Assembly: GCA_018656065.1 (NCBI GenBank)
Contig: JABHZY010000024.1
Location: forward strand, 224,970-288,969
Direction: 5' to 3'
DNA length: 64,000 bases
Source of the DNA: Candidatus Komeilibacteria bacterium
GTDB taxonomy: Bacteria > Patescibacteriota > Patescibacteriia > UBA1558 > GWA2-36-10
Part shown: piece by piece, positions 1 to 64,000 of the stretch
How positions within the stretch are numbered: position 1 is the stretch's first letter
Layout of the letters: every line of letters begins with the position of its first letter
Translations under genes and position numbers: made by a program
The notes under the pieces: generated by a model
The model's input: only the letters and a program-made list of their open reading frames with translations
What the model was told of the DNA's origin: nothing
The model's database searches: none

Positions 1-16
1 TCAAATATGTTAATCA

Positions 17-45
17 TTGACAAAATGGCTAAAATTTGATATAAT
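17..45 (+). promoter_or_regulatory. sigma70-type promoter for the GC-rich hydrolase gene
   Basis: TTGACA (17-22), 17-nt spacer, TATAAT (40-45). AGGAGG at 94-99 lies 7 nt before GTG 107. Confidence 0.5.
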
Positions 46-106
46 TATATATTCGCGGTTGAAAAACCATAGTTAGTGTTCATCACAATTAGCAGGAGGT
101 ATAGTC

Positions 107-859
107 GTGCAGCGACTAAACTTACACCACACTCCTGCTAAAGGGAGTGTACAAGGCTCGATCTTACCGATTCAAGGCACCTGGTGCCAGTCCTCTATTT
201 GGACCAAGTACTGGACCAAATGGTTGGCTGAAGTCGGCTACCAATCGTGGGTTATGGACTATCCAGTAGAAGGAACTACGTCCATCTCCAATCAAGTTGA
301 CCTCACTCACCAGGTTATCAATCAGATCGAAAACGAATTCGGCGTCAGCCTCTCTCTGTTTGGCCACTCACGTGGTGGTGCAGTTGCCCAAAAGGTAGCT
401 TCAGAAAGAGACCTGGCATCTATCGTGCTATTAGGAAGTTCGGCCCCTTGGCCGATCTGCAACATCCGCTGGCCGTTAGTATCCGAGTTCTGGCGCTACT
501 TGCCACAAATTCTCTTCTCGAGACTCTTCCGACCTAGCAATGCTGTGCTAGACCGACTGGAGTTTCACCGTTTTCCAAACGGCGAAGAGTTGATGGCAGA
601 TCTGATACCCGACTCTGGTCGGACCAGTCTGGAAATTCTGCTCAGCCTGACCAAGGTTGATCACCTGAGGTGCGATGCCCTGATCGTAGCTGGTCAGTAT
701 GACCGCATCATGCCTGTCGGTATCCAAAAAGCGCTGCATGAAAAATATGGCCGGCGCGCCGATTACCTCGAACGTCCGCATGGGCACATGCCCATGTTAG
801 AAGAGAACTCAGGCTCAACCCTGAGGGAAATCGTAGACTGGCTCAACATATGGGCCTAG
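107..859 (+). CDS. alpha/beta-fold hydrolase (GC-rich, probably acquired)
   Basis: 250-aa ORF with a GTG start behind AGGAGG. It has a GHSRGG nucleophile elbow (GxSxG) and a C-terminal GHMPMLE His motif. It is visibly far more GC-rich than its surroundings. Confidence 0.8.
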   Translation: MQRLNLHHTPAKGSVQGSILPIQGTWCQSSIWTKYWTKWLAEVGYQSWVMDYPVEGTTSISNQVDLTHQVINQIENEFGVSLSLFGHSRGGAVAQKVASERDLASIVLLGSSAPWPICNIRWPLVSEFWRYLPQILFSRLFRPSNAVLDRLEFHRFPNGEELMADLIPDSGRTSLEILLSLTKVDHLRCDALIVAGQYDRIMPVGIQKALHEKYGRRADYLERPHGHMPMLEENSGSTLREIVDWLNIWA

Positions 860-895
860 AGCTCCGTGATTGGATTCGCGGGGCTCTGTTTTTTT
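858..895 (+). terminator. rho-independent terminator
   Basis: Stem agagctccg (858-866) pairs with cggggctct (879-887), with one G.U pair. A T-run follows at 889-895. Confidence 0.7.
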
Positions 896-903
896 GTGTA
901 AAT

Positions 904-961
904 AAAAAACCGCCCATTCGATTTTACTAAGGACGGTAATAAAATAAAAATTATTTTTCTT
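904..961. repeat. 58-bp direct repeat copy A (terminator hairpin plus last codons of the Doc gene)
   Basis: 55/58 identical to 17610-17667. It contains ccgccc...ggacgg and the minus-strand coding end AAGAAAAATAA. Confidence 0.85.
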
Positions 962-1385
962 TAGTATAGTCTACCATATTAATACTAATAAAACTTTCTA
1001 TGGCTTTAACAACATCAACTTTCAACTTAGGAGGACTTTGGGCTACCCAAACGGCAAAATTATATAATTCTTGATTATCTACTTTTATCCATTTGTTATT
1101 AATAGATAAAAACACAAACAAAGTAGTAACTGCTATTCTCTTATTTCCATTTTGAAAAGGATGATTTTTTATCAATAGATAAAATAATATAGCTGCCTTA
1201 CCTTTCAAGCCAACATATAAAAACTTTTTATTAAATCTTTGAAAAGGCGTCTTCAGGCAACTTTCTAAAACATTTGGATATCTAGTTTCAAAGGGGGGAA
1301 TTGATTCATCCCATGTCATGGTGTCTATGGCTAACCTGTGGGATAAATATTCAATGATTTCTACTGTAATTTTTTTGACTTGCAT
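951..1385 (-). CDS. Fic/Doc family toxin (death-on-curing type)
   Basis: 144 aa with the HPFQNGNKR motif (HxFx[DN][AG]NKR of Doc/Fic). It starts 1 nt after the upstream small HTH gene. Confidence 0.85.
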   Translation of the reverse strand: MQVKKITVEIIEYLSHRLAIDTMTWDESIPPFETRYPNVLESCLKTPFQRFNKKFLYVGLKGKAAILFYLLIKNHPFQNGNKRIAVTTLFVFLSINNKWIKVDNQELYNFAVWVAQSPPKLKVDVVKAIESFISINMVDYTKEK

Positions 1386-1386
1386 C

Positions 1387-1647
1387 TTATTCTTCGCCCA
1401 AAAGTTTTAAAGCTTGGCCATATTCACTAACTACCATATCTACACTGCTATCAATCCTCTTTTTTAGCTTATCTGAAACTTCATCAGAGATAAGATCTAA
1501 GACGTCTTTTTTGTAGATAATATAATTTCTACCAGCTTTTTGAGCTTTAATCTGACCTTTTTTAACTTTGTTAAAAACAGCAATACGACTGATACCCAAA
1601 ATATCAGCTAATTCTTTTATAGATAATATATCCTTTGTTTTCTTCAT
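1387..1647 (-). CDS. HTH DNA-binding protein, probable antitoxin for Doc
   Basis: 86 aa. The N-terminal segment LSIKELADILGISRIAVFNKVKKGQI is excisionase/MerR-like HTH. It is adjacent to and co-oriented with the Doc gene. Confidence 0.75.
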   Translation of the reverse strand: MKKTKDILSIKELADILGISRIAVFNKVKKGQIKAQKAGRNYIIYKKDVLDLISDEVSDKLKKRIDSSVDMVVSEYGQALKLLGEE

Positions 1648-1655
1648 AAAATTGT

Positions 1656-1710
1656 GTTAACTTATGCTTTTATAGGTTAACATATGTTAACCTATATGTC
1701 AAGAGTTAAC
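1656..1710. promoter_or_regulatory. operator-like GTTAAC array with a 26-bp perfect palindrome
   Basis: GTTAAC occurs at 1656, 1676, 1686 and 1705. tataggttaacatatgttaacctata (1671-1696) is a perfect palindrome, 9-63 nt upstream of the antitoxin start. Confidence 0.6.
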
Positions 1711-1726
1711 ATAGATTACTATCCTC

Positions 1727-1780
1727 TCTTCGTCATACTCCTGTCCAGTAAAGATTGCTTGCACAACACTCGCTCACCCC
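1727..1780 (-). pseudogene. truncated Rhs core handle (5' stub of a second orphan cassette)
   Basis: 49/54 nt identical to 3871-3924. The minus strand reads SVVQAIFTGQEYDEE, then diverges (RIVIYVNS*) into the TA operator region. Confidence 0.7.
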
Positions 1781-1831
1781 AAATGCAACAGTATAAAAAT
1801 GGTTTAGAAAATGTCGCATTTTGTTCAACAA

Positions 1832-2506
1832 CTATTTTCTCTTTGGCTCAACAACTACTCCCTTCTGAGACCACATATCAAATATATAGTATATACCCGT
1901 AATATGTTCTTTTTCAAAATCAGGGTCAGTCTGTGCTTTTTGAATATTTTTCAAAAGCTGGTTGAGCATAATTTCTATCCCACTATTCACTATTTTTCTC
2001 AAGTGCTGCGGCCTGATACATATTTCTTTTGGATTTTTTTCTTTTCTTTCGTTATAAAACTCTTCATATTCTTCATTCGTCAATCCTTCACACATGACAG
2101 ATATTCCAGGAACGCCTATACCATAAAAATGAACGGCAGCGCTACGAAATTCATAAAGCTTGTGCTCATTAAGACGCTTCAAAAATTTATTATTTTTATA
2201 TTCTTTATTATCAGAACAAAATAAAAAATTTTTAGCAAATACTCTAAAATTTTTTCCCACACCATCAACTTCCTTGTCGGAATAAGATACTTTTTTTGTA
2301 TACTGATGCCAATAATTAGCTGCTAATTCAATAACAGTAAATATGCCTATCAATTGCATTTGTGTTGGAATAATCTCTTTATTATCACGAGTCTTATAAA
2401 ACAATTGATTTAAATCACCATTAGCGCGTGTCAAATGTTGAAGTACTAACTTCTCTCTAATATTATGATCTTCGATCATATTTTGTCTAAATTTTTTATG
2501 ATCCAT
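1832..2506 (-). CDS. hypothetical protein (224 aa) within the toxin locus
   Basis: Long minus-strand ORF with native AT-rich composition. I recognise no motif. Confidence 0.6.
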   Translation of the reverse strand: MDHKKFRQNMIEDHNIREKLVLQHLTRANGDLNQLFYKTRDNKEIIPTQMQLIGIFTVIELAANYWHQYTKKVSYSDKEVDGVGKNFRVFAKNFLFCSDNKEYKNNKFLKRLNEHKLYEFRSAAVHFYGIGVPGISVMCEGLTNEEYEEFYNERKEKNPKEICIRPQHLRKIVNSGIEIMLNQLLKNIQKAQTDPDFEKEHITGIYYIFDMWSQKGVVVEPKRK

Positions 2507-2556
2507 AAATTAATATGCTCACAGGCAACTCAAAAAGCCGCCGATGTAAATAGTAC

Positions 2557-2832
2557 CTACTTAGATACGTTTTCTAATTTATTCTTAAGCCAATCTACGA
2601 ATTCTTTATAACTTATATACCCATGTTCACGATCCTCTTTAGGTGGCTCAACTCCTGTGTATTCAAATTTCTCTTGTATCTCTGTAAAATAGTCGTGATC
2701 TTGTTCACTTAAATCTTCATCGGAAACTTTGGTTATATAACACGCATAAAAATTATCTTCAAACTGATTATAATCAAGTTTGCCATCAACTGCCTCTTGC
2801 AACGTATCTGATAAATATTTTTTATGATTCAT
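2557..2832 (-). CDS. small acidic protein, candidate (orphan) immunity protein
   Basis: 91 aa and acidic. Its ATG overlaps the stop of the upstream 92-aa gene (ATGAATCATAA), implying translational coupling. Confidence 0.55.
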   Translation of the reverse strand: MNHKKYLSDTLQEAVDGKLDYNQFEDNFYACYITKVSDEDLSEQDHDYFTEIQEKFEYTGVEPPKEDREHGYISYKEFVDWLKNKLENVSK

Positions 2833-3100
2833 TTTTTAAAGCATTAATAAATTTATTTGCTATAGAATCGTATTTATCTTTACCTTTGACTAATTCTTCA
2901 TTGAAGAATGAAACAAACACCTCGTGAATCCAATCTCTCAACTCTTCATTCCCAAGATTAACAATATCCTTTTCTAATATTTTCTCAATCTCTGGATCAT
3001 ATTCATTTAAAGATTCTGGGGTATCAGAATCTACAAGACCCAAAGGATCTTCTTCATTGATGATACTTTTTAATAACTCATAATTTTTAGATTTTTCCAT
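2822..3100 (-). CDS. small acidic protein, candidate immunity for the orphan toxin
   Basis: 92 aa, starting 5 nt after the orphan toxin stop. The DPLGL..PESLNEYDPEI motif resembles the DPIG..P.DEYD signature I recall in several immunity families. Confidence 0.6.
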   Translation of the reverse strand: MEKSKNYELLKSIINEEDPLGLVDSDTPESLNEYDPEIEKILEKDIVNLGNEELRDWIHEVFVSFFNEELVKGKDKYDSIANKFINALKNES

Positions 3101-3104
3101 ATTT

Positions 3105-3917
3105 CTATTTTAATAATTTAAACCTATCTGGAGAGCTCTTTGGACTTAAATTTCTAATAAAGTTCTCTGTTGATACTAATGCCTTTTGTGCTCTGTCTGT
3201 AACTATAGTAAATCCACCCCTTCCTCTTTCTCCAACTGTATGCAGTAAATTACCTGTTTTGGTATCAAGATACTTTGTTCCATTTTCTATAGCAGATGAA
3301 ATTTGTCCTGCACTCATGCCTCTTTTAGCAAACTGCTCCGCTGCATGTTTAGTTACCCTTAATCCAAACACTTTTTCCCCAGCTGTTAATAATGTTTTAC
3401 CAACAACCTTACCTTCTCCACCTGTACTAGCATCAAATGCTGCAAAACCAAACGCTAACATTCTAGTACCACCGCTTTGGTCTGGGTCAAAGACATCAGC
3501 AATATTATTAGCTATATCACCCATACTACGTGATACGAAACCAGAGACTTTATTAACAAATCCACCCTGACTACTCGTATAATCACCTGCTCTATTAAAG
3601 AAACTACCTATACTTCTTTGTCCACTTGCTAAATCTCGACCAAATGGACCAGCAAATTCTCCAGTATCATCAGTCATTACTACAGGATTGTTTATACTAT
3701 ATGCATAACTATTTAATTGCTGTGGATTTATAAGAACTTTATTTATATTACCATTTACAATACTTTTTAACTCCTCTGGATTATGTAATTTTAATATAGC
3801 GGGATCAATTGAAACAAATCGTCCTGTCTCATTATCCATATACCTAGCCCCAAAGTATTGAATATCCGTTTCTTCGTCATACTCCTGTCCAGTAAAGGTT
3901 GCTTGCACGACACTCAC
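3105..3917 (-). CDS. orphan Rhs core-tip plus C-terminal toxin cassette (DUF4258-like motif)
   Basis: The ORF opens right after a TGA and has only a GTG start. It begins VVQATFTGQEYDEETDIQYFGARYMDNETGRF..PQQLNSYAYSINNPV, homologous to the end of the main Rhs core. The tail has TKHAAEQFAKRGMSAGQISSAIENG, like the T.HA..R...RGIS motif of DUF4258. Confidence 0.75.
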   Translation of the reverse strand: MSVVQATFTGQEYDEETDIQYFGARYMDNETGRFVSIDPAILKLHNPEELKSIVNGNINKVLINPQQLNSYAYSINNPVVMTDDTGEFAGPFGRDLASGQRSIGSFFNRAGDYTSSQGGFVNKVSGFVSRSMGDIANNIADVFDPDQSGGTRMLAFGFAAFDASTGGEGKVVGKTLLTAGEKVFGLRVTKHAAEQFAKRGMSAGQISSAIENGTKYLDTKTGNLLHTVGERGRGGFTIVTDRAQKALVSTENFIRNLSPKSSPDRFKLLK

Positions 3918-3921
3918 TCCA

Positions 3922-3940
3922 CCCTTCGACTTCGCTCAGG
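3922..3940 (-). repeat. copy 1 of the CCTGAGCGAAGTCGAAGGG motif
   Basis: The minus strand reads cctgagcgaagtcgaaggg, ending 4 nt before GTG 3917. Other copies are at 49070-49089 (+) and 57944-57963 (-). Confidence 0.8.
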
Positions 3941-4054
3941 CTCTGCGAAATGGGACAAATGGGACACTATAAAAGGGATATTTCGTGTCTCATTTCTTCA
4001 ATATATAAAAGAGCTAATTTGACTCAATAAGAATTTTATAACTTAATATAATTA

Positions 4055-5347
4055 TTAACTAACATCATATATATTATAACCTAATATCTTATATTTATCA
4101 CTACCACAATACTCAAATAAAGTATCTTTAAAATTAGGTGGTATTTTTCTATACGAATTAATTAACACAAACTTTTTGGATCTACAATGTGATTTACAAA
4201 TATCAATAATATTATTATTTTCCTTATTAATTTTGATTACTTTGAAATGCTGTAATCCATAAAAGGGCCATGTATTATTAATACGCTCATCATAATATTC
4301 AGGCATCTTACCATCATCAAAAGCAAATAATTCAATCCAGCCCCTTCGTTTATTTATACCCATGAGTCCAAGTTTTTTAAAGAAATCAAAAGAATCTTTT
4401 TTAATACCATCATCAGATAACACAAATATAGACACATCTGGCACATTAACGGGTTCGTTGTTGGTTAAATAATCTTCTAAAAATTTTATTAATTCTTTTC
4501 TGCTTTCCTCTTTAGCAAAAAAGATTTTTGTTTTATATTTTGTATCAAGCTTTAATTCTTTTATGGTTCTACCCATAAAAGAATCTGTCGCCAATACATC
4601 AACGTATGGAAGATAACTAGATATTATGTCTATATCAGTCCCATCACTTACTTTAATAGGACGATTGTTATGGACTGTTAATAGATATGCCCACATACGA
4701 GCATAAATATAATATTGTGGTATTATGAAATCTTCAGAATCTATAAATTTATTTATAGATTCTGCATCTCCTTTAAATAACCAATTAATTTTATCAATAT
4801 TATATTGTTTAAATCTATCTCTTATAGCGCCTATTTCTAATTCCGTCTGTTTTTCAAAAGAAATATTTTTTTCTTTTAAATTTTTTTGAACTTGTTGTAA
4901 TTTTTGAGCTTCTTGCTCTCTTCCGTCTGTAAGTAATTGAAGATAAGAACTACTTCTTATATCAATGTCAAATTGTTCTAATATTTTATCTGGGTTATCT
5001 GTATATACAAATGACCATTCTATAGATTTTCTTTTAATACCTAAAAAAATTTCTCCATTTCTCACTATTTCAGAAGTTTCTAAAGTATCTTCATGGTGTA
5101 ATGATATTTGACCCATATAGCTTTGAAATTGTCCAATTCTATCAGTAAGTTTTCCCGCTAAACTTGATTCGATCTTATGAAAAAAAGATTTTGGTACGAT
5201 TATCTTTTCTTCCAAAAAACCTCTATGAATTAAATCAAAAAGTTTTTTATAATCTAAATTAACTTTGCTATTAATATCAACTTTAGCAATTTCACTAATA
5301 AAATTTTGATCTAAATAAATTATTAACTTTTTAGTTAACTTTCCCAT
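4055..5347 (-). CDS. hypothetical protein (430 aa)
   Basis: Long ORF between two terminator-like sites. The N-terminal IYLDQNFIS and the later DIDIISSYLPYVDVLATD are faintly PIN-like, which is a weak impression only. Confidence 0.6.
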   Translation of the reverse strand: MGKLTKKLIIYLDQNFISEIAKVDINSKVNLDYKKLFDLIHRGFLEEKIIVPKSFFHKIESSLAGKLTDRIGQFQSYMGQISLHHEDTLETSEIVRNGEIFLGIKRKSIEWSFVYTDNPDKILEQFDIDIRSSSYLQLLTDGREQEAQKLQQVQKNLKEKNISFEKQTELEIGAIRDRFKQYNIDKINWLFKGDAESINKFIDSEDFIIPQYYIYARMWAYLLTVHNNRPIKVSDGTDIDIISSYLPYVDVLATDSFMGRTIKELKLDTKYKTKIFFAKEESRKELIKFLEDYLTNNEPVNVPDVSIFVLSDDGIKKDSFDFFKKLGLMGINKRRGWIELFAFDDGKMPEYYDERINNTWPFYGLQHFKVIKINKENNNIIDICKSHCRSKKFVLINSYRKIPPNFKDTLFEYCGSDKYKILGYNIYDVS

Positions 5348-5378
5348 ATAAAATAGAGGTTATTTGGTAAAAGAAACC

Positions 5379-5405
5379 AAAAAGTCGTCTAAAAGACGAC
5401 TTTTT
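5379..5405 (-). terminator. bidirectional hairpin terminator after the Rhs-immunity pair
   Basis: gtcgtct/agacgac 7-bp stem with a 3-nt loop, flanked by A- and T-runs. Confidence 0.6.
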
Positions 5406-5411
5406 ATTCTA

Positions 5412-5717
5412 TTAATCTATTGCATACTGATTTTTTACTTTTAACCAAGTAAGTATTCCTTTTTCAGTCTTTTCGGGAAAATTCGGATTTTCCTGCAAAA
5501 TCATTTTTGCAAGTTCATCAAGTCCATAGTATTCTTCAAGAAAAGTGTAGCCAGTTTTAGTTAAGGTGCTTTCTCCAGATTCAAGCTCCCAAATAAAATC
5601 TAATAACTTTTTCTTGTCTAAAAAGTCAGCAACATAAGATTCATCATCTTTCTTGTAATTACAAACTCCTAATATTTTGCCCTCAAAATTTTTAACAATG
5701 CCTTCTTTTGTATTCAT
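5412..5717 (-). CDS. candidate cognate immunity protein of the main Rhs toxin
   Basis: 101 aa, starting 4 nt downstream of the Rhs stop on the same strand. No known motif. Confidence 0.6.
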   Translation of the reverse strand: MNTKEGIVKNFEGKILGVCNYKKDDESYVADFLDKKKLLDFIWELESGESTLTKTGYTFLEEYYGLDELAKMILQENPNFPEKTEKGILTWLKVKNQYAID

Positions 5718-5721
5718 ATAA

Positions 5722-8700
5722 TTATTTAATTTTACTAATTCTATCTAAGTAACTACTAATCTTATTAACATTTTCAACTTTATAAAAAGTCTTAATTTTA
5801 TTATTGGCATCTAATATAGCAGAAAAGTTATTATTAACATTATAATATACTTTATCCGCACCTTCTTTAAAAACATTTGTATAACCGCTTTGGACAAAAT
5901 CATTAGCTTTTTGATAATACTGACCAAGATTTTTAGCACCTATTTTATCACCCTGTTTCTCAAAATGTCCCACTAAATTTTTAGCACTATCAGCCACTCT
6001 TCCTGGACTCCAGCCTCTACCAGATTGTAAAGCTTTATCAGCCTGAGTCATGGCAGTACCACCTATCAAACCAACTTCTGTTAATCCCCAAGTAATAGCG
6101 GCAGACGACCCATAAGCAGCTAATCCACTACCTACACCAATTGCCAAACTAGATTTACCTGGATTATCCATAATCGCTTTAGCAGTATCACTATCATTAT
6201 ACAATTGATTTGCAGCTTGTCCAAGCTCTGTTTGAAAGCTTGACCATGATTGCCCATTACCAAATGTTGATATATTACCCCAAACAAATGCTTTCCACCA
6301 ATTACCATCAGGGTCTACAAATATAACTGGATTATTCTTAGAATATGAATAACTATTTAAAGCTTGAGGATCTGAAAGTATATTCTGTAATTCCTGCCCA
6401 GATATTTTCTTCAACTGATTACCATCGTGGAGCACCAACATTACTGGTTCCATTGCAGTAAATCGTCCTATCTCATTATCCATATACCTCGCACCAAAAT
6501 ACTGAAGTGAATTTTCTTCGTCATACTCATGCCCAGTAAAAGTGTAATCATTATCTAAATCTTGTATTGTACTCTCATAATTAATCTTACCAAAAGGCTT
6601 GTAATCTGACAATTCGGCTACAGCGCCTGTGGAATCTGTACGCAAAGAACTAGAGCCTAAATGATCACCAAGTATAAAATATGGATCATCACTTTCATTA
6701 ACTGTGGCTACTTTAATATTATTTACATTGATATGCGTCTTGGCTTGATTAGCTAAATTCTTTTCAAAGTAGCCATCTACATATTTATCTTCCTTAACTC
6801 TGCGAAGCTCCCAATTCCCCGCTCTTCTGCCAGCCGCCATCCGCACAGAATTATCACTGCCAACCATAGCAGCCTCTATCATGCATATTTCTTCAATATC
6901 AGGTGGAATCCAAACTAACTCTTCAGTATATTTAATAAATCGTTGATTATTGTGATCGTAATCATAGTAGGTATTATTTTCACTGGCTATATCATAAGTA
7001 CTATCTAGTCTAGATCTATGATCCCAAATAAATTTAGATATATTATTGGTCTTGGTATTACCTGCGTCATCGTAGGTAAATGTACGACCTGTTAAACTAG
7101 ACAATTGATGAGGATTATCATTATCATAATTCATAGTACCTAAGTCACTATTATAGATCATATTACCTACGGCATCATAATTATATACTTTAGAATAATT
7201 ATCTGCGGGATGTGAAATATAATTAACTGTAGAACTAGCTAGCCGATAAAGATCATCATAGTCATACCAAGTAGTCTTGGCTAAATCAGTACTAGAGCTG
7301 TCTGTAATCTGAGTGATATTACCCACAGCGTCATAAGTATAGTGGATATCTTGCAAGGTAGTAGTGCCATGGGTAGTATCTAAGTCAGTTAATCTAAAAT
7401 TCTCTTGAGGGTTATAAATATAATCAGTGATGACTCCATTTGATCTTTCTAGATGAGTCATCTGACCATTTTGGTTATACTGTATATTATCTACTAGTAC
7501 TACTGGCCCTGAACCTTTATCGAGACTAACAGAATCTACTTGGCCTATATTATTAAATCCATAGCTAACTACATGGCCATTTGGATAAGTGATGCTCTCT
7601 GCTTCACCATTTAAATTGTAATCAAAATTCATGACGAAATCTTCATTCTCAATGGTAGTTGTAGATGTTCTAAGATTGCCTAATATGTCATAATCATAGG
7701 CCCTGCGATTGTTATTGCCATAATAGGCGTGAGTAAGTTGACCTATGTCTCCATCTTCATCGTAGACATAAGATATTTTATTTACATTGTCTAACTTTTC
7801 ATATTCTACTCTATTGAGATCATCATAGACATAAGATATGTTGTCTCCTTTGAAACTAGTTTCTGTCTCTACATTACCATTTTTATCGTGAGTATAGTTA
7901 ATCTTCTCTGGAGTAGTGACTGTAGATTTATGAACCATATCCTGCCAATCTAGATTGTCTAGATCATCATAGTGAAAATTTCTAATATTGCCTTGCTCAT
8001 CTGTAATCTTTTTAAGTTTATTAGTCAAAGTATAATCATAGCTAGTAGTGTATACACTAGTGTCATTGTATTCTTTGACTTCTATTAAATTGCCGTGAGC
8101 GTCCTTAGTTAAATCTTTGATATTATTATTAGCATCTGTGATAGTAGTGGTAAATCCATCGTAATCATAACCCGTAGTACCCACTGGAGTGGTTTCTATC
8201 AGTACTCTGCCTAGAGCATCGTAAATATATGTCTTAGCTGGTTGACTTAAATTTGGCACTGAGTAATCTATAGCTGTAGTAATATACGGCAGTGATTGAC
8301 GATCTACTCTACCTTGAGAATCATAGCTAATATCCACTGCGGTGTATTCACTAGTATTATCTGTCTGAGATTTGCTTTGTATTACTCTATCTAGACCATC
8401 ATAGTATTCACGAGATGTTACAAAATTTGTAGAGTCAAAATAATTCTTGGTTTCTGTATGCCTTGGTAAAACAGTGTCTTGATAACTCACCTCTTGTTTT
8501 AATACCAAACTACCAAAATTATCTGGATCTGAAATTTTTGTTTCTGTTAATCTACTAAAAGCATCAAACTTGTTTACAGTCATAGCTCCATTAGGAGTAG
8601 TGCTAGTAGCTATTTGGCCGTTTAGTAGGTTGTAGTCCGTGTAACTAGTATTGCCTAAGGGATCAGTGCTAGAAGCTGGATACATATTGTAGCTATCATA

Positions 8701-11700
8701 ACTTAGAGTAGTAGTAGCAAACTTTGGATCAGATTGCTCATATACCAAACCATATGAATCAAAATTTCTATTTAATTCCACATCATCAGTGATATAATCT
8801 TCTTTAGTTAAATTTATTTTATCTACTTGGCCATGAGCTTGATTGTTGTAGTAAAGATCTTGAGCTTTACTATCTACTGTATCTGAAATAGTCTTTGTTT
8901 TTGGCGCAGCTAAAATATGTTTAGTGGTATTTTCAGCATAATCATAATCTGTATCTTTTTCGTCGCCTGTTAGCTGATTAGTTACTTCCCCTGTCCCAAT
9001 ATTTATAACCACTTCTCCTAAATTATTTTCTACTAGAAGATTACCTGTACTGGTACTATATTGATACTGAGAAGCTGTGGACTTAGTAGTACCTACAAAA
9101 TTAGTATTTGCCTTCTGAGTATTGTAGACAAATTTATTATCATCTCCTTGATCATATTCTTCCCATTTATATAGCTGCTGTTTTAATAGATCATCAGTGC
9201 TAGCATCGTAGACTTCCTGACGATATTGCCTGCCTATTTTGTAATAGCTGTCATTATATTCACCTTGACTAGAATTGGAATCATCACCTTGGTGATAATA
9301 ATTTACAGTTTTGGTATCACTTTCTGTTTTCTCTACTTTTCCAAAGCCGGCAAATTTTTTATCATATGGATTATTAGAATCATAATAATATTGCCCATCA
9401 CTATATTCATAATCAATATCAGAAATATTTCCTAAACCATCATCTATAGTAATTTGACTGACAGTCTGTACTACAAATGGAAGCTCTGGATTTAATAACC
9501 CACTAGTGCTAGTAGCCTGAGCTGAAGATTGATATTCTATACCTATCTCTGACCCCTCTTCAGTTATTATATTATTTACTATATCTTCACTATCACCTGA
9601 ATTATTAAAATATATCTTATCATTTCCAAAATCTACTAAATCTACTAAACCATCAGCATCCATATCAATAGTAAATATGCCATAACGCTCTGTTATAAAT
9701 AAATCTGGTTGTACAGCAAAATATACGGGAAGTTCATAATTAATATCTATATCAAAAGATCCGTCGCCATTATTTATATATACTCCATTACCATTTAGCA
9801 GAACACTATCAATTGATTTTAAAATATCCACTAAACCATCGCCGTTTACATCTGCTAAACGTCCACCTTTATCAAGATAAGTAGGTGATCCATAACCAGG
9901 TATTTGATTTAAACTAAAATCACCATTATTAATATAAAAAGAGCTATATTGGACCATATCACCTAAACCATCTTGATTTACATCAGATAAAAATCTATTA
10001 TTTGTACTTATTTGAAATGGAAAATCATGCTCCATATCACGTTGCCAACCATTAGGTCCCTGATTAATATATATCTCACGCCAATCATGAGTTAAATTTG
10101 TATAAACTACATCTAATAATGAATCGCCATTAACATCTACATATACGAGAGCTGAAGAAGAGTCTAAGGGCGTATCAGTAGGAAAACCTACTGCAGGCGC
10201 TGGCCAAGTACTAGGACTCCAAGTACAATCACCATTATTAGTATAAAATGTACTCCAAGTGGATATATCATTTAGACCATCGCCGTTTACATCTAAAGTA
10301 AGATAACCACGTTCGTATGTTCTGGCTGGTATAGGAGGTAAGCAGTTTGGATCATCAGTCCAAGTGCCATCACCATTGTTTATATATGTTTTTCGAATAT
10401 TTGGATTAGCGTCAATATGATAAAAAATATCTGGATAATTATCTCCATTTAAATCTGCCAAACTTAATACCCTATAATCTACCCACGTAGTTGATGGCAA
10501 CATAAAATCACTCTGCTCTGCCCAACCCACAGCTCCATTAGTGTAATCAAACTCCGTAGCTGGCATAGTAATTTCATCACCAGAAATAGCAGTCATAGCT
10601 ACTTGCCCCGGAGCTTCATCCTGATATTGAGCTGAGGATTTATAATTTATATCTATTTGAGAACCTCCTGAAATATTAATAGTATTCATTACATCTACTT
10701 CTTGTTCTAAGTCAAATAAATGAATTCTTCCCCACATACCATCTACCCAATCCACAAGTCCATCGCCATTCATATCAGACACTGTGTATCTAGCTGAATA
10801 ATCATAAACGCTAGAAAGTGAGACTGGGATAACATATGTATTATCTTCTGTCCAGGTGCCATCGCCATTATTCAAAAATATTCCGTTTGTTAAATTATAC
10901 AGATCTTTTCGTACAACATCACTTAAACCATCACCGTTTATATCCATTATTTTCCCAACTTGCACATAGCCAGATCCAGCAAAGTTATGCCATATTTCTA
11001 ATGCCTCATAATTTGAATCCAAATACCATCCTGTCCCATCAGCATTATTTATGTATACACCATTTTGATCCATAAAATCTACAAAACCATCTCCATTTAT
11101 GTCCATTGGCATTGCAGATGGATCACCTGCTCCAATTGGAAAATTTATTTCATAATTATGATCTCTAACGAACTCAGAACCATTGTTTATATATACCTCT
11201 GACTGCCAATTAAAACTAGAATTGAGCCAAGCTCTAATTTTATCAACTTTTCCGTCATTATTTATATCTATATAATTATAATAAGCAACATCAAACCATG
11301 TATTATCTCCATAACCATCTTCTCTGTTCCAGTTCAAATTTCCGTCATTTAAAAATATTCCATTATAATCACTATAGCCAGAAATAAAATCAATAAGGCC
11401 GTCTCCATTAAAATCAGCTAGTTGAAATATTTCAGTGAGCCAAGTTTGAGCAGATGTAATAGGGACATTTGGGTTTAAATGCTCTTCCCAAGAGCCATCG
11501 CCATTATTTAAGTATATAGCGAAATCATCTTCGTCGTTACTACCATTATGAATTAAGCATAAAAAATCAGATAAAGAATCGCCATTTAAATCTGCTATGG
11601 TGATTGATTCTGACCCTCCATAACAGTTACTTGGATAGCTGTAATTTGATAAAGTCCATGTTTTTTCTGGAATATTATAATCAAAGCTATCTTCTGGCAT

Positions 11701-12813
11701 AGCCATCATTACACCACTATTAGGATCACGAGCGCCTTCTACAATATTATCTAAAAGTGAACGATTGTCATTATCTCCGGTAATATAATTCAAATGATAT
11801 CTTTTTTCCCATTGATTATTAACACTTATTTCTATTTCATTAATACGATAATCATTATACACATTAAAACCAGTGGCAAAACTATTTAAATTATCATTCC
11901 TGGCTTCTCTTAAAAACTCTACTTCAAAAATACCGTCAGTAGTACTATGTCCAGTATAAAATATTTTATAAGGATAAATCTGACCATTATCTTTGTAGTA
12001 TTCATAACGGATAAAATTATCATTAGTATCACGTATCTCTTCCAACATCCATTTAAAAACTTTAGTCGGATCACCCAAATCATCCTGACGAGAATTTATT
12101 GTAGCACCAAAAGTGTATACTGTACCTTGCTTATCTTTGACTATCCATGTATCAGTACTAGATGCATATTCATAATCAAAAAATTCCCCATTGTCTACTT
12201 TTGAAGAGTGTCCACCATTTGCATCTATAGACACTAATTCGCCAGTCAATGAAGAATTAAAATATGGATCTGAATAAATTTTGTCTATACCTTTTTTATT
12301 TATCCTTTCTATATAAGGAATATTAATGCTCCAGCCATAGCCAAACAAATTTTGATTGTCGCTATTTTGATTATTGTATGTCAACTGTAAGTCTGGTTGC
12401 AAACCATTTCTGCCAACAGGCACTTCTATAGGGTAAGCATAGTTAAATGCTCCTGTATTGCTATCTGTGTCAATATTCAATTTATCAACCAAAGATTTTA
12501 TTTCATCTTTTTGAATATAGGGCTCTGGATCATCAGTGGTAGCCATTGGCGCTTCTGGAATTTCTCCTTCTGATTCTATTGGTATAATCTCTGCTGGCTC
12601 CTCTACAATAACTGGCGTGGGTTTTAATTCCTCTGGCATTGGCAAAGCTAGAACCTGAGTTTCCTCTACCTGTGTTGCTGGTAGGCTAGGCACCTCTAAT
12701 GATTCTACTTCTCTAGCTAAAGATATTGTTGGTGCTAGAGAAGAAAAAACAAAACTAAAAACCAAAAAATATATTTTTAGTTTTAAAATTTTTGAATGCT
12801 TGTTAAATTTCAT
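5722..12813 (-). CDS. secreted Rhs family polymorphic toxin (SpvB/TcB-like N-terminus, 2x FG-GAP block, YD-repeat shell, Rhs core, variable CT)
   Basis: 2363 aa with a signal peptide. It has an SpvB-like FNYAYPIEVPVGRNGLQPDLQLTY..GYGWSINIPYIER and 12 DxNGDGxxD motifs. It carries many YD repeats (YDALGRV, YDDLNRV, YDAVGNI, YDDLYRL). The core reads GDHLGSSS..YKPFG..TFTGHEYDEENSLQYFGARYMD..NNPVIFVDPDGN, followed by a 192-aa tail (5725-6300). Confidence 0.92.
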   Translation of the reverse strand: MKFNKHSKILKLKIYFLVFSFVFSSLAPTISLAREVESLEVPSLPATQVEETQVLALPMPEELKPTPVIVEEPAEIIPIESEGEIPEAPMATTDDPEPYIQKDEIKSLVDKLNIDTDSNTGAFNYAYPIEVPVGRNGLQPDLQLTYNNQNSDNQNLFGYGWSINIPYIERINKKGIDKIYSDPYFNSSLTGELVSIDANGGHSSKVDNGEFFDYEYASSTDTWIVKDKQGTVYTFGATINSRQDDLGDPTKVFKWMLEEIRDTNDNFIRYEYYKDNGQIYPYKIFYTGHSTTDGIFEVEFLREARNDNLNSFATGFNVYNDYRINEIEISVNNQWEKRYHLNYITGDNDNRSLLDNIVEGARDPNSGVMMAMPEDSFDYNIPEKTWTLSNYSYPSNCYGGSESITIADLNGDSLSDFLCLIHNGSNDEDDFAIYLNNGDGSWEEHLNPNVPITSAQTWLTEIFQLADFNGDGLIDFISGYSDYNGIFLNDGNLNWNREDGYGDNTWFDVAYYNYIDINNDGKVDKIRAWLNSSFNWQSEVYINNGSEFVRDHNYEINFPIGAGDPSAMPMDINGDGFVDFMDQNGVYINNADGTGWYLDSNYEALEIWHNFAGSGYVQVGKIMDINGDGLSDVVRKDLYNLTNGIFLNNGDGTWTEDNTYVIPVSLSSVYDYSARYTVSDMNGDGLVDWVDGMWGRIHLFDLEQEVDVMNTINISGGSQIDINYKSSAQYQDEAPGQVAMTAISGDEITMPATEFDYTNGAVGWAEQSDFMLPSTTWVDYRVLSLADLNGDNYPDIFYHIDANPNIRKTYINNGDGTWTDDPNCLPPIPARTYERGYLTLDVNGDGLNDISTWSTFYTNNGDCTWSPSTWPAPAVGFPTDTPLDSSSALVYVDVNGDSLLDVVYTNLTHDWREIYINQGPNGWQRDMEHDFPFQISTNNRFLSDVNQDGLGDMVQYSSFYINNGDFSLNQIPGYGSPTYLDKGGRLADVNGDGLVDILKSIDSVLLNGNGVYINNGDGSFDIDINYELPVYFAVQPDLFITERYGIFTIDMDADGLVDLVDFGNDKIYFNNSGDSEDIVNNIITEEGSEIGIEYQSSAQATSTSGLLNPELPFVVQTVSQITIDDGLGNISDIDYEYSDGQYYYDSNNPYDKKFAGFGKVEKTESDTKTVNYYHQGDDSNSSQGEYNDSYYKIGRQYRQEVYDASTDDLLKQQLYKWEEYDQGDDNKFVYNTQKANTNFVGTTKSTASQYQYSTSTGNLLVENNLGEVVINIGTGEVTNQLTGDEKDTDYDYAENTTKHILAAPKTKTISDTVDSKAQDLYYNNQAHGQVDKINLTKEDYITDDVELNRNFDSYGLVYEQSDPKFATTTLSYDSYNMYPASSTDPLGNTSYTDYNLLNGQIATSTTPNGAMTVNKFDAFSRLTETKISDPDNFGSLVLKQEVSYQDTVLPRHTETKNYFDSTNFVTSREYYDGLDRVIQSKSQTDNTSEYTAVDISYDSQGRVDRQSLPYITTAIDYSVPNLSQPAKTYIYDALGRVLIETTPVGTTGYDYDGFTTTITDANNNIKDLTKDAHGNLIEVKEYNDTSVYTTSYDYTLTNKLKKITDEQGNIRNFHYDDLDNLDWQDMVHKSTVTTPEKINYTHDKNGNVETETSFKGDNISYVYDDLNRVEYEKLDNVNKISYVYDEDGDIGQLTHAYYGNNNRRAYDYDILGNLRTSTTTIENEDFVMNFDYNLNGEAESITYPNGHVVSYGFNNIGQVDSVSLDKGSGPVVLVDNIQYNQNGQMTHLERSNGVITDYIYNPQENFRLTDLDTTHGTTTLQDIHYTYDAVGNITQITDSSSTDLAKTTWYDYDDLYRLASSTVNYISHPADNYSKVYNYDAVGNMIYNSDLGTMNYDNDNPHQLSSLTGRTFTYDDAGNTKTNNISKFIWDHRSRLDSTYDIASENNTYYDYDHNNQRFIKYTEELVWIPPDIEEICMIEAAMVGSDNSVRMAAGRRAGNWELRRVKEDKYVDGYFEKNLANQAKTHINVNNIKVATVNESDDPYFILGDHLGSSSLRTDSTGAVAELSDYKPFGKINYESTIQDLDNDYTFTGHEYDEENSLQYFGARYMDNEIGRFTAMEPVMLVLHDGNQLKKISGQELQNILSDPQALNSYSYSKNNPVIFVDPDGNWWKAFVWGNISTFGNGQSWSSFQTELGQAANQLYNDSDTAKAIMDNPGKSSLAIGVGSGLAAYGSSAAITWGLTEVGLIGGTAMTQADKALQSGRGWSPGRVADSAKNLVGHFEKQGDKIGAKNLGQYYQKANDFVQSGYTNVFKEGADKVYYNVNNNFSAILDANNKIKTFYKVENVNKISSYLDRISKIK

Positions 12814-12843
12814 ATGATTATTTAAGTTAATTGTTTGTAATAT

Positions 12844-13530
12844 TTAATTTATAAATTTAAAACTTTTTACCATTTCTTCATCATAAGTAATTGTACCGGC
12901 TGAATTACCCCAAAAGACAGCTTCCTGACCTATAAGCCAAGCTACAACTTTATTTTTAACTGGATAATATTTCATTACCGTCCAGCCATTAATAAGACAT
13001 TCTGATTCATCCAAGTCTTTGCCATCCCAAGCTGTATAAATGTCATAAACGCCTTCTTGTAAAGTAAGCTTCTTTTCACCTAAATTACATTTCCCATCAT
13101 AGTTAACATAATATTCTTGAATAAATTTATTTAATTCTTCGTCATTGTTAATGCCTTCTTTTACTATAATTTTCCATGAATAATCACCTATTGTATCTAG
13201 AAGCTCAAAAGAATTTTCAACTCTCTCACATTTTCCAGATTCCTTATTAATATCAAAAAAATATTCATAAGAAATATATACTTCATTGCTACTATCAAAT
13301 ATCTTCATTGGAATCATTTTATTTTTTTCTAAATCACAACTATTAGCTGAAGTTATTATTTCTCTAGGGTATTTAATCTCAAATCCCAATTCATCATTTT
13401 TATATGTTTTCCATTGATTTTCTAAAACAATTAATTGAATTTCTTGATCTTTAATACTAAAAAAAATAATCAAAGTAGTTAAGGCAGCTAAGAGTAAAAT
13501 TATTAATATTATTTTATTACTATGATTCAT
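12844..13530 (-). CDS. membrane-anchored exported protein, candidate immunity for the CHAP toxin
   Basis: 228 aa with an N-terminal TM anchor (IILIILLLAALTTLIIFF) and several Cys residues. It lies directly downstream of the Rhs-core-CHAP gene. Confidence 0.55.
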   Translation of the reverse strand: MNHSNKIILIILLLAALTTLIIFFSIKDQEIQLIVLENQWKTYKNDELGFEIKYPREIITSANSCDLEKNKMIPMKIFDSSNEVYISYEYFFDINKESGKCERVENSFELLDTIGDYSWKIIVKEGINNDEELNKFIQEYYVNYDGKCNLGEKKLTLQEGVYDIYTAWDGKDLDESECLINGWTVMKYYPVKNKVVAWLIGQEAVFWGNSAGTITYDEEMVKSFKFIN

Positions 13531-13541
13531 ATATAAAAAAT

Positions 13542-14663
13542 TTAAAATATGCTGTTAAAAAAACTCTTTGTGCTATTCCAAGCTCTTTGAAAAAATGATG
13601 CTCTAGGCGCTAAACTTGGCGTAGCATAATTATTACTCATTGTATTACTATTATTTTTATGCACTGGACTAAGCCAACCAGCCATAGGAGTTGTTTTATT
13701 TTTCATAATTGAATAACCGTCACCTGTCTTATTAATATTATAAGTACGTAAAGCTTTCTGACTAGCATTTTGATCCATAATTTCAACATAACCTGTATTT
13801 GTGGTGTTATCAAAATTTGCTTCTGTGACAACCATCACATGACCATAAGTCCCTTGTGTCCAAATTAACAAATCCCCTTCTCCTGGTAAATTGAACCCCT
13901 TGCCGTTTCTATGCTGTACAAAATTATATGATGATCCTGCAGCATCTAAATTTCTATTTATACTATCAATATTACTCCACATACCCTTAGGATCTCCTAC
14001 TACGCCCATGTTATTTATTCCGTAAGTATTAGACATATACCGCTTAGCATATTCAACACAACTATTATTCATTCTAAAACTACCAATTCCATTATAATAT
14101 GCATCTACTCCATTAAATTGCCCCATATTATCACCAAGTTTCCAACCTCCTTCTGGAATGTCATTGAAAGTAGCGCTTGATAACCCTAAAGGATCAATTA
14201 AAGAAATTGGATTATTTCTTGCATAACTATAACTATTTAATTGCTGGGGATCTGACAAAAATTTAGCTGGTTGAATTAATAGTAATGGGTCAATACTAGC
14301 AAATCTACCCAAATGATTATCATAATATCGATTAACAAAGTACTGAAGTTTATTTTCTTCATCTTGCTCTTTACCCGAAAATTTATAATCATTATTTATA
14401 GTTGAACTAGCATAAACCAACTGACCAAAATCATTATAGTCATTCTGTTCTACTATAGTACCATCCTTATTAGTGACTATAGTAGGAGATCCTAAATGAT
14501 CATTAAGATTAAAATAAATTTTTTCATCTTCTATAGTGGCTAATTTTTGATCTCCCAAAAATATGTGCATCTTAGTATCAGTTGCTTGTGCTGACCAAGG
14601 AAATATTAGTATCAAGGAACATAGCATAGTAATTATGCTCTCAAAATTTCTTTTCTTCTTCAT
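13542..14663 (-). CDS. secreted core-only Rhs protein with C-terminal CHAP amidase/peptidase domain
   Basis: 373 aa with a signal peptide. The Rhs core reads NDHLGSPT..YNDFG..YKFSGKEQDEENKLQYF..RFASIDP..NNPISLIDPLGL. The CHAP-like part has Cys (NNSCVEYAKRY), His (YGHVMVVTE) and IMDQN. Confidence 0.8.
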   Translation of the reverse strand: MKKKRNFESIITMLCSLILIFPWSAQATDTKMHIFLGDQKLATIEDEKIYFNLNDHLGSPTIVTNKDGTIVEQNDYNDFGQLVYASSTINNDYKFSGKEQDEENKLQYFVNRYYDNHLGRFASIDPLLLIQPAKFLSDPQQLNSYSYARNNPISLIDPLGLSSATFNDIPEGGWKLGDNMGQFNGVDAYYNGIGSFRMNNSCVEYAKRYMSNTYGINNMGVVGDPKGMWSNIDSINRNLDAAGSSYNFVQHRNGKGFNLPGEGDLLIWTQGTYGHVMVVTEANFDNTTNTGYVEIMDQNASQKALRTYNINKTGDGYSIMKNKTTPMAGWLSPVHKNNSNTMSNNYATPSLAPRASFFQRAWNSTKSFFNSIF

Positions 14664-14713
14664 ATTTGCAAACTAATTTTATTAGCTTGCCTGTTTTTAT
14701 TTATATTTTCTAA

Positions 14714-14887
14714 CTAACTCACAATACTACTTTTCTTCTCAAAAATGTTTAATCTTTTAAACGCCCAATAGAATAAATAAAAAACCCAGCCTATGCAAGC
14801 CAGGAATGCTGATACAAAAAATACAAGCACTAGGGCAACTACCCAACGTATATCTATTTTATTAAATTGTATGATTTCTTGAAGCAT
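14714..14887 (-). CDS. possible small membrane protein (57 aa, below the ORF-track cutoff)
   Basis: My own translation is MLQEIIQFNKIDIRWVVALVLVFFVSAFLACIGWVFYLFYWAFKRLNIFEKKSSIVS*. GAAGG lies upstream of the ATG, and there is a long hydrophobic core. Confidence 0.35.
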   Translation of the reverse strand: MLQEIIQFNKIDIRWVVALVLVFFVSAFLACIGWVFYLFYWAFKRLNIFEKKSSIVS

Positions 14888-14902
14888 AACCTTCTCAAAA
14901 TA

Positions 14903-15211
14903 TTATCCAGAGCCTAAATCTGATTTATTTTTCACTCGTTTTTTATATTTATCTAATGTTTTATATAAAATTTCTTCCATGTCTATATCAAAATAATTTG
15001 CTAAAACAATTAAAGAGTAAAAAACATCTCCTAATTCATTTTTTAAATTATCAGTTGATCTAAATTTCGATTTACCATAAGAAGTTGATAATAATATCTC
15101 TTTAGATAATTCGCCTACTTCTGACATTAAATCTACAACTCTATGTTCTACTGATAAATCTAGTTTATTTTCTTCACAAAAAATTTTAATGTTATCTTGT
15201 AATTTTTTCAT
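14903..15211 (-). CDS. MazG-like nucleotide pyrophosphohydrolase
   Basis: 102 aa with EVGELSKE and ELGDVFYSL (ExxE...ExxD), typical of small MazG-family proteins. Confidence 0.75.
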   Translation of the reverse strand: MKKLQDNIKIFCEENKLDLSVEHRVVDLMSEVGELSKEILLSTSYGKSKFRSTDNLKNELGDVFYSLIVLANYFDIDMEEILYKTLDKYKKRVKNKSDLGSG

Positions 15212-15216
15212 AATTT

Positions 15217-16485
15217 TTACTTTTTTAAATATTTAATGTTATCTTGAATTTTTTTAAAAGCCAATATATATTGATCTATAATATTTTTATCCCTATCCCA
15301 ATTAGAAAAAGTTGGTAGAGATAAAGCTCGTTTTTGTATATCAATCGCATTAGGGTAATTATTTAACTTATTTATTTTTTTAGCTTTCCTGTTATTAAAC
15401 ATTAAATCTGGAATATTTTTGTACAAAGGTTGATTGGCTAAAATAGCTCCAGATGGAGCGCTGATATGCATCCCTTCTGCGCGCAATGCTTCTACTAATT
15501 TATCTTTATCTAAATCATACAATTTTTCTTTAATATACAATGGTTTAAAACCATACCATGCCCCTCGATCTACATGTTCATCTGTATATATATTTTCTAT
15601 ATAATCTATTTCTTTTAAACCTTCATTAAGATAATTGAGACACCTGTGTCTATTTTTCTTATGTTTTTCATAATTCATCAAAGAATGTTTGGCTACGATA
15701 GCATTAAAAGGTGATATTCTTAATTTTAAACCAAAGCCAGTTTGCCAATACTCATTATATTTAGAATCTTTTACCTCTTCTTTACTCCTATCTCTATAAT
15801 GACCTAATAACGTGGCTCGATTATAATATTTTTCATTGTTAGTAACTAGTATACCTCCTTCACCAGCAAAAATCATTTTTTGAGCCTGCAAGGAAAAAAT
15901 TGCCACATCACCAAATGTACCACACATCTTACCTTTATATCTACTACCATGAGCATGAGAACAATCTTCTAAAACGAGCAAACTATGCTCTTTAGCTATT
16001 TTCATAATTTTATCCATATCTGCTGGATGACCCCACTGATGAACAACTGTTATTACTTTTGTTTTTTTATTAATAAATTTTTCTATATTTTCCACTTCAA
16101 TACATCTAGTTTCTTTATTAATATCTACCAAAATGACATTACCCTTTAAAAAATATACTGGGCTCAATGCGGCATGATATGTTAAAGCTGGTCCCATGAC
16201 TTCATCATCCTCTTCTATACCCATGGCAAAATAAGCAGCCAATAAAGCTGAGGTGCCAGAATTGAATGACACACAATATTTTATTTTATTATCTAAAAAA
16301 TTTAAAAATAAATCCTCCAGTTCTTTTATTGGCCCTGTTTTGCCTTTGATGCTTATATCAATATTTCTTTGAGCTTTGATTTCCTCCAATTCATTATCAT
16401 CAGCTTTTGGAGGCCATACTTTATGTGGCCCCCCTATGTTTATTAAAGGCTCACCGCCTAATAATGCTAATTTATTTTTTATCAT
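15217..16485 (-). CDS. DegT/DnrJ/EryC1/StrS-family sugar aminotransferase
   Basis: 422 aa with GTSALLAAYFAMG and FSLQAQKMIFAGEGGILV (PLP-Lys context). Confidence 0.85.
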   Translation of the reverse strand: MIKNKLALLGGEPLINIGGPHKVWPPKADDNELEEIKAQRNIDISIKGKTGPIKELEDLFLNFLDNKIKYCVSFNSGTSALLAAYFAMGIEEDDEVMGPALTYHAALSPVYFLKGNVILVDINKETRCIEVENIEKFINKKTKVITVVHQWGHPADMDKIMKIAKEHSLLVLEDCSHAHGSRYKGKMCGTFGDVAIFSLQAQKMIFAGEGGILVTNNEKYYNRATLLGHYRDRSKEEVKDSKYNEYWQTGFGLKLRISPFNAIVAKHSLMNYEKHKKNRHRCLNYLNEGLKEIDYIENIYTDEHVDRGAWYGFKPLYIKEKLYDLDKDKLVEALRAEGMHISAPSGAILANQPLYKNIPDLMFNNRKAKKINKLNNYPNAIDIQKRALSLPTFSNWDRDKNIIDQYILAFKKIQDNIKYLKK

Positions 16486-16486
16486 T

Positions 16487-17434
16487 TTATATTTTAATAA
16501 ATTGATTATTATACTGTACTGACTTTATGCCGGCATACAACATCCTCATAGATTTATATGCTAATAAATCTATATATTTTTTATTACTTGTAATATTCTT
16601 GAAATCTTTGATTTGTTCTGTATATGGACATACAATATTATTATTAATAACATTATGTTGTAAAACAAAACCTTTGTTATCATATAAAAAAATATCTTTG
16701 TCTTCTATTAAAATAGACCCTTGTTTGCCATGTATAAAAAAAGATTCCTGTTTTTTACTATAAGCTGATGATGTTAAGATTCTACCCATAGATCCATTAT
16801 TAAAATATATCGTTGCTAAATCTATGTTATCTACATTAACATTCTCAATATTGTTAATTGTTTTCATCACTACAGATATAGTCTTTGGATTGTCAAAAAA
16901 CCAATTCATAAGAAAACAAGCGTGCCATCCCAGACCATACCAACTACCGCCACCACTTTTGTCATCACAATACCAAGAATAAGTTTTGTCGTTGATAGTA
17001 AATTTATAATCAATCAAATCAACTTCTCCAATACTAGGAAGCCAATCTTTGGCTATAATATAACTTTGTTTAAATAATCTTTGTTGGGCTATTTTTAAAA
17101 TACATTTATTTTCTTTGGCTAACTCTAATAATTTATCTGCCTCATCTATACTAAGATTCATTGGTTTTTCTTTTAACACATGTACTCCATTTTTGATACA
17201 AAAACTAGAAATATCAAAATGCGTATCATTTGTTGTAGCTATAATGACAGCATCTGGCGACAGCTCTCTTATTGCTTTTTGATAATCATTGTAAAAAGGT
17301 TTGTCTATTTTATTAACATTTTTAAAATCGCAAACTCCCACTATTTGTAGCAAATTATCATCTTCTAATTTTTTTGCTGCTAAAAAGTGTTTATATCCTT
17401 GTCTACCTAAACCTATTATTAATAATTTAAACAT
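16487..17434 (-). CDS. Gfo/Idh/MocA-family oxidoreductase
   Basis: 315 aa with an N-terminal Rossmann LIIGLGRQGYKH and a VLKEKP motif. Confidence 0.8.
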   Translation of the reverse strand: MFKLLIIGLGRQGYKHFLAAKKLEDDNLLQIVGVCDFKNVNKIDKPFYNDYQKAIRELSPDAVIIATTNDTHFDISSFCIKNGVHVLKEKPMNLSIDEADKLLELAKENKCILKIAQQRLFKQSYIIAKDWLPSIGEVDLIDYKFTINDKTYSWYCDDKSGGGSWYGLGWHACFLMNWFFDNPKTISVVMKTINNIENVNVDNIDLATIYFNNGSMGRILTSSAYSKKQESFFIHGKQGSILIEDKDIFLYDNKGFVLQHNVINNNIVCPYTEQIKDFKNITSNKKYIDLLAYKSMRMLYAGIKSVQYNNQFIKI

Positions 17435-17510
17435 ATATGACTAAACTAACTTAACCCCTTTTTTAATATCTATATATCTTATTCTAAAAAAATTTATTTG
17501 AGAGGACATT

Positions 17511-17543
17511 TTTATAAGCCGTCGCTAGATTTATAGCCGTCTT
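17511..17543. promoter_or_regulatory. direct repeat TTTATA(A)GCCGTC x2
   Basis: AGCCGTC occurs at 17517 and 17535, 83-107 nt upstream of the oxidoreductase start. A similar pair lies at 27921-27950. Confidence 0.35.
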
Positions 17544-17609
17544 ATACTTACACATTAAATATAGCTGGAAAAAAATATACTGTCAATACTCCCCTATTTT
17601 TCTAAAACA

Positions 17610-17667
17610 AAAAAACCGCCCATTAGTTTTTACTAAGGGCGGTAATAAAATAAAAATTATTTTTCTT
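17610..17667 (-). terminator. rho-independent terminator of the histidine kinase gene; also 58-bp direct repeat copy B
   Basis: The minus strand reads taa..ccgccc-15 nt-gggcgg-ttttttt. It is 55/58 identical to 904-961. Confidence 0.85.
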
Positions 17668-20497
17668 CTGCCTCTTCTTTGTAAGCTGGCGTATCATGTT
17701 CTTTATAAACAGGTATAGTAAATTGAAATACCGAACCCTTACCTTTACCTTCACTTTCAGCCCAAACTTGTCCATTATGTTCTTTGATAATTTTCTGAGC
17801 AATAAAAAGTCCTAAACCAGAACCGCCTGTATGAACTTGAGCTACTCCAGAACCTCTAACAAATTTTCTAAACAATGACTTTACTTCATCTTTTTTAATA
17901 CCAATACCTGTATCAGTTACTCTAAAATTTAATTCTTTATCATCAGACTCTACAGTAACTATAATAGCTCCCTCTGGAGTATATTTAATAGAATTATCAA
18001 CTAAATTAAGTACTACTTCTCGTAACTTATCCGGATCAGCTAATATCAATGGTGGAGCTTTTTTATTTTTCTTATATTCTAATTTTACTCCTTTTTGTTT
18101 AGCCTGATTTATTAACTCTATTATGACTCCTTCTATAAGATCATTTATCTGTATTGGCTTCTTATCTAACTTAAGTCTACCAGATTCAATTCGAGACACA
18201 TTTAAGAAAATATTAATTAATCTAGCTAAACGAGCAGAACTTTCAAAAATTTGTTTTACAATATTATTAATATTCTTTGGCACCTTACCAAAATCACCAT
18301 CAATGATCATAGATAAATAACCTTTAATAGCAGAGATTGGTGTTCTAAGTTGATGAGAGGCAATAGAAAGAAATTCAGACTTAGCCTTATCTAATTCTCT
18401 CAATCTAGTATTAGCATCTTGAAGCTCGGCATTAGCTCCTTGCAATGTATTATAAAGTTTTAAATTACGAGAAACTATACCTACTTGGTTAGCTATAGAA
18501 GACATGGTTTCATGATCTAAATCTGATATTTTACCTCTTTTAATAGGAAGATAAAACTGTATAACACCTATTACTTTGGCCTCAGAAAATATTGGCATAC
18601 CAATAATAGTCTCTATACCTAGAGATTCTTGTATTTTATCTATTTGTTCTTCCGCTACAGGCGGGGAAAGAAAGTCAGATAATTTAGTAGCATAAGTTGT
18701 TTTCGTAGATAAAAAAGTTTGCACACCTTTATTAAAACCATCTTTTAACTCACTCCTATATTCTCTTGGTTCTTTAGATAATAATCCAAAAACATGTCTA
18801 GTTTTTTCATTATTAGTAATAGCTCCTACCTTTAAGTATTTACCACTATCATCTACAAAACTAAGCATACCACCTACATAGCCTAATTCTGTGGCTATAC
18901 TATCAGCAATCATTTGATTTACCTTCTTCAAATCTAAGGTACGACTAATCATATTAGTCACTACCTGAGTAGTAGTTAAAAATTTATTTCTTTCTTCTAG
19001 AGCTTCATTAACCTCGCGTAAACTCTTAGTTCTATCCTCTACTTTTTGCTGCAACTCTTTATTAAATTCTTCTACTTCTTGATAAAGTTTTGATTTTGCT
19101 ATGGCTGTACCAATTTGTGGAGCCAATACTTCTAAAAAATTAATATCATCTTGACCATAGAGATCACCTGATTGCTTAGCACCAAAACATAATATAGCTG
19201 TTATAACATCATTCTCAATAACTGGAATGATCATTTCTGTATTATGAGATTCGGCTTCTTTAATAAAAATATTAATTTTTTTGTATTCTTCATTTTCTTC
19301 ATCTAGTATTCCTAAATCTCTAATTAATTCATCGATAACTAATATTCTCTTATTTTCTTTAAGATAAGATACAAAATCATTAGATAGAGAAAACTTTTTT
19401 ATTTTTTTATCTACACTTAATAAAAAAGGAAATTCTCCTTTATTAAAAGTAAAAACAAAAACTCGTTTAATTTTAAGTCTTTCGACTAATAATTTAGTAA
19501 TCCCTTTCAATAATTTATATAAATCAATTTCTCTAGCTACTACATTACCAGCCTCTCGAAGCACTTCTTGATAATCAACCTTATCTTTATAAAATACTTT
19601 ATCTGTCAGTTTTGCCCAGACTCGTTTTACTGGATCAAGAAATATTACTACTATCAAAGATGTAATAATATATGTGAAAACCTTACTAGTTTGAGTATTA
19701 CCACCGATAGCATTACCTACTACTATTACTGATAAAGCAAAAAAACTAGCTACAGCACCAACTAATAACGCATAAAGAATCGAGCGAGTTAAAATTAATC
19801 TAATATTCATTAATCTATAATGAGTAATAGCGTATGATACAAAACCAACCATAATTATAGTAAAACTTTGTCCCATCCATCCAAAAGACGTATTTCCAAT
19901 AGCTGGCAATAATAAATTTGTAATAGTTCCACCAACTAACGCAATTGTTGCTCCTATTAATATATATTTTACTTGTAATTTCACTATGCTTGAAGATTTT
20001 TTATATGTTTTTAATAAATTTATAAATGACCATAAAAAATATAAAAGTAAATAAAAACTCCAAAAATTATACCCCGGACCAAAAACCATTTCATTTTCTA
20101 TTGATCGACCTATAATTATATCTTTAACAACAAAATTAGGAATAAAGGAGGTTAATATAATAAGTACGGGTAAGCCAAAAATAATAAATTTTTTAAGTCT
20201 TGATATTTTTAATACTTCCTGTGGAAAGACAAATGAAAAATATAATAATGATATAGGAATAGATCCAGATGCAAAATATAAAAATTTAGCCCAAAATACA
20301 GCTAAATCATGATCTGCCGTACCTCTATACATAAACATGCCAATAGACCAAAGTACAACACCAAAAGTAAAAATACTATAAGATATATTTGATTTCTTAG
20401 CTTTTCCCCTAATATAAATAAATGCTGCAAAAGTCAGATTAATGAATGCAGTTAATAAAATAAGATAATTTTGAGTATCTAATCTAAAATCGTTCAT
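17657..20497 (-). CDS. sensor histidine kinase (7TM N-terminal domain, GAF-like regions, HisKA, HATPase)
   Basis: 946 aa with H-box SHQLRTPISAIKGY, N-box DNSIKYT, and G-boxes DTGIGI and GGSGLGL. Confidence 0.9.
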   Translation of the reverse strand: MNDFRLDTQNYLILLTAFINLTFAAFIYIRGKAKKSNISYSIFTFGVVLWSIGMFMYRGTADHDLAVFWAKFLYFASGSIPISLLYFSFVFPQEVLKISRLKKFIIFGLPVLIILTSFIPNFVVKDIIIGRSIENEMVFGPGYNFWSFYLLLYFLWSFINLLKTYKKSSSIVKLQVKYILIGATIALVGGTITNLLLPAIGNTSFGWMGQSFTIIMVGFVSYAITHYRLMNIRLILTRSILYALLVGAVASFFALSVIVVGNAIGGNTQTSKVFTYIITSLIVVIFLDPVKRVWAKLTDKVFYKDKVDYQEVLREAGNVVAREIDLYKLLKGITKLLVERLKIKRVFVFTFNKGEFPFLLSVDKKIKKFSLSNDFVSYLKENKRILVIDELIRDLGILDEENEEYKKINIFIKEAESHNTEMIIPVIENDVITAILCFGAKQSGDLYGQDDINFLEVLAPQIGTAIAKSKLYQEVEEFNKELQQKVEDRTKSLREVNEALEERNKFLTTTQVVTNMISRTLDLKKVNQMIADSIATELGYVGGMLSFVDDSGKYLKVGAITNNEKTRHVFGLLSKEPREYRSELKDGFNKGVQTFLSTKTTYATKLSDFLSPPVAEEQIDKIQESLGIETIIGMPIFSEAKVIGVIQFYLPIKRGKISDLDHETMSSIANQVGIVSRNLKLYNTLQGANAELQDANTRLRELDKAKSEFLSIASHQLRTPISAIKGYLSMIIDGDFGKVPKNINNIVKQIFESSARLARLINIFLNVSRIESGRLKLDKKPIQINDLIEGVIIELINQAKQKGVKLEYKKNKKAPPLILADPDKLREVVLNLVDNSIKYTPEGAIIVTVESDDKELNFRVTDTGIGIKKDEVKSLFRKFVRGSGVAQVHTGGSGLGLFIAQKIIKEHNGQVWAESEGKGKGSVFQFTIPVYKEHDTPAYKEEAEEK

Positions 20498-21150
20498 ATA
20501 TTATTACTAATATTTTTTAATAATTTTCTGGCAATGGAAGTTTTTGAAACACATCTAATAATATCTTTATTATTATTTATGATATACGCTATGTGTCTTT
20601 TATTATTAACTTCGCTAAATTCATTAGCTACAATGAAATCCGCCCTAGACTGTAATAAAGCCTTATAAGCAATATCTATTAATTCTTTTTCAAATTTTCC
20701 TACTTCTAATTTAAATTTTACCAGAAGAATTTTAGAATCCCATTTTTTAATTCTATCCACTATCTTAAAAGTTGGTTTAAATTTAATAGTAAAATTATTT
20801 TTACCTGATTTTATTTTACCTTTATGAGACTTGTTTGGGATATAGTCAGGAATGGCCGCCGAATGTATTACTGCATCATATTTTTTAGAAGATATTTCTT
20901 TCTTTAACAATTTATGAATATCTTCAAATGATTTAAATTTTATGACTTTAAATTTTTCTTTACCCGTAAAATAAACCCTGCCTGGACCCATTAATAGCAC
21001 CACCTCTGCACCTAAGGATCTTGCTTGTTTAGCTATTTCATAACCTAAGGCTCCACCAAAAATATTAGTCATTATTCTAACCTTATCTATAGATACCCAA
21101 ACTGGCCCAGCGGTAATTAATATTTTCTTTTTATTTAAAATTTTATTCAT
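20494..21150 (-). CDS. coaB: phosphopantothenate-cysteine ligase (CoaB domain protein)
   Basis: 218 aa with ILITAGPVWVSIDKVRIMTNIFGGALGYEIA, typical of the CoaB half of CoaBC. Confidence 0.75.
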   Translation of the reverse strand: MNKILNKKKILITAGPVWVSIDKVRIMTNIFGGALGYEIAKQARSLGAEVVLLMGPGRVYFTGKEKFKVIKFKSFEDIHKLLKKEISSKKYDAVIHSAAIPDYIPNKSHKGKIKSGKNNFTIKFKPTFKIVDRIKKWDSKILLVKFKLEVGKFEKELIDIAYKALLQSRADFIVANEFSEVNNKRHIAYIINNNKDIIRCVSKTSIARKLLKNISNNI

Positions 21151-21158
21151 ATTATTCT

Positions 21159-21911
21159 TTATCTTTTAAAATATAAAATATACAAAATATAATAAAAAAA
21201 ATTATTATGTTTTATCCATTTTTTAAATAATAATTCTAATTGTTTGCTAGGATTAATAATTTTAATATTATTTTCTCTTAAAAAATCAAGATAATAATTG
21301 CCCATATTTATTACAATTTTTTTAGCTTTTTTTGGTTTTTTCTGTAATCTATCATCAACAAAAAAGAATGGTCCTAAATCCTCTAAAATATCTTTGGGAT
21401 CTAAATTTTCCATAGCGTCATGATCGCCAAGCCATTCAGTTAATTCAGTAGTAGGATTAAAATAATTGGTCTTATTAGCTAATTCTCTATCAACTGATGG
21501 ATCAATTTTAATCCATTTATTATCAAGATTAACGTATGAATAAAAATGCACGGATTTTTTACTTACTTTATCTTTTAAAGTTTTAGGAGCGATTAAACCA
21601 AAATATTCTTGTCCTTTAACTTTTAATATTCCAAAACCAGCTGGTATATGAGATGCTCTTAAAAAAGTAGTTAATAAAACAGCTTTATTTGTACACATAC
21701 CATGTCCTTGTTTTAATACTTCAGATGCACTTAAACCCCAATTTCCAAATCTATATTTTATATTATCTCTAACCCAATAAAATAAAGCTATAGATTTTTC
21801 TTTATCATCTTTACAATTTTTAGTAATATTACTAGTTATTTTTTGAATTTCGGGATGATTAAAATTACAATATTTAGTTTCTTCTAAAAAAACCCCTAAA
21901 TCTTTATGCAT
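21159..21911 (-). CDS. transglutaminase-like cysteine protease domain protein
   Basis: 250 aa with GHGMCTNKAVLLTTFLRASHIPAG (Cys) and HFYSYVNL..WIKIDPS (His/Asp). Confidence 0.75.
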   Translation of the reverse strand: MHKDLGVFLEETKYCNFNHPEIQKITSNITKNCKDDKEKSIALFYWVRDNIKYRFGNWGLSASEVLKQGHGMCTNKAVLLTTFLRASHIPAGFGILKVKGQEYFGLIAPKTLKDKVSKKSVHFYSYVNLDNKWIKIDPSVDRELANKTNYFNPTTELTEWLGDHDAMENLDPKDILEDLGPFFFVDDRLQKKPKKAKKIVINMGNYYLDFLRENNIKIINPSKQLELLFKKWIKHNNFFYYILYILYFKR

Positions 21912-21919
21912 AAATTAAT

Positions 21920-22477
21920 TTATAATTGATTATTAACAGTTTTTATTATTTCTTCACAACTAGGAATTTTACCAGCGCCCTTATCACCGCAAGCTAATAC
22001 TCCTACCCTTGGTTGCATAAAAATATATTTATCTTTATATACACCTAAAGAACTAATATTCTTTTGAATTATTTTATTTTTCCACATCTCCGAATTCATA
22101 GCCGGGACTATTAAAACCTTAGTTCTACTTGGTAATGCTACTATTACCGTAGTTAATAAATTATCAGCTAAACCTAATGACACTTTACTAATTGTATTAG
22201 CTGTGGCTGGCGCTAAAACAAATATATCAGCCCACTTTGCCAAAGATATATGCTCTACGTCTCTACTAACTTCATCCGAAAACATATCAACATATACACC
22301 TCCTCCTGTAAGAGACCCGAAAGTTAAAGGTGTTACAAATTCAGTAGCAGCTGAAGTCATTATTACTTTAACGTTGGCCTTATATTTTATAAAATAATTT
22401 ACTAAACTAGCTATTTTATACACAGCCACACCTCCGGATATGCCAATTAAAATATTTTTTCCTTTTAAATTTTTCAT
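21920..22477 (-). CDS. coaC: phosphopantothenoylcysteine decarboxylase (flavoprotein, CoaC)
   Basis: 185 aa with ILIGISGGVAVYK..MTSAATEFVTPLTF..PAMN. Confidence 0.8.
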   Translation of the reverse strand: MKNLKGKNILIGISGGVAVYKIASLVNYFIKYKANVKVIMTSAATEFVTPLTFGSLTGGGVYVDMFSDEVSRDVEHISLAKWADIFVLAPATANTISKVSLGLADNLLTTVIVALPSRTKVLIVPAMNSEMWKNKIIQKNISSLGVYKDKYIFMQPRVGVLACGDKGAGKIPSCEEIIKTVNNQL

Positions 22478-22491
22478 AACGATTAAATTAA

Positions 22492-24228
22492 TTATTTATA
22501 TATTTTTAATATTTTATATCGCTTTAATTTTAAAGTAGGTGTTAAAAAGCCATTTTCCTGACTAAATTCTTCAGACAATAATCTAAAATGATTTATTTGC
22601 TCTACTTTAGCATGATCTTTCAATCTTTGATTAAGTTTGTCTTCATAAAAACTAACTATTCTATCATCAGCTAAATCAAATTTTAAATTATGCTTTACGC
22701 ACCATTTTTTTAATTGCTCAAAATTTGGCACAATCAAAGCTGAAATATGTTTTTGATTATCACCATAAATCATACTTTGACTAATATAACGACTCTCATT
22801 TAATATATTTTCTATAGTTTCAGGAAATATGTTTTTACCAGTAGACAAAACTATTACATCCTTAGCCCTACCAATAATAGATATAAAACCATCTCTATCA
22901 ATAAACCCTAAATCTCCAGTGTGTAGCCAATCATCTTTATCTATTATTTCATCTGTCACATCATCCAACTTGTAATAACCTTTCATTATATTAGTACCTC
23001 TAACTAACAATTCTTTACTCTCGCTTACTATTACATCGTTACAATCCAAAGCGCACCCTACCGTACCTGGCCTAGAATTATTGGGATTATTTACTGCTAT
23101 AATTGGCGAAGCCTCACTCATGCCATAACCCTCTATTATCTTAATACCTAAATTCTCAAAAAATCTTAACATTTTAAGATCCAATGACGCTCCTCCCGAT
23201 ATTGCCATACGAAGTCTTCCTCCTAAAACTGCCCTGAGTTTCCTCATTATTAAAAAATCCAGAATAGCCCAGAGAATATACTTAAAAAATCCTAAACTCT
23301 TCTTCCTTTTTAAAACAGCTAGTTGTAAACCTTTAAAAAATATCTTTTTCTTGAAATTACTAGCTGTATCTATCTTATCAAAAACTTTACCATAAATTTT
23401 CTCAAAAATACGCGGCACAGAATTTATCATTGTCGGCCTAGCCTTCTTAATATCATCTATAATACTTTGTTTACTGCGAGCAAAATATATACTAGAGCCA
23501 CTAAAAATAGGTGCATAATACCCAGCTGTTCTTTCAAAAGCATGTGATAAAGGTAAAAAAGAAAAGAACCTATCGTTATAATCAATATCTACTTTACGCT
23601 TAGCTGCTTCTGTATTAAATATAAAATTTTTATGAGTCAACATCACTCCTTTAGGATCTCCAGTAGTACCAGACGTATAAACAATAGTATGCACATCACT
23701 TCCTGAAATATTTTGTGGTAATTTAGATAATTTTTTATCTTCATCAAGTATTGGCCAAGAATGCACATGTTCGCCTGCTAAATCCTGACTATCACCCACT
23801 ACTATAATTCGAGAAAAATTTAATTCTTCTATAGTGGCTTTATGTTTATCAAAATAATCACGGTGAATAACTAAATATTTACTATCTGAATGCTTAACAA
23901 TTTTCTTTATATATTCACTATTATATGTAGTGTGTATTGGTACTATTACAATACCTAAAGTGGCAGCGGCTAAATCACTAATAATCCACTCGGGAGAATT
24001 GGGTAGCATTAATGCTAATTTTTCACCCTTAGACCAGTCAAAATTATTCCATCTATCCGCCAAGCGCCTACGATAAGCATTAAGCTCATCATAACTTATT
24101 TTTTTATAGTGATCATCAGAAAGATAAGCCAAGGCTGTGTGAGAGCCAAATTTTTTTACAATGCTTTTATATTTTTCTGCAATCGTCATAATTATACTAA
24201 TTTTACCATAGATATTACCCCTCAACAA
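22492..24228 (-). CDS. AMP-forming long-chain acyl-CoA synthetase
   Basis: YTSGTTGDPKGVMLTHKN AMP-binding motif. The true start may be the internal Met at 24189. Confidence 0.85.
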   Translation of the reverse strand: MLRGNIYGKISIIMTIAEKYKSIVKKFGSHTALAYLSDDHYKKISYDELNAYRRRLADRWNNFDWSKGEKLALMLPNSPEWIISDLAAATLGIVIVPIHTTYNSEYIKKIVKHSDSKYLVIHRDYFDKHKATIEELNFSRIIVVGDSQDLAGEHVHSWPILDEDKKLSKLPQNISGSDVHTIVYTSGTTGDPKGVMLTHKNFIFNTEAAKRKVDIDYNDRFFSFLPLSHAFERTAGYYAPIFSGSSIYFARSKQSIIDDIKKARPTMINSVPRIFEKIYGKVFDKIDTASNFKKKIFFKGLQLAVLKRKKSLGFFKYILWAILDFLIMRKLRAVLGGRLRMAISGGASLDLKMLRFFENLGIKIIEGYGMSEASPIIAVNNPNNSRPGTVGCALDCNDVIVSESKELLVRGTNIMKGYYKLDDVTDEIIDKDDWLHTGDLGFIDRDGFISIIGRAKDVIVLSTGKNIFPETIENILNESRYISQSMIYGDNQKHISALIVPNFEQLKKWCVKHNLKFDLADDRIVSFYEDKLNQRLKDHAKVEQINHFRLLSEEFSQENGFLTPTLKLKRYKILKIYK

Positions 24229-24246
24229 TTAAATTTTAGCTTTTTA

Positions 24247-24819
24247 TTAACTGTTAAATTTGTTTTTTGAAAACTCCTGATATGCGTCATCGTCTTGCAT
24301 AATATTTTGTATCTGGTCTCTAATCCAATCTGCCTTTTTAATATTTTCTTGATCAGCTTTCCAATTTAAATAATCAGCTATTTTACTAGAAATTCTTAAA
24401 GTATATTTTATATTAAATAAATTTCTAATACTATCATTATCAATAATTTTTAAAAATTCTAAAACTTTTCCTTTCAAAATATTTTTATCATAAGTTTCAA
24501 TATGAATTTTTTTAGCTAATTTACTATCAGTCTCTAAATCCTTTAATGAGGCATCTGTCTTACTGCCCACAGGTAAAAGGCATAAGACCTCTTTATTTTG
24601 AGCTAAAATCAAAGCAATTAAATAACTGGCCTTAGTATCTAATTTATCTCCCTGAAAAACAAAAGCATCAACTTTATCTAAAGACTTGTCCCCTGTTCCG
24701 CCATTTCCACTAGCACTTAAATTACTAACAACATCTACACCTGCCTTTTTGAGATATAAATTTATATCTTTAGCGTCTTGATTATTCAAGTATTGATTAC
24801 TATAAAAATATATTTTCAT
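24247..24819 (-). CDS. hypothetical protein (190 aa) with a possible C-terminal ribbon-helix-helix
   Basis: The ORF has native composition. The C-terminal KYTLRISSKIADYLNWKADQENIKKADWIRDQI is RHH-like, a weak call. Confidence 0.55.
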   Translation of the reverse strand: MKIYFYSNQYLNNQDAKDINLYLKKAGVDVVSNLSASGNGGTGDKSLDKVDAFVFQGDKLDTKASYLIALILAQNKEVLCLLPVGSKTDASLKDLETDSKLAKKIHIETYDKNILKGKVLEFLKIIDNDSIRNLFNIKYTLRISSKIADYLNWKADQENIKKADWIRDQIQNIMQDDDAYQEFSKNKFNS

Positions 24820-24823
24820 AAAA

Positions 24824-25810
24824 TTAATTTAAAAATTCACCAATAATATTTTGATTCATTATATTTTCAAAATTTTTATTTTTTAATTTTTGACTTAAGG
24901 CCCACATAGTTTTTATAATAGCTGTATTTTTTGTACAATTTGATATATTTACCACTCCTTTTACTGACGAAGTTAAGTGATAATTATATAAAACAGTTGA
25001 TAATTTCCATTTAGCAATTTGATTTTGTTTAGATTTTTCTAAAGCTTGATAAGAACTTATCTTAACAAAAAGGCCCTGGTAAGAAGATATGGTTTTCTTA
25101 TCAAATTGCCAGGGCACACCTGGAATATCTTCTATAACTAAAATATCAGCTAATAAATCATCATACTTCTTAATTACTCGTGTATTATATTTTAAATCAG
25201 ACTTTACGTTTATACCAAAATCTACTTTACCCCAATAATCATTATCGATACTAGAAAATACATTAGCATCACTAGCCATGTCAGCTATAGCCTTGGTGGC
25301 TGGTATCAAGCGAGTTCCAAAAATAATCGCTGGTGATGGTAAAGGTTGTTGAGCTATTTGAATTGCATTTATTAAATTAGATCGTAGACTAAGTCCGCCA
25401 TATTTATTTTTCAAATTATTAATTACTTCTTTTTTATTAAGAAAATCAGTTCCTGATACTTGTGAACTTGTTAGTACAATGGTTTTCTTAAAATTTTGCA
25501 AAGTAAAACTAAGTGCCAAAGATGTATTAATTAATTGATCAATTTTTGATATCACCACAAAACCATCTGCCTCTGAACTTTTCTCAGAAATCTCTTTTGC
25601 CACTTTTTGCCATGTAGCTGGCGTAATTAAATCATCTTCTCCGCTAATAAAAATTGGTTCAATATCTGCCAAAATATTTAATTCTGGCATTTGAGCTAAC
25701 CAATCATCAATATCTTCTGCTGATTGTACGGCCAAAATATGACCTTGATCATTTAAAATACAAGTACCACCAGTTAAAATCAAAAATATTTTTTTACTTT
25801 GTTTACTCAT
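24824..25810 (-). CDS. L-asparaginase/GatD-like family protein (divergent)
   Basis: 328 aa with an N-terminal ILTGGTC (TGGT motif) and GFVVISKIDQL..IVLTSSQ. Confidence 0.55.
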   Translation of the reverse strand: MSKQSKKIFLILTGGTCILNDQGHILAVQSAEDIDDWLAQMPELNILADIEPIFISGEDDLITPATWQKVAKEISEKSSEADGFVVISKIDQLINTSLALSFTLQNFKKTIVLTSSQVSGTDFLNKKEVINNLKNKYGGLSLRSNLINAIQIAQQPLPSPAIIFGTRLIPATKAIADMASDANVFSSIDNDYWGKVDFGINVKSDLKYNTRVIKKYDDLLADILVIEDIPGVPWQFDKKTISSYQGLFVKISSYQALEKSKQNQIAKWKLSTVLYNYHLTSSVKGVVNISNCTKNTAIIKTMWALSQKLKNKNFENIMNQNIIGEFLN

Positions 25811-25813
25811 AAA

Positions 25814-26512
25814 TTATTTTTCTTTTCTATTGAATATAAGATAAAAAACATAAGCATTCATAAAAGCTGTAAATATAGGACCAACAGATTCATAATGCCA
25901 ATTTTCAAAATAAGGCAGTACTAAATTAAAATATGATCCAAATAATAACCCTACAAGAAGAGTAATTAATAAAATCTTAATTCTATTCTTGAGAAAATTA
26001 TCTATATTCTTTAATTTGTCTATCAAAAAATATATAGAAGACATAATTACATAAATGAAAAATACGCTATAAACTAAATAAAATGGCTTATAATAATTAA
26101 CAAACCAATTAGCAGAATTGAATCCTCCAGAAAAATCAATTATATGTAATTTAGAATAAGATAATACTGATAAAATTATAGATAAAAATATTAAGAATAC
26201 TTGATAATATAGTTTTAAATTTTTATTTTTATAAGGAAAATAAAGTGTGAAATAAAATAAAAAAACAGATATTCCTAACGCTGCTACATAAGCTGTCCTA
26301 TAAGATATTTCAGCAGATAAACCAAATAAAAAACTTTTAGATAGTAACAAGCTAATCGCCCACAAAAAGTTAAAAAAAGTGAGTAAAGAGAAATAAAGAT
26401 TTACTTTATTATGTTTTATTCCGCGAGAGAAAACTAAAATACTCATTATTAAATTAATAATTCCAGCGATAAGTAAAGTGTAATTTTGTAAACCAAACGT
26501 TGTAATTGTCAT
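25814..26512 (-). CDS. stand-alone 7TM sensor-type membrane protein
   Basis: 232 aa, all TM. The N-terminus GLQNYTLLIAGIINL..SRGIKHNKVN parallels the N-terminus of the kinase at 17657-20497. Confidence 0.65.
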   Translation of the reverse strand: MTITTFGLQNYTLLIAGIINLIMSILVFSRGIKHNKVNLYFSLLTFFNFLWAISLLLSKSFLFGLSAEISYRTAYVAALGISVFLFYFTLYFPYKNKNLKLYYQVFLIFLSIILSVLSYSKLHIIDFSGGFNSANWFVNYYKPFYLVYSVFFIYVIMSSIYFLIDKLKNIDNFLKNRIKILLITLLVGLLFGSYFNLVLPYFENWHYESVGPIFTAFMNAYVFYLIFNRKEK

Positions 26513-26521
26513 ATATTTAAT

Positions 26522-27910
26522 TTATTTTTTCTTAAATAAATCTTGTTGATGAAGTAATAAACTTCCCACTGCAATATCTAAATACTTATTTAAATCTTTA
26601 AGAAAATTCAATTCTTGTATAGAAAATAATTTATTATCATTATCTATCATTAAAAGTCCCAAAAGTTGTTTATTATAAAAAATTGGTAAAGCCGTATCAA
26701 CATTAAGCTCGTCCATTTCTTGAAGAAGCATTTTATTAGTAAAAAAATAATCTAACTCTGCTCTATTAACCATTTTCTTATGACTGGCCAAATGTTTAAT
26801 CAAATCACTATCTGATTTATTAAATAATCTCTCCCCGACTGGAAAAACTTGATAAAAAACATTTAAATCACTTTTTTTGGAAAGATAAATAAATATTTCT
26901 TTATACTCGATTACTTTACTTATCTCTTTAGATAATTTAACTAACAAAACATCTAAGTCTCGGCTAGATCTCAATATATTAACTATTTTATCAGTAGACC
27001 TCTTAAAATCATTGTCTGGATTAATGAATAAAGCTAAAGCTACACGATTCATAGCATTAAACACAAAAGGAGCGCTTAAACCTAAGACCAGCAATAGAAA
27101 TATTACATTATGAATATTATTAAAATCTACCTTAATCAAATCATGGAATAAAATATAGAAAATATAATATATTAAACCAGTTGTAAATAATTTAAATAAA
27201 CTTATTAATGATTTATACAAAGAAGCTTTAAGGTCAAAAAATTCATACCTAAACAAAGCATAGGTCAATATAATACTAAAAAATACAGTGCTATTCACTC
27301 CTAGGTAATATAAATTATGTAAACCCCAAATAGGGAATAGAATATTAAATGTTAAGCCTCCTAGGGCAGCTAAAGTCGTACCTATAAAAATATAAGTAAT
27401 TTGCCTACTAACAATTACCCCCGATGTTCTTCTATTTCTAGCCAAAGTATAAAGACCATATGACATCAATAAAACAAAATAAGTAGCAAAAAACCAATAA
27501 ACAGGCCCTGCTACATAAAAAAATCGATTGCCACTTACAATTACTTGGGATACATTATATGGAGTAAAAACAAAGCCAGACATTATAATAGCTGGTAATA
27601 AATATAATGTTTTTTTGATTTTAGAAATTTCGTCACATTTACCAAACAAAGAAAAAACCAACCTAATAAAAGCTGGCGCCAGATACAAGGCTGGCAATAA
27701 ACCAGCTTGTACTCCGATTAATAAAAGCTCTTTATCTTGATACATTAACCAAGCAACATTGAATAACTCTGTCACTTGCCATAAAACTAACAAAAGTAAT
27801 ATCCAAAAGAATGGCCAAGATCTCTCTTTATCTTTATTAAAAAATATAAACACTAGTAAAATAACATTTACTATACACACAAAGAGCAAAATGAGTGTTG
27901 ATATGTCCAT
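26522..27910 (-). CDS. 7TM sensor-type membrane protein with a GAF-like C-terminal region, no kinase core
   Basis: 462 aa with a multi-TM N-terminus and a soluble tail. No H-box or ATPase motifs. Confidence 0.65.
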   Translation of the reverse strand: MDISTLILLFVCIVNVILLVFIFFNKDKERSWPFFWILLLLVLWQVTELFNVAWLMYQDKELLLIGVQAGLLPALYLAPAFIRLVFSLFGKCDEISKIKKTLYLLPAIIMSGFVFTPYNVSQVIVSGNRFFYVAGPVYWFFATYFVLLMSYGLYTLARNRRTSGVIVSRQITYIFIGTTLAALGGLTFNILFPIWGLHNLYYLGVNSTVFFSIILTYALFRYEFFDLKASLYKSLISLFKLFTTGLIYYIFYILFHDLIKVDFNNIHNVIFLLLVLGLSAPFVFNAMNRVALALFINPDNDFKRSTDKIVNILRSSRDLDVLLVKLSKEISKVIEYKEIFIYLSKKSDLNVFYQVFPVGERLFNKSDSDLIKHLASHKKMVNRAELDYFFTNKMLLQEMDELNVDTALPIFYNKQLLGLLMIDNDNKLFSIQELNFLKDLNKYLDIAVGSLLLHQQDLFKKK

Positions 27911-27920
27911 AGGTTTTAAT

Positions 27921-27950
27921 AAAAGCCGTCAAAAATAAAACGCCGTCTTT
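27921..27950. promoter_or_regulatory. direct repeat ATAAAA(C)GCCGTC x2
   Basis: GCCGTC occurs at 27925 and 27942, 15-37 nt upstream of ATG 27910. It resembles 17511-17543. Confidence 0.35.
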
Positions 27951-27980
27951 AATAGTATAATTATTATGGCATTTTTTATA

Positions 27981-28011
27981 AAAAAAAGAAAGAGCTAAAT
28001 ATATAGCTCTT
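27981..28011 (-). terminator. rho-independent terminator after the trmH-like gene
   Basis: 8-bp stem aagagcta/tagctctt, with a T-run on the minus strand. Confidence 0.6.
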
Positions 28012-28017
28012 CTTTAA

Positions 28018-28755
28018 TTAAAATTTTATTTTATTCATTACTATCCCCGCTGCCACTGCTGCATTAAGAGATTCGGCCTTACCTGATTTCATAATCTTGA
28101 AACGCTTGTCGGCCATAGATATTAATTTTCTATCTACTCCTTTAGCCTCATTACCAATTACCAAGGCTATTTTATCTTTTTTATCTATATTAGATTCATC
28201 TCCCATCAAATCAGTAACTACAATCTTATAGCCTTCTTCCTTGAGATCTTTAATTAATGCCTTGAGTTTAGCCTCAGGATTGATACTGACATTAAATACA
28301 GAGCCCATACTAGCAGCTACTACTTTTGAATTATAAGCTTCAACACAATTTTCACTTAAAAATAGATGGTTGAAGCCAAACCAATCAGCTGTTCTAATAA
28401 TAGTACCCATATTACCTGGATCTGAAATATTATCTAAAATTAATACATTCTTAGATTTAAAAATAAATTTCTTAGGACGAGGCATATTAAAGAGGGCAAT
28501 CATTCCCAGAGGATTCACCTGCTTAGATATCTTCTTCAGCTCTTTATTAGAAAGACGATAAATAGTCTTAAAAACCATTCGATCTTCATTTTCTTTATAA
28601 AAATTATCTGTAACATAAACAGAGTCAAGTAAGGGGTTAGAAAACTCTTCCCAAATTACTTTTGAATTCTCTAATAGAAATTTTTGGTGTTCATCACGAT
28701 ATTTCTTCTTTTTTAGTTTTACCAAAAAATCTATTTGTTTTTTATTAACTTGCAT
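28018..28755 (-). CDS. SpoU/TrmH-family RNA 2'-O-methyltransferase
   Basis: 245 aa with LDNISDPGNMGTIIRTA, VIGNEAKG and ESLNAAVAAGI motifs. Confidence 0.85.
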   Translation of the reverse strand: MQVNKKQIDFLVKLKKKKYRDEHQKFLLENSKVIWEEFSNPLLDSVYVTDNFYKENEDRMVFKTIYRLSNKELKKISKQVNPLGMIALFNMPRPKKFIFKSKNVLILDNISDPGNMGTIIRTADWFGFNHLFLSENCVEAYNSKVVAASMGSVFNVSINPEAKLKALIKDLKEEGYKIVVTDLMGDESNIDKKDKIALVIGNEAKGVDRKLISMADKRFKIMKSGKAESLNAAVAAGIVMNKIKF

Positions 28756-28791
28756 AAAATCACTAAAATTATTATATATCTATTATAGCAT

Positions 28792-28833
28792 AAAAAAATG
28801 AGGCCTGCGTGCATTTGCATACAACGCAGGCCT
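28792..28833 (-). terminator. terminator after the tRNA pair
   Basis: aggcctgcgt/acgcaggcct 10-bp stem, followed on the minus strand by cattttttt. Confidence 0.75.
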
Positions 28834-28840
28834 CCTCGGA

Positions 28841-28914
28841 CGTTCATGACCAGACTCGAACTGGCGACATCCCTATTAGGGTTAGGGTGCTCTATCCAAC
28901 TGAGCTACATGAAG
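28841..28914 (-). tRNA. tRNA-Arg(CCU)-like, atypical
   Basis: Hand-folded cloverleaf. D arm is GCTC-AGTTGGATA-GAGC with A20. Anticodon stem is CCCTA/TAGGG with loop ACCCTAA. T arm is GCCAG-TTCGAGT-CTGGT. Oddities are C at position 33 and a C1 x C72 mismatch. No CCA is encoded. Confidence 0.6.
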
Positions 28915-28932
28915 TCCTCTGAGAAGAACAAA

Positions 28933-29008
28933 TGGGGAGGCAAAGAAGACTCGAACTTCTAACCTTCTGTTCCGAGAACAGACGCTCTACCAATTGAGCT
29001 ACTACCCC
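28933..29008 (-). tRNA. tRNA-Arg(UCG)-like, atypical
   Basis: Hand-folded. Acceptor is GGGGTAG/TTGCCTC with 3 G.U pairs. D arm is GCTC-AATTGGTA-GAGC. Anticodon stem is TCTGT/ACAGA with loop TCTCGGA. T arm is AGAAG-TTCGAGT-CTTCT. C73 plus CCA are encoded. Oddities are C33, U20 instead of A20, and a G at -1. Confidence 0.65.
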
Positions 29009-29129
29009 CACCAATAATGACACAAAGGATATATTAGTATATTATACCTTAAATGTCAATAGCTTAAGACTAAACAAAAAAAGCCTACAGTATTACACTA
29101 ATAGGCTAAAAAAAGTAATTTTTAAAAAT

Positions 29130-30512
29130 TTAAAATTTTATATGAATGGCTTTTTGACCATCTGGAGTGTCATGCACCTCTACTCCTAAGGCTATCAATT
29201 TATCTCTTAATTTATCAGAACGCTCCCAATCTTTAGCATCCCTAGCTTTAGCTCTTTCATCTAATATAATCTTAGCTTCATCAGAAATATCCATAGCATT
29301 TTTAACTAAACCGTCCAAGCGCAAGCCTAAAACCTCATCCATCTTAAGAATTGTAGCTAGCTTAGCACTATCTTTACAATCAGCGTCAATTACTTTCTGA
29401 AAAACGGCTAAAGCCTTGGACGTATTAAGATTATCAGCCACGGCCTCATAAAATTCTTCTTCAAATTTATCACAACGCCCTTTTGGCTTACCATAAAAAG
29501 CTATCTCTCTAATAATTGCCTCTAAACCATTTTGAGCGGCCTGTAAAGACTCCATAGTAAAATTTAAAGGTTTTCGATAATGATTTTGTAAAATAAGAAA
29601 ACGAAAAGCCATAGGTGAAAAACCCTTGGCTCTAAGATCTTCTAAAGTAACAAAAGTTCCTTTAGACTTTGACATCTTACCGCCGTCATATTTAACATGG
29701 GCATTATGTAACCAATAGTTTGCTTGCAATTCACCTGTTACTGCTTCGCTCTGAGCCATTTCATTAGGATGATGGACAGTTAAATGCTCTATACCTCCCG
29801 TATGAATATCAAAAGTATCTCCTAATTCCATACGGCTCATCACAGAACACTCTAAATGCCAACCTGGAAAACCTAAGCCCCAAGGAGACTCCCATTCCAT
29901 ATCTCTAATTTTATTCTCTGGCGAAAATTTCCAAACTGCAAAATCTGTTAAATTCTTTTTTTCATTACTCTTAGCTACACGAGCACCTTCTTGAAGTTCT
30001 ACATTCGCTAGATTAGCTATCTTACCATAATCTTCTATTTTAGCAGTATCGAAATACATACCATCACTTGTTTTGTATAAATATCCTTTTTCATTTAAAA
30101 TACGAACAAATTCAATTTGCTCTTTTACTGTATCAGTGGCTCTAAAAAATTTAGTTGGCTCCGTAATATTAAGATTGGATAGATTATTACGAAATACTTT
30201 TATAAAAAATTCTGCTATCTGCCAAGCATTTTTTCCAGATTCACGACTAGCTTTAACTAATTTATCCTCTCCGTCATCAGCGTCTGAAGTCAAATGGCCT
30301 ACATCTGTAATATTCATGATGTGTTTAACTTTATAACCTTTGACTTTCAATATACGCTTAAGAACATCCCAAATAATATATGGCATTAAATTACCAATAT
30401 GCGGATAATTATAAACAGTTGGACCACAAGTATAAAGACCCACCTCTTTCTTTTTAATGGGCTTAAATTCCTCTTTTTTCTTAGTTAAGCTGTTATATAA
30501 TCTAATATCCAT
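29130..30512 (-). CDS. cysS: cysteine--tRNA ligase
   Basis: 460 aa with HIGN (PHIGNLMPY) and KMSKSKG class I motifs. Confidence 0.95.
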   Translation of the reverse strand: MDIRLYNSLTKKKEEFKPIKKKEVGLYTCGPTVYNYPHIGNLMPYIIWDVLKRILKVKGYKVKHIMNITDVGHLTSDADDGEDKLVKASRESGKNAWQIAEFFIKVFRNNLSNLNITEPTKFFRATDTVKEQIEFVRILNEKGYLYKTSDGMYFDTAKIEDYGKIANLANVELQEGARVAKSNEKKNLTDFAVWKFSPENKIRDMEWESPWGLGFPGWHLECSVMSRMELGDTFDIHTGGIEHLTVHHPNEMAQSEAVTGELQANYWLHNAHVKYDGGKMSKSKGTFVTLEDLRAKGFSPMAFRFLILQNHYRKPLNFTMESLQAAQNGLEAIIREIAFYGKPKGRCDKFEEEFYEAVADNLNTSKALAVFQKVIDADCKDSAKLATILKMDEVLGLRLDGLVKNAMDISDEAKIILDERAKARDAKDWERSDKLRDKLIALGVEVHDTPDGQKAIHIKF

Positions 30513-30608
30513 AGTAATATTTATTGTAACATAAAAATAAGTTTTGTAAATATAAAAACCACTTATAGGACAATTATAAAAGTGGCTTTTAATAAATAAT
30601 AACTATAA

Positions 30609-31910
30609 TTAATTAGTGTCTGCTAAAGCTCTTAACGATAAAACATGCACCTGATGTGCTTTTACTACCTTAGTTTGCCGATTAGCAACACCCCTAACTC
30701 TAATAACATCATTTACTTTAATATCTTCTAAGCTTATTTTTTCGCTGCCCTTTGTAAATTTAGTGTCACCATCTGTTTCAACAGTCCAATTTTTATTGGT
30801 CAATTGAGTACGTCGCAATGAAACTTCCAAACTTTGCTGATCGACATCAATAGCTACTACTTTAGCTACATGACGTGCTACTCCTAAAGCTTGAATAGAG
30901 TTGTTTTTAATAAATTTAGCTACTAAATGTCCTGTATCCTCAGCTCGACGACCAATAATTCTAACATGGTCACCTTCGCTGAATTCTTTAAGAAAAGCCT
31001 TACCCATATATCTTCGTCTGAGATTAGTATCTTCGTAAATATCTACCATTATTTTTTCCCCAGGAGCACCAACTAAATTATTTACATCGCCTTCTTCAAA
31101 AAACTTAGAAGGGTTAATTTCTACTTCAATAGTGGCTGGTAAAGAAACATCCTCGGGAATCATAGTAACTGTAGCATCTACTACCCAACGAGTGACTCTC
31201 ATAAATAGATTGTTACCACGACGAAGTACTACTATAATATTAGCGTCCCAAGTACTAGAATTCCCATCACCATCTTCTACTACTCTAGCCCTAATACGAT
31301 CGCCAACTTCAAAATTATCTAAGGTAGCTGGATTATATTTTCCAGATACCATTCTAGCTTCGCTAGTATCTAAAGTAAAAACTTGATTATTCCAAGTGAC
31401 ATCCATTTCGTTGGCTTCTGGTCGAATAGCTTCTATCCAACCATTCTTACCACGATGATTCCACTTAAAAGATCGATTTCTCAATTTTTTAGCAACTTTT
31501 GCGCCGCTGTTTGTATAATGATCAACTGTATAAGTTACTTGATCACCAGCGATCCAATCACTAAGATCAGCTGACCCCTGACTATCAGTTAAAACTGAAG
31601 TACTTGTTTCAATTTCTACTGTCTGATCATCACTATCATCGGTGGCGTCATTAGGACGAATAATAATAGTAGTATTTTCAGCTGTAGTGTTGCCGATCTC
31701 AATTAACATACCTGTATTTTCTTCGACTGTTGTCTCTTCTACACTGGCATTATTAATCTCTGTCTCACTTAAACCTACATCTGAAGCTGTTACTTCAGCG
31801 CTAATGTCATTAATAGTACTTATTTCTCCTACTGCTAGACTAGGACTAGGTAATAGTAAAATAAGCGCTAGAAAAGTAAATATACTTTTAAAAATAAATT
31901 TTTTACCCAT
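30609..31910 (-). CDS. exported protein with repeated DUF5666-like beta domains
   Basis: 433 aa with a signal peptide. It has repeated GD.(I/V)R(A/V/I).G segments (GDRIRARV, GDHVRIIG, NDVIRVRG). Confidence 0.6.
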   Translation of the reverse strand: MGKKFIFKSIFTFLALILLLPSPSLAVGEISTINDISAEVTASDVGLSETEINNASVEETTVEENTGMLIEIGNTTAENTTIIIRPNDATDDSDDQTVEIETSTSVLTDSQGSADLSDWIAGDQVTYTVDHYTNSGAKVAKKLRNRSFKWNHRGKNGWIEAIRPEANEMDVTWNNQVFTLDTSEARMVSGKYNPATLDNFEVGDRIRARVVEDGDGNSSTWDANIIVVLRRGNNLFMRVTRWVVDATVTMIPEDVSLPATIEVEINPSKFFEEGDVNNLVGAPGEKIMVDIYEDTNLRRRYMGKAFLKEFSEGDHVRIIGRRAEDTGHLVAKFIKNNSIQALGVARHVAKVVAIDVDQQSLEVSLRRTQLTNKNWTVETDGDTKFTKGSEKISLEDIKVNDVIRVRGVANRQTKVVKAHQVHVLSLRALADTN

Positions 31911-31950
31911 ATGCGCTTCCTCCTCCTTAAATTAATATTTAATATATTTA

Positions 31951-32958
31951 TTAATTAATTTGATCAATCATTTCTACCAATCTAGCAGAATATCCCCATT
32001 CATTGTCATACCAAGAAATTATCTTAAGCATATTACCACCTACTACTTTAGTAAGACTCAAATCAACAATAGATGACCTAGGATCACCGATAAAGTCAGA
32101 TGAAACTACTGGCTCGTCAGTTACTCCCAAAACTCCTTTGAGTTTTTTACTTTTGCTGGCTGCTATCAAAGCATTGTTGACTTGCTTAACAGTTACATCT
32201 TTTTTGAGTAAAAAAGTAAAATCGGATAAAGAAACTACTGGTGTTGGTACACGTACTGATAAACCATCAAATAAACCTTCTAGCTCAGGAATTACTTTAG
32301 CGGTAGCAATAGCTGCCCCGGTAGAAGTTGGTACTATATTTTCTGCCGCACTTCGTCCACGGCGAGGATCTTTATGAGGAGCATCTACTAACTTTTGTCC
32401 ACCTGTATAAGAATGAATGGTAGTCATCATAGCTTTAGCTACACCAAACTTGGAAACTAATACTTGAGCCACTGGCGCTACACAATTTGTAGTACAACTA
32501 GCATTAGAAATAACTTTTTGTTTTCCGTACTCATCTTCGTTAACTCCCAGCAGGAATGTATCAACGCCTCCTCCACCTTTAGCTGGCGCTGAAATAATCA
32601 CCTTCTTAGCTCCAGCTTGAATATGAGCTTTAGCAGCACCGTCTTTCACAAAAAATCCAGTACATTCCAAAACAACGTCTACTTTAAGTTTTTTCCAAGG
32701 TAATTTTTTTGGGTCAGGATTGCTAGTAATATTATATTTTTTGCCATTAACTACTATACTATCTCCACTATGTTTAACTTTCTTTGGATAAATACCATAA
32801 ACAGTGTCGTGTTTCAATAAATAAGCTAAACTTTCTACTGGGGCCAAATCATTAATAGCTACTACTTCATATTTCTGGCTATCTAACATTATCTTAAACG
32901 CAGCCCGCCCAATACGTCCAAAGCCATTGATAGCTACTCTTATTTTTTTCTTAGCCAT
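31951..32958 (-). CDS. gap: glyceraldehyde-3-phosphate dehydrogenase
   Basis: 335 aa with INGFGRIGR and SNASCTTNC. Confidence 0.95.
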   Translation of the reverse strand: MAKKKIRVAINGFGRIGRAAFKIMLDSQKYEVVAINDLAPVESLAYLLKHDTVYGIYPKKVKHSGDSIVVNGKKYNITSNPDPKKLPWKKLKVDVVLECTGFFVKDGAAKAHIQAGAKKVIISAPAKGGGGVDTFLLGVNEDEYGKQKVISNASCTTNCVAPVAQVLVSKFGVAKAMMTTIHSYTGGQKLVDAPHKDPRRGRSAAENIVPTSTGAAIATAKVIPELEGLFDGLSVRVPTPVVSLSDFTFLLKKDVTVKQVNNALIAASKSKKLKGVLGVTDEPVVSSDFIGDPRSSIVDLSLTKVVGGNMLKIISWYDNEWGYSARLVEMIDQIN

Positions 32959-32995
32959 AATTTTTATTTATTTATTATATACCTATACATTATAC

Positions 32996-33025
32996 CAAAA
33001 AAACAGCCCGACGCGAAGGGCTGTT
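32996..33025 (-). terminator. rho-independent terminator
   Basis: aacagccc/gggctgtt 8-bp stem, with a T-run on the minus strand. Confidence 0.7.
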
Positions 33026-33030
33026 CAAAT

Positions 33031-33930
33031 TTATTCTTCTGATTTTATCTCACAAAGTTTTCCCTCTAAGTACGGATATTCAACTATATTATCATCTATT
33101 TTAAGGTGTACTGTATGCTTCATAGGGTGAACTGCTACCACTTTAGCTGGACCAGCCCCAGTTTTTATAATATCACCTTCTTTTGGTAACTGATTTCTCT
33201 CATATTTATAAGCCTCTTCTTCAAAACGAAGGCAACATTTAAGTCTGCCACAAGGACCAGTTAATCTATCAGCTCCTCGATGACTAAGCTCTTGATTTTT
33301 AATACTATCTGGACTAACACTGCCAATAGTATTGAGCCAAGATTTACAACAAAGCGGGATACCGCAAGGACCAAGATCGCCAGTTACTTTAGCAGCATCA
33401 CGTACACCTACTTGTTGTAATCGAATTTTTTTATGATAATTTTTAACTAAATCTTTAACTAATTCTCTGAAATCAACTCTGGCACTAGATATAAAATAAA
33501 AAGTCATTCTTTTGGTATCAAAAGATTCCGACATATCTACTAACTTCATAGTCTTAAGACCATGCTTGTCTATTAATCTTTTACACTCTGTAAAAATTTT
33601 TAAAGACTCTTTTTTTTGAATTCTTAATTTATCTAAATCCTCTTCCCTTAATGGCCTGAGCATCGGTTTAACATCAGTCACTTTGTCTTGCACAAAATCA
33701 CCATTGGTTTTTTCCCCTCGACTACACTCAGAACCTTCGGCTTTATTATCCCTTGAAGGCTCCCAATCTGCCCAATCAGTCACCTGTCCAACGTCCTGGC
33801 CTAAAATAGTAGAGACCACAACACTATCACCTACTTCTACTTGAGCTCCAGCGTCATCGCTAAACTCTGGTAAGAAAAAATACTCCTTATCTAATTTATG
33901 AAATTGTACTTTAACGACTTTCATTGGCAA
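33031..33930 (-). CDS. PSP1 domain protein (RicT/YaaT-like)
   Basis: 299 aa with RMTFYFISSARVDFRELVKDL..LGPCGIPLCCKSWL. Confidence 0.8.
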   Translation of the reverse strand: MPMKVVKVQFHKLDKEYFFLPEFSDDAGAQVEVGDSVVVSTILGQDVGQVTDWADWEPSRDNKAEGSECSRGEKTNGDFVQDKVTDVKPMLRPLREEDLDKLRIQKKESLKIFTECKRLIDKHGLKTMKLVDMSESFDTKRMTFYFISSARVDFRELVKDLVKNYHKKIRLQQVGVRDAAKVTGDLGPCGIPLCCKSWLNTIGSVSPDSIKNQELSHRGADRLTGPCGRLKCCLRFEEEAYKYERNQLPKEGDIIKTGAGPAKVVAVHPMKHTVHLKIDDNIVEYPYLEGKLCEIKSEE

Positions 33931-34627
33931 CTTTAGTTCCTATATTATTTTTAGTAACTGCTTTGATAAGATTAGCTGGGCTATATTTAAATACTGTTAG
34001 ATCCATTTTATTTTCTCTTGCCATTGCAAAGGCAGCCGCATCCATTACTTTTAATTTCTTCTCTAGAGCTTCGCTATAGCTAAGTTTTTTATAAAACTTG
34101 GCATTTTTATATTTAATTGGATCTTTATCATAAACTCCTCGGACATTGGTAGCTTTGTAAATATATTCTGCACCAATCTCATATGCCCTTAATACTAATG
34201 CTGTGTCAGTTGTAAAATATGGCTTGCCTGTGCCGGCAGCAAAAATAACAATGTGTTTCTTATTCAAATAACTATTAGCACGACTAGCACTATAAGCTGA
34301 CATAGTAGCTGGAATCACAAATGGTGATAATACTTTGGCCGCTTGTTTCATTTTGCTTAGCACTGCTTGCAAGGCCATAGCATTTATCATAGTAGCAGTC
34401 ATACCAATATGATCAGCTACCTCCCTATCTATTTCCATATTTTTGACCATACGAGCGCGGAATATGTTGCCTCCGCCAAGAACAACACCAATTTGATAGC
34501 CCTGCTTAGCTAGCTTTTTAAGACTATCGGCTAACTTCATAATCTTGCCAAAATCAAGATTAGCCTCTTGATTACCTTGCTCCATTACCTCGCCGGAGAG
34601 TTTGATTACAATCCGCTTATTTTTCAT
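33911..34627 (-). CDS. pyrH: UMP kinase
   Basis: 238 aa with RIVIKLSGE and GGGNIFRA. Confidence 0.92.
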   Translation of the reverse strand: MKNKRIVIKLSGEVMEQGNQEANLDFGKIMKLADSLKKLAKQGYQIGVVLGGGNIFRARMVKNMEIDREVADHIGMTATMINAMALQAVLSKMKQAAKVLSPFVIPATMSAYSASRANSYLNKKHIVIFAAGTGKPYFTTDTALVLRAYEIGAEYIYKATNVRGVYDKDPIKYKNAKFYKKLSYSEALEKKLKVMDAAAFAMARENKMDLTVFKYSPANLIKAVTKNNIGTKVANESR

Positions 34628-34674
34628 TTTTTGATTTTAAAAATCTTATTGTTATTATGGCAAATTGATCCGAT

Positions 34675-34730
34675 AATAGCAAGACTCTAGATATGCTACT
34701 ATTGACAAAATAGCAATAATATGCTATTAT
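34675..34730 (+). promoter_or_regulatory. promoter with embedded inverted repeats
   Basis: TTGACA (34702-07), 17-nt spacer, TATTAT (34725-30). AATAGCA-6 nt-TGCTATT (34709-34728) lies inside the spacer. A second AATAGCA..TGCTACT lies at 34675-34700. Confidence 0.5.
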
Positions 34731-34788
34731 ACATTCGTTTGAAACACTAGTAAACCAAAAAATTTACTGGCATGGACTGTTCTTCAAC

Positions 34789-34929
34789 AAGGAGTAAATA
34801 ATGCCCTGGAATTGGAAATTTTACCAACCAAGATAGACAACCCCCAAACTGAACGCGCCTTCAGACAATCCTGAACTATTCCCTTCTGAAGGTGCATGAT
34901 CCAATCACGCACTCTTCAGGAGGAATACC
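34789..34929 (+). promoter_or_regulatory. 5' leader: 11-codon uORF plus two mutually exclusive helices, one covering the SD
   Basis: AAGGAG (34789-94) precedes ATG 34801..TAG 34836, encoding MPWNWKFYQPR. Segment 34885-34895 can pair either with 34855-34865 or with 34909-34920, the latter overlapping AGGAGG (34918-23). Confidence 0.45.
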
Positions 34930-35265
34930 ATGAACACCAACCGTCGTCACCAGTACGAGATGATCATCCTCATCGATCTACTGACTGAATCCTGCCCCTA
35001 CTACAATGGCTACGAAGAGTTCTGCGAAGAATGTTCAACCCTCTTCAACACTCACTACCGTGTCTGGCACTGCTACGGCTGTGATGCTATCTACGGTCTG
35101 CCCTGGGGAATCACCAGTATCAATGAACGGTCTCTCGAAGCTGCTCGTCGTCGGGCTCGTCACATCAAGCCCAAGCCTGATCACCACGAGACCAATACCC
35201 AGTTCGCCAAGCGACACGGCATTACCAAGCGTCAGGCCTCCAAGGTCCGGCAACTCCTGCGCTAG
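34930..35265 (+). CDS. GC-rich small Cys-rich protein with a basic HTH-like C-terminus
   Basis: 111 aa with a strong SD. It reads CPYYNGYEEFCEEC..HCYGC (CPx8CxxC..CxxC), then FAKRHGITKRQASKVRQLL. Confidence 0.65.
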   Translation: MNTNRRHQYEMIILIDLLTESCPYYNGYEEFCEECSTLFNTHYRVWHCYGCDAIYGLPWGITSINERSLEAARRRARHIKPKPDHHETNTQFAKRHGITKRQASKVRQLLR

Positions 35266-35286
35266 ATCCCTCGGGATCGTCTAGTC

Positions 35287-35324
35287 GCCCTACTCCTCCG
35301 GGAGTACGGGCGGCTACTTTTTTT
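35287..35324 (+). terminator. rho-independent terminator of the GC-rich islet gene
   Basis: gccctactcc/ggagta(c)gggc stem with a tccg loop. A T-run lies at 35318-24. Confidence 0.6.
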
Positions 35325-35333
35325 ATACAAAAC

Positions 35334-35361
35334 AAAAAAACCACCCGTCAGGGTGGTTTTT
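35334..35361 (-). terminator. tsf terminator (bidirectional hairpin)
   Basis: aaaaaaa-ccaccc-gtca-gggtgg-ttttt. Confidence 0.8.
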
Positions 35362-35370
35362 AAAAATAAT

Positions 35371-36144
35371 TTATAATGAATATTGTCCAAAATCCTCTAC
35401 GCTAGCATTATTTTCTTCCAAAAGCTTTTCAATAGATTTTTTATCATCTTTGACATAAGCTTGTTTAATCAAACATACCTCGGTATAGAATTTATTAACC
35501 TTACCTTCCAAAATCTTAGCAATGACTTCTTCCGGCTTGCCTTCTTTCTTTAGTTGTTCGGTATAAATTTCTTTTTCTTTTTCAATAACTTCAGATGGCA
35601 CATCTTCTGGTTTAATATATTTTGGTGCCATAGCAGTAGCATGCATGGCAATATCTTTAGCTAACTCTTCACTGCCACCTTTAAGTACTAACACGGAAGC
35701 ATTTTTATTATTTGAATGCAGATAAATACCTACTACTTCACCTTCATAAATATCAAACTTAGCTAATTGTAGATTTTCACCAATCTTTACAATCAATTCA
35801 TCCTGAATATATTTGCTAGCCCAAGTAGTAAATTCTTCTTTACCTAATTCCATTAGCTTAGCAGCTAATCCTTGAACGGCAGTTTGAAAATCTTCATTTT
35901 TGGCTACAAAATCTGTTTCACAAGCTAAAGCTACAACAGCAACTTTATTATCTTTCTTTTCAAAAGCAATAACGCCTTCTTTGACTTCTCTATCAGATTT
36001 TTTAGCGGCGATCTTTTGACCTCTTTTTCTTAAAATCTCAATTGCTTTATCTCTATCACCATCAGCCTCTTTCAATGCTTTATTAACATCGCTCATACCG
36101 GCTCCAGTGATTTGTCTAATTTCTTTAATCAATTCTAATGACAT
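35371..36144 (-). CDS. tsf: elongation factor Ts
   Basis: The protein starts MSLELIKEIRQITGAGMSDVNKALKEADGD. I trimmed the ORF-track start (36192), which would overlap rpsB. Confidence 0.92.
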   Translation of the reverse strand: MSLELIKEIRQITGAGMSDVNKALKEADGDRDKAIEILRKRGQKIAAKKSDREVKEGVIAFEKKDNKVAVVALACETDFVAKNEDFQTAVQGLAAKLMELGKEEFTTWASKYIQDELIVKIGENLQLAKFDIYEGEVVGIYLHSNNKNASVLVLKGGSEELAKDIAMHATAMAPKYIKPEDVPSEVIEKEKEIYTEQLKKEGKPEEVIAKILEGKVNKFYTEVCLIKQAYVKDDKKSIEKLLEENNASVEDFGQYSL

Positions 36145-36166
36145 TTTTATTTTTTTTAAAATATAA

Positions 36167-36847
36167 TTAAATACGTGAGCCTTTGATGGCATCAGCTATA
36201 ATATCAGTAATAACTTCAATAGATTTTATAGCATCATCATTGGCAGGAATTGGATAAGCGGCCAATTCTGGATTGACATTTGTATCAGCCATAGCGATTA
36301 CTGGAATACCCATCTTATTGGCCTCTGATACTGCGGTACCCTCTTTTTTCAAATCTACAACAAAAACTGCTTTTGGTAGATTTTTCATAGATTTAATACC
36401 ACCTACGTTTTCTGTTAATTTATTAAGTTCTTTTTTAAACTTAACTTGTTCTTTTTTGGTATACATTTCCCAAGTACCATCTTCCTCTTCTCTTTCTAAT
36501 TTTTCTAACTTTCTAGTCAACTTAACTATATTTTCAAAATTAGTAAAAGTACCTCCTAGCCAACGGCCAATGATATAAGGCATGCCACAGCTCTCAGCAG
36601 CTTCTTTAACAATAGTCTTGGCCTGTTTCTTTGATCCGATAAATAAAATAACGCCCCCGGCTTTTACAGTCTTCTCTACAAAGGCTATAGCTTCTTCTAA
36701 AGCTGTTTGAGTCTTTTGTAGATCAATAATGTGAACGCCGCTGCGTTGAGTGTGAATGTAGTAGTTGGCTTTAGGATATCTTTTTGAGGTCTTATGACCA
36801 AAATGAACACCCTTTTTCAACAACTCTTCAAGTGTTGGTAATTTCAT
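36167..36847 (-). CDS. rpsB: 30S ribosomal protein S2
   Basis: 226 aa with GVHFGHKTSKRYPKANYYI and FVVDLKKEGTAVSEANKMGIPVIAMADTN. Confidence 0.95.
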   Translation of the reverse strand: MKLPTLEELLKKGVHFGHKTSKRYPKANYYIHTQRSGVHIIDLQKTQTALEEAIAFVEKTVKAGGVILFIGSKKQAKTIVKEAAESCGMPYIIGRWLGGTFTNFENIVKLTRKLEKLEREEEDGTWEMYTKKEQVKFKKELNKLTENVGGIKSMKNLPKAVFVVDLKKEGTAVSEANKMGIPVIAMADTNVNPELAAYPIPANDDAIKSIEVITDIIADAIKGSRI

Positions 36848-37001
36848 ATTTTTTCCTTTCTTTACCCGTATTTTCTTATTTAACGGCCCCTTTTTCTAAT
36901 GGGGAAGGTCAGTTAAATAAATACTGAAAATACTTATGATTAATTAAACAGGAATACTTTAACATAAAATTTTAAATAAATCAAGCCCTTAGCCCTAATA
37001 T

Positions 37002-37030
37002 TTGACAAAAATCGATTTTTTTACTTAAAT
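37002..37030 (+). promoter_or_regulatory. candidate promoter of the Cys/His-rich islet gene
   Basis: TTGACA (37002-07), 17-nt spacer, TTAAAT (37025-30). AAGGA lies 7 nt before ATG 37090. Confidence 0.4.
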
Positions 37031-37089
37031 ATACAAGTAATAATAGTTCCACCGTCCGTAACCACCCCCCTCGTCAAAAGGATAAAATC

Positions 37090-37353
37090 ATGTGCAATCC
37101 CTACCAAATTACGGAAATCTGCCATATTCGTGGCCACGGCTGCAACCTCTGCAATGGTCGCAGTCACTGTGAAGACGGTGATACTGTCTGTCCTGAAGGC
37201 CATCGCGTTGGCAGTACTTACATTGGCCTAGTCTGTCGGATTGTTCCAGAAACTGGAACCTGCACGATCTGCCAATCGGTCGTCAAGAATGGCGACCCTT
37301 GTCCCTATGGCCATATTCGTGGCCAGGGCTATCTGTGGCAACTCGCCCAGTAA
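37090..37353 (+). CDS. GC-rich Cys/His-rich mini-protein with an internal repeat
   Basis: 87 aa with 10 Cys and 5 His. It contains CNLC-x12-CPEGHRVG and CTIC-x9-CPYGHIRG, plus an N-terminal CHIRGHG. A hairpin (37374-37396) lies downstream. Confidence 0.6.
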   Translation: MCNPYQITEICHIRGHGCNLCNGRSHCEDGDTVCPEGHRVGSTYIGLVCRIVPETGTCTICQSVVKNGDPCPYGHIRGQGYLWQLAQ

Positions 37354-37495
37354 CGCTCACCAGAGCATATCGGAGCACCCCAACCCAAGGGGTGCTTCCT
37401 AACATTCTTGACATTTTATACTCAATCTGTTACCTTATTGGGGTATTAATTTTTATCTCGGATTAGATCCGAGACGGATAAATTAGAAAAAACAT

Positions 37496-37861
37496 ATGAA
37501 AAAAGACTTACATCCAACATATCATGCTGATGCCAAAGTAGTTTGTGCTTGTGGTAATAAACTTATAGTAGGTTCTACTGTAAAAGAAGTCCACGTTGAA
37601 ATTTGTTCAAACTGCCATCCTTTTTATACTGGAAAAGAAAGATTGGTTGATACAGCTGGTCGTGTAGATAGATTTAAGAAAATCACAGATCTTCAAGCTA
37701 AAACTGCTAAAACTAGAAAAGGTAAAGCAGTCAAAAAAGCTAAAGCAGCCGAAAGAAAACTTGAAAAAGAAAAAGCTAAAATCAAGGCTGAAATTGCAGA
37801 AAACAGTAAACCAGCTGCTGAAAGAAAAAAAACTACAGCCAAAAAAGCTACTAAAAAATAA
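37496..37861 (+). CDS. rpmE: 50S ribosomal protein L31 (Zn-ribbon type) with a Lys/Ala-rich C-terminal extension
   Basis: [25 protein letters not shown] core, followed by a charged tail of about 55 aa. Confidence 0.9.
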
Positions 37862-37917
37862 CATTGCTAAAATAAACAAAGAAGCGCCGATTTTATAATA
37901 GGGGCTTTTTTGTTATA

Positions 37918-38979
37918 ATGAAATATATGGATATAAAATTAGAAGAATACAAACAAAAAGCTAGCGAGCTAGAACAAGAGATGCAAAAACCAAACATCGT
38001 CTCTGATGCTAGCCAAATGTCTCGTCTTGGTAAAGAATATAATGAAATCAAGGAAATTTTAGAATTGGCTGAAATTTTAGCAAAGGATAATCACGACTTA
38101 GTTAGTCTAAGAGAATCTATCAAATTAGAAACTGATGATGAAATGATTGCCATGACTCAAGAAGAGGTTAATGTCTTGGAACAAAGAATATCAGAGAATG
38201 AAGAAAAAGTAGACGAGTTGATTAATCCAGATGATCCTAATGACAAAAAAAATATAATCTTAGAGATTAGAGCTGGCACTGGCGGCGATGAATCAGCTTT
38301 ATTTGCAGCTGACCTATTTAGAATGTATTCACGCTTTGCAGAAGAAATGAATTTCAAAATAAAAATCATGTCATCTAATAAAACTGAAATTGGCGGTTTT
38401 AAAGAAATCATCGCTGAAGTTGAAGGTGATAACGTTTATAAACATTTTAAATATGAAAGTGGTGTCCATCGAGTCCAACGCGTACCAGAAACCGAAAAAT
38501 CAGGTCGAGTACACACTAGCGCCGCCTCAGTCGCTGTAATGCCTGAAGCTGAAGAGATTGACCTTCAAATAGAAGCTAAAGACCTACGTATAGACACCTT
38601 CTGTTCTTCTGGCTGTGGTGGTCAATCAGTAAACACTACCTATTCTGCTGTACGTATTACTTACTTACCTACGAATACAGTAGTTTCCTGCCAAGATGAA
38701 AAATCTCAACTTCAAAATAAAGAAAAAGCTATGGCTATTTTACGCTCTCGTGTCTTAGCTGATATAGAAGCTGAAAAACATGCTAAAAATGCAGCCGAAA
38801 GAAAAAGCCAGATAGGCACTGGCGATAGATCAGAAAAAATCCGTACATATAATTTTCCTCAAGATAGAATGACTGATCATCGTATAAAATTATCATTACA
38901 TAATCTAGATAAAATACTTGATGGCGATATAATGCCAATAATAAAACCTTTATGGCAAGCAGCCAAAGCTCAAAAATAA
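37918..38979 (+). CDS. prfA: peptide chain release factor 1
   Basis: 353 aa with [12 protein letters not shown] (PxT-type) and the GGQ motif ([10 protein letters not shown]). Confidence 0.92.
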
Positions 38980-39788
38980 TAAGCATCAAAGAGCTAATCA
39001 CAAAATACAAAGGCCAAATAGATATTAATGAGTTAGACCAACTTATGGCTTTAGTTTTACATAAAAACATAGCCTATATTTATAAAAATCCCGACAAACA
39101 ACTTAGTAGGTCAAATATATTAGCTTTTAAAAAAATACTAAACAAAAGATTAGCTAATTATTCGCTAGCTTATCTTAAGAAAAATAAAGAATTTTATAAA
39201 CTAAATTTTATTGTAAACAAACACACCTTAATCCCCCGTCCTGATAGTGAGTTAATAATAGAAGAGGCTCTAAAAAATACTAGCAACAATCAAAATATTA
39301 TAGATATTGGCACTGGCTCTGGTGCTCTAATATTATCTTTAGCTAAAAACAATAAACATACAGCAAATTATATAGCTACTGATATTTCAACTAAGGCACT
39401 GGACATTGCCAAAACTAACGCCCGTAAATTAAAACTAAAAAACAAAATTAAGTTTATAAAAACTAATTTACTAGATAATATTTCTGAGCAATTTGATATT
39501 ATAATAGCTAATCTGCCATATCTCACTCCAGTGCAAATGCAAGAAGCTAGTATTAAAAAAGAACCCGTCACTGCCCTACTCTCTGGTCAAGATGGTTTAG
39601 ATCATTATAAAAAACTATTAAAACAATTACCAAAGTATTTAAATAAAAAATATCTAATACTTCTAGAAATAGACCCTGCCCAAGAAAAATTAATAAAAAA
39701 AGAGATTATTATTAATCTCCCTCAGGCTAATATAAAATTTCTCAAAGATTTAGCTAATAATATAAGAATAGTAAAAATTACTAACTAA
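38952..39788 (+). CDS. prmC: release-factor glutamine N5-methyltransferase
   Basis: 278 aa with [17 protein letters not shown] and IIANLPY. It overlaps the prfA end. Confidence 0.85.
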
Positions 39789-39815
39789 AAAATCACGTTA
39801 AGCAACGTGATTTTT
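39787..39815. terminator. bidirectional terminator hairpin
   Basis: aatcacgtt/aacgtgatt 9-bp stem with flanking A and T runs. Confidence 0.75.
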
Positions 39816-39822
39816 AAATAAT

Positions 39823-40851
39823 TTAAATCATAGTGAGCATATCTATATCTGGAATGATTTGTACCCAAGTCTTACCAGGTACTAACTCTATTGTATTGAG
39901 ATCAAAATCGTAAAGACTATCTTTTCCATCTCTAGAATCCCACCAAGCTTCTGTCATACCTAGATGATTAAAAATAAAAGCCTTACCATAACTTTGATTA
40001 TCCATCTCTCTTCTGCCTAAATCATCAACGATTTTAGTATCCACAACTTTGATAATTATATTATCTGCCTTAACTTGTTCGCCAGTATGATAAATAAATT
40101 TGTCATCACCCTGCCAACGTAAATAAGCATTTAATCTATCATTAAATTTCCAATCAACTTTATATACTCCGTTATAATCAACAAAAAAATCTAAAACAAC
40201 TCCTTTCTCTGGTTCCGGACTAAAAAATTTCCAATTTTTTTCTAAGTTTATATCCGCTATTTCATTAAGCTCCCCTGCTCTTAACCAATTTGAAGAAGAG
40301 GTAAATACATTGTGTGGAGCATCTAAATTATCATCTCTCCAGAAATATATTTCTCCTGCACCGATTTGATCAATTTCATAAAAATCATAACTATCCATAC
40401 TGTTTAGAGCTTTTGGACTACCGCCTACGTGCATATATATTCCATTGTATTCATTTGCCCAATCCATAAAATATGGTCTAGCTGATCGAACTGGACCAAC
40501 TTTATCAATACTCTGACGACTATCAAAAACTCCCATTAATCTAGTAATATTACCTTCAGCTAGAGCTTCATAAACTATATCCGCTTTATCTAAACCATAT
40601 TGAGGACGAGCATCATAAGAATTATCAAACATAATAGATACAGCAAAAAAATCTTGAGCTGGTTTTTCTAATGCTTCACCATTTAAAGGATGCCTAAAAA
40701 CTTCAGTCTGTTCAATATCATTTTCTATGTTAACTGGAGACTGGTTTGTTTTGGAAGATAACCAATTAAAAATTCCAAGCCCAAGCAAAATAACTGCCAT
40801 AAAAATGACAGCTATTGCAAAATATATTTTGGACTGATGACTTATCATCAA
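39823..40851 (-). CDS. DUF3048-like membrane-anchored protein
   Basis: 342 aa with a TM anchor and DNSYDARPQYGLDKADIVYEALAEGNITRLMGVF. Confidence 0.7.
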   Translation of the reverse strand: MMISHQSKIYFAIAVIFMAVILLGLGIFNWLSSKTNQSPVNIENDIEQTEVFRHPLNGEALEKPAQDFFAVSIMFDNSYDARPQYGLDKADIVYEALAEGNITRLMGVFDSRQSIDKVGPVRSARPYFMDWANEYNGIYMHVGGSPKALNSMDSYDFYEIDQIGAGEIYFWRDDNLDAPHNVFTSSSNWLRAGELNEIADINLEKNWKFFSPEPEKGVVLDFFVDYNGVYKVDWKFNDRLNAYLRWQGDDKFIYHTGEQVKADNIIIKVVDTKIVDDLGRREMDNQSYGKAFIFNHLGMTEAWWDSRDGKDSLYDFDLNTIELVPGKTWVQIIPDIDMLTMI

Positions 40852-40865
40852 GGCTAAATATTAAA

Positions 40866-41576
40866 TTATTTCTTTTCTTCTGGTTTAGCTTCGCCTCCTG
40901 GTTTAGCTTCGCCTTCTGGTTTAGCTTCGCCTTCTGGTTTAGCTTCGCCTTCAGCACCCTCTTCAGCTTCAGCGGCTGCAGCAGCTTCTTCAGCTTCTTC
41001 AGCAGCAGTTTTGATTACCATCTTCTTAGGCACAGTAACATTAGCTACTGGATTATTTGGATCATTCATGATAGTTACTTTTTCATCAACAACTAAATCG
41101 CTGATTACTAATTTCTGACCCATCTCTGTAAAAATACTAACATCAACATCTATCTTAGCTGGTAAATCAGCTGGTAAACATTGGACATCTACAGTAAAAG
41201 CTTTTTTATTTAGTTGAGCACCTTGTTCACGGACAACTTTTGATATACCTATAAATTCCAAAGGAACTTTAGTCTCAACTATTTTTTTAGCATCTATAGC
41301 CATGAAATCAACATGAGTAAGTTTATCAGTTACTGGATCTTGTTGATATTCACGAACAATAACTTTAATTTCTTTATCAGACACTTTAACAGTTACAATA
41401 TTACTAGTGCCAGCTGCTTTTAATGTCTTAAGTAAATCTCTATAATCTACATCTATAGACACTGGTTTTTGAGAAAAACCATAAACAATACCAGGTACTC
41501 TATTGCTTGTTCTGATATCTGTAAGTTGACTTTGTTTATCAACCTTACGTTCGTTTGCTTCTAATATAAATTCCAT
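40866..41576 (-). CDS. rplY: 50S ribosomal protein L25/Ctc with a repetitive acidic tail
   Basis: 236 aa with RVPGIVYG and a tail of EGEAKP x4. Confidence 0.88.
   Translation of the reverse strand: MEFILEANERKVDKQSQLTDIRTSNRVPGIVYGFSQKPVSIDVDYRDLLKTLKAAGTSNIVTVKVSDKEIKVIVREYQQDPVTDKLTHVDFMAIDAKKIVETKVPLEFIGISKVVREQGAQLNKKAFTVDVQCLPADLPAKIDVDVSIFTEMGQKLVISDLVVDEKVTIMNDPNNPVANVTVPKKMVIKTAAEEAEEAAAAAEAEEGAEGEAKPEGEAKPEGEAKPGGEAKPEEKK
40881..40952. repeat. 18-nt x4 tandem repeat (coding, EGEAKP)
   Basis: tggtttagcttcgcct(c/t)c repeated four times inside the rplY 3' end. Confidence 0.9.
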
Positions 41577-41645
41577 ACTTTTTAGACTTAAATTAAAAAT
41601 TCAATGCGTCTATTTAATCATAAACTATCGATAAAGTCAAGGATG

Positions 41646-42740
41646 CTAACCATTTCTTATATAAACATTTTGAGATATCCCTAAAACGATCATAATAGCC
41701 CACATAGAACTACCTCCCGCTGAAACAAGGGGTAGTGGGATACCGGTAACAGGCGATATGCCCATATTCATGCCAATATTAATAAATGTCTGCACCAAGA
41801 GCATAGCTGCAATACCTAGTATCAAATAAGCTCCAAAATCATCCTGGCTCTTTCGCATCACCAAAAATAACCTATAAAATATAAAAACAAATAAAGCTAG
41901 CACCAAAGTAACACCAACTAAACCTAAGTCTTCAGCTATAACAGCAAATATAAAATCTGTGCCCGGCTCAGGTAAAAACCTTAGACTACTTTGAGAGCCA
42001 AGAGCTAATCCCCTGCCAAAAACCTGACCTGAGCCAACTGCCACCATAGATTGGATAACATTATATCCCGTACCCTGCGGATCACGCCCTGGATCTATAA
42101 AAGTTAGTATTCTATCTTGCTGATAAGGTATTAAAATAAAAAACCAAGCAATAACTACTGTTGCTAAAAATGCTCCGGTCAACCACCAAAAATGTGCTTT
42201 TTTAATACCAGTAAAAAGTAAAACAATTATCCAGGTGCCTAATAGCACTAAAGCCGATCCAAGATCTGGCTGCAACATTACTAAACCTACAAACAATAAA
42301 GTTAGCAAGCCCGATTTAACAATATGTCTAAACATAAAAAATTCTCCAGCATACTGAGAAAAATATCGAGCCAAAGTTATAATTAAGGCAATTTTAGCAA
42401 ACTCAACTGGCTGTACATTAAAAAACCCAAAATTAATCCAACCAGTAGTTCCTTTTACTTCTGAACCAAATATTAACACTGCTACTAAAATAAGAGAAAA
42501 TAAAATAAAGATAAGTTTGGCATAAGTCAACCAAACATTATAATTAACGCTTGCAAAAAAGAAAAATAAAATAAAGCCAGATAAGGCAAAAAATATTTGT
42601 TTTCTAAAAACTAAAAAATTATTAGTATCTGTATTTAAACTCAAGCTATATAAAATACTGATGCCTAACACCAGTAAAATACTTACTGCAAAAAATAAAA
42701 GCCAATCTATTCTTTGCCACTTAGCAAAAAAACTAATCAT
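41646..42740 (-). CDS. SEDS-family FtsW/RodA glycosyltransferase
   Basis: 364 aa, multi-TM, with QPVEFAKI, LQPDLGSAL and PLPLVSAGGSS. Confidence 0.9.
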   Translation of the reverse strand: MISFFAKWQRIDWLLFFAVSILLVLGISILYSLSLNTDTNNFLVFRKQIFFALSGFILFFFFASVNYNVWLTYAKLIFILFSLILVAVLIFGSEVKGTTGWINFGFFNVQPVEFAKIALIITLARYFSQYAGEFFMFRHIVKSGLLTLLFVGLVMLQPDLGSALVLLGTWIIVLLFTGIKKAHFWWLTGAFLATVVIAWFFILIPYQQDRILTFIDPGRDPQGTGYNVIQSMVAVGSGQVFGRGLALGSQSSLRFLPEPGTDFIFAVIAEDLGLVGVTLVLALFVFIFYRLFLVMRKSQDDFGAYLILGIAAMLLVQTFINIGMNMGISPVTGIPLPLVSAGGSSMWAIMIVLGISQNVYIRNG

Positions 42741-42745
42741 AATCT

Positions 42746-43660
42746 TTATCTAATTTCGAATTCTGGATCTGCATAAATATTCTTGAAGATATTTTTATCT
42801 AATTTGTCTAAAATTGGAAAAACAGTTGCTCTAGTAACTCGAGCTAGCCTGTTTAACCAAACAGTTTCTAAACTTCTAGTCTCTAAGGCTACAAAATCTT
42901 TTGTTTTTAATTCATTAATGGCTACTAAAGTGTCTCCATTATATAAGGCTATTTGCCAATCTATTTCCCAAAAATTATAAACAGAATCATTAAAAACATC
43001 CCAGGATACTCTAGTTGGCGATTCAATAGTTACTCCATCAACGGTCTCTCTGCTAGCAGCTTGGAATTTGATATTGGATGTTTCAATATTAATTTCTGGA
43101 AAACTGCCATCAATACGATACCATTCTATATTAGAAATGACCAGCTCGGGATTTCTAATAGCCTTATCAGATTCATAGGCAGTTAAAGATAGCAGCCTTT
43201 TCTCTTCTGGATTAATAAAGGCTGTTCTGATTGGAGTTTCGACACCTTGAGACACAAAATGATAATCCAAACTTTTAACAGTCCAATCTGCATTTGTATT
43301 TTCAACTAAAGCTACGATATTATATCTTCTATCTCCTAGAGAAATAAAACTAACTTTACCGATTTCAATAGCTTCTGGTGCGTTTTGAGAATGATAATTT
43401 GCCCAATTAAATGTGCTCTGCTGAATCTGCATGGCTGATGTAGAAAAGCCTGTTCCTCTAAAATAAGTAATGGCTTTAAATATCAACACACCGTAAAAAA
43501 TAATAAAAACTAATATAATTAACCCAAAAACTAGCTTCTTAATCAATAATTTATGAGTAAGCAAAAAATATCCTCTTTCCAACTCTGCTTTACTAATTGG
43601 TTTATAATCATTCATATTAATATTTATATTATACAATATTTGTGTATTAATGCCAATCAT
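42746..43660 (-). CDS. hypothetical membrane-anchored protein
   Basis: 304-aa ORF with one TM and no recognised motif. Confidence 0.55.
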   Translation of the reverse strand: MIGINTQILYNININMNDYKPISKAELERGYFLLTHKLLIKKLVFGLIILVFIIFYGVLIFKAITYFRGTGFSTSAMQIQQSTFNWANYHSQNAPEAIEIGKVSFISLGDRRYNIVALVENTNADWTVKSLDYHFVSQGVETPIRTAFINPEEKRLLSLTAYESDKAIRNPELVISNIEWYRIDGSFPEINIETSNIKFQAASRETVDGVTIESPTRVSWDVFNDSVYNFWEIDWQIALYNGDTLVAINELKTKDFVALETRSLETVWLNRLARVTRATVFPILDKLDKNIFKNIYADPEFEIR

Positions 43661-43724
43661 TTGGCAATACTAGATTAGCTATGTTATAATAATAGCGAAA
43701 TTAAAAATAAAATAAAATAAAAAA

Positions 43725-44027
43725 ATGTTAGAGACTTCAAAGGACTTATTAAACATCATGATGGGCTCTTCAGTGTTACTAGTAGCCTTATTATTTTCAT
43801 GGTTACTATATCAAACTGCTCGTACACTCAAAGGAGTAAATGACACCATTAAAGTAATACAAAATATAATTGGTAATATTGATGAAGGAGTTACTACTTT
43901 TAAAAGTAAGGCTGGTAACGCAGCTGCATTTTTGACAGTATTTATCAAAAGCGCTCAATCAATATTGACTACTATCGACCAGAAAAAAACTAGAAAGAAA
44001 TCTAGAAAGAAATCTAGAAAGAAATAA
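43725..44027 (+). CDS. hypothetical small membrane protein with an (S/T)RKK repeat tail
   Basis: 100 aa with one TM. The C-terminal KKTRKKSRKKSRKK comes from a 12-nt x3 repeat. Confidence 0.5.
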   Translation: MLETSKDLLNIMMGSSVLLVALLFSWLLYQTARTLKGVNDTIKVIQNIIGNIDEGVTTFKSKAGNAAAFLTVFIKSAQSILTTIDQKKTRKKSRKKSRKK

Positions 44028-44058
44028 AAATAAAAATAAAACCCAACTTAGGGACAAT

Positions 44059-44099
44059 CCCGATACATAATAATATAATAACTAATGTTATCGGGTTTT
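44059..44099 (+). terminator. rho-independent terminator
   Basis: cccgata...tatcggg stem followed by tttt. Confidence 0.55.
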
Positions 44100-44124
44100 A
44101 TTATCAAAGCAAAAAATATCAAAC

Positions 44125-47100
44125 ATGTTTATTCATCTCCATACTCACTCCCACTATAGTTTACTAGATGGCCTAGGTACTCCTGACCAGTTGATCGCTG
44201 AAGCTAAAAATCAAGGTGCTACAGCTTTAGCTTTGACTGATCATGGTAATATGTATGGAGTTATAGAATTTTATCAGAAATGTAAAAAAGCTGGTATCAA
44301 ACCAATTATTGGTGTAGAGGCTTACGTCACCCCCTCTTCTATAACAGAAAAAAATCCAAAAGAAAAACCCTACCACCTTATTCTTTTAGCTGAAAATAAT
44401 GAAGGCTACAAAAATCTTCTAAAGCTAACTACCATAGCTCATTTAGAAGGTTTTTATTATAAACCTCGCATAGATTGGGCAACCCTTAAAAAACATAGCA
44501 ATGGTTTAATTGCTAGTACCGCTTGTCTGGGTGGGCCATTAGCTAGACATATTAAAGCTGGTCAAAATACCAAAGTTGAAGAAAATATAAAAATACTTTT
44601 AGATATTTTTGGACATGATCGTTTATTTTTGGAAATGCAAAATCTAAACAATGACGCTCAAAAAATTGTAAACGAAGAATATAAAAAATTATCCAAACAA
44701 CATAACATACCTTTAATTGTCACTAATGACATTCACTACGTCAAAGCCGACGATGATGAAGCTCAAGATGTTTTACTTTGTATTCAAACCAAACAAAAAC
44801 AAAACGATGAAAATCGAATGAATTATTTGGGTGAAGATTATTCTATGATCACCGAAGAAAAGGTTGTAGAATTATTTGGCCCAGAGATTCAAGAAGCTAT
44901 TGATAATACTAATAGCTTAGCTGAACGTTGCAACGTAGAAATAGAATTAGGTGTTATCCAATTACCAGACTATGAATTACGAGCTAACACCAATGTCGAC
45001 GATGAGTTGCGTAGACTTTGCGTTGAAGGTGTGACCAAAAGATATGGCTTTATTGCTAAAGATATTCCTCAACATATTCAAGAAAGATTAGATTATGAAC
45101 TTGGAATTATTACTAAAACTGGTTATGCGGCCTACTTTTTAATTGTACAAGACTTTGTTAATTGGGCGAAAAATCAAAAAATTATAGTTGGCCCAGGTCG
45201 TGGTTCAGCTGCTGGATCATTAGTTTCTTACCTGATTAATGTTACTAATATTGATCCATTAAAATATGACTTAATTTTTGAAAGATTCCTTAACCCTGAA
45301 CGTGTATCAATGCCTGATATTGATCTTGATTTTGCTGATACTAGACGCGATGAAGTTATTCGTTATGTTGAAGATAAATATGGTAAAGATCATGTAGCCC
45401 AGATTATTACTTTTGGTACTATGGCCGCTCGAGCTGCTATTAGGGATGTAGGGCGTGTATTGGGTTATAGCTACGGTCTCTGTGACCAACTAGCCAAAAT
45501 GATTCCCATGTTCACCTCTCTAAAAGAAGCTCTAGCTAATGTAGATGAACTAAAAAAGATATACGAAGAAGATCCAGAATCTCAACGCCTATTAGACATG
45601 GCACAAAAGCTAGAAGGTTTAGCCCGTCACTCCTCTACTCATGCCTGTGCAGTATTAATTACTAAAGACCCTTTAACCAACTACACTCCTCTTCAATATG
45701 CTTCAGGTGATGATAAAACTATCATCTCTCAATATTCTATGAATCCTGTAGAAGCTCTCGGCCTTCTTAAAATGGATTTCTTGGGATTAAAAAATCTGAC
45801 TATTCTAGAACAAACTATAAAAATAGTTGAAGCTACAAAAGAAATTAAAATAGATTTAGATAATTTGCCTTTAGATGACCAAAAAACTTTTGATTTATTA
45901 CAAGCTGGTGGAACAACTGGAGTTTTTCAATTGGAATCTGGCGGCATGAAACGATACTTAAAACAACTCAAACCAACGGAACTGGAAGACATAATTGCCA
46001 TGGTTTCTCTCTATCGTCCTGGTCCAATGGAATTTATTCCTGATTTTATTGCTGGTAAACAAGGTAAGAAAAAAGTCAGCTATCTTCATCCTAAACTAGA
46101 GCCAATTCTTAAAAATACCTACGGCATCGCTATCTACCAAGAGCAAATTATGCGTATTGCTCGTGATTTAGCTGGTTTTAGTTATGGACAAGCTGATGTA
46201 CTTAGAAAAGCGGTAGGTAAAAAAATCAAGAAACTACTTGATGAACAAGAAGAGAAGATAGTTTCAGGTATGGTAGACAATGGCATCGATAAAAAAACCG
46301 CTAATAAAATTTGGGAATTTATTGTACCTTTTGCTCGCTACGGCTTTAATAGATCTCACGCTGCCTGCTATGCTATGATCGCCTATCAAACAGCTTATCT
46401 GAAAAGCAATTTCCCTGAAGCTTTCATGGCCGCTCTCTTAACAGCCGACCAAGATAATATTGATAGAGTAACTATTGAAATAAAAGAGTGCCACAAAATG
46501 GGCATCGAAGTGTTACCACCTGATGTTAACGAAAGTTTTTCTAATTTTGCTGTAGTTGATAGTTCTGAAAAAAACAAAATGGGTAAAATACGTTTTGGTC
46601 TAAATGCTATCAAAAATGTTGGACATAATATTGCCAAAGTAATAATTAGAGAGAGAAAAGACAATGGCCAATATAAATCTGTAGAAGATTTATTGACTCG
46701 CATTAAAGATAAAGATTTAAATAAAAAATCCCTAGAAAGCCTTATCAAAGCCGGCGCCTTTGATTCTTTAATTAGTCGTGGTCAAGCCTTAGGTAATCTT
46801 ACTACGCTTTTAGAATTCAATAAAAAAATTCAAAACGAACATAAAAGTGGTCAAAATAATCTATTTGCAGATTTACCAATGGCCGCTTCTACTTTATCTC
46901 TCAAGTTAGACGAATTTGTAGACACAGCTATTGAAACTAGATTATCTTGGGAAAAAGAATTAATGGGTCTATATATTTCAGATCATCCTTTTAAATCCTA
47001 TATTCAAATATTAAAAAAACATGTTACTCCTCTGGCTAGAATAAAAAATAAAGAAGGTGAAAATGTAAAAGTCTCTGGCATAGTAACTAATGTTCATAAA

Positions 47101-47571
47101 ATTATTACTCACAAAGGTCAGGCTATGTTATTTGTAGTTATAGAAGATTCAACCGCTAGCACAGAAATAATTGTATTTCCAAAAACATTAGACCTTACAT
47201 TTCAATTATGGCAAGATGAAAATAAAGTAATTGTAGAAGGTAAGGTATCTGACAAAGATGGTCAGCCAAAAATATTAGTAGAAAGAGCTGAGCTAATCAC
47301 AGAAGAATATCTAAATAATCTAAATGCTAAAAATTTAGCAGATGAAAAATTATGGCTAAGCCTACCTCAGGGTTTTGATAAAGAAAAGATGACTACCTTA
47401 AAGTCTATTCTTGATACTAGTCCTGGATTAAGCCATGTATATTTACAAATTAATAATGGTAAAGTAAGAAAAATTAAAATTGATGTTAAAGTATTACCTG
47501 ATAAAAGATTAAAAGACAAAATTACAGAGTTTCTAGGTCCAAACTCCTGGCAATTAAAAAAAGATGAGTAA
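44125..47571 (+). CDS. dnaE: DNA polymerase III alpha subunit
   Basis: 1148 aa with a PHP N-terminus FIHLHTHSHYSLLDG, PDIDLDF, and GTMAARAAIRDVGRVLG. Confidence 0.95.
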   Translation: MFIHLHTHSHYSLLDGLGTPDQLIAEAKNQGATALALTDHGNMYGVIEFYQKCKKAGIKPIIGVEAYVTPSSITEKNPKEKPYHLILLAENNEGYKNLLKLTTIAHLEGFYYKPRIDWATLKKHSNGLIASTACLGGPLARHIKAGQNTKVEENIKILLDIFGHDRLFLEMQNLNNDAQKIVNEEYKKLSKQHNIPLIVTNDIHYVKADDDEAQDVLLCIQTKQKQNDENRMNYLGEDYSMITEEKVVELFGPEIQEAIDNTNSLAERCNVEIELGVIQLPDYELRANTNVDDELRRLCVEGVTKRYGFIAKDIPQHIQERLDYELGIITKTGYAAYFLIVQDFVNWAKNQKIIVGPGRGSAAGSLVSYLINVTNIDPLKYDLIFERFLNPERVSMPDIDLDFADTRRDEVIRYVEDKYGKDHVAQIITFGTMAARAAIRDVGRVLGYSYGLCDQLAKMIPMFTSLKEALANVDELKKIYEEDPESQRLLDMAQKLEGLARHSSTHACAVLITKDPLTNYTPLQYASGDDKTIISQYSMNPVEALGLLKMDFLGLKNLTILEQTIKIVEATKEIKIDLDNLPLDDQKTFDLLQAGGTTGVFQLESGGMKRYLKQLKPTELEDIIAMVSLYRPGPMEFIPDFIAGKQGKKKVSYLHPKLEPILKNTYGIAIYQEQIMRIARDLAGFSYGQADVLRKAVGKKIKKLLDEQEEKIVSGMVDNGIDKKTANKIWEFIVPFARYGFNRSHAACYAMIAYQTAYLKSNFPEAFMAALLTADQDNIDRVTIEIKECHKMGIEVLPPDVNESFSNFAVVDSSEKNKMGKIRFGLNAIKNVGHNIAKVIIRERKDNGQYKSVEDLLTRIKDKDLNKKSLESLIKAGAFDSLISRGQALGNLTTLLEFNKKIQNEHKSGQNNLFADLPMAASTLSLKLDEFVDTAIETRLSWEKELMGLYISDHPFKSYIQILKKHVTPLARIKNKEGENVKVSGIVTNVHKIITHKGQAMLFVVIEDSTASTEIIVFPKTLDLTFQLWQDENKVIVEGKVSDKDGQPKILVERAELITEEYLNNLNAKNLADEKLWLSLPQGFDKEKMTTLKSILDTSPGLSHVYLQINNGKVRKIKIDVKVLPDKRLKDKITEFLGPNSWQLKKDE

Positions 47572-47655
47572 TAATGGTAAAAACCTAGTACTTCTGCTAT
47601 AATATAATCGATAAAATAAAGAATAATTATTTTAAATATTGAGTGAAATCGAAAT

Positions 47656-48783
47656 ATGAATCAAACTATAAAACGAAAATCAAGTAATGTTTACTCTAGA
47701 TTAGTTGGATTTTTCCTTTTCCTAACTATTATTACTATTTTTGTGGTTACGCACTTTGCTTTAGCTAAGGTGCATATCAAAATATACAGCGATGTAGAAG
47801 ATAAAGAGGCTTCTGTTCTGATAGAAATGCAATCTGCAAACGCTCCTGATCTAGCACCTGATGCTCTCATAGGAAAAATAATTAGTACTGAATTAGAAAT
47901 AACAGCCACTGTAGCTAGCAGTAAAGAAACAGTCAACAGCAGCAAAGCTGGTGGTTATGTAACTATTTATAATAATTATTCTCAAAAACAAGCATTAATT
48001 AAAACCACTCGCCTACTGACACCTGACAATAAACTATTTAGAATTAGCGAAGGCGTAACTATACCAGCTGGTTCAGAAGTTAGAGTTTGGGCTGAAGCCG
48101 ATGGTGAAGGAGAAGAATTTATTACTGAGGCTACAACATTTATAATTCCTGGCCTATGGGAAGGATTGCACGATAAAATTTATGCTGACACTACAGAAGG
48201 CATGACATTACAAAGCATCCCTGGTTTCACTGTTACTCAAGAAAATTTAAATGCTGCCAGAGAGCAAATCGAACGAGAAGCTACCACTCAAAGTCTAGCT
48301 ATAATCAATGAACTAGTGGCTGAAAAATTAGCTATTGATCAAACTAGATTAAGATTAAAATTTGAAGATATTAGTAGTAATCAAGCTGGAGATATTAGCG
48401 AAGAAACAAGTATTACTCAAAAAATAACTGCCCACGGATTAGTATTTGATCAAGAAGATTTTATTAAAAAGGCAAAAGAAAAATTAAGTAAAGAATTAGA
48501 TAACGGACAAGCTTTAATAAATTTTGATGAAGATAAAATAACTTATAGCGTTTTAGAAATTAATCTAGAAAAAGATGAAGCTATTCTAGAGATCAAAACC
48601 TCTGTTACTGTCAGCTCTAGCGAAAATACTTGGGACATAGATAAAGAAAATTTAATTGGCCTAGACGAACAAGGTCTAAGAGAATATTTCAAACAATTTA
48701 ATCCTGAAGAAGTGGATATAAAATTCTCGCCATTCTGGGTCAAATCAACTCCTCTGCTCAAGGATCATATAATAATAGAATAA
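47656..48783 (+). CDS. hypothetical membrane-anchored protein
   Basis: 375-aa ORF with an N-terminal TM and no recognised motif. Confidence 0.55.
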   Translation: MNQTIKRKSSNVYSRLVGFFLFLTIITIFVVTHFALAKVHIKIYSDVEDKEASVLIEMQSANAPDLAPDALIGKIISTELEITATVASSKETVNSSKAGGYVTIYNNYSQKQALIKTTRLLTPDNKLFRISEGVTIPAGSEVRVWAEADGEGEEFITEATTFIIPGLWEGLHDKIYADTTEGMTLQSIPGFTVTQENLNAAREQIEREATTQSLAIINELVAEKLAIDQTRLRLKFEDISSNQAGDISEETSITQKITAHGLVFDQEDFIKKAKEKLSKELDNGQALINFDEDKITYSVLEINLEKDEAILEIKTSVTVSSSENTWDIDKENLIGLDEQGLREYFKQFNPEEVDIKFSPFWVKSTPLLKDHIIIE

Positions 48784-48790
48784 ATTTAAA

Positions 48791-48818
48791 TACTCGGCTT
48801 CGGCTGAGTATTTTTTTT
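48791..48818 (+). terminator. rho-independent terminator
   Basis: tactcggc-ttcg-gctgagta followed by tttttttt. Confidence 0.8.
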
Positions 48819-48844
48819 GACATTTTTCATAAAAAGACTATAAT
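48817..48844 (+). promoter_or_regulatory. thrS promoter
   Basis: TTGACA (48817-22), 16-nt spacer, TATAAT (48839-44). Confidence 0.6.
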
Positions 48845-48849
48845 TAATA

Positions 48850-49024
48850 ATGCTCTAAGATGATTGGAACAACTACCAATTGTTCTCCTGAAAAGGACCA
48901 TTTTGGCTAAATCTAGAGTCAATTGAATATTAAAGAGAGGCTTGGACTTTTGTAATGCTCAGGCAACTTGGGTGGAACCGCCCCATTAGGGGGTCCCGAG
49001 GCTTAATAAGTCTGGGGTTTTTTT
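48850..49024 (+). promoter_or_regulatory. T-box leader (Thr specifier ACC) with terminator
   Basis: The T-box core is cttGGGTGGaACCGCc (48968-48982). A hairpin gaacaa-CTACCAA-ttgttc presents ACC (48875-77). The terminator stem is 48995-49017, with a T-run at 49018-24. It lies upstream of thrS. Confidence 0.6.
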
Positions 49025-49046
49025 ATCCCAAATTAGTAACACAAAT

Positions 49047-50837
49047 ATGAAAAAACAAGAACGAAGCGCCCTGAGCGAAGTCGAAGGGGAAAAAATGCAT
49101 AAAGAACGTCATTCACTAGCTCACATACTCGCTATGGCTGTACTAAAAAAATTCCCCGAAGCCAAGTTAGGTATTGGACCAGTAATTGATAATGGTTTTT
49201 ATTATGATTTTTTGCTGCCAGAAGCTTTGTCAGATAAAGATCTACCAAAGATTAGAAAAGACATGCAAAAAATAATTCAACAAAAAGTTGAATTTAAAAA
49301 GAATATTGTCTCACGTGAAGAAGCTTTGAAAAAAGCTAAAGCTAATAATGACCCATTTAAAGAAGAGTTAATTAATGACCTGCCAGCCAATGAAGAAATT
49401 AGCTTCTATTCTTCTGGGGATTTTGCTGATCTTTGTCGTGGTCCTCATGTCAACGATAGTTCTGAAATAAATCCTAAGGCTTTTGCCCTGACTTCAACTG
49501 CTGGAGCGTATTGGCGTGGTGATGAAAAAAATCAAATGCTAACTCGTGTCTATGGTGTAGCTTTTGAAACCAAAGAAGAGTTAGATGAATACTTAGAGCT
49601 ATTGGCAGAAGCCAAAAAACGCGATCATAGAAAACTTGGCAAAGAAATGGACTTGTTTGTTTTTTCTGAATTAATTGGACCAGGACTTCCTGTTTACACA
49701 CCTAAAGGCGCTAGTATCAGAAAAGGAATTGTTGATTTTTCTAATGCCCTACAAAAGACAATTGGTTATGATGAAGTACATTCTCCTCAAATAAATAAAG
49801 CTGAACTTTTCAAAATCTCTGGACACTATGACAAATTTAAAGATGATATGATTAGTGCTAAATCACATTATAGTAAAGAAGAGTTTTTCCTCAAGCCAAT
49901 GAACTGTCCTCAACATACTCAAATTTATGCTTCTCGGAAAAGATCTTATCGTGATTTACCACTCCGCTATGCTGATTCTGCAAATTTGTTTAGAGATGAA
50001 AAACCTGGAGAAATGTCAGGCCTAACTAGACTTAGATGTTTTTCTCAAGATGATGGTCATAGTTTTTGTCGTGAAGATCAGATTGAAATTGAATTTAAAA
50101 ATGTCTTAGATATAATAAACCAAGCTCTAGAAGTATACGGATTGGATTATTTTGTAAGGCTATCTCTATGGGATCCCAAGCAAAAAGAAAAATATCTTGG
50201 TGACGCAAGTGTTTGGGAAAAATCTCAAGCCTTACTTGAAAAGCTTCTGAAAGATAATAAAATAAAATATGAAACTGAAATTGGTGAAGCAGCTTTCTAT
50301 GGACCAAAAATGGATATAGTAGCTAAAGATGCTTTAAAAAGAGAATGGCAAATATCTACTATTCAACTTGATTTCAATATGCCGGTCCGCTTCAAATTAA
50401 CCTATACTGACAAAGATGGTAGTGAAAAAAATCCAGTCATGATTCATCGTGCTATCACAGGTTCTCCAGAAAGGTTCATGGGAATTCTCATAGAACACTA
50501 CGGCGGAGCCTTTCCTCTATGGCTAGCTCCAACACAAATAAAAATAATTTCTGTAGGTGAAGGCCATATTGAGCATTGTCAAAAAATGGCCAAAGAATTT
50601 AATGAAGAGGGTGTTCGTATTGAATTAGACATATCTGACGAAACAGTTGGAAATAAAATCCGAAAAAGTTCTCAAGAAAAAATACCATATACTTTAGTAA
50701 TTGGCGACAAAGAAATGAATTCAAAAGATTTATCGGTCAGAGTGCGCGGTAAACAAGATTTATTAAATATTTCTAAAGAAGAATTTATCACAAAAATAAA
50801 AACAGACATCAAAAATCGTAGTTTAGAATTGTTATAA
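49047..50837 (+). CDS. thrS: threonine--tRNA ligase lacking the N-terminal TGS domain
   Basis: It has HSLAHILA (editing domain), GPVIDNGFYYDF and class II motifs. The more likely start is ATG 49095, with GGGG 5 nt upstream. Codons 2-16 of the longer ORF are the repeat motif. Confidence 0.92.
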   Translation: MKKQERSALSEVEGEKMHKERHSLAHILAMAVLKKFPEAKLGIGPVIDNGFYYDFLLPEALSDKDLPKIRKDMQKIIQQKVEFKKNIVSREEALKKAKANNDPFKEELINDLPANEEISFYSSGDFADLCRGPHVNDSSEINPKAFALTSTAGAYWRGDEKNQMLTRVYGVAFETKEELDEYLELLAEAKKRDHRKLGKEMDLFVFSELIGPGLPVYTPKGASIRKGIVDFSNALQKTIGYDEVHSPQINKAELFKISGHYDKFKDDMISAKSHYSKEEFFLKPMNCPQHTQIYASRKRSYRDLPLRYADSANLFRDEKPGEMSGLTRLRCFSQDDGHSFCREDQIEIEFKNVLDIINQALEVYGLDYFVRLSLWDPKQKEKYLGDASVWEKSQALLEKLLKDNKIKYETEIGEAAFYGPKMDIVAKDALKREWQISTIQLDFNMPVRFKLTYTDKDGSEKNPVMIHRAITGSPERFMGILIEHYGGAFPLWLAPTQIKIISVGEGHIEHCQKMAKEFNEEGVRIELDISDETVGNKIRKSSQEKIPYTLVIGDKEMNSKDLSVRVRGKQDLLNISKEEFITKIKTDIKNRSLELL

Positions 50838-50852
50838 TTAATCTATAAGTAC

Positions 50853-52271
50853 ATGGAAATTAAAACAGCGCTTACTTACGATGATGTTTTGTTGGTGCCT
50901 CAAAAATCCGACATTGTGTCTCGTCAAGATGTAAACACATCTACCCAACTTACCAAGAAGATATCTCTAAAAATACCAATCATATCTGCCAACATGGACA
51001 CAGTTACTGAAGCCGATATGGCTACTGCTATGTCGCTAGCAGGAGGTATAGGTATTATTCATCGTTTTTGTGATATAGCCACTCAAGCCAAAGAAGTAGC
51101 TAAAGTCAAAAGAAAACAAAATATTGTAATTGATAACCCTTTTTATGTCTCCCCTACTAGTACTTTAACTGACGTAAAAGAAAAAATAAAAGAGTATAAT
51201 TGCAAAAGTTTTTTAGTGACTGATAATAGTCAAAAACTCTTAGGCATACTAACTCCACGTGATGTTACATTTATTAAAAATGAAAATGCCCTAGTAAAAG
51301 ACTTGATGACTCCTCAAGATAAATTAATTACAGCTCATCATGACATTAGTCCAGAAAATGCTAAAAAATTAATGCGAGAAAATCGTATTGAAAAATTACC
51401 TCTAGTAGACCACGAATTTAAAATAAAGGGCCTAATCACTGCTAAAGACATTATTAAAAACTATAATAATATCGGGGCTAGTAAAGACAATAAAGGTCGT
51501 CTAATAGTAGGTGCAGCTATTGGTGTACGCTCAGATTATATGGAAAGGGCTGAAGCACTTATTAAAGCTGATGTAGATGTTTTAGTACTTGATATTGCTC
51601 ATGGGCATAGCAGTAACGCTGTAAATGCAATTAAAGCTATCAAAAATAAATGGCCTGATGTGGAAATAATTGGTGGCAATATTGCCACTGGTCAAGCAGC
51701 TACTGATTTAATTAAAGCTGGCGTAGATGCCGTTAAAGTTGGTGTGGGACCAGGTTCAATTTGTACAACCAGAATTACAACTGGCTTTGGTGTGCCACAA
51801 CTAACTGCAATTATGAATGTCTATCAAGCTGCTAAAAAATATCATGTGCCTGTGATAGCCGATGGCGGTGTTAAACAACCAGGCGACATGGTCAAAGCTC
51901 TAGGAGCTGGCGCAGATAGTATTATGATGGGCGGTCAATTATCTGGCACTAAAGAAAGCCCAGGCTTACCTATCACTTATCACGGTCGACAATATAAAAT
52001 ATCTCGAGGTATGGCTAGTTTAACTGCTGCTCTAGCTCGTCCAGATGCCAAAGAAAAACTTAAAGAAATTACTCCCGAAGGTGTAGAAGCTCGTGTCCCC
52101 TATCGTGGACCAGTAGAAAATATACTGGGCCAATATATAGGTGGCCTGCGTTCTGGTATGAGTTATGGTAATGCTCGCACTGTAGAAGAATTAAAAAATA
52201 ATACAAAATTTATTCGCATTACTAATGCTGGATCAAGAGAATCTCATTCTCATGACAACGAAGTTTTGTAA
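50853..52271 (+). CDS. guaB: IMP dehydrogenase
   Basis: 472 aa with a CBS pair and [11 protein letters not shown]. Confidence 0.92.
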
Positions 52272-52322
52272 AATTCTATAAAATGCTATAATAATCCTAG
52301 TTAATGATTAATTAAAATAATT

Positions 52323-53615
52323 ATGAAATTATTAAAATTATTTAGTTTAGCCTTGCTGATAAGCTGGTTAGCTGGTTTTGTGTTTATACCTGTCCAGGCT
52401 CAAGAAACAGACACCGAAGAATTAGCCAATGTTTTGGTAGAATTTGAAACAGATGAAGTAGATGCTCAAAGTTTAGGCATAAAAGAACCCGATACTTTAC
52501 CTGGAGAATTTAAATACAATTGGCAACTATTCAAAGAAAATACTGGTCTTTTCTTTACTTTTAACAAAGAAAAGAAAATTCAAAAGCTAGAAGAAATATC
52601 TAATCGCCGTTTATTAGAAGCTAAGAAATTAGCTGAAACTGGCACAACTAATGCCGCGAATCGTGTTGAAAAAGCTCTCGAGAGATATGAAGCTGCTAAA
52701 GAAAAAATTAACACTCGTCTAGAAGCTAACCCAGAACTAAAGAAAAAGCTTTTAGAAAAACTTGATGCCAATCAATTAAAACACCAACAAGTTTTATCTA
52801 CAGTTACTGAAAAATTAAGAGATAAGCTTCCAGAAAACAAAATTAAAAAATTAGAAAAGCTCAAAAAAACTAACGCACTTCGTTGGTATAATACCAATAA
52901 AGAAGATGTACAAGCTAGATTAGAAAAAGCTATAGATAATAATAATGTTGGTAGTAAATTCAAACAATTAAAAAACATTGCTACCTTAGAAGAACTAGGC
53001 GAATCCTTACCTGAAGAGGCAAAAGAAAAAATAGAAGCTGCCAGAGCCAGAGCTGAAGATAAACTGTCTGATAAATTACAAAATCTAAATACTAAAGACA
53101 AAGAAAAATTTGAAAAATATATTAATAACATTAAAGCTCCAGAACTTACCAAGCAAAAATTTATTAGCAATCTTAAAGATAGTGAAAAATTACCAGAAGC
53201 TGTAAAAGTTAAGGCTAAAAATATATTTGATAATTATTCAAATAGACTACATAATAAATTTGAAAGTTTAGATGCAGCCGGAAAAAAGAAATTCTTAAGT
53301 CAATTTGAAGATAAATTACGAAGCCATCCAGCTAATATCCAATTCCTAGAAAGCTTAGATAGCTCAGAATATAAAGAAAGAATAAAAAATCTTTTAGAAA
53401 TTCAAATCGAAGGTGTTAAAGAAAAAGTCCAAAGAACCACTGATCCAGTTAAATTAAGATCATTAGAACAAAATTTAAAAAATTATCCAGTCCTAAGACG
53501 CCAAATTCAAGAAAGGCAAATAGAAGTAAGAAAGGTACCTAGTGTCAGGCCAAAACCTAGTTTACAAGCGACTCCTCCGCCTGACCCATCTACAGATACT
53601 AGTAACCACCAATAA
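52323..53615 (+). CDS. exported coiled-coil protein (DUF5667-like)
   Basis: 430 aa with a signal peptide and a K/E-rich helical repeat. Confidence 0.6.
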   Translation: MKLLKLFSLALLISWLAGFVFIPVQAQETDTEELANVLVEFETDEVDAQSLGIKEPDTLPGEFKYNWQLFKENTGLFFTFNKEKKIQKLEEISNRRLLEAKKLAETGTTNAANRVEKALERYEAAKEKINTRLEANPELKKKLLEKLDANQLKHQQVLSTVTEKLRDKLPENKIKKLEKLKKTNALRWYNTNKEDVQARLEKAIDNNNVGSKFKQLKNIATLEELGESLPEEAKEKIEAARARAEDKLSDKLQNLNTKDKEKFEKYINNIKAPELTKQKFISNLKDSEKLPEAVKVKAKNIFDNYSNRLHNKFESLDAAGKKKFLSQFEDKLRSHPANIQFLESLDSSEYKERIKNLLEIQIEGVKEKVQRTTDPVKLRSLEQNLKNYPVLRRQIQERQIEVRKVPSVRPKPSLQATPPPDPSTDTSNHQ

Positions 53616-53620
53616 TTAAA

Positions 53621-53646
53621 ACAACCCCATTAATGGGGTTGTTTTT
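53621..53646 (+). terminator. rho-independent terminator
   Basis: acaacccc-attaat-ggggttgt followed by ttttt. Confidence 0.8.
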
Positions 53647-53680
53647 GACTTGCTAAGAAAAAAAAGCTACAATAGCTCTT

Positions 53681-54979
53681 ATGGTAAAAGATAAAAAATT
53701 TCACCTTATTATATTTGGCTGTCAGATGAATTATTCTGACGCTGAAAGACTATCTACTGTCTTGAAAAAATTAGGCTATAAAGAAACTAAAGATGAAGCT
53801 AAGGCTGATTTGATAGCTATAGTAGCTTGCTCTGTTAAACAAGCGGCTGTAGATAGAATTCATAGCAAAATACACAAATGGCAACTCACTAAAGAAACCA
53901 GGCCACTTATCACAATATTGTCTGGTTGTGTCTTAAAAAATGATCAAAAAAAATTAGCTCATCAATTTGATCTATTTATTGATATAAAAAATTTAGAAAA
54001 TCTAGCTGATGACATAGCTAGTATTCATCCGGAAGAAAAATTGGCTTTACCTGATTTTTTTGATATATCACCTAGCTACGGATCAAACTATCGAGCCTAT
54101 GTGCCTATCATGACTGGTTGTAATAAATTTTGTTCATATTGTGCTGTTCCCTACACTAGAGGCAGAGAGACCTCTCGTCCTTCTGAACATATCATTAAAG
54201 AAGTAAAAGAGTTATTAGACAAAGGTTACAAAGAAATAGTCTTACTTGGTCAAAATGTAAATAGTTACGGATTGGACAAAAAAGGTAGTGAAATAAGCTT
54301 TCCTGAATTACTAACAAAAATAGATTCTTTATCTGATCATTTTTGGTTAAAATTCTTGACTAGTCATCCCTATGATATGAGTGATGAATTAATAGATACC
54401 ATGGCTAAATGTAAAAATCTTAATGATTATTTGCACTTACCTGTTCAATGTGGCTCTGATGAAGTACTAAAAAAAATGAATAGACATTATACAGTAGCTG
54501 AGTATAAAAAATTGATTAAAAAAATAAAAAAACAAATTCCAGAGATGACTTTATCTACTGACATTATTGTAGGTTTTTGTGGAGAAACAGATAAAGATTT
54601 TGAAGCTACTCAAAAATTAGTCAAAGATGTAGATTATAATCTAATGTATATTTCTCAATATTCTACTAGAATAGGCACAGTTGCTGCTAAGATGCATAAA
54701 GATGATGTACCAAAAACGATCAAGAAAAAACGCTGGAAAGAAATGAATGACCAACTTCGTATTCAATCTACAGATTTTAATAAAAAACTAGTTGGTCAAA
54801 AACGCAAAGTTTTAATAGACTCAATTAAAAAAGAAGGAAACAAAATTATAAACACCGGAAAACTATCAAATTATTTACCAGTTCATATAGAATCTAGTAA
54901 AACTCTAAACGTTGGAGAATTTTATCAAATAGAAATAACAGAAGCTTTGCATTGGGGCGTTAAAGCAAAATTGATATGA
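53681..54979 (+). CDS. miaB: tRNA-i6A37 methylthiotransferase
   Basis: 432 aa with FGCQMN, radical-SAM CNKFCSYC, and a C-terminal TRAM-like region. Confidence 0.9.
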   Translation: MVKDKKFHLIIFGCQMNYSDAERLSTVLKKLGYKETKDEAKADLIAIVACSVKQAAVDRIHSKIHKWQLTKETRPLITILSGCVLKNDQKKLAHQFDLFIDIKNLENLADDIASIHPEEKLALPDFFDISPSYGSNYRAYVPIMTGCNKFCSYCAVPYTRGRETSRPSEHIIKEVKELLDKGYKEIVLLGQNVNSYGLDKKGSEISFPELLTKIDSLSDHFWLKFLTSHPYDMSDELIDTMAKCKNLNDYLHLPVQCGSDEVLKKMNRHYTVAEYKKLIKKIKKQIPEMTLSTDIIVGFCGETDKDFEATQKLVKDVDYNLMYISQYSTRIGTVAAKMHKDDVPKTIKKKRWKEMNDQLRIQSTDFNKKLVGQKRKVLIDSIKKEGNKIINTGKLSNYLPVHIESSKTLNVGEFYQIEITEALHWGVKAKLI

Positions 54980-55719
54980 AAGACTCAAGACAAAAAATAG
55001 TAGTAGTCCTCGGCCCTACCGCGGCTGGAAAATCTGATTTAGCTGTAAAGCTAGCTAAAAGTTTTGATGGTGAAATAATTTCTGCTGACTCTCGACAAAT
55101 TTATAAAGGTATGGATATTGCCAGTAATAAAATCACTAATACTGAAATGAAAAGTATCCCCCATTATCTTTTAGATATAGTCAATCCTGATCAAGATTAT
55201 TCATTATATAATTGGCAACAAGACACTTTTACTAAAATTGAAGAAATATTAGCCAAAGAAAAAACTCCTATTATTGCCGGTGGTACTGGTCTATATATTT
55301 GCTCTGTTATTCAAAACTATGACATAGACCCTAAAGAACCCTCTCTTAGAGAATGTCCTTATGATTTTATAGTTTTAGGTATTGATCCTGATAGAGAAAA
55401 ATTATATACCAAAATAAATAAACGAGTAGATAGAATGATAGACGATGGTTCTATAGATGAAGTAAAAAATATATATAAAAAATATCCTAATAAAAAACTA
55501 GTTGCCTTGACTGGCATTGGCTACAAACAAATCATAGAATATATAGATGAGCAAATAAGTCTAGAAGAAGCCATAGAAAAAATAAAGCAAAGTACTCGTA
55601 ACTATGCCAAACGGCAAATGACTTGGTTCCGCCGAATGGAAAAACAAGGTATAAAAATATATTGGAATAAAAACTCTCAAGAAATCAAAAAACTTCTAAA
55701 AGATTTTTTGCAAAAATAA
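54976..55719 (+). CDS. miaA: tRNA dimethylallyltransferase (short form)
   Basis: 247 aa with GPTAAGKSDLAV, DSRQIYKGMDI and YAKRQMTWFR. It has a 4-nt overlap with miaB. Confidence 0.88.
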   Translation: MKDSRQKIVVVLGPTAAGKSDLAVKLAKSFDGEIISADSRQIYKGMDIASNKITNTEMKSIPHYLLDIVNPDQDYSLYNWQQDTFTKIEEILAKEKTPIIAGGTGLYICSVIQNYDIDPKEPSLRECPYDFIVLGIDPDREKLYTKINKRVDRMIDDGSIDEVKNIYKKYPNKKLVALTGIGYKQIIEYIDEQISLEEAIEKIKQSTRNYAKRQMTWFRRMEKQGIKIYWNKNSQEIKKLLKDFLQK

Positions 55720-55749
55720 AACCCGCCGCGTAAAACGCGGCGGGTTTTT
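55716..55749. terminator. bidirectional terminator
   Basis: cccgccgcg-taaaa-cgcggcggg with flanking A/T runs. Confidence 0.85.
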
Positions 55750-55760
55750 AAAAATATAAA

Positions 55761-57269
55761 TTATTTCAATTTCTGTTTCAGTATCTCCTCTGCTTTTTGA
55801 GGATTAGCTTTACCTTTAGATTCCTTCATAAATTGCCCTACAAAAAACTTAAGTAGCGCTTCTTTGCCAGCCTTATAATCTTTAGTTTGTTCAGGATTAG
55901 ACATAATAATTTTAACGGCAATATCTTCTAAAGTGCTATCATCATCAATCTGAGCCAAGTCTAGTCTTTCGGCAATGTGACTTGGATCATCATCGGCTCC
56001 AGTAAACATCTCTTTCAAAATAGCTTGTCCAGCAGAACTATTAATAGTTTTCTTATAAATTAAACTAACCAGTTCGGCCATATTTTCGGCACTAATTTTT
56101 AAATCTTTAATATCAAAATTTGATTTAATAAGGCCAAATAATTCACTACTAATCCAATTAAAAGTAAGTTTAGATAATTGATTCTTTTTATCTTCCCATA
56201 ATTTAGTAGCTTCATCACTATCTTCATGTAAACCTTCTGCTTTAAAAAGCCAAGCTCGTAAATCAGACATTACTTCTTCAAAATAATTAGCCCATACCTT
56301 TTGGCTAACTAAAACCCAAGCATCCTCTGATTTGAGACCATACTCTTTAGCAAATCTATCTTTCTTGGCAAAAGGAAGCTCTGGCATCAAAGACCTTACT
56401 TCTTGCATTAAATTCTCAGAAATAATAAGTGGTGGTAAATCAGGCTCTGGAAAATACCTATAATCAGATGACCCCTCTTTAGTTCGTTGAGCTACAGTCT
56501 CACCTTTATTTTCATCCCAACCTCGAGTTTCAGTCACTGTTGGCGGAGTACCAGCATCCCAAAGTTTGGCTTGCCTTATTTCCTCAAACATCAAAGCCTT
56601 TTCTACTGCTTTAAATGAATTAAGATTCTTAACTTCAGTCTTTTCATAAAGATCATGATCGCCTACTGGACGAAGAGATATATTAGCATCACACCTAAGA
56701 TGCCCTTTTTCCATATCAGCGTCAGAGACGCCTAAATAACGAGCAATTAACCGCATCTCTTGCAGAAACTCTTTAGTCTCTTTAGGACTCTTAAAATCAG
56801 GCTTAGTAACAATCTCAGCTAATGGCGTGCCTCCTCTATTAAAATCTACCAATGTCTTACCGTCTTTATGAATATTTTTAGCGGCATCTTCTTCAAGATG
56901 GAGTCTTTCTATACCAATACTCCAAGTTTGATTGTCTACATCAATAATCAAATGTCCATTATGCCCCAGAGGTTCATCAAATTGAGATATTTGATAACCC
57001 TTTGGTAAATCTGGATAAAAATAATTTTTTCTATCAAATTTTGATTTTTTATTTATTTTACAATTTATAGCTAAAGACATCATTAGGCCCATCTTAACTG
57101 CTTCCTTATTTATGGTTGGTAAAGTTCCAGGATGCCCTAAACAAATTGGACAAACTAAAGTATTTGGTTCTTTACCTTCGGAATCATTTGAACAAGCACA
57201 AAACATCTTACTCTTTGTCTTGAGCTGTAAATGAATCTCTAAACCTATAATTGTTTCGTATTTACCCAT
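55761..57269 (-). CDS. gatB: Asp/Glu-tRNA amidotransferase subunit B
   Basis: 502 aa with YETIIGLEIHLQL and RCDANISLRP. Confidence 0.93.
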   Translation of the reverse strand: MGKYETIIGLEIHLQLKTKSKMFCACSNDSEGKEPNTLVCPICLGHPGTLPTINKEAVKMGLMMSLAINCKINKKSKFDRKNYFYPDLPKGYQISQFDEPLGHNGHLIIDVDNQTWSIGIERLHLEEDAAKNIHKDGKTLVDFNRGGTPLAEIVTKPDFKSPKETKEFLQEMRLIARYLGVSDADMEKGHLRCDANISLRPVGDHDLYEKTEVKNLNSFKAVEKALMFEEIRQAKLWDAGTPPTVTETRGWDENKGETVAQRTKEGSSDYRYFPEPDLPPLIISENLMQEVRSLMPELPFAKKDRFAKEYGLKSEDAWVLVSQKVWANYFEEVMSDLRAWLFKAEGLHEDSDEATKLWEDKKNQLSKLTFNWISSELFGLIKSNFDIKDLKISAENMAELVSLIYKKTINSSAGQAILKEMFTGADDDPSHIAERLDLAQIDDDSTLEDIAVKIIMSNPEQTKDYKAGKEALLKFFVGQFMKESKGKANPQKAEEILKQKLK

Positions 57270-57276
57270 ATATTAA

Positions 57277-57981
57277 CTATAAATGTTTTTCTGCTCTCTG
57301 GCAAACTTCAGCATGTATATCTTCAATAGAACGCATAGCACCAGAACCATCATCACACTCTATTGTCTCCCAGTTATATTTCTTAGCCACATAATTTCCC
57401 GCCTCCAAAGCATCTTTCAAATGTTCTAGATCATTTTCATGAATATCATTTTTAGATTTTATATTATCATGACGAGCATCTTTTTTGAGTGCCAATTTTT
57501 GGGAAATATCAGCTGAAATATTCATAAAAAATACTAAATCTGGTCTTGGAATTTCAAAAATACCAAATTCCAATTCATCCAGCCAATTTAAAAATTTATT
57601 TCTTTCATCACTGTCCTTAATCTTACCTGATTGATGAACCATATTTGAAGTAGCATAACGATTGGCTAAAATAATTTTTCCTTCTGCTAGCCACTTCTTC
57701 ATACGAAAAGAAGCTTCATATCTATCAGTAGCGTATAAAACGCTAGCTCGATAGGCTCCCACTTCTTTGGCGGTACCAAAATCACCATTTAAATACTTCT
57801 CTATCATTAGAGCAGAAGGTCTACCGTATTGAGGAAAATCGACGGTCTCAATCTGACGACCATCTTTAATTAACTTATCTTTCAATAAATTAAACTGAGT
57901 AGTTTTCCCACTACCATCTCCACCTTCTATTACTATTAGTAATCCCCTTCGACTACGCTCAGGATTTTCAACTTTTTTCAT
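57277..57981 (-). CDS. tmk: dTMP kinase with a 13-aa N-terminal extension carrying the repeat motif
   Basis: LIVIEGGDGSGKTTQ P-loop. Residues PERSRRG are encoded by 57944-57963. Confidence 0.9.
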   Translation of the reverse strand: MKKVENPERSRRGLLIVIEGGDGSGKTTQFNLLKDKLIKDGRQIETVDFPQYGRPSALMIEKYLNGDFGTAKEVGAYRASVLYATDRYEASFRMKKWLAEGKIILANRYATSNMVHQSGKIKDSDERNKFLNWLDELEFGIFEIPRPDLVFFMNISADISQKLALKKDARHDNIKSKNDIHENDLEHLKDALEAGNYVAKKYNWETIECDDGSGAMRSIEDIHAEVCQRAEKHL

Positions 57982-57989
57982 AATTTTTT

Positions 57990-58412
57990 CTAATATCCAC
58001 TTGAAGCCAATCGTCCTTCGCCACGGTTAGTTTCATCCAGCTCCTCTACTTCTTCCAATTCTACAAGCTCATGCTTCTCAATAATCATTTGGCAAATACG
58101 ATGACCTTTCTCAATTTTGTATGTCTCCTGACTTAAATTTATCATAATAATCTGAACTTCTCCACGATAATTAGAATCAAAAACTCCTCCCATGGTATGA
58201 ATACCATGCTTAGCTGGTAGACCTCCCCTATCTCTGACATTACCCCAATAGCCATTGGGTATAGCAATCACCACACCTGTTTCAACAATAATCCGTTCAC
58301 CTGGTTTTATTTCATAATCTTTATAAGCATAAAAATCCATGGCCGCATCACCAGCTCTCATAGTTTTGGGTAACTGAGCATCTTTGTATAATTTTTTTAC
58401 TGCTATTTTCAT
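57990..58412 (-). CDS. dut: dUTP diphosphatase
   Basis: 140 aa with GVFDSNYRGEVQIIMINLS. Confidence 0.9.
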   Translation of the reverse strand: MKIAVKKLYKDAQLPKTMRAGDAAMDFYAYKDYEIKPGERIIVETGVVIAIPNGYWGNVRDRGGLPAKHGIHTMGGVFDSNYRGEVQIIMINLSQETYKIEKGHRICQMIIEKHELVELEEVEELDETNRGEGRLASSGY

Positions 58413-58416
58413 AATT

Positions 58417-58971
58417 TTATCCGAATAACACTTTTACTGCCTCATACTTCTTCTTCACTATTTTTTTAGCGGTAGGTGTTAATTTTTTATATGATCTTCC
58501 TAATTTTTCATAAACAAATTTTTCTGCTTCTTTGTAATCCATCTTCATAGAAACCAAAGCTAATCTAAATAAATCTGCCACTCTATCAAAATGCGTCATA
58601 GCATCTGCATCCGCCAAACATATTGCCTCCAGCGTTTCTCTTTTAATCTTTTGACTGCCTCTATGGGCTAAAATACAATGTTGAACTGCTTCTATTTTAT
58701 CTTGAGAATAATTATATTTTGCTAATAACTCTCCGGCATATTTAGCACCAACAATATGATGATTTTTCATATCTCCTAAGACACTACCTATATCATGCAT
58801 CCAAGCTGCTAATTCTATAATTTCAGAATCAGCCTTTCTTTTCTTAGCTAAAATTTTTCCATATTCAGCTACATGAACAAAATGACCATAAGCGTTCATC
58901 TCATAAATATTGCTATCTTTTTGACATTCTCGTTTAACTTCTGCCTGAACTTTTTTAATAATATCGCTCAT
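58417..58971 (-). CDS. HD-domain phosphohydrolase
   Basis: 184 aa with AAWMHDIG (HD) and ILAHRG. Confidence 0.8.
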   Translation of the reverse strand: MSDIIKKVQAEVKRECQKDSNIYEMNAYGHFVHVAEYGKILAKKRKADSEIIELAAWMHDIGSVLGDMKNHHIVGAKYAGELLAKYNYSQDKIEAVQHCILAHRGSQKIKRETLEAICLADADAMTHFDRVADLFRLALVSMKMDYKEAEKFVYEKLGRSYKKLTPTAKKIVKKKYEAVKVLFG

Positions 58972-58974
58972 ATT

Positions 58975-60327
58975 TTATTTCATTACAATATCATGCTCAC
59001 CACGTTTAACATCAAAACGCCCTGGATCATCATCTAGATATAATTTTAATCCAGCGCCAGAAAATTCTTTCTCAAGAATAGCAGCCATTTCAATAGCTCG
59101 TTTTTGCAAAGTAGGATGAACAAATCTAGTAGCTCGTAATTCTACAAGATATACCAAGGCTGATAAATCACCAGTTACCCTGTTTGGTAAATTATATCCC
59201 ATAGCTGTATAATACTGCGCAATCTCTGGCGTAATTTTTAAATCTTTTATTCTACTCTCTTGAGAAGCTATAAGCTCAGTGGCTTTCTGCTTAATATCTT
59301 CTGGTAATGATGCTAAATAAAAATTTTCAAAACCATGCTCGGTAGTTAATAATGGCATACGTTGAATAACTGCTCGATGTCTTTGAATATCTCTAAATGA
59401 ACCAAAGTCTAACATAAAACCTATTTGCAAAGTACCTGCTTCAGCTACAAATTTTGGAATTTCTGTCTTAAAAGGTCTAGCCTCTAAAAGATGACTATAT
59501 TTTTTCAATAAATCCATATCTACACCATTATTAAGCAGTGTAGTTTCCTGATAAGCATCATTAGTAAAATAATAATCATTTTGCATCCACTCTTTATTAA
59601 AACCTTCAGTAGTTTCAAATAACTCATGATTAAAAGAACTTGGATGAGCTTCAAGTAAAGCTTCTTTTAATTTAGCAGCAATATCACGCACTTCTTCTAA
59701 TGGATGGTGTCGAAGTAAAGCCATTTTGTCAGCTACTTGTCTCATATTACTATGCCAAGCTAAATTAGTAGATGCGCCAGCTGGTAAAAAACCACGCAAA
59801 ATATCAAAAGCTCTAGCACTAATTGCTTTGTTATAAATATTTTCTTTTTCGTCAGCTTGAATTGGAAATTGCTTTTTAAGGTGTGCTTCCACTGCTTCTC
59901 TATAATCTAAATAAAATTGACGCCAAGTTTCTAAAATATCATTTGATTCTTTACTGTCCAATGGATCAATAAAAGCTTGTTTAGAAAAATCTACATAACG
60001 AGTAGAAGCTTCTTGTCCACTATATAAAGCCCAGTCTTGAATGGCTTTGGCGGCCAACATAGAAATACCTTCAATAAATAATGTAATAGTCCCACAGTCA
60101 CCAATTGATTTATGCCCATAGCCAACATAAAAATTAGCCATGAAGTTTTCTGCGCCTTTTTTGGCTAAAGTTTCTAGATGATGTTTAACACCGCCCGTTG
60201 ATCTAGAATGCAAAGCTTGGATCATAGCTTCTGATTCTGGTCCTATGACAGCACCAGTATCAAGTACCATTACCATGCCCCCACTTTTTAATTCTTTAAC
60301 TGTGTGTTTAAGTGATTCAATAGACAT
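58975..60327 (-). CDS. long-form ThyX-like flavin-dependent thymidylate synthase
   Basis: 450 aa. The N-half has GYGHKSIGDCG..ISMLAAKAIQDWALYSGQEASTRYVD (ThyX-like, RHR replaced). The C-half has FRDIQRHRAVIQRM (RHR present, SxRY absent). Confidence 0.65.
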   Translation of the reverse strand: MSIESLKHTVKELKSGGMVMVLDTGAVIGPESEAMIQALHSRSTGGVKHHLETLAKKGAENFMANFYVGYGHKSIGDCGTITLFIEGISMLAAKAIQDWALYSGQEASTRYVDFSKQAFIDPLDSKESNDILETWRQFYLDYREAVEAHLKKQFPIQADEKENIYNKAISARAFDILRGFLPAGASTNLAWHSNMRQVADKMALLRHHPLEEVRDIAAKLKEALLEAHPSSFNHELFETTEGFNKEWMQNDYYFTNDAYQETTLLNNGVDMDLLKKYSHLLEARPFKTEIPKFVAEAGTLQIGFMLDFGSFRDIQRHRAVIQRMPLLTTEHGFENFYLASLPEDIKQKATELIASQESRIKDLKITPEIAQYYTAMGYNLPNRVTGDLSALVYLVELRATRFVHPTLQKRAIEMAAILEKEFSGAGLKLYLDDDPGRFDVKRGEHDIVMK

Positions 60328-60333
60328 ATATAT

Positions 60334-60882
60334 TTAATTTATTAATTTATCTAATTCTTTATAAAAATCTTCTAGAGTTCCATTATTATCAATAGTAATG
60401 TCAGCCTGCTTCATTAAATCTGGAATAGTAATCTCTGTTTCAGCAACATCCTCTTTTTGAAAATCTTCCCAAGTTTTAGTTGTGTCACCTGGTTTTTCAT
60501 TTCTTTTTTTAATTCTTTCAAACCTTGTTTTAGCAGCTACTTCAACTGCAATCAATTTAAAACCTTCTATATCTTTTAAAAAATCTATATCCGGTATCCT
60601 TCTAACACCATCTACAATTATCAAACTCGCGTCTAGACTTTTAACATCTTTAGATACCACTTTAGAAAATAAATCTTGCCCAAAAGATTCACGCAGTATT
60701 TTAGAGAGTACTTGATAATTTTTTCTAACAGGCGAAATATACACCCTATCCATAATATCTTTCATAGAAGATGAAAATTTTATTTGTTTGGCGCCATATT
60801 TCTCAGCAAAATAATCAGATGCCGTATCTTTACCACAAGCAATTAACCCTGTAAATCCTAAAATTATTTTTTTCTTAGCCAT
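60334..60882 (-). CDS. P-loop nucleotide/nucleoside kinase family protein
   Basis: 182 aa with GFTGLIACGKDT Walker A. It lies in a dNTP-metabolism cluster. Confidence 0.6.
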   Translation of the reverse strand: MAKKKIILGFTGLIACGKDTASDYFAEKYGAKQIKFSSSMKDIMDRVYISPVRKNYQVLSKILRESFGQDLFSKVVSKDVKSLDASLIIVDGVRRIPDIDFLKDIEGFKLIAVEVAAKTRFERIKKRNEKPGDTTKTWEDFQKEDVAETEITIPDLMKQADITIDNNGTLEDFYKELDKLIN

Positions 60883-60884
60883 AA

Positions 60885-61421
60885 TTATTTTTTTTCGGTC
60901 ATGCCTTTATAAGCTTGCACCTCATCTTCATATAAAACATCCAATTGTATTCCAGCTTCTTTCAAAACATCAACACCCCCCTGATGATAATGCCTTTCGG
61001 CTACTACGCGCTTAATGCCACAATTAACTAATAACATGCAGCAGACTACGCAAGGCACCATCCGACAATATACAGTAGCTCCTTCTAGAGATACACCCCT
61101 TTTAGCAGCTTGGCAGATTAAATTTTGCTCGGCATGAATAGTACGTACGCAATGATTACTAACAGTACCATCGCCATGATCAACTTTTTTCATTAAATGA
61201 CCAACTTCATCACAGTCAGGAAACCCTTTAGGCGCGCCTACATAACCAGTAACCAAAAGCTGATTATCCTTAGCAGCTATTGAACCACTACGACCTCTGT
61301 CGCAAGTAGCCCGTTTAGAAGCAGTTTTAGCCATCTCCATAAAATATTCATCCCAAGATGGACGGACATATTTTTCTTCTTGATTATTATCCAGGCCTCC
61401 AGCCTTTTTGTCTTCTGCCAT
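60885..61421 (-). CDS. dCMP deaminase (ComEB-like)
   Basis: 178 aa with HAEQN and PCVVCCML zinc motifs. Confidence 0.88.
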   Translation of the reverse strand: MAEDKKAGGLDNNQEEKYVRPSWDEYFMEMAKTASKRATCDRGRSGSIAAKDNQLLVTGYVGAPKGFPDCDEVGHLMKKVDHGDGTVSNHCVRTIHAEQNLICQAAKRGVSLEGATVYCRMVPCVVCCMLLVNCGIKRVVAERHYHQGGVDVLKEAGIQLDVLYEDEVQAYKGMTEKK

Positions 61422-61437
61422 ATTTATATATTTTTAA

Positions 61438-62211
61438 TTATTTTAAAATTTCTAAAACTTTAGTATTAATCTTTTTATTATTACTCATCAAAAATACGGT
61501 ATTCTCATCATCTTTTTCTGGCTGGCCATCTAAATCAGTAATCATAGCTCCTGCCTCTTTGGCTATTAACTTGCCTGCTAAAAAATCATGCAAATCACAA
61601 TTATCATGCAAAATTGCTTCTATCTGACCAGAAGCTAATAAGGCAAAATCTATTCCTACAGACCAATTAAAGCACATCCGCTTAATCTCTGATTCTATAA
61701 TTTTTTTTGTATAATCAGCATCCAAGGCTTTGTCATGCTCATAACCCCATACTATGGCTACTGTAGAATCTTCAACTGTCTCTTTTTGATTTACATTTAT
61801 CGGTTGACCATTTAAAAATGCTCCCCCATCTTTGGAAGCATAATAACTTAAATCTAATATAGGTTGATAGACAACGCCAAAAATAGTTTCTTTATTTTTT
61901 TGCAAAGCAATAATCACTGAAAAATTAGGAATGCCTAAAATAAAATTATTTGAAGCGTCTAATGGGTCAATAACAAAAGTATATTCAGATCCATTTTCTA
62001 TATTGTCTATTTCTTCTGAATGTATATTATAATCAGAAAAATTTTCTTTAAGCACTTTCAAAATAGCCTGTTCAGACTCTAAATCAGCTTTAGTCCTAAC
62101 ATCGGCTGGGATAGTTTTTTGCTCTACATCCAAATTTTGACCAAAATAGTGCTTTAAAACTTGGCCGCCTGCTTGGGCTGCTTCTATAATTTTTTTATAT
62201 TCTTCTTTCAT
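61438..62211 (-). CDS. inositol monophosphatase family protein
   Basis: 257 aa with SEEID, IDPLDASNNF and a C-terminal D..AG motif. Confidence 0.85.
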   Translation of the reverse strand: MKEEYKKIIEAAQAGGQVLKHYFGQNLDVEQKTIPADVRTKADLESEQAILKVLKENFSDYNIHSEEIDNIENGSEYTFVIDPLDASNNFILGIPNFSVIIALQKNKETIFGVVYQPILDLSYYASKDGGAFLNGQPINVNQKETVEDSTVAIVWGYEHDKALDADYTKKIIESEIKRMCFNWSVGIDFALLASGQIEAILHDNCDLHDFLAGKLIAKEAGAMITDLDGQPEKDDENTVFLMSNNKKINTKVLEILK

Positions 62212-62289
62212 GCTTTTGTACTCCTAATTTTAGCAGAAATGACTCGTTTTTTCAAATCGTGGATAACTAAAAAATTTAGCTAATATTAG

Positions 62290-62859
62290 CTAAATTTTCT
62301 TTAATTTTTTTTGTATGTTTTTGTGGTCTGGAATCGTTTGAGACACAAGACTCCAAAAATGCTTAGAATGGTTCATTTCACCCAAATGACAAAGCTCATG
62401 AACAATAATATAATCAGCTAATTCAACTGGTAACATAGCCAAGCGATAATTAAAATTAAGGTTTTTAGAAGATGAACAAGATCCCCAGCGACTTTTTTGA
62501 TTTCTAATTGCTACTCGATTATACTTAAAATTATAATGCTTATTAAAATATTTAAGCCTCTCCCCTACTAAAACTCTAGCTTGTTTTTTATATTGCTTAA
62601 TTTCAATTTCCGAATGCTTAATTCCCAAAATAGTTGGATTGGCTTTCTTTTTTTCTAATCCTTTAGCTATCCAGTCAAAACGATCAACTAAAAATTTCTT
62701 AATCAAAAATACAGGGTAAGTAATTGGCGCTGTCAAAACAAGACCACCATCATGTTCAATAGATAATCTTAGATATTTAGCTCTAGATTTTCGTCTAAGA
62801 GTATATTCATAATCTTGACCAGCTATATTTATATTTCGTTGTTCTATTTTCTTAAACAT
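62290..62859 (-). CDS. M48/YgjP-like (DUF45) metal-dependent hydrolase
   Basis: 189 aa with VHELCHLGEMNHSKHFW (HExxH). Confidence 0.8.
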   Translation of the reverse strand: MFKKIEQRNINIAGQDYEYTLRRKSRAKYLRLSIEHDGGLVLTAPITYPVFLIKKFLVDRFDWIAKGLEKKKANPTILGIKHSEIEIKQYKKQARVLVGERLKYFNKHYNFKYNRVAIRNQKSRWGSCSSSKNLNFNYRLAMLPVELADYIIVHELCHLGEMNHSKHFWSLVSQTIPDHKNIQKKLKKI

Positions 62860-62877
62860 TAATTTCCATATTTATAA

Positions 62878-63477
62878 TCATGATAGCCCACCCGTTTTCC
62901 TACCTTGTTTAATATAAAAATAACCAAAAATCACAGCTACTAAAGCACCTACTGCATCAATAATAAAATCTACCATAGTATCAACCAAACCTGATTTTTG
63001 CATACCTGCTTCAAATATTTGATCAATTGTAAACTCAAAAATTTCCCACATAGCTCCAGCTGTCATTACAATACAAAAAGCTAAAAAAGCTAAAAAGCTT
63101 ACATTAAATTTAAAACCACTTTTTTTATCCATCGCATACAATACTCTGAGACTAATAAAACCAGCCGCAATAGCAAAACTACCGTGCATTAAAATATCCC
63201 ACCACCAATAAATATAATAGTACTCTCTAATTTCTCCTAGAAATAAAGCTGCATAAACAAATGAAATGAGCATCAATTCTAATTCTTGGAAAAAATAAAT
63301 ATTTAATTTTTTAAAAAATAAAGGAGTGAGGGTTAATAAAAATGCCAAGACCACAATAAATAACATTAGGAAATCAGAATTTTTAATTGCGCCAAAAATA
63401 GCAATGATCAATGAAATCCATATAAACCATTTAATGGGTATATACAAATTTTTTCTTGTAATTAATTTTTTAAGCAT
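62878..63477 (-). CDS. multi-pass membrane protein, unknown function
   Basis: 199 aa with 5-6 hydrophobic helices. Confidence 0.6.
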   Translation of the reverse strand: MLKKLITRKNLYIPIKWFIWISLIIAIFGAIKNSDFLMLFIVVLAFLLTLTPLFFKKLNIYFFQELELMLISFVYAALFLGEIREYYYIYWWWDILMHGSFAIAAGFISLRVLYAMDKKSGFKFNVSFLAFLAFCIVMTAGAMWEIFEFTIDQIFEAGMQKSGLVDTMVDFIIDAVGALVAVIFGYFYIKQGRKTGGLS

Positions 63478-63493
63478 CTATTTTATCTTACTT

Positions 63494-63886
63494 TTACTGA
63501 TCTGACTCAAATTCAATTATATTATTTTCTAAATTCTCTGAAATGATATCTACATAAATTTTATCAAGTTCATTAGCTAAAAAATTAACTTTGTCAAAAT
63601 ATCCAACTACTATCAAAAGACAATTACATAAATCTTTCTTTTTTATCAAATCATATAAAGCCTGGCTATCAGGTCTTGGTGACGGTGGATTAGGCCTTTC
63701 TTCTTGTAGTGCTTTATTTTCCACCAAGCAGTAAGCATAGACCATGAATGCCTGCGGATGCTCAGCTTGAATACTTGTCAAAATATCTTTAATGTCTTGT
63801 TCTGAATAAATATAAAACGTAAAACCAAAAAAAGTAGACTTATCTATATTGATTTTACTCTGCCTATTTTCTGAAATTGTCCTCAT
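63494..63886 (-). CDS. degenerate IMPACT/YigZ-like paralogue
   Basis: 130 aa. IDKSTFFGFTFYIYSEQDIKDILTSIQAEHPQAFMVYAYCL resembles a YigZ N-terminal domain, and the RYFGG motif is degraded to VGYFDKV. Confidence 0.5.
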   Translation of the reverse strand: MRTISENRQSKINIDKSTFFGFTFYIYSEQDIKDILTSIQAEHPQAFMVYAYCLVENKALQEERPNPPSPRPDSQALYDLIKKKDLCNCLLIVVGYFDKVNFLANELDKIYVDIISENLENNIIEFESDQ

Positions 63887-63902
63887 ATCAATTTCATATT
63901 TA

Positions 63903-64000
63903 TTACTCTATAACATTATCTTCTAATGTTCCTTGAGCGGCTGCGGTATAAGCCCTAACTAATCCTCCTGTACCAAGTAATGTGCCACCAAAATATCTAA
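63903..64000 (-). CDS. IMPACT/YigZ family protein, 3' end only (truncated by the window edge)
   Basis: The minus strand reads ..RYFGGTLLGTGGLVRAYTAAAQGTLEDNVIE*. Confidence 0.7.
   Translation of the reverse strand, partial: RYFGGTLLGTGGLVRAYTAAAQGTLEDNVIE

Follow-up and report, generated by a model that had tools for sequence, protein, structure and literature searches.

Genes and features of the locus

The analyzed window, a 64,000-nucleotide (64-kb) stretch of a Candidatus Komeilibacteria genome, carries a 7TM-GAF histidine kinase gene (HK; 17657..20497, minus strand; Pfam) whose product natively ends in ..PAYKEEAEEK*. Downstream of it on the same strand lie a GFO/IDH/MocA oxidoreductase gene (16487-17434), a DegT aminotransferase gene (15217-16485), and a MazG-like gene (14903-15211), all assigned with Pfam. 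These are followed by a minus-strand Rhs toxin array (1727..14663), which was delimited using Pfam matches, internal repeats, and orthologous arrays, and then by an HTH-Doc gene pair. Searches with Pfam and NCBIfam bore out this gene content, which an earlier note on the same DNA had listed for the 16.7-kb block between two direct repeats, here called copy A and copy B.

The Rhs array comprises an Rhs-CHAP gene (13542-14663), o228 (12844-13530), the main Rhs gene (5722-12813; a 2363-aa protein with SpvB, FG-GAP, and RHS_repeat matches), o101 (5412-5717), o430 (4055-5347), an orphan Rhs tip (3105-3917), small ORFs (1832-3100), and an Rhs-core remnant (1727-1780), all on the minus strand. In the 373-aa and 270-aa ORFs, CHAP or DUF4258 tips come after core-end motifs (Pfam), and an internal repeat search located the core-end repeats D1, D3, and D9 inside the array. 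The locus shows the large YD-repeat shell, variable C-terminal tip, and downstream orphan tips of an Rhs/YD-repeat array. Orthologous arrays were present at the same locus in the relatives L038, L020, and L041, with toxin tips varying among relatives (RNase/Barstar in L038). Rhs toxin loci with orphan tips and C-terminal displacement have been described previously (PMC2935791). The present array resembles them: downstream of its main Rhs gene lie an immunity candidate and orphan fragments of core ends and toxins (3105-3917, 1727-1780), core-end repeats occur within it, and its tips vary. It differs in that it lies in a Patescibacteria genome, with sugar-modification genes ahead of it and the HTH-Doc pair at its end.

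The HTH-Doc pair consists of a gene for an 86-aa HTH_17 protein (excisionase-family HTH; 1387-1647, minus strand; PF12728, TIGR01764), the putative antitoxin, and a Doc/Fic toxin gene (951-1385, minus strand; PF02661, TIGR01550). A gap of 1 nt separates the HTH stop from the Doc start. A Fic/Doc domain with an upstream, translationally coupled, small DNA-binding partner is the arrangement of a type II toxin-antitoxin (TA) module, which this pair probably represents.

Beyond copy A, on the plus strand, lies a hydrolase cassette (8..898) with a consensus promoter (17-45), an AGGAGG motif, an alpha/beta hydrolase gene (107-859; 250 aa), and its own terminator (857-898). Copy A begins about 5 nt from the end of this cassette, the extent of which was set by homology to L044-L047. 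In L044-L047, the cassette (74-76% nucleotide identity) adjoins uvrC, tail-to-tail with the uvrC 3' end and within about 10 nt of the stop codon of that convergent gene. The hydrolase unit has a GC content of about 50% in genomes of 30-35% GC. No match to the cassette plus copy A was detected in plasmid and phage collections. In the 10 kb to the left of the window, only PGK, enolase, iPGM, BacA, and similar genes were found.

We compared tetranucleotide composition inside and outside the repeats. Correlation to the core was 0.92-0.97 within the block and 0.79-0.84 in the Rhs gene body. The hydrolase cassette (52% GC; r = 0.21), which lies outside the repeats and abuts copy A, was the only compositionally foreign segment; the atypical composition expected of an inserted island was thus not seen for the block. 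Variable, horizontally exchanged regions are common in the small genomes of Patescibacteria (PMC12455944). The islands in that study were predicted by composition, whereas the block described here is host-like apart from the Rhs gene body, and only the flanking cassette is atypical.

The repeat pair and its predicted terminators

Alignment of copy A (904..961) and copy B (17610..17667), both read on the minus strand, confirmed that 55/58 positions are identical, as the earlier note had reported. One run of 28 bp is identical, and the likeness runs on at lower identity to 71 nt (891-961 / 17597-17667, 89%). Each copy includes the last 8 coding nt and the TAA stop codon of a minus-strand gene, in agreement with the 11 nt (..EK*) originally noted; copy A ends Doc and copy B ends HK, as had also been stated.

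RNA folding gave each copy, on its minus strand, a hairpin with a T-run behind it. The copy B hairpin is strong (12-bp extended stem; dG -21 kcal/mol, z = -4.7), while that of copy A reaches dG -11 kcal/mol; in both, U6-7 follows the stem. The hairpin and T-run attributed to each copy were therefore present as the note had it; a ccgccc stem in both copies was not, as the stem of copy A on the RNA strand is CCGUCC/GGGCGG around 15 nt and includes a G-U pair. All three A/B differences weaken the copy A hairpin.

Each copy combines a stable G+C-rich hairpin with a U-run directly 3' of a stop codon on the transcribed (sense) strand of its gene, as in intrinsic terminators, and the L041 homologue keeps the stem with a divergent loop. 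The pair differs from such terminators in that two near-identical copies stand behind unrelated genes and reach 11 nt into both coding regions. Copy B is predicted to end the HK transcript and copy A that of the HTH-Doc unit. We tentatively regard the 58-mers as two copies of one ordinary Rho-independent terminator rather than as recombinase att sites. RecA might, on rare occasions, delete the block by recombination across the 28-bp identical run.

A degenerate pattern search (≤3 mismatches) detected two copies of the 58-mer in the 64-kb window, compared with zero expected from 100 shuffled windows, and the count remained two when a further ~10 kb to the left was included. These numbers bear on the idea of a dispersed, MITE-like or REP-like family of portable terminators to which the 58-mer would belong, two members happening to lie 16.7 kb apart. 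The repeats are indeed hairpin-bearing and intergenic, and a third terminator at 35322-35360, of which 35322-35351 was considered as a further copy and rejected, shares the A-run and the CCRCCC stem start; however, its stem and loop differ, as in a generic terminator. In one metagenome collection, the hairpin 27-mer matched nothing but the two known junctions, viral contigs yielded no match, and both copies include coding nucleotides. A genome-wide terminator family, which the earlier note had weighed against island specificity, hence lacks further members in the genome DNA examined and in the collection scans, and we consider it barely credible.

Both repeat junctions were unchanged in every independent assembly examined. 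L007, L008, and L001 were 100% identical to the window across the two stretches compared (about 20 kb each), so the assemblies of the species offer no within-species variation for testing how the repeats arose.

The interval between HK and PGK in relatives

On the copy B side, the repeat is immediately followed by a promoter (TTGACA-17-TATATT; 17558..17586, minus strand), an 11/12 match that ranked second best in 18 kb, and by a conserved 5' leader or operator (..GTATAAGACGGCTATAAATCTAGCGACGGCTTATAAAAATGTCC; 17500..17556, minus strand) recognized by homology to L043 and L041. The promoter is conserved in both relatives. The leader shares 86% identity with L043 7472-7566 and is collinear with L041 15066-15122, and copy B, promoter, and leader together align collinearly with L041 (129/168 nt, E = 1e-26), with stems kept and the loop diverged. 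The HK orthologues P0125, P0129, and P0156 have the same C-terminal end (natively ..AEEK). The last 24 nt of HK are identical in L043, yet the L043 hairpin is different; copy B is the positional equivalent of the L043 terminator. As Rfam gave no match in 1-22000 (E ≤ 1), the conserved leader is not a known riboswitch. A structured-RNA reading of the leader found no support, its fold being no more stable than shuffles (z = +1.3). Copy B, with its strong sigma-70-type promoter and the conserved leader, appears from these alignments to be the ancestral punctuation between HK and the next transcription unit.

On the copy A side, an orthologous HTH-Doc pair (80-84% amino acid identity) lies directly upstream of o121-PGK in L038, L039, and L040. 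In L038 and L040 the pair directly precedes sORF/o121-PGK, with neither the 58-mer nor the hydrolase, and copy A was also missing downstream of the orthologous Doc gene in L041. Homology between the window and L038 ends 7 nt past the Doc stop. Doc orthologues natively end K-rich, the L038 Doc end being ..CAGAAAAAATAA. No homology was detectable between the small GC-rich ORFs that precede o121 in L008 and L038. Copies A and B are 95% identical, compared with 77% identity to L041 over the collinear terminator-promoter-leader stretch (lower within the hairpin) and 80% nucleotide identity of Doc between the window and L038. The duplication is therefore younger than the splits from those relatives, and copy A, directly behind the Doc stop codon, appears to be a recent duplicate specific to this lineage.

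The content of the interval varied widely. HK is directly followed by (o121-)PGK-enolase-iPGM in L018, L021-L026, L028, and the P0121 contig, and other cargo lies between HK and PGK in L017, L020, L041, and L043. The sugar genes (14903..17434) are missing in L041 and L043, where other genes stand behind the shared leader. The comparison covered the PGK side of L038 and the HK side of L043, and the empty-locus relatives (L018, P0121 contig) are at genus-level distance, with a different terminator in L018. By these gene orders, the HK-to-PGK interval is hypervariable and accessory in a comparative sense. The earlier description of the block as accessory stands to this extent, as the interval is variable or empty among relatives; its description as a discrete inserted island does not, since parts of it are common with relatives at the locus.

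The earlier note had interpreted the repeats as attL/attR of an island. Spelled out, the 58-mers would flank a 16.7-kb integrative island in the HK terminator/3' end, with its integrase lost or acting in trans, HTH-Doc serving as a stabilizer, and the HTH protein possibly excisionase-like. Like integrase-mediated islands, the locus has direct repeats around accessory genes, a repeat that restores the end and stop codon of a core gene, and a TA module at one edge; the interval is empty in several relatives, and the HTH protein scored above the cut-off of the excisionase-family domain TIGR01764. Against this, neither the 10 kb to the left nor the 46 kb to the right was found to carry an integrase or other recombinase (Pfam and NCBIfam; every ORF of the block plus most of those with at least 120 aa as far as ~55.7 kb), an absence that the note itself had recorded. 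The DNA inside copy B is collinear with HK-downstream DNA in L041 and L043, the terminator-promoter-leader unit carrying other cargo there, and the Rhs array and HTH-Doc of L038 and L040 lack the Doc-side repeat. The parts of the block thus do not travel as a discrete unit: sugar genes are absent from some relatives, and toxin tips differ in L038. The composition of the block is host-like. HTH-Doc also recurs in relatives as a conserved module of two genes, and Doc belongs to a family of 5899 members.

We also looked for excision products. Exact-protein look-ups gave 16 HK-bearing, 24 Doc-bearing, and 11 hydrolase-bearing contigs (overlapping sets), and the HK, Doc, and hydrolase sides had one and the same arrangement throughout. 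Neither an empty site, expected as an HK-58mer-hydrolase junction in contigs of the species, nor a circular junction was found in roughly 50 contigs and one metagenome scan with the hairpin 27-mer. No integron attC motif (RYYYAAC or GTTRRRY) was present around either copy on either strand, and an integron integrase was likewise absent. For the imperfect palindrome of a dif-like site (11-6-11), the best internal match (7/11) was the terminator stem itself, and matches to the E. coli and B. subtilis dif sites reached 14-15/28, although the dif of this phylum may differ. Taken on these comparisons, the attL/attR reading appears largely refuted, and we judge it very unlikely. The block is better described as an apparently mosaic accessory region that shares parts with relatives at the locus than as a self-mobile island.

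Possible origin of the second terminator copy

The closest relative shifts across the copy A junction. The nearest relatives of the window's Doc and HTH are those of L038 (84% and 80%), whereas o121, enolase, and the iPGMs are nearer to the empty-locus L018 (69%, 82.5%, and 80-85%) than to L038 (52%, 77%, and 76-83%). This suggests mosaic ancestry, as judged from few proteins and from relatives without a known species tree.

Our favored, still tentative, explanation is that the second terminator copy arose when two haplotypes were joined at an 8-11-nt microhomology present in both gene ends. Haplotype 1 would have been HK-T-promoter-...Rhs array...-HTH-Doc (T, terminator), and haplotype 2 an empty locus in which the hydrolase cassette faced the HK terminator tail-to-tail (HK-T-<hydrolase-<sORF-o121-PGK). 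One side would have been anchored through ordinary homologous recombination, and the other join would have been illegitimate, within the microhomology (A)AGAAAAATAA that is native to the Lys/Glu-rich Doc and HK ends. A chromosome joined in this way retains both HK terminator alleles, and the three A/B differences would stem from divergence of the alleles, from decay of copy A afterwards, or from both. The earlier fallback, a product of homologous recombination, is still viable. In A/T-rich sequence with Lys codons, chance microhomology is easy to find.

The overall event would be homology-facilitated illegitimate recombination, reportedly the model of de Vries and Wackernagel. A homologous anchor plus a microhomology join would give the structure seen here, including a short duplication with allelic differences; unlike in that model, the event is deduced from structure, and donor and recipient haplotypes were not recovered. 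The parental HK-T-hydrolase arrangement was found neither in the HK-, Doc-, and hydrolase-bearing contigs nor in the metagenome pattern scan. The term itself is in use (PMC6382021).

The same final structure would result from an intragenomic ectopic copy followed by a separate cassette insertion. In that case, a nascent strand at the Doc end would have jumped to the HK end at the AAAAATAA microhomology during replication or repair, taking about 50-60 nt of the terminator as its new template (or short-patch gene conversion would have had this effect), with the hydrolase inserted later and independently, tail-to-tail just beyond the new terminator. The absence of copy A in L038 and L040 is compatible with this, and the position of the cassette near a convergent stop in L044-L047 suggests that the cassette may preferentially insert next to a 3' end or terminator. 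That each of the three differences weakens copy A is what one would expect of a redundant copy, given the backup from the convergent hydrolase terminator. However, two separate events landing within about 5 nt of each other are required, the shift in closest relative is left unexplained, and no other templated terminator duplications were seen in the window. We regard this route as rather unlikely, though worth weighing beside haplotype joining.

It is conceivable, at an even slighter chance than the attL/attR island, that in Patescibacteria gene cassettes without a recombinase use the 58-mer, or 3'-end hairpins in general, as their point of entry. Both the block and the hydrolase unit would in that case owe their capture to one hairpin, the hydrolase unit itself being a mobile promoter-to-terminator cassette. 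A recombinase supplied in trans might be responsible.

The significance of the repeat pair is small, and the GC-rich hydrolase cassette beside copy A is the only, mildly intriguing, item. As the comparative data point to copy B as the ancestral terminator and copy A as a recent duplicate, the repeats here are not necessarily att sites; more generally, a clean pair of direct repeats that encloses accessory genes and lies at the 3' end of a gene is no proof of att sites. The region between the repeats is an old, patchwork toxin/sugar-gene locus. It illustrates a recombination hot spot between HK and the glycolytic operon in a small Patescibacteria genome, a site of exchange for Rhs toxins, TA modules, and sugar genes.

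Two copies of one predicted terminator

The two direct repeats of 58 nt, copy A (904–961) and copy B (17610–17667), were confirmed to be identical at 55 positions, and a degenerate pattern allowing ≤3 mismatches matched nowhere else in the 64 kb, against an expectation of 0 from shuffles. The repeat stretches to 71 nt if lower identity is accepted, and the copies share an identical run of 28 bp. Copy A includes the last 11 nt of the Doc/Fic toxin gene (951–1385, minus strand), and copy B the last 11 nt of a gene for a 946-aa 7TM-GAF histidine kinase (HK; 17657–20497, minus strand); both products end in ..EK*. Read as minus-strand RNA, both copies fold into a hairpin that a U-run follows, with a folding energy of −21 kcal/mol (z = −4.7) for copy B versus −11 kcal/mol for copy A. 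All three A/B differences cost copy A base pairs (one G-C becomes G-U, and two inner-stem pairs are gone). The 58-mers are thus two copies of one predicted intrinsic terminator. Local alignment covering the window and loci L017–L043 of the relatives revealed no further copy. In the metagenome collection, the hairpin 27-mer matched at the two known junctions and nowhere else, and in viral contigs it matched nothing. A third A-run/CCRCCC site, at 35322, was rejected as a repeat copy, being a generic terminator.

Copy B is the ancestral one. Just downstream of it lies a promoter (TTGACA-17-TATATT, 17586–17558; the second-best match in the window's first 18 kb), followed by a leader. This terminator-promoter-leader stretch is collinear with that of a relative's contig, L041 (129/168 nt, E = 1e-26), in which the hairpin stems are conserved and the loop has diverged. 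In another relative, L043, the last 24 nt of HK are identical to those in the window; a different hairpin comes next, beyond which the promoter flank and leader recur (86% over 95 nt). The native end of HK orthologues is ..PAYKEEAEEK. Given this collinearity and these native ends, what lies "inside" the right-hand repeat is not foreign to the HK gene.

The strong promoter and leader (window 17500–17586, minus strand; L041 15040–15122; L043 7472–7566) head different downstream genes in the three genomes. The conserved leader of ~55 nt contains two direct repeats of GACGGCT(T)AT inside an inverted repeat, TATAAG/CTTATA. With no Rfam match and a fold no better than shuffles, the leader may serve as an operator site and not as an RNA element. 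In L043, an insertion of ~130 nt relative to the window and L041 (7300–7470) interrupts the promoter region and leaves a second TTGAC −35 motif.

Copy A, by comparison with relatives, is a lineage-specific duplicate. The window and the relative L038 cease to be homologous 7 nt past the Doc stop codon, and no copy-A-like hairpin follows Doc in L038, L040 or L041. Native Doc orthologues have Lys-rich ends (e.g. ..CAGAAAAAATAA in L038), so approximately 8–9 of the 11 shared coding nucleotides were already there as microhomology before the duplication. Copies A and B share 95% identity, versus 77% to L041 over the collinear terminator-promoter-leader (lower inside the hairpin), and Doc nucleotide identity to L038, at 80%, is also well under the A/B value. 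The duplication is therefore younger than the splits from L041 and L038.

A variable interval downstream of the kinase gene

Pfam and NCBIfam confirmed the gene content between the repeats: an HTH_17 gene (1387–1647, minus strand) with Doc, an Rhs array (a 2363-aa main gene plus orphan tips), and MazG-like, DegT and GFO/IDH/MocA genes. Because the leader precedes other genes in both L041 and L043, the GFO-DegT-MazG genes form a module of their own. The operon partner of Doc is an HTH_17 protein, not a Phd-type antitoxin; it passes the cut-off for the TIGR01764 excisionase-family HTH domain. HTH_17-Doc pairs recur across the Patescibacteria relatives examined, the partner was conserved wherever inspected, and the Doc family has 5899 members. 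A 54-nt repeat (1727–1780 versus 3871–3924, 91% identity) is an Rhs core-end remnant that adjoins the upstream side of HTH-Doc and is kept in L038 (9526–9658). At the array tail, the pair therefore sits where an orphan toxin/immunity module would lie. Rhs orphan-tip arrays have been described previously (PMC2935791).

In the relatives L018, L021–L026 and L028, and also on the P0121 contig, HK precedes the ORF o121 and the PGK-enolase-iPGM glycolytic operon by no more than a few hundred bases. Among full-length HKs, P0121 is the nearest (68% identity), with a contig that keeps synteny on either side. Since HK lies almost directly before this operon in these relatives, the content between HK and o121 makes up a variable interval. 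Some other relatives have portions of the block in this position. L020 carries an Rhs array after HK, and L017 quite different cargo. In L038/L039, the order is Rhs-CHAP, a candidate immunity gene, an RNase-tipped Rhs of 2261 aa, Barstar and HTH-Doc (80% and 84% aa identity to the window's HTH and Doc), with a small ORF and o123-PGK immediately after. In L040, it is an Rhs fragment, other genes and HTH-Doc-o121-PGK.

On L008, a contig of the same species reaching left of the window, PGK (12150–13313) is much nearer to its counterpart in L038 (76% aa) than to that in L018 (58%), and the flanking o121, enolase and iPGM rank the two the opposite way; these rankings suggest gene-scale recombination among these lineages within the operon. 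Three genomes carry a small, fairly GC-rich ORF (~25–45 aa) on the opposite strand, close upstream of the conserved promoter of o121 (L008 11400–11600, left of the window; L038 10500–10660; L018 12930–13040). Its product is hydrophobic in L008 and L038, with no sequence similarity detectable between these two.

Tests of an island

Genomic islands in Patescibacteria have been described (PMC12455944), and the earlier note had read the 58-mers as attL/attR of an island inserted at the kinase 3′ end or terminator. Its statement that no integrase is present was upheld: neither an integrase nor another recombinase was found in the block, among the ORFs tested to ~55.7 kb or in the 10 kb leftward. 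There were no integron core sites around the copies and no convincing dif-like site. With no att sites and the inner flank of copy B collinear with the HK-downstream DNA of L041 and L043, the attL/attR model is not supported. A discrete island fares no better, as Rhs and HTH-Doc parts are in place in L038 and L040 without the repeat after Doc. The empty-site search within the species also gave no support: the window sequence, from a Komeilibacteria-like Patescibacteria genome, has the same assembly in MAG GCA_018651305.1 as in many marine metagenomes, and the contigs read from the HK (16), Doc (24) and hydrolase (11) sides, these sets overlapping, all showed both junctions unchanged; strain variants were absent. 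What stands of that reading is an accessory interval with a junction at the kinase 3′ end.

The comparison of tetranucleotide composition inside and outside likewise went against an island. Only the Rhs gene body departed from the host-like composition of the block, and a hydrolase cassette outside it (window ~8–898, plus strand) had a correlation to the core of 0.21 and 52% GC versus ~30% elsewhere. Thus, the only compositionally foreign DNA lies outside the bracketed block.

The hydrolase cassette and the origin of copy A

The cassette, self-contained and without a recombinase gene, has a 12/12 consensus promoter (TTGACA-17-TATAAT with an upstream TG), AGGAGG, a gene for an alpha/beta hydrolase of 250 aa and a terminator of its own. 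Among 5.8 billion sequences, the hydrolase is represented by just 3 clusters, its own and two more. The whole promoter-to-terminator unit recurs in L044–L047 (e.g. L044 1076–1940; L047 381–1204) at 74–76% nt identity, and despite this divergence its high GC is kept (~50% inside genomes of 30–35% GC). There it stands tail-to-tail with uvrC, whose final codons fall within the cassette terminator; in the window it stands tail-to-tail with Doc, and copy A starts ~5 nt past its end. The cassette is absent from L038 and L040.

We infer that the most economical origin is recombination between two haplotypes of a hot spot, one bearing the block and the other lacking it, with the cassette backed onto the HK terminator. 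One join would have been anchored by homology and the other illegitimate, inside the AAGAAAAATAA microhomology common to the Doc and HK ends, so that one chromosome would retain both terminator alleles. A single event would thereby account for the contiguity of copy A and the cassette. The main rival, in which a template switch copied the terminator within the genome, would call for a separate cassette insertion afterwards. Recombination between haplotypes would also fit the shift of the nearest relative across the junction, from L038 (Doc, HTH) to the empty-locus L018 (o121, enolase, iPGMs).

Under either model, the 28-bp identical run left behind could, on rare occasions, allow the block to be deleted. 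The arrangement is an ordinary result of recombination at a variable locus and, as such, of low interest.

Follow-up and report, generated by a model that had tools for sequence, protein, structure and literature searches.

Does the short RNA that precedes a small orphan gene of a Candidatus Komeilibacteria bacterium control the translation of that gene, and if so, by what means? The locus lies in a 64,000-nt stretch of DNA, hereafter the window, and the first-pass annotation of its upstream region had described a short upstream open reading frame (uORF) followed by two mutually exclusive helices, one of which covers the Shine–Dalgarno sequence (SD) of the gene. CPR bacteria (Patescibacteria) are uncultivated episymbionts with reduced genomes, and to our knowledge almost nothing is known of post-transcriptional regulation in this group; literature searches on leader peptides in Patescibacteria, on 'MPWNW' and on Komeilibacteria turned up nothing pertinent. 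The region is a real 5' leader and not a product of chance. Most likely it gates the translation of the small orphan gene, and the reading that we favour, at a probability of about 0.4 and by analogy with the ermC and cat systems, is that of a ribosome-coupled, co-transcriptional (kinetic) translational attenuator.

A GC-rich cassette and its 5' leader

The gene and its leader belong to a cassette of ~645 bp inserted between pyrH and tsf, in which a promoter, a 5' hairpin, the uORF, the switch, the 111-aa orphan ORF and a terminator follow one another (Table 1). The closest relative (L012; PyrH 97.5% identical) lacks the cassette, and its alignment with the window consists of conserved flanks and a gap of ~645 bp. 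The GC content of the cassette is 50–60% against 32% for the genome, and the GC3 of its gene is 0.67 against 0.13–0.29 in host genes. The segment 35266–35335, dominated by the terminator stem, folds with -30.8 kcal/mol (z = -5.5), and analogous GC-rich terminators are found in the homologues. A scan of the cassette interior gave no convincing antisense promoter/terminator unit. The cassette is an example of a discrete GC-rich single-gene insert in an AT-rich CPR chromosome.

Table 1. Positions of the cassette and its elements in the window
Feature	Position	Strand	Basis or remark
Inserted GC-rich cassette, promoter to terminator, with leader and gene	34691..35333	+	boundaries approximate, +/- few nt
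Candidate sigma-70-type promoter, TTGACA-17-TATTAT, TG extension	34702..34730	+	scan, 11/12 match
P1, 5'-proximal hairpin, 8 bp	34747..34770	+	minimum-free-energy fold
A0, pyrimidine-rich anti-SD-like motif UGUUCUUC, immediately 5' of the uORF SD	34778..34785	+	
uORF SD, AAGGAG, 6 nt upstream of ATG	34789..34794	+	sequence
uORF, MPWNWKFYQPR*, 11 codons + stop	34801..34836	+	sequence; stop TAG 34834-36
Arm A, anti-sequestor, GCGCCUUCAGA (gcgccttcaga)	34855..34865	+	
CU-rich anti-SD tract, pairs with GGAGGAAUA of the main ribosome-binding site	34877..34884	+	minimum-free-energy structures
Arm C, shared strand, UCUGAAGGUGC (tctgaaggtgc), SD-like	34885..34895	+	pairs with A or D
Sequestor apical stem-loop UGAU-CCA-AUCA	34897..34907	+	minimum-free-energy folds
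Arm D + main SD, 3' strand of the sequestering hairpin	34909..34927	+	arm D gcactcttcagg at 34909-20; AGGAGG SD 34918-23; main ATG 34930
Main ORF, 111 aa, orphan; N-terminal CxxC...CxxC, C-terminal HTH-like motif	34930..35265	+	
Intrinsic terminator, 15-bp GC-rich stem + U7	35282..35325	+	folding

Homologues of the main ORF are confined to two other Patescibacteria clades, with 32–40% protein identity, and all of them carry the leader. Five distinct leaders from the three clades could thus be compared, the homologues including L092 with L095 and L094 with L100. The pattern TTGACAAAATA...TATG.TA.TAT is kept in the promoter region of these four, and the sequence suggests that the TTGACA-17-TATTAT element acts as the promoter. 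Each of the five leaders has the hairpin P1 in its minimum-free-energy fold, the stem sequences being different (CUAGUAAA/UUUACUGG, GUCAGAAAU/AUUUCUGAC and GCCAGAAUC/GAUUCUGGC); P1 probably serves as a stabiliser of the mRNA 5' end. At the position of A0 there is a conserved block, UUCUUCAA(UG)AAAG / CACCUUAAUGAAAGG; in L094 and L100 the motif GCACCUU occurs for a third time as A0, which, according to the models, would trap arm C in the nascent RNA.

An SD-like purine-rich tract is located 5–6 nt upstream of the uORF start in all homologues, and both the ATG and the UGG (Trp) codon at position 3 are invariant among the five leaders of the three clades. The homologous peptides (MPWNWEFRQS*, MPWNWEFH* and, twice, MFWKPHQR*) comprise 8–10 codons; synonymous changes (CCC/CCT, AAT/AAC, CGG/CGA) and an indel of 6 nt accompany the conservation of the first 3–7 residues, of which only M-[PF]-W-[NK] is common to all. 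Tryptophan recurs at codon 5 in two clades and is never tandem. From these features of the sequence we infer that the uORF is translated; the conserved UGGAA could, however, be an RNA element complementary to UUCC tracts instead of a Trp codon. The C-terminal half of the uORF, its length and its stop context are not conserved, and the distance from the stop to arm A varies from 14 to 19 nt, variability seldom expected of a defined arrest peptide. The Pro-Arg-stop ending, which had been thought reminiscent of such peptides, is not shared by the homologues, which end in QS*, FH* or QR*. Two other candidate reading frames were rejected: a second ORF that begins, in L092 and L094, at the conserved AAUGAAAG lacks an SD and, in the window, also an ATG, and an in-frame AUG right after arm C in L094 is not conserved on direct reading of the sequences.

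The 111-aa product is basic, hydrophilic and rich in Arg and Lys, with conserved N- and C-termini, and only 4 protein clusters were found among 5.8e9 proteins. Sequence searches against Pfam, PHROGs and PDB were uninformative, returning only weak FYVE and HTH_28 matches, and the quality of the AlphaFold2 model (pLDDT 57) was too low for a search by fold.

Two exclusive pairings and their conservation

Direct reading of the sequence confirmed all the coordinates and pairings of the first-pass annotation. Arm C can pair with arm A in a helix of 11 contiguous pairs including one G.U, or with arm D in a helix with one bulged U (34913), and the two competitors, A and D, are indeed near-copies of each other (9 of 11 positions match, plus a 1-nt insertion). 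The sequestration of the SD by the C:D helix also holds, but not its extent: it was said to cover the first half of the SD, whereas in the minimum-free-energy fold the helix spans 34877–34927, with 18 outer pairs and a 4-bp apical stem, and the whole SD is buried. Pairing of the CU-rich tract with the SD recurs in every homologue in a register that differs among clades, and arm C itself reads GGAGGUG in L094. The hairpin is followed by CCATGAAC with no U-run, and no terminator was called in the leader; the absence of the U-run rules out that this hairpin is a transcription terminator.

Purine- and pyrimidine-rich tracts such as those of the leader permit many alternative pairings, and the uORF and the helices might be taken for chance features of a GC-rich insert devoid of function. 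A contiguous helix of at least 10 bp with no more than one G.U was, however, encountered in only 8 of 2000 dinucleotide shuffles of 34837–34932. The C:D region folds with -25.6 kcal/mol against -9.2 +/- 2.5 in the shuffles (z = -6.7; 0 of 1000 as good), and the z-score of the whole leader is -3.3. These tests essentially refute an absence of function, to which conservation over three clades at 32–40% protein identity, with invariant arms and compensatory changes, leaves practically no credit.

The uORF and arms A, C and D are conserved, and both exclusive pairings are available in each leader: homologues that failed to conserve the pairing had been proposed as a refutation of the initial finding, which survives with 5 of 5. 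Arm A is invariant at 9 of 10 positions, against 6 of 35 in the flanking spacer and 0 of 23 in the loop between A and C. Its pairing with C holds in 50 of 50 alignment cells (all five sequences), compared with 38–54% in slid controls, and 13 of the 18 C-side columns are invariant. The C:D consensus has 17 pairs with 92.9% of cells paired, two pairs being changed on both sides; one of these two changes converts A-U to G-C (A5 alignment columns 124/151), and a compensatory change is found in the apical stem (UGAU/AUCA versus UGGU/ACCA). The A-to-G change in arm C of the L094 clade gives U.G in A:C and is offset by U-to-C in D. The A:C helix has no double (compensatory) substitutions and is supported by conservation and G.U tolerance only. 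The 13 real substitutions between close pairs of sequences spare all 44 arm columns (P about 0.02), and conservation of the leader exceeds that of the coding sequence in every comparison, e.g., with nucleotide identity of 0.61–0.68 versus 0.55–0.60 between clades. The 11 copies of the window locus in metagenomes and MAGs have identical leaders and hence offer no covariation; the population occurs in samples from Saanich Inlet and the Hawaii Ocean Time-series. Because the helices contain G.U pairs, the functional strand is the RNA of the + strand.

The same comparisons bear upon a possible role of these repeats in DNA. A motif of 10–11 bp present three times, in direct and inverted orientation, upstream of a gene whose product has an HTH-like motif invites the interpretation that the GCACCTTCAG repeats are operators, bound by this product or by another repressor that acts as a roadblock downstream of the promoter. 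The distance from A to C nevertheless changes across clades (31, 37, 37 and 33 bp), so that helical phasing is lost, D has a 1-nt insertion relative to A, and the sites lie 120–190 bp downstream of the promoter. Compensatory and G.U changes suit RNA pairing and not DNA recognition, and we hold the operator hypothesis to be highly improbable.

The layout initially seen as that of an attenuator or a riboswitch-like switch has stood in its first part, since the uORF, the SD-burying helix and the competitor arm are kept in 5 of 5 leaders; its riboswitch part has not. A metabolite-binding RNA that uses the alternative A/C/D pairing as its expression platform would fit the gating of an SD by mutually exclusive helices and the length of the conserved leader (~190 nt), and it would constitute a new class, there being no match to a known family. 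Nearly every conserved nucleotide, however, belongs to an arm, to an SD or to the start of the uORF; the regions that would have to form the aptamer are unconserved in sequence (the 0 of 23 and 6 of 35 positions above) and in length, the A–C loop between the 10-bp arms measuring 21–27 nt, and RNAalifold found no conserved multi-stem junction. As the sequence between the arms is unconserved, there is no candidate aptamer, and a riboswitch is very unlikely. The original statement that the leader belongs to no known class agrees with the Rfam searches, which gave no match under gathering thresholds over the whole window, in a sensitive search of 34600–35420, or in L092 and L094. With Rfam 15 the window yielded tRNAs and noise, the best sub-threshold leader matches scoring no more than 16 bits (E > 2), and the L092 and L094 leaders yielded nothing.

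Searches for further family members with phmmer (1.8e9 representatives), with a profile (5.8e9 proteins) and by a scan of metagenome loci led to the three clades only. Among the candidates, L101 has nothing but the HTH motif in common and no leader, and P0002 and P0005 are repeat-protein artefacts. A DNA pattern scan of viral contigs for the full motif gave 0 matches; the three viral-contig matches to the A:C pattern are due to chance and are rejected by the covariance model.

Energetics and the proposed mechanism

In all five leaders the C:D structure has an energy of -25 to -31 kcal/mol compared with -13 to -15 for A:C, and forcing the A:C pairing costs +4.5 to +12 kcal/mol. Thus, both of the mutually exclusive helices anticipated from the first reading exist as pairings, but they are not in energetic balance, C:D being far favoured. 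With C:D more stable than the A:C state by 4.5–12 kcal/mol, any switch must be kinetic and co-transcriptional. The cost of opening the SD–AUG region is 12–15 kcal/mol, and 4–10 kcal/mol in the A:C state, in which the SD is still predicted to pair with weaker, non-conserved partners. A simple equilibrium version, in which a ribosome on the uORF opens the SD, was discarded, the opening cost remaining at 12–15 kcal/mol in every clade. In the nascent transcript of the window the probability of A:C is 1.0 until D emerges, and direct-path barriers, which are upper-bound estimates, amount to 12.5–17 kcal/mol from A:C to C:D and 20–27 kcal/mol in reverse; these modelled values agree with an ON state that is a long-lived trap and an OFF state that is irreversible.

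Under the attenuator reading, the mRNA would start at the candidate promoter and carry at its 5' end the protective P1 hairpin followed by the translated uORF of 8–11 codons. Arm A and then arm C would be transcribed, and A would capture C in a helix of 10–11 bp (about -14 kcal/mol), so that D, made later, would be far less structured, as would the AGGAGG SD and the start codon (the ON state). If A were unavailable at the time C emerges, or once the RNA had relaxed, C:D and the pairing of the CU tract with the SD would bury the ribosome-binding site, and this OFF hairpin (-25 to -31 kcal/mol) would be essentially irreversible. Ribosomes translating the uORF or pausing on it would displace sequences in or just after the uORF that otherwise hold A and would thus set its availability, so that the output of the Zn-ribbon/HTH-like protein would be tied to the translation status or to a stalling signal. 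The position of the ribosome may thus control the choice between A:C and C:D.

The link between the uORF and the switch that the first reading had implied is clearly predicted in only one clade. In L092 and L095 an AGGUGC overlapping the uORF stop or directly following it is predicted to hold arm A, and a ribosome on the last uORF codons would raise the probability of A:C from ~0.1 to 1.0. In the models of the other clades such coupling is not clearly seen: A:C of the window forms whether or not a ribosome sits on the uORF, and in L094 and L100, where arm C is predicted to be captured by A0, the position of the ribosome has little effect. A uniform ermC-like pairing of segments 1 and 2 was not found in all clades.

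The independence of A:C from the ribosome in the nascent RNA of the window may instead point to an uncoupled folding timer. The metastable A:C helix would provide a short translatable window before the inert C:D forms, giving a low, burst-like output with nothing sensed, and the uORF with its strong SD would, together with P1, merely stabilise the mRNA 5' end in the manner of Gram-positive Stab-SD/5'-stabiliser elements. The strong preference for C:D at equilibrium, the sizeable predicted refolding barriers, the lack of conservation in the length and 3' half of the uORF and the presence of P1 at the 5' end in all clades are all consistent with such a timer. However, the first uORF codons are kept with synonymous changes, which indicates selection on the peptide or the reading frame, and in L092 and L095 arm A is predicted to pair with the region around the uORF stop, an arrangement that looks built for ribosome control. 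So conserved a leader for constitutive damping is possible, yet less economical than a weak SD. We regard a pure timer as possible, though we lean against it.

The fact that equilibrium thermodynamics alone hold the gene OFF also makes a trans-acting opener attractive. A protein or small RNA could bind the C:D hairpin and/or the GCAC(N)CUUCAG arms and stabilise or open the sequestor, and the binder could be the basic Zn-ribbon/HTH-like product itself, in which case the gene would be autoregulated. The Arg/Lys-rich composition of the product, its CxxC...CxxC motif and its HTH-like C-terminus agree with this, as do the conservation of the leader above that of the coding sequence and the conservation of unpaired hairpin nucleotides (the C at 34908 and the CACGCA block; the invariant CCACGCA and bulges). 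On the other hand, no partner RNA was found, and the covariance model (R1), applied to the window and 41 loci, gave no further or second copy of the motif; the Pfam and PDB searches related the protein to no known autoregulator that binds RNA; and the perfect complementarity of A and C is unexplained unless A:C forms too. Control by a trans-acting factor is, in our judgement, rather unlikely.

A bolder version of the attenuator reading can also be formulated. The M-P/F-W-N/K mini-ORF would represent a sensing arrest peptide of a new class, and co-transcriptional pausing would set an irreversible switch for a fast-evolving Zn-ribbon/HTH regulator on a mobile cassette. The peptide might respond to free Trp, to a metabolite from the host or to a compound that targets the ribosome, and the GC-rich promoter-to-terminator cassette could hop between intergenic slots of AT-rich CPR genomes. 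This proposal is speculative, and we would be surprised if it held in full. Should the uORF act as a sensor, a deep lineage of bacteria would supply a new arrest peptide.

Whichever mechanism operates, a complete regulatory unit can be read here from sequence alone, and it is conserved more tightly than the protein that it controls. The leader, a candidate new leader-peptide or kinetic RNA switch, is compact (about 190 nt) and accessible to experiment, and it gives a handle on an orphan, rapidly evolving family of Zn-ribbon/HTH-like proteins.

Comparison with known regulatory leaders

The combination of a short Trp-containing uORF with alternative RNA structures downstream brings to mind the trp, his and phe operon leaders and tnaC. 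Those systems act on transcription through intrinsic or Rho-dependent termination, whereas the hairpin described here holds an SD. Unlike in the amino-acid leaders, the Trp codons are not tandem and the downstream gene is not one of amino-acid metabolism or biosynthesis. In TnaC, a Trp and an Asp form a conserved pair and a Pro stands next to the stop codon; both features are absent from our peptides, whose C-terminus is unconserved.

The mRNAs of type I toxins (hok, tisB, aapA1 of H. pylori) likewise contain several CU-rich anti-SD-like segments, comparable to A0, A and the CU tract, and several SD-like ones. As predicted for our leader, they have a very stable final SD-sequestering fold and co-transcriptional alternatives, and kinetics prevail over equilibrium. 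Their metastable structures block premature translation, while an early A:C would allow it; their activation requires RNA processing together with an antisense RNA, neither of which is evident in the cassette, and their products are small hydrophobic toxins and not hydrophilic basic proteins of 111 aa. By analogy, the leaders of ribosomal-protein and other autoregulated genes may also be considered, with a conserved structured leader, an end helix containing the SD and a small basic nucleic-acid-binding protein encoded downstream. Our leader differs from them in that it mimics no known rRNA site and matches no family, and a conserved uORF with a competitor arm is atypical of such systems.

The closest parallel is provided by the translational attenuators of the ermC/ermB type, together with the cat-86 and cmlA leaders. 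Several differences set our leader apart: there is no sequence similarity to them and no Rfam match, the gene is a small orphan encoding a Zn-ribbon/HTH-like protein and not a resistance determinant, the leader peptide has 8–11 aa with only the first 3–7 residues conserved, pairing of segments 1 and 2 is evident in one of the three clades only, and the host is an uncultivated CPR bacterium. The architecture is nevertheless shared. In both cases a short leader ORF has its own SD, the downstream SD and start codon are buried in a hairpin (segments 3:4, corresponding to C:D), an upstream segment 2 (corresponding to A) can pair with segment 3 and free the ribosome-binding site, and control is translational, with no terminator U-run. 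In the clade of L092 and L095 the likeness is predicted to extend to the trigger itself: a segment where the leader ORF ends would hold segment 2, and a ribosome located there would flip the switch.

The GC-rich unit between pyrH and tsf

The window, which comes from a Candidatus Komeilibacteria (CPR/Patescibacteria) MAG, has a GC content of 32%, while the leader lies inside an island of 50–60% GC which, to judge from its signals, is a complete plus-strand transcription unit. The coordinates of the first-pass annotation all agreed with a direct reading of the sequence.

Features of the leader and of its surroundings in the window
Feature	Position	Strand	Remark
pyrH	33911-34627	minus	one flank of the GC-rich island
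Promoter TTGACA-17-TATTAT	34702-30	+	scan
5' hairpin	34747-70	+	computed fold
uORF SD AAGGAG	34789-94	+	
uORF	ATG 34801 to TAG 34834-36	+	encodes MPWNWKFYQPR
Arm A	34855-65	+	
Arm C	34885-95	+	
Arm D	34909-20	+	
Main SD AGGAGG	34918-23	+	
Main ATG	34930	+	
111-codon ORF	34930-35265	+	
Strong intrinsic terminator	35282-35325	+	
tsf	35371-36192	minus	other flank of the GC-rich island

The GC3 of the 111-codon ORF is 0.67 versus 0.13–0.29 in the neighbouring genes. In the nearest available relative (locus L012; PyrH 97.5% and RpsB 94.7% identical) the tsf-pyrH spacer is only 178 nt long, and its flanks can be aligned to the window up to about 34690 and again from the tsf terminator onward. Since the cassette is absent from this spacer with the flanks aligned on both sides, the ~645-bp unit is a recent insertion. 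The 111-aa ORF is carried by 17 independent metagenome contigs, and the flanks agree with the window in the 10 places fetched, so the cassette is not an assembly artefact. The metagenome alignment comprised 11 small-contig copies, the P0001 variant among them; their leaders are identical and thus bring no covariation information.

A GC-rich cassette bearing such a leader is puzzling in a CPR genome. Three single-gene islands of ~50% GC (53-937, 34801-35383 and 37029-37454), each with its own strong promoter and terminator, have a GC3 of 0.52–0.67 against 0.13–0.29 for the host genes. The window has just two exact copies of the word TTGACAAAAT, at 17 and 34702, and TTGACAAAAA stands at 37002; these are the promoters of exactly the three islands. 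A GC-rich ORF of 250 aa (107-859, plus strand, GTG start) encodes an alpha/beta-hydrolase (Pfam Abhydrolase_6, E = 4e-12), and its SD AGCAGGAGG, able to pair with CACTCCTGCT just downstream, is possibly another case of SD sequestration. An 87-aa Cys-rich ORF between rpsB and rpmE (37090-37353, plus strand; internal repeat HIRGHG / HIRGQG) has a 42%-identical homologue at the same place in L012 and no match in Pfam or PHROG. At approximately 2585-2660, L012 also contains a 77-bp element that looks like a MITE, with terminal inverted repeats CCCGTTAGAAATT / AATTTCTAACGGG and a flanking TTCAT direct repeat, inserted right at the pyrH start codon and absent from the window. In L013, from a relative, the tsf-pyrH slot (spacer 4830-5260) is occupied by a different small AT-rich ORF of ~62 aa, which has a TTGACA promoter to itself and, as its ribosome-binding-site motif, CCUUCAAUGAAAGG; the leader family has the UUCAAUGAAAG motif too, in the region of the ribosome-binding site of its uORF. 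This slot looks like a hot spot where small genes insert.

The encoded protein and its relatives

Exhaustive searches indicate that the 111-aa protein is nearly an orphan, with only four 90%-identity clusters in three clades: the window sequence, P0003 with P0006 (loci L092 and L095), and P0004 with a variant (loci L094 and L100). Between clades the identity is 32–40%, with conservation of an N-terminal helix, the cysteines of CxxC...CxxC and, at the C-terminus, the HTH-like motif NTQFAxRHGIxxRQAxKxR. No significant match was found in Pfam, PHROGs or PDB, and the AlphaFold2 model is poor. The coding sequence is fast-evolving compared with its leader (synonymous/non-synonymous codon differences 11/19 for L092 vs L095 and 4/11 for L094 vs L100), and the differences cluster in the middle part, where the cysteines lie. 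The C-terminal HTH motif (DYARRYGITKRQASKIRAL) has a single distant match, a 109-aa ORF (L101 3019-3348) of a GC-rich phage-like contig; this ORF weakly matches the PHROG 'late transcriptional activator' (E = 0.005), which is a lead to the domain function, not a test of it.

The cassette neighbourhoods differ among genomes: pyrH/tsf in the window, a tyrosine recombinase and ftsH in L094 and L100, an EamA gene in L095, and tRNA genes, which follow the cassette, in L092. At its 3' end the 299-aa recombinase gene of the L094/L100 clade (Pfam Phage_integrase, E = 3e-39; L100 1826-2725) directly adjoins the cassette, with duplicated hairpin repeats CCCAGCTTTTCGCGAAAGGCTGGG between the two (L100 2740-2785; L094 455-525). 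The recombinase and tRNA neighbours are possible hints of mobility. Two more GC-rich orphan ORFs (109 and 114 aa, with no Pfam or PHROG match) stand immediately upstream of the cassette in L095 (6936-7670) and L092 (203-547), and in this P0003/P0006 clade they make up a larger GC-rich island together with it.

Conservation of the alternative helices and of the uORF

The decisive observation is that a homologous leader stands in front of each homologue. It always comprises the promoter word TTGACAAAATA, a 5' hairpin whose stem differs in sequence, the uORF, the three arms A, C and D, and the SD followed by ACCATG, and both helices, A:C leaving the SD free and C:D burying it, are kept. As the first-pass annotation had it, A:C in the window comprises 11 bp, one of them G.U. 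Its sequestering helix also exists, but hides the entire SD and not just the first half: in the computed fold it spans 34877-34927 with 18 outer pairs and a 4-bp apical stem. The C:D hairpin reaches -25.6 kcal/mol versus -9.2 +/- 2.5 in dinucleotide shuffles (z = -6.7; 0/1000 as good), and just 8 of 2000 shuffles of this region produced a contiguous helix of at least 10 bp; that the arrangement is due to chance is scarcely credible.

Across the three clades, to which the family is limited, invariant columns number 6/35 in the spacer 5' of arm A, 9/10 in arm A, 0/23 in the A-C loop, 13/18 on the C side and 13/19 on the D side of the hairpin. A:C is paired in 50/50 cells, against 38–54% with the partner slid as a control, and its two one-sided changes both yield G.U pairs. 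The 17 consensus pairs of C:D are formed in 92.9% of cells and two of them have changed on both sides; in the L094 clade the change CUGAAGG to CUGGAGG in arm C is compensated by UUCAG to UCCAG in arm D and tolerated by arm A as U.G. By its G.U pairs, the RNA that functions is that of the plus strand. That the arms act as DNA operators is very improbable given the substitutions of RNA type and the spacing, which varies from 31 to 37 bp. Comparison of the two close pairs gives 13 real substitutions, not one of them in the 44 arm columns (P about 0.02), and the leader is more constrained than its own gene in every comparison, an unusually clean record for such a small family. A riboswitch is only slightly less improbable than operators: alternative helices would suit it, but nothing capable of forming an aptamer is conserved.

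The uORF peptides are MPWNWKFYQPR, MPWNWEFRQS, MPWNWEFH and, twice, MFWKPHQR. All of them keep the ATG, a purine-rich SD ahead of it and UGG as the third codon. Several codon changes are silent (CCC/CCT, AAT/AAC, CGG/CGA), and the indel has a length of 6 nt. The uORFs differ in their 3' half, their length and the context of their stop. The ending Pro-Arg-stop, part of what was reminiscent of arrest peptides in the first-pass annotation, is not conserved among the homologues.

Folding kinetics and possible coupling to translation

A:C alone is worth -13 to -15 kcal/mol and the C:D hairpin -25 to -31; imposing A:C carries a penalty of +4.5 kcal/mol for the window and of as much as +12 for the homologues. 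At equilibrium, SD opening costs 12–15 kcal/mol wherever the ribosome is placed on the uORF, and an equilibrium switch is therefore excluded. A transcription attenuator is ruled out as well, there being no U-run and the SD lying within the hairpin. In growing transcripts of the window P(A:C) is 1.0 until D is transcribed, and the direct-path barriers, which are upper bounds, are 12.5–17 kcal/mol from A:C to C:D and 20–27 in reverse. Thus A:C could be a long-lived translatable trap, in which SD opening costs 4–10 kcal/mol, and C:D the terminal OFF state.

Only one clade shows a clear predicted coupling of the uORF to this switch. There, in L092 and L095, AGGUGC, overlapping or after the uORF stop codon, is predicted to hold arm A in the nascent RNA, and a ribosome on the last uORF codons lifts P(A:C) from about 0.1 all the way to 1.0. 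The window is predicted to form A:C whatever the ribosome position, as would be expected of a folding timer without any sensing, in which the uORF and the 5'-proximal hairpin P1 would stabilise the mRNA; we regard this as unlikely, if the most serious of the rivals. In L094 and L100 another GCACCUU copy (A0), farther upstream, is predicted to capture arm C. SD-like and anti-SD-like tracts abound in the leader (UGGAA in the uORF, CUGAA at both 34849-53 and 34871-75, the CU tract that pairs with the main SD), which blurs these predictions. We infer a coupling that would not be uniform among the clades. The leader could also serve as the site of a trans-acting factor, possibly the basic product itself, which is doubtful and less probable than the timer.

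The best-supported reading, to which we give a probability of about 0.4, is a translational attenuator like those of ermC and cat, kinetic in its action and coupled to the ribosome. The leader matches no Rfam family, just as the first-pass annotation had recognised no known class, and literature searches returned nothing comparable in Patescibacteria; the leader family is previously undescribed and fits a known regulatory kind. The L092 and L095 leaders would follow the same logic as ermC, a ribosome at the end of the uORF being predicted to free arm A.
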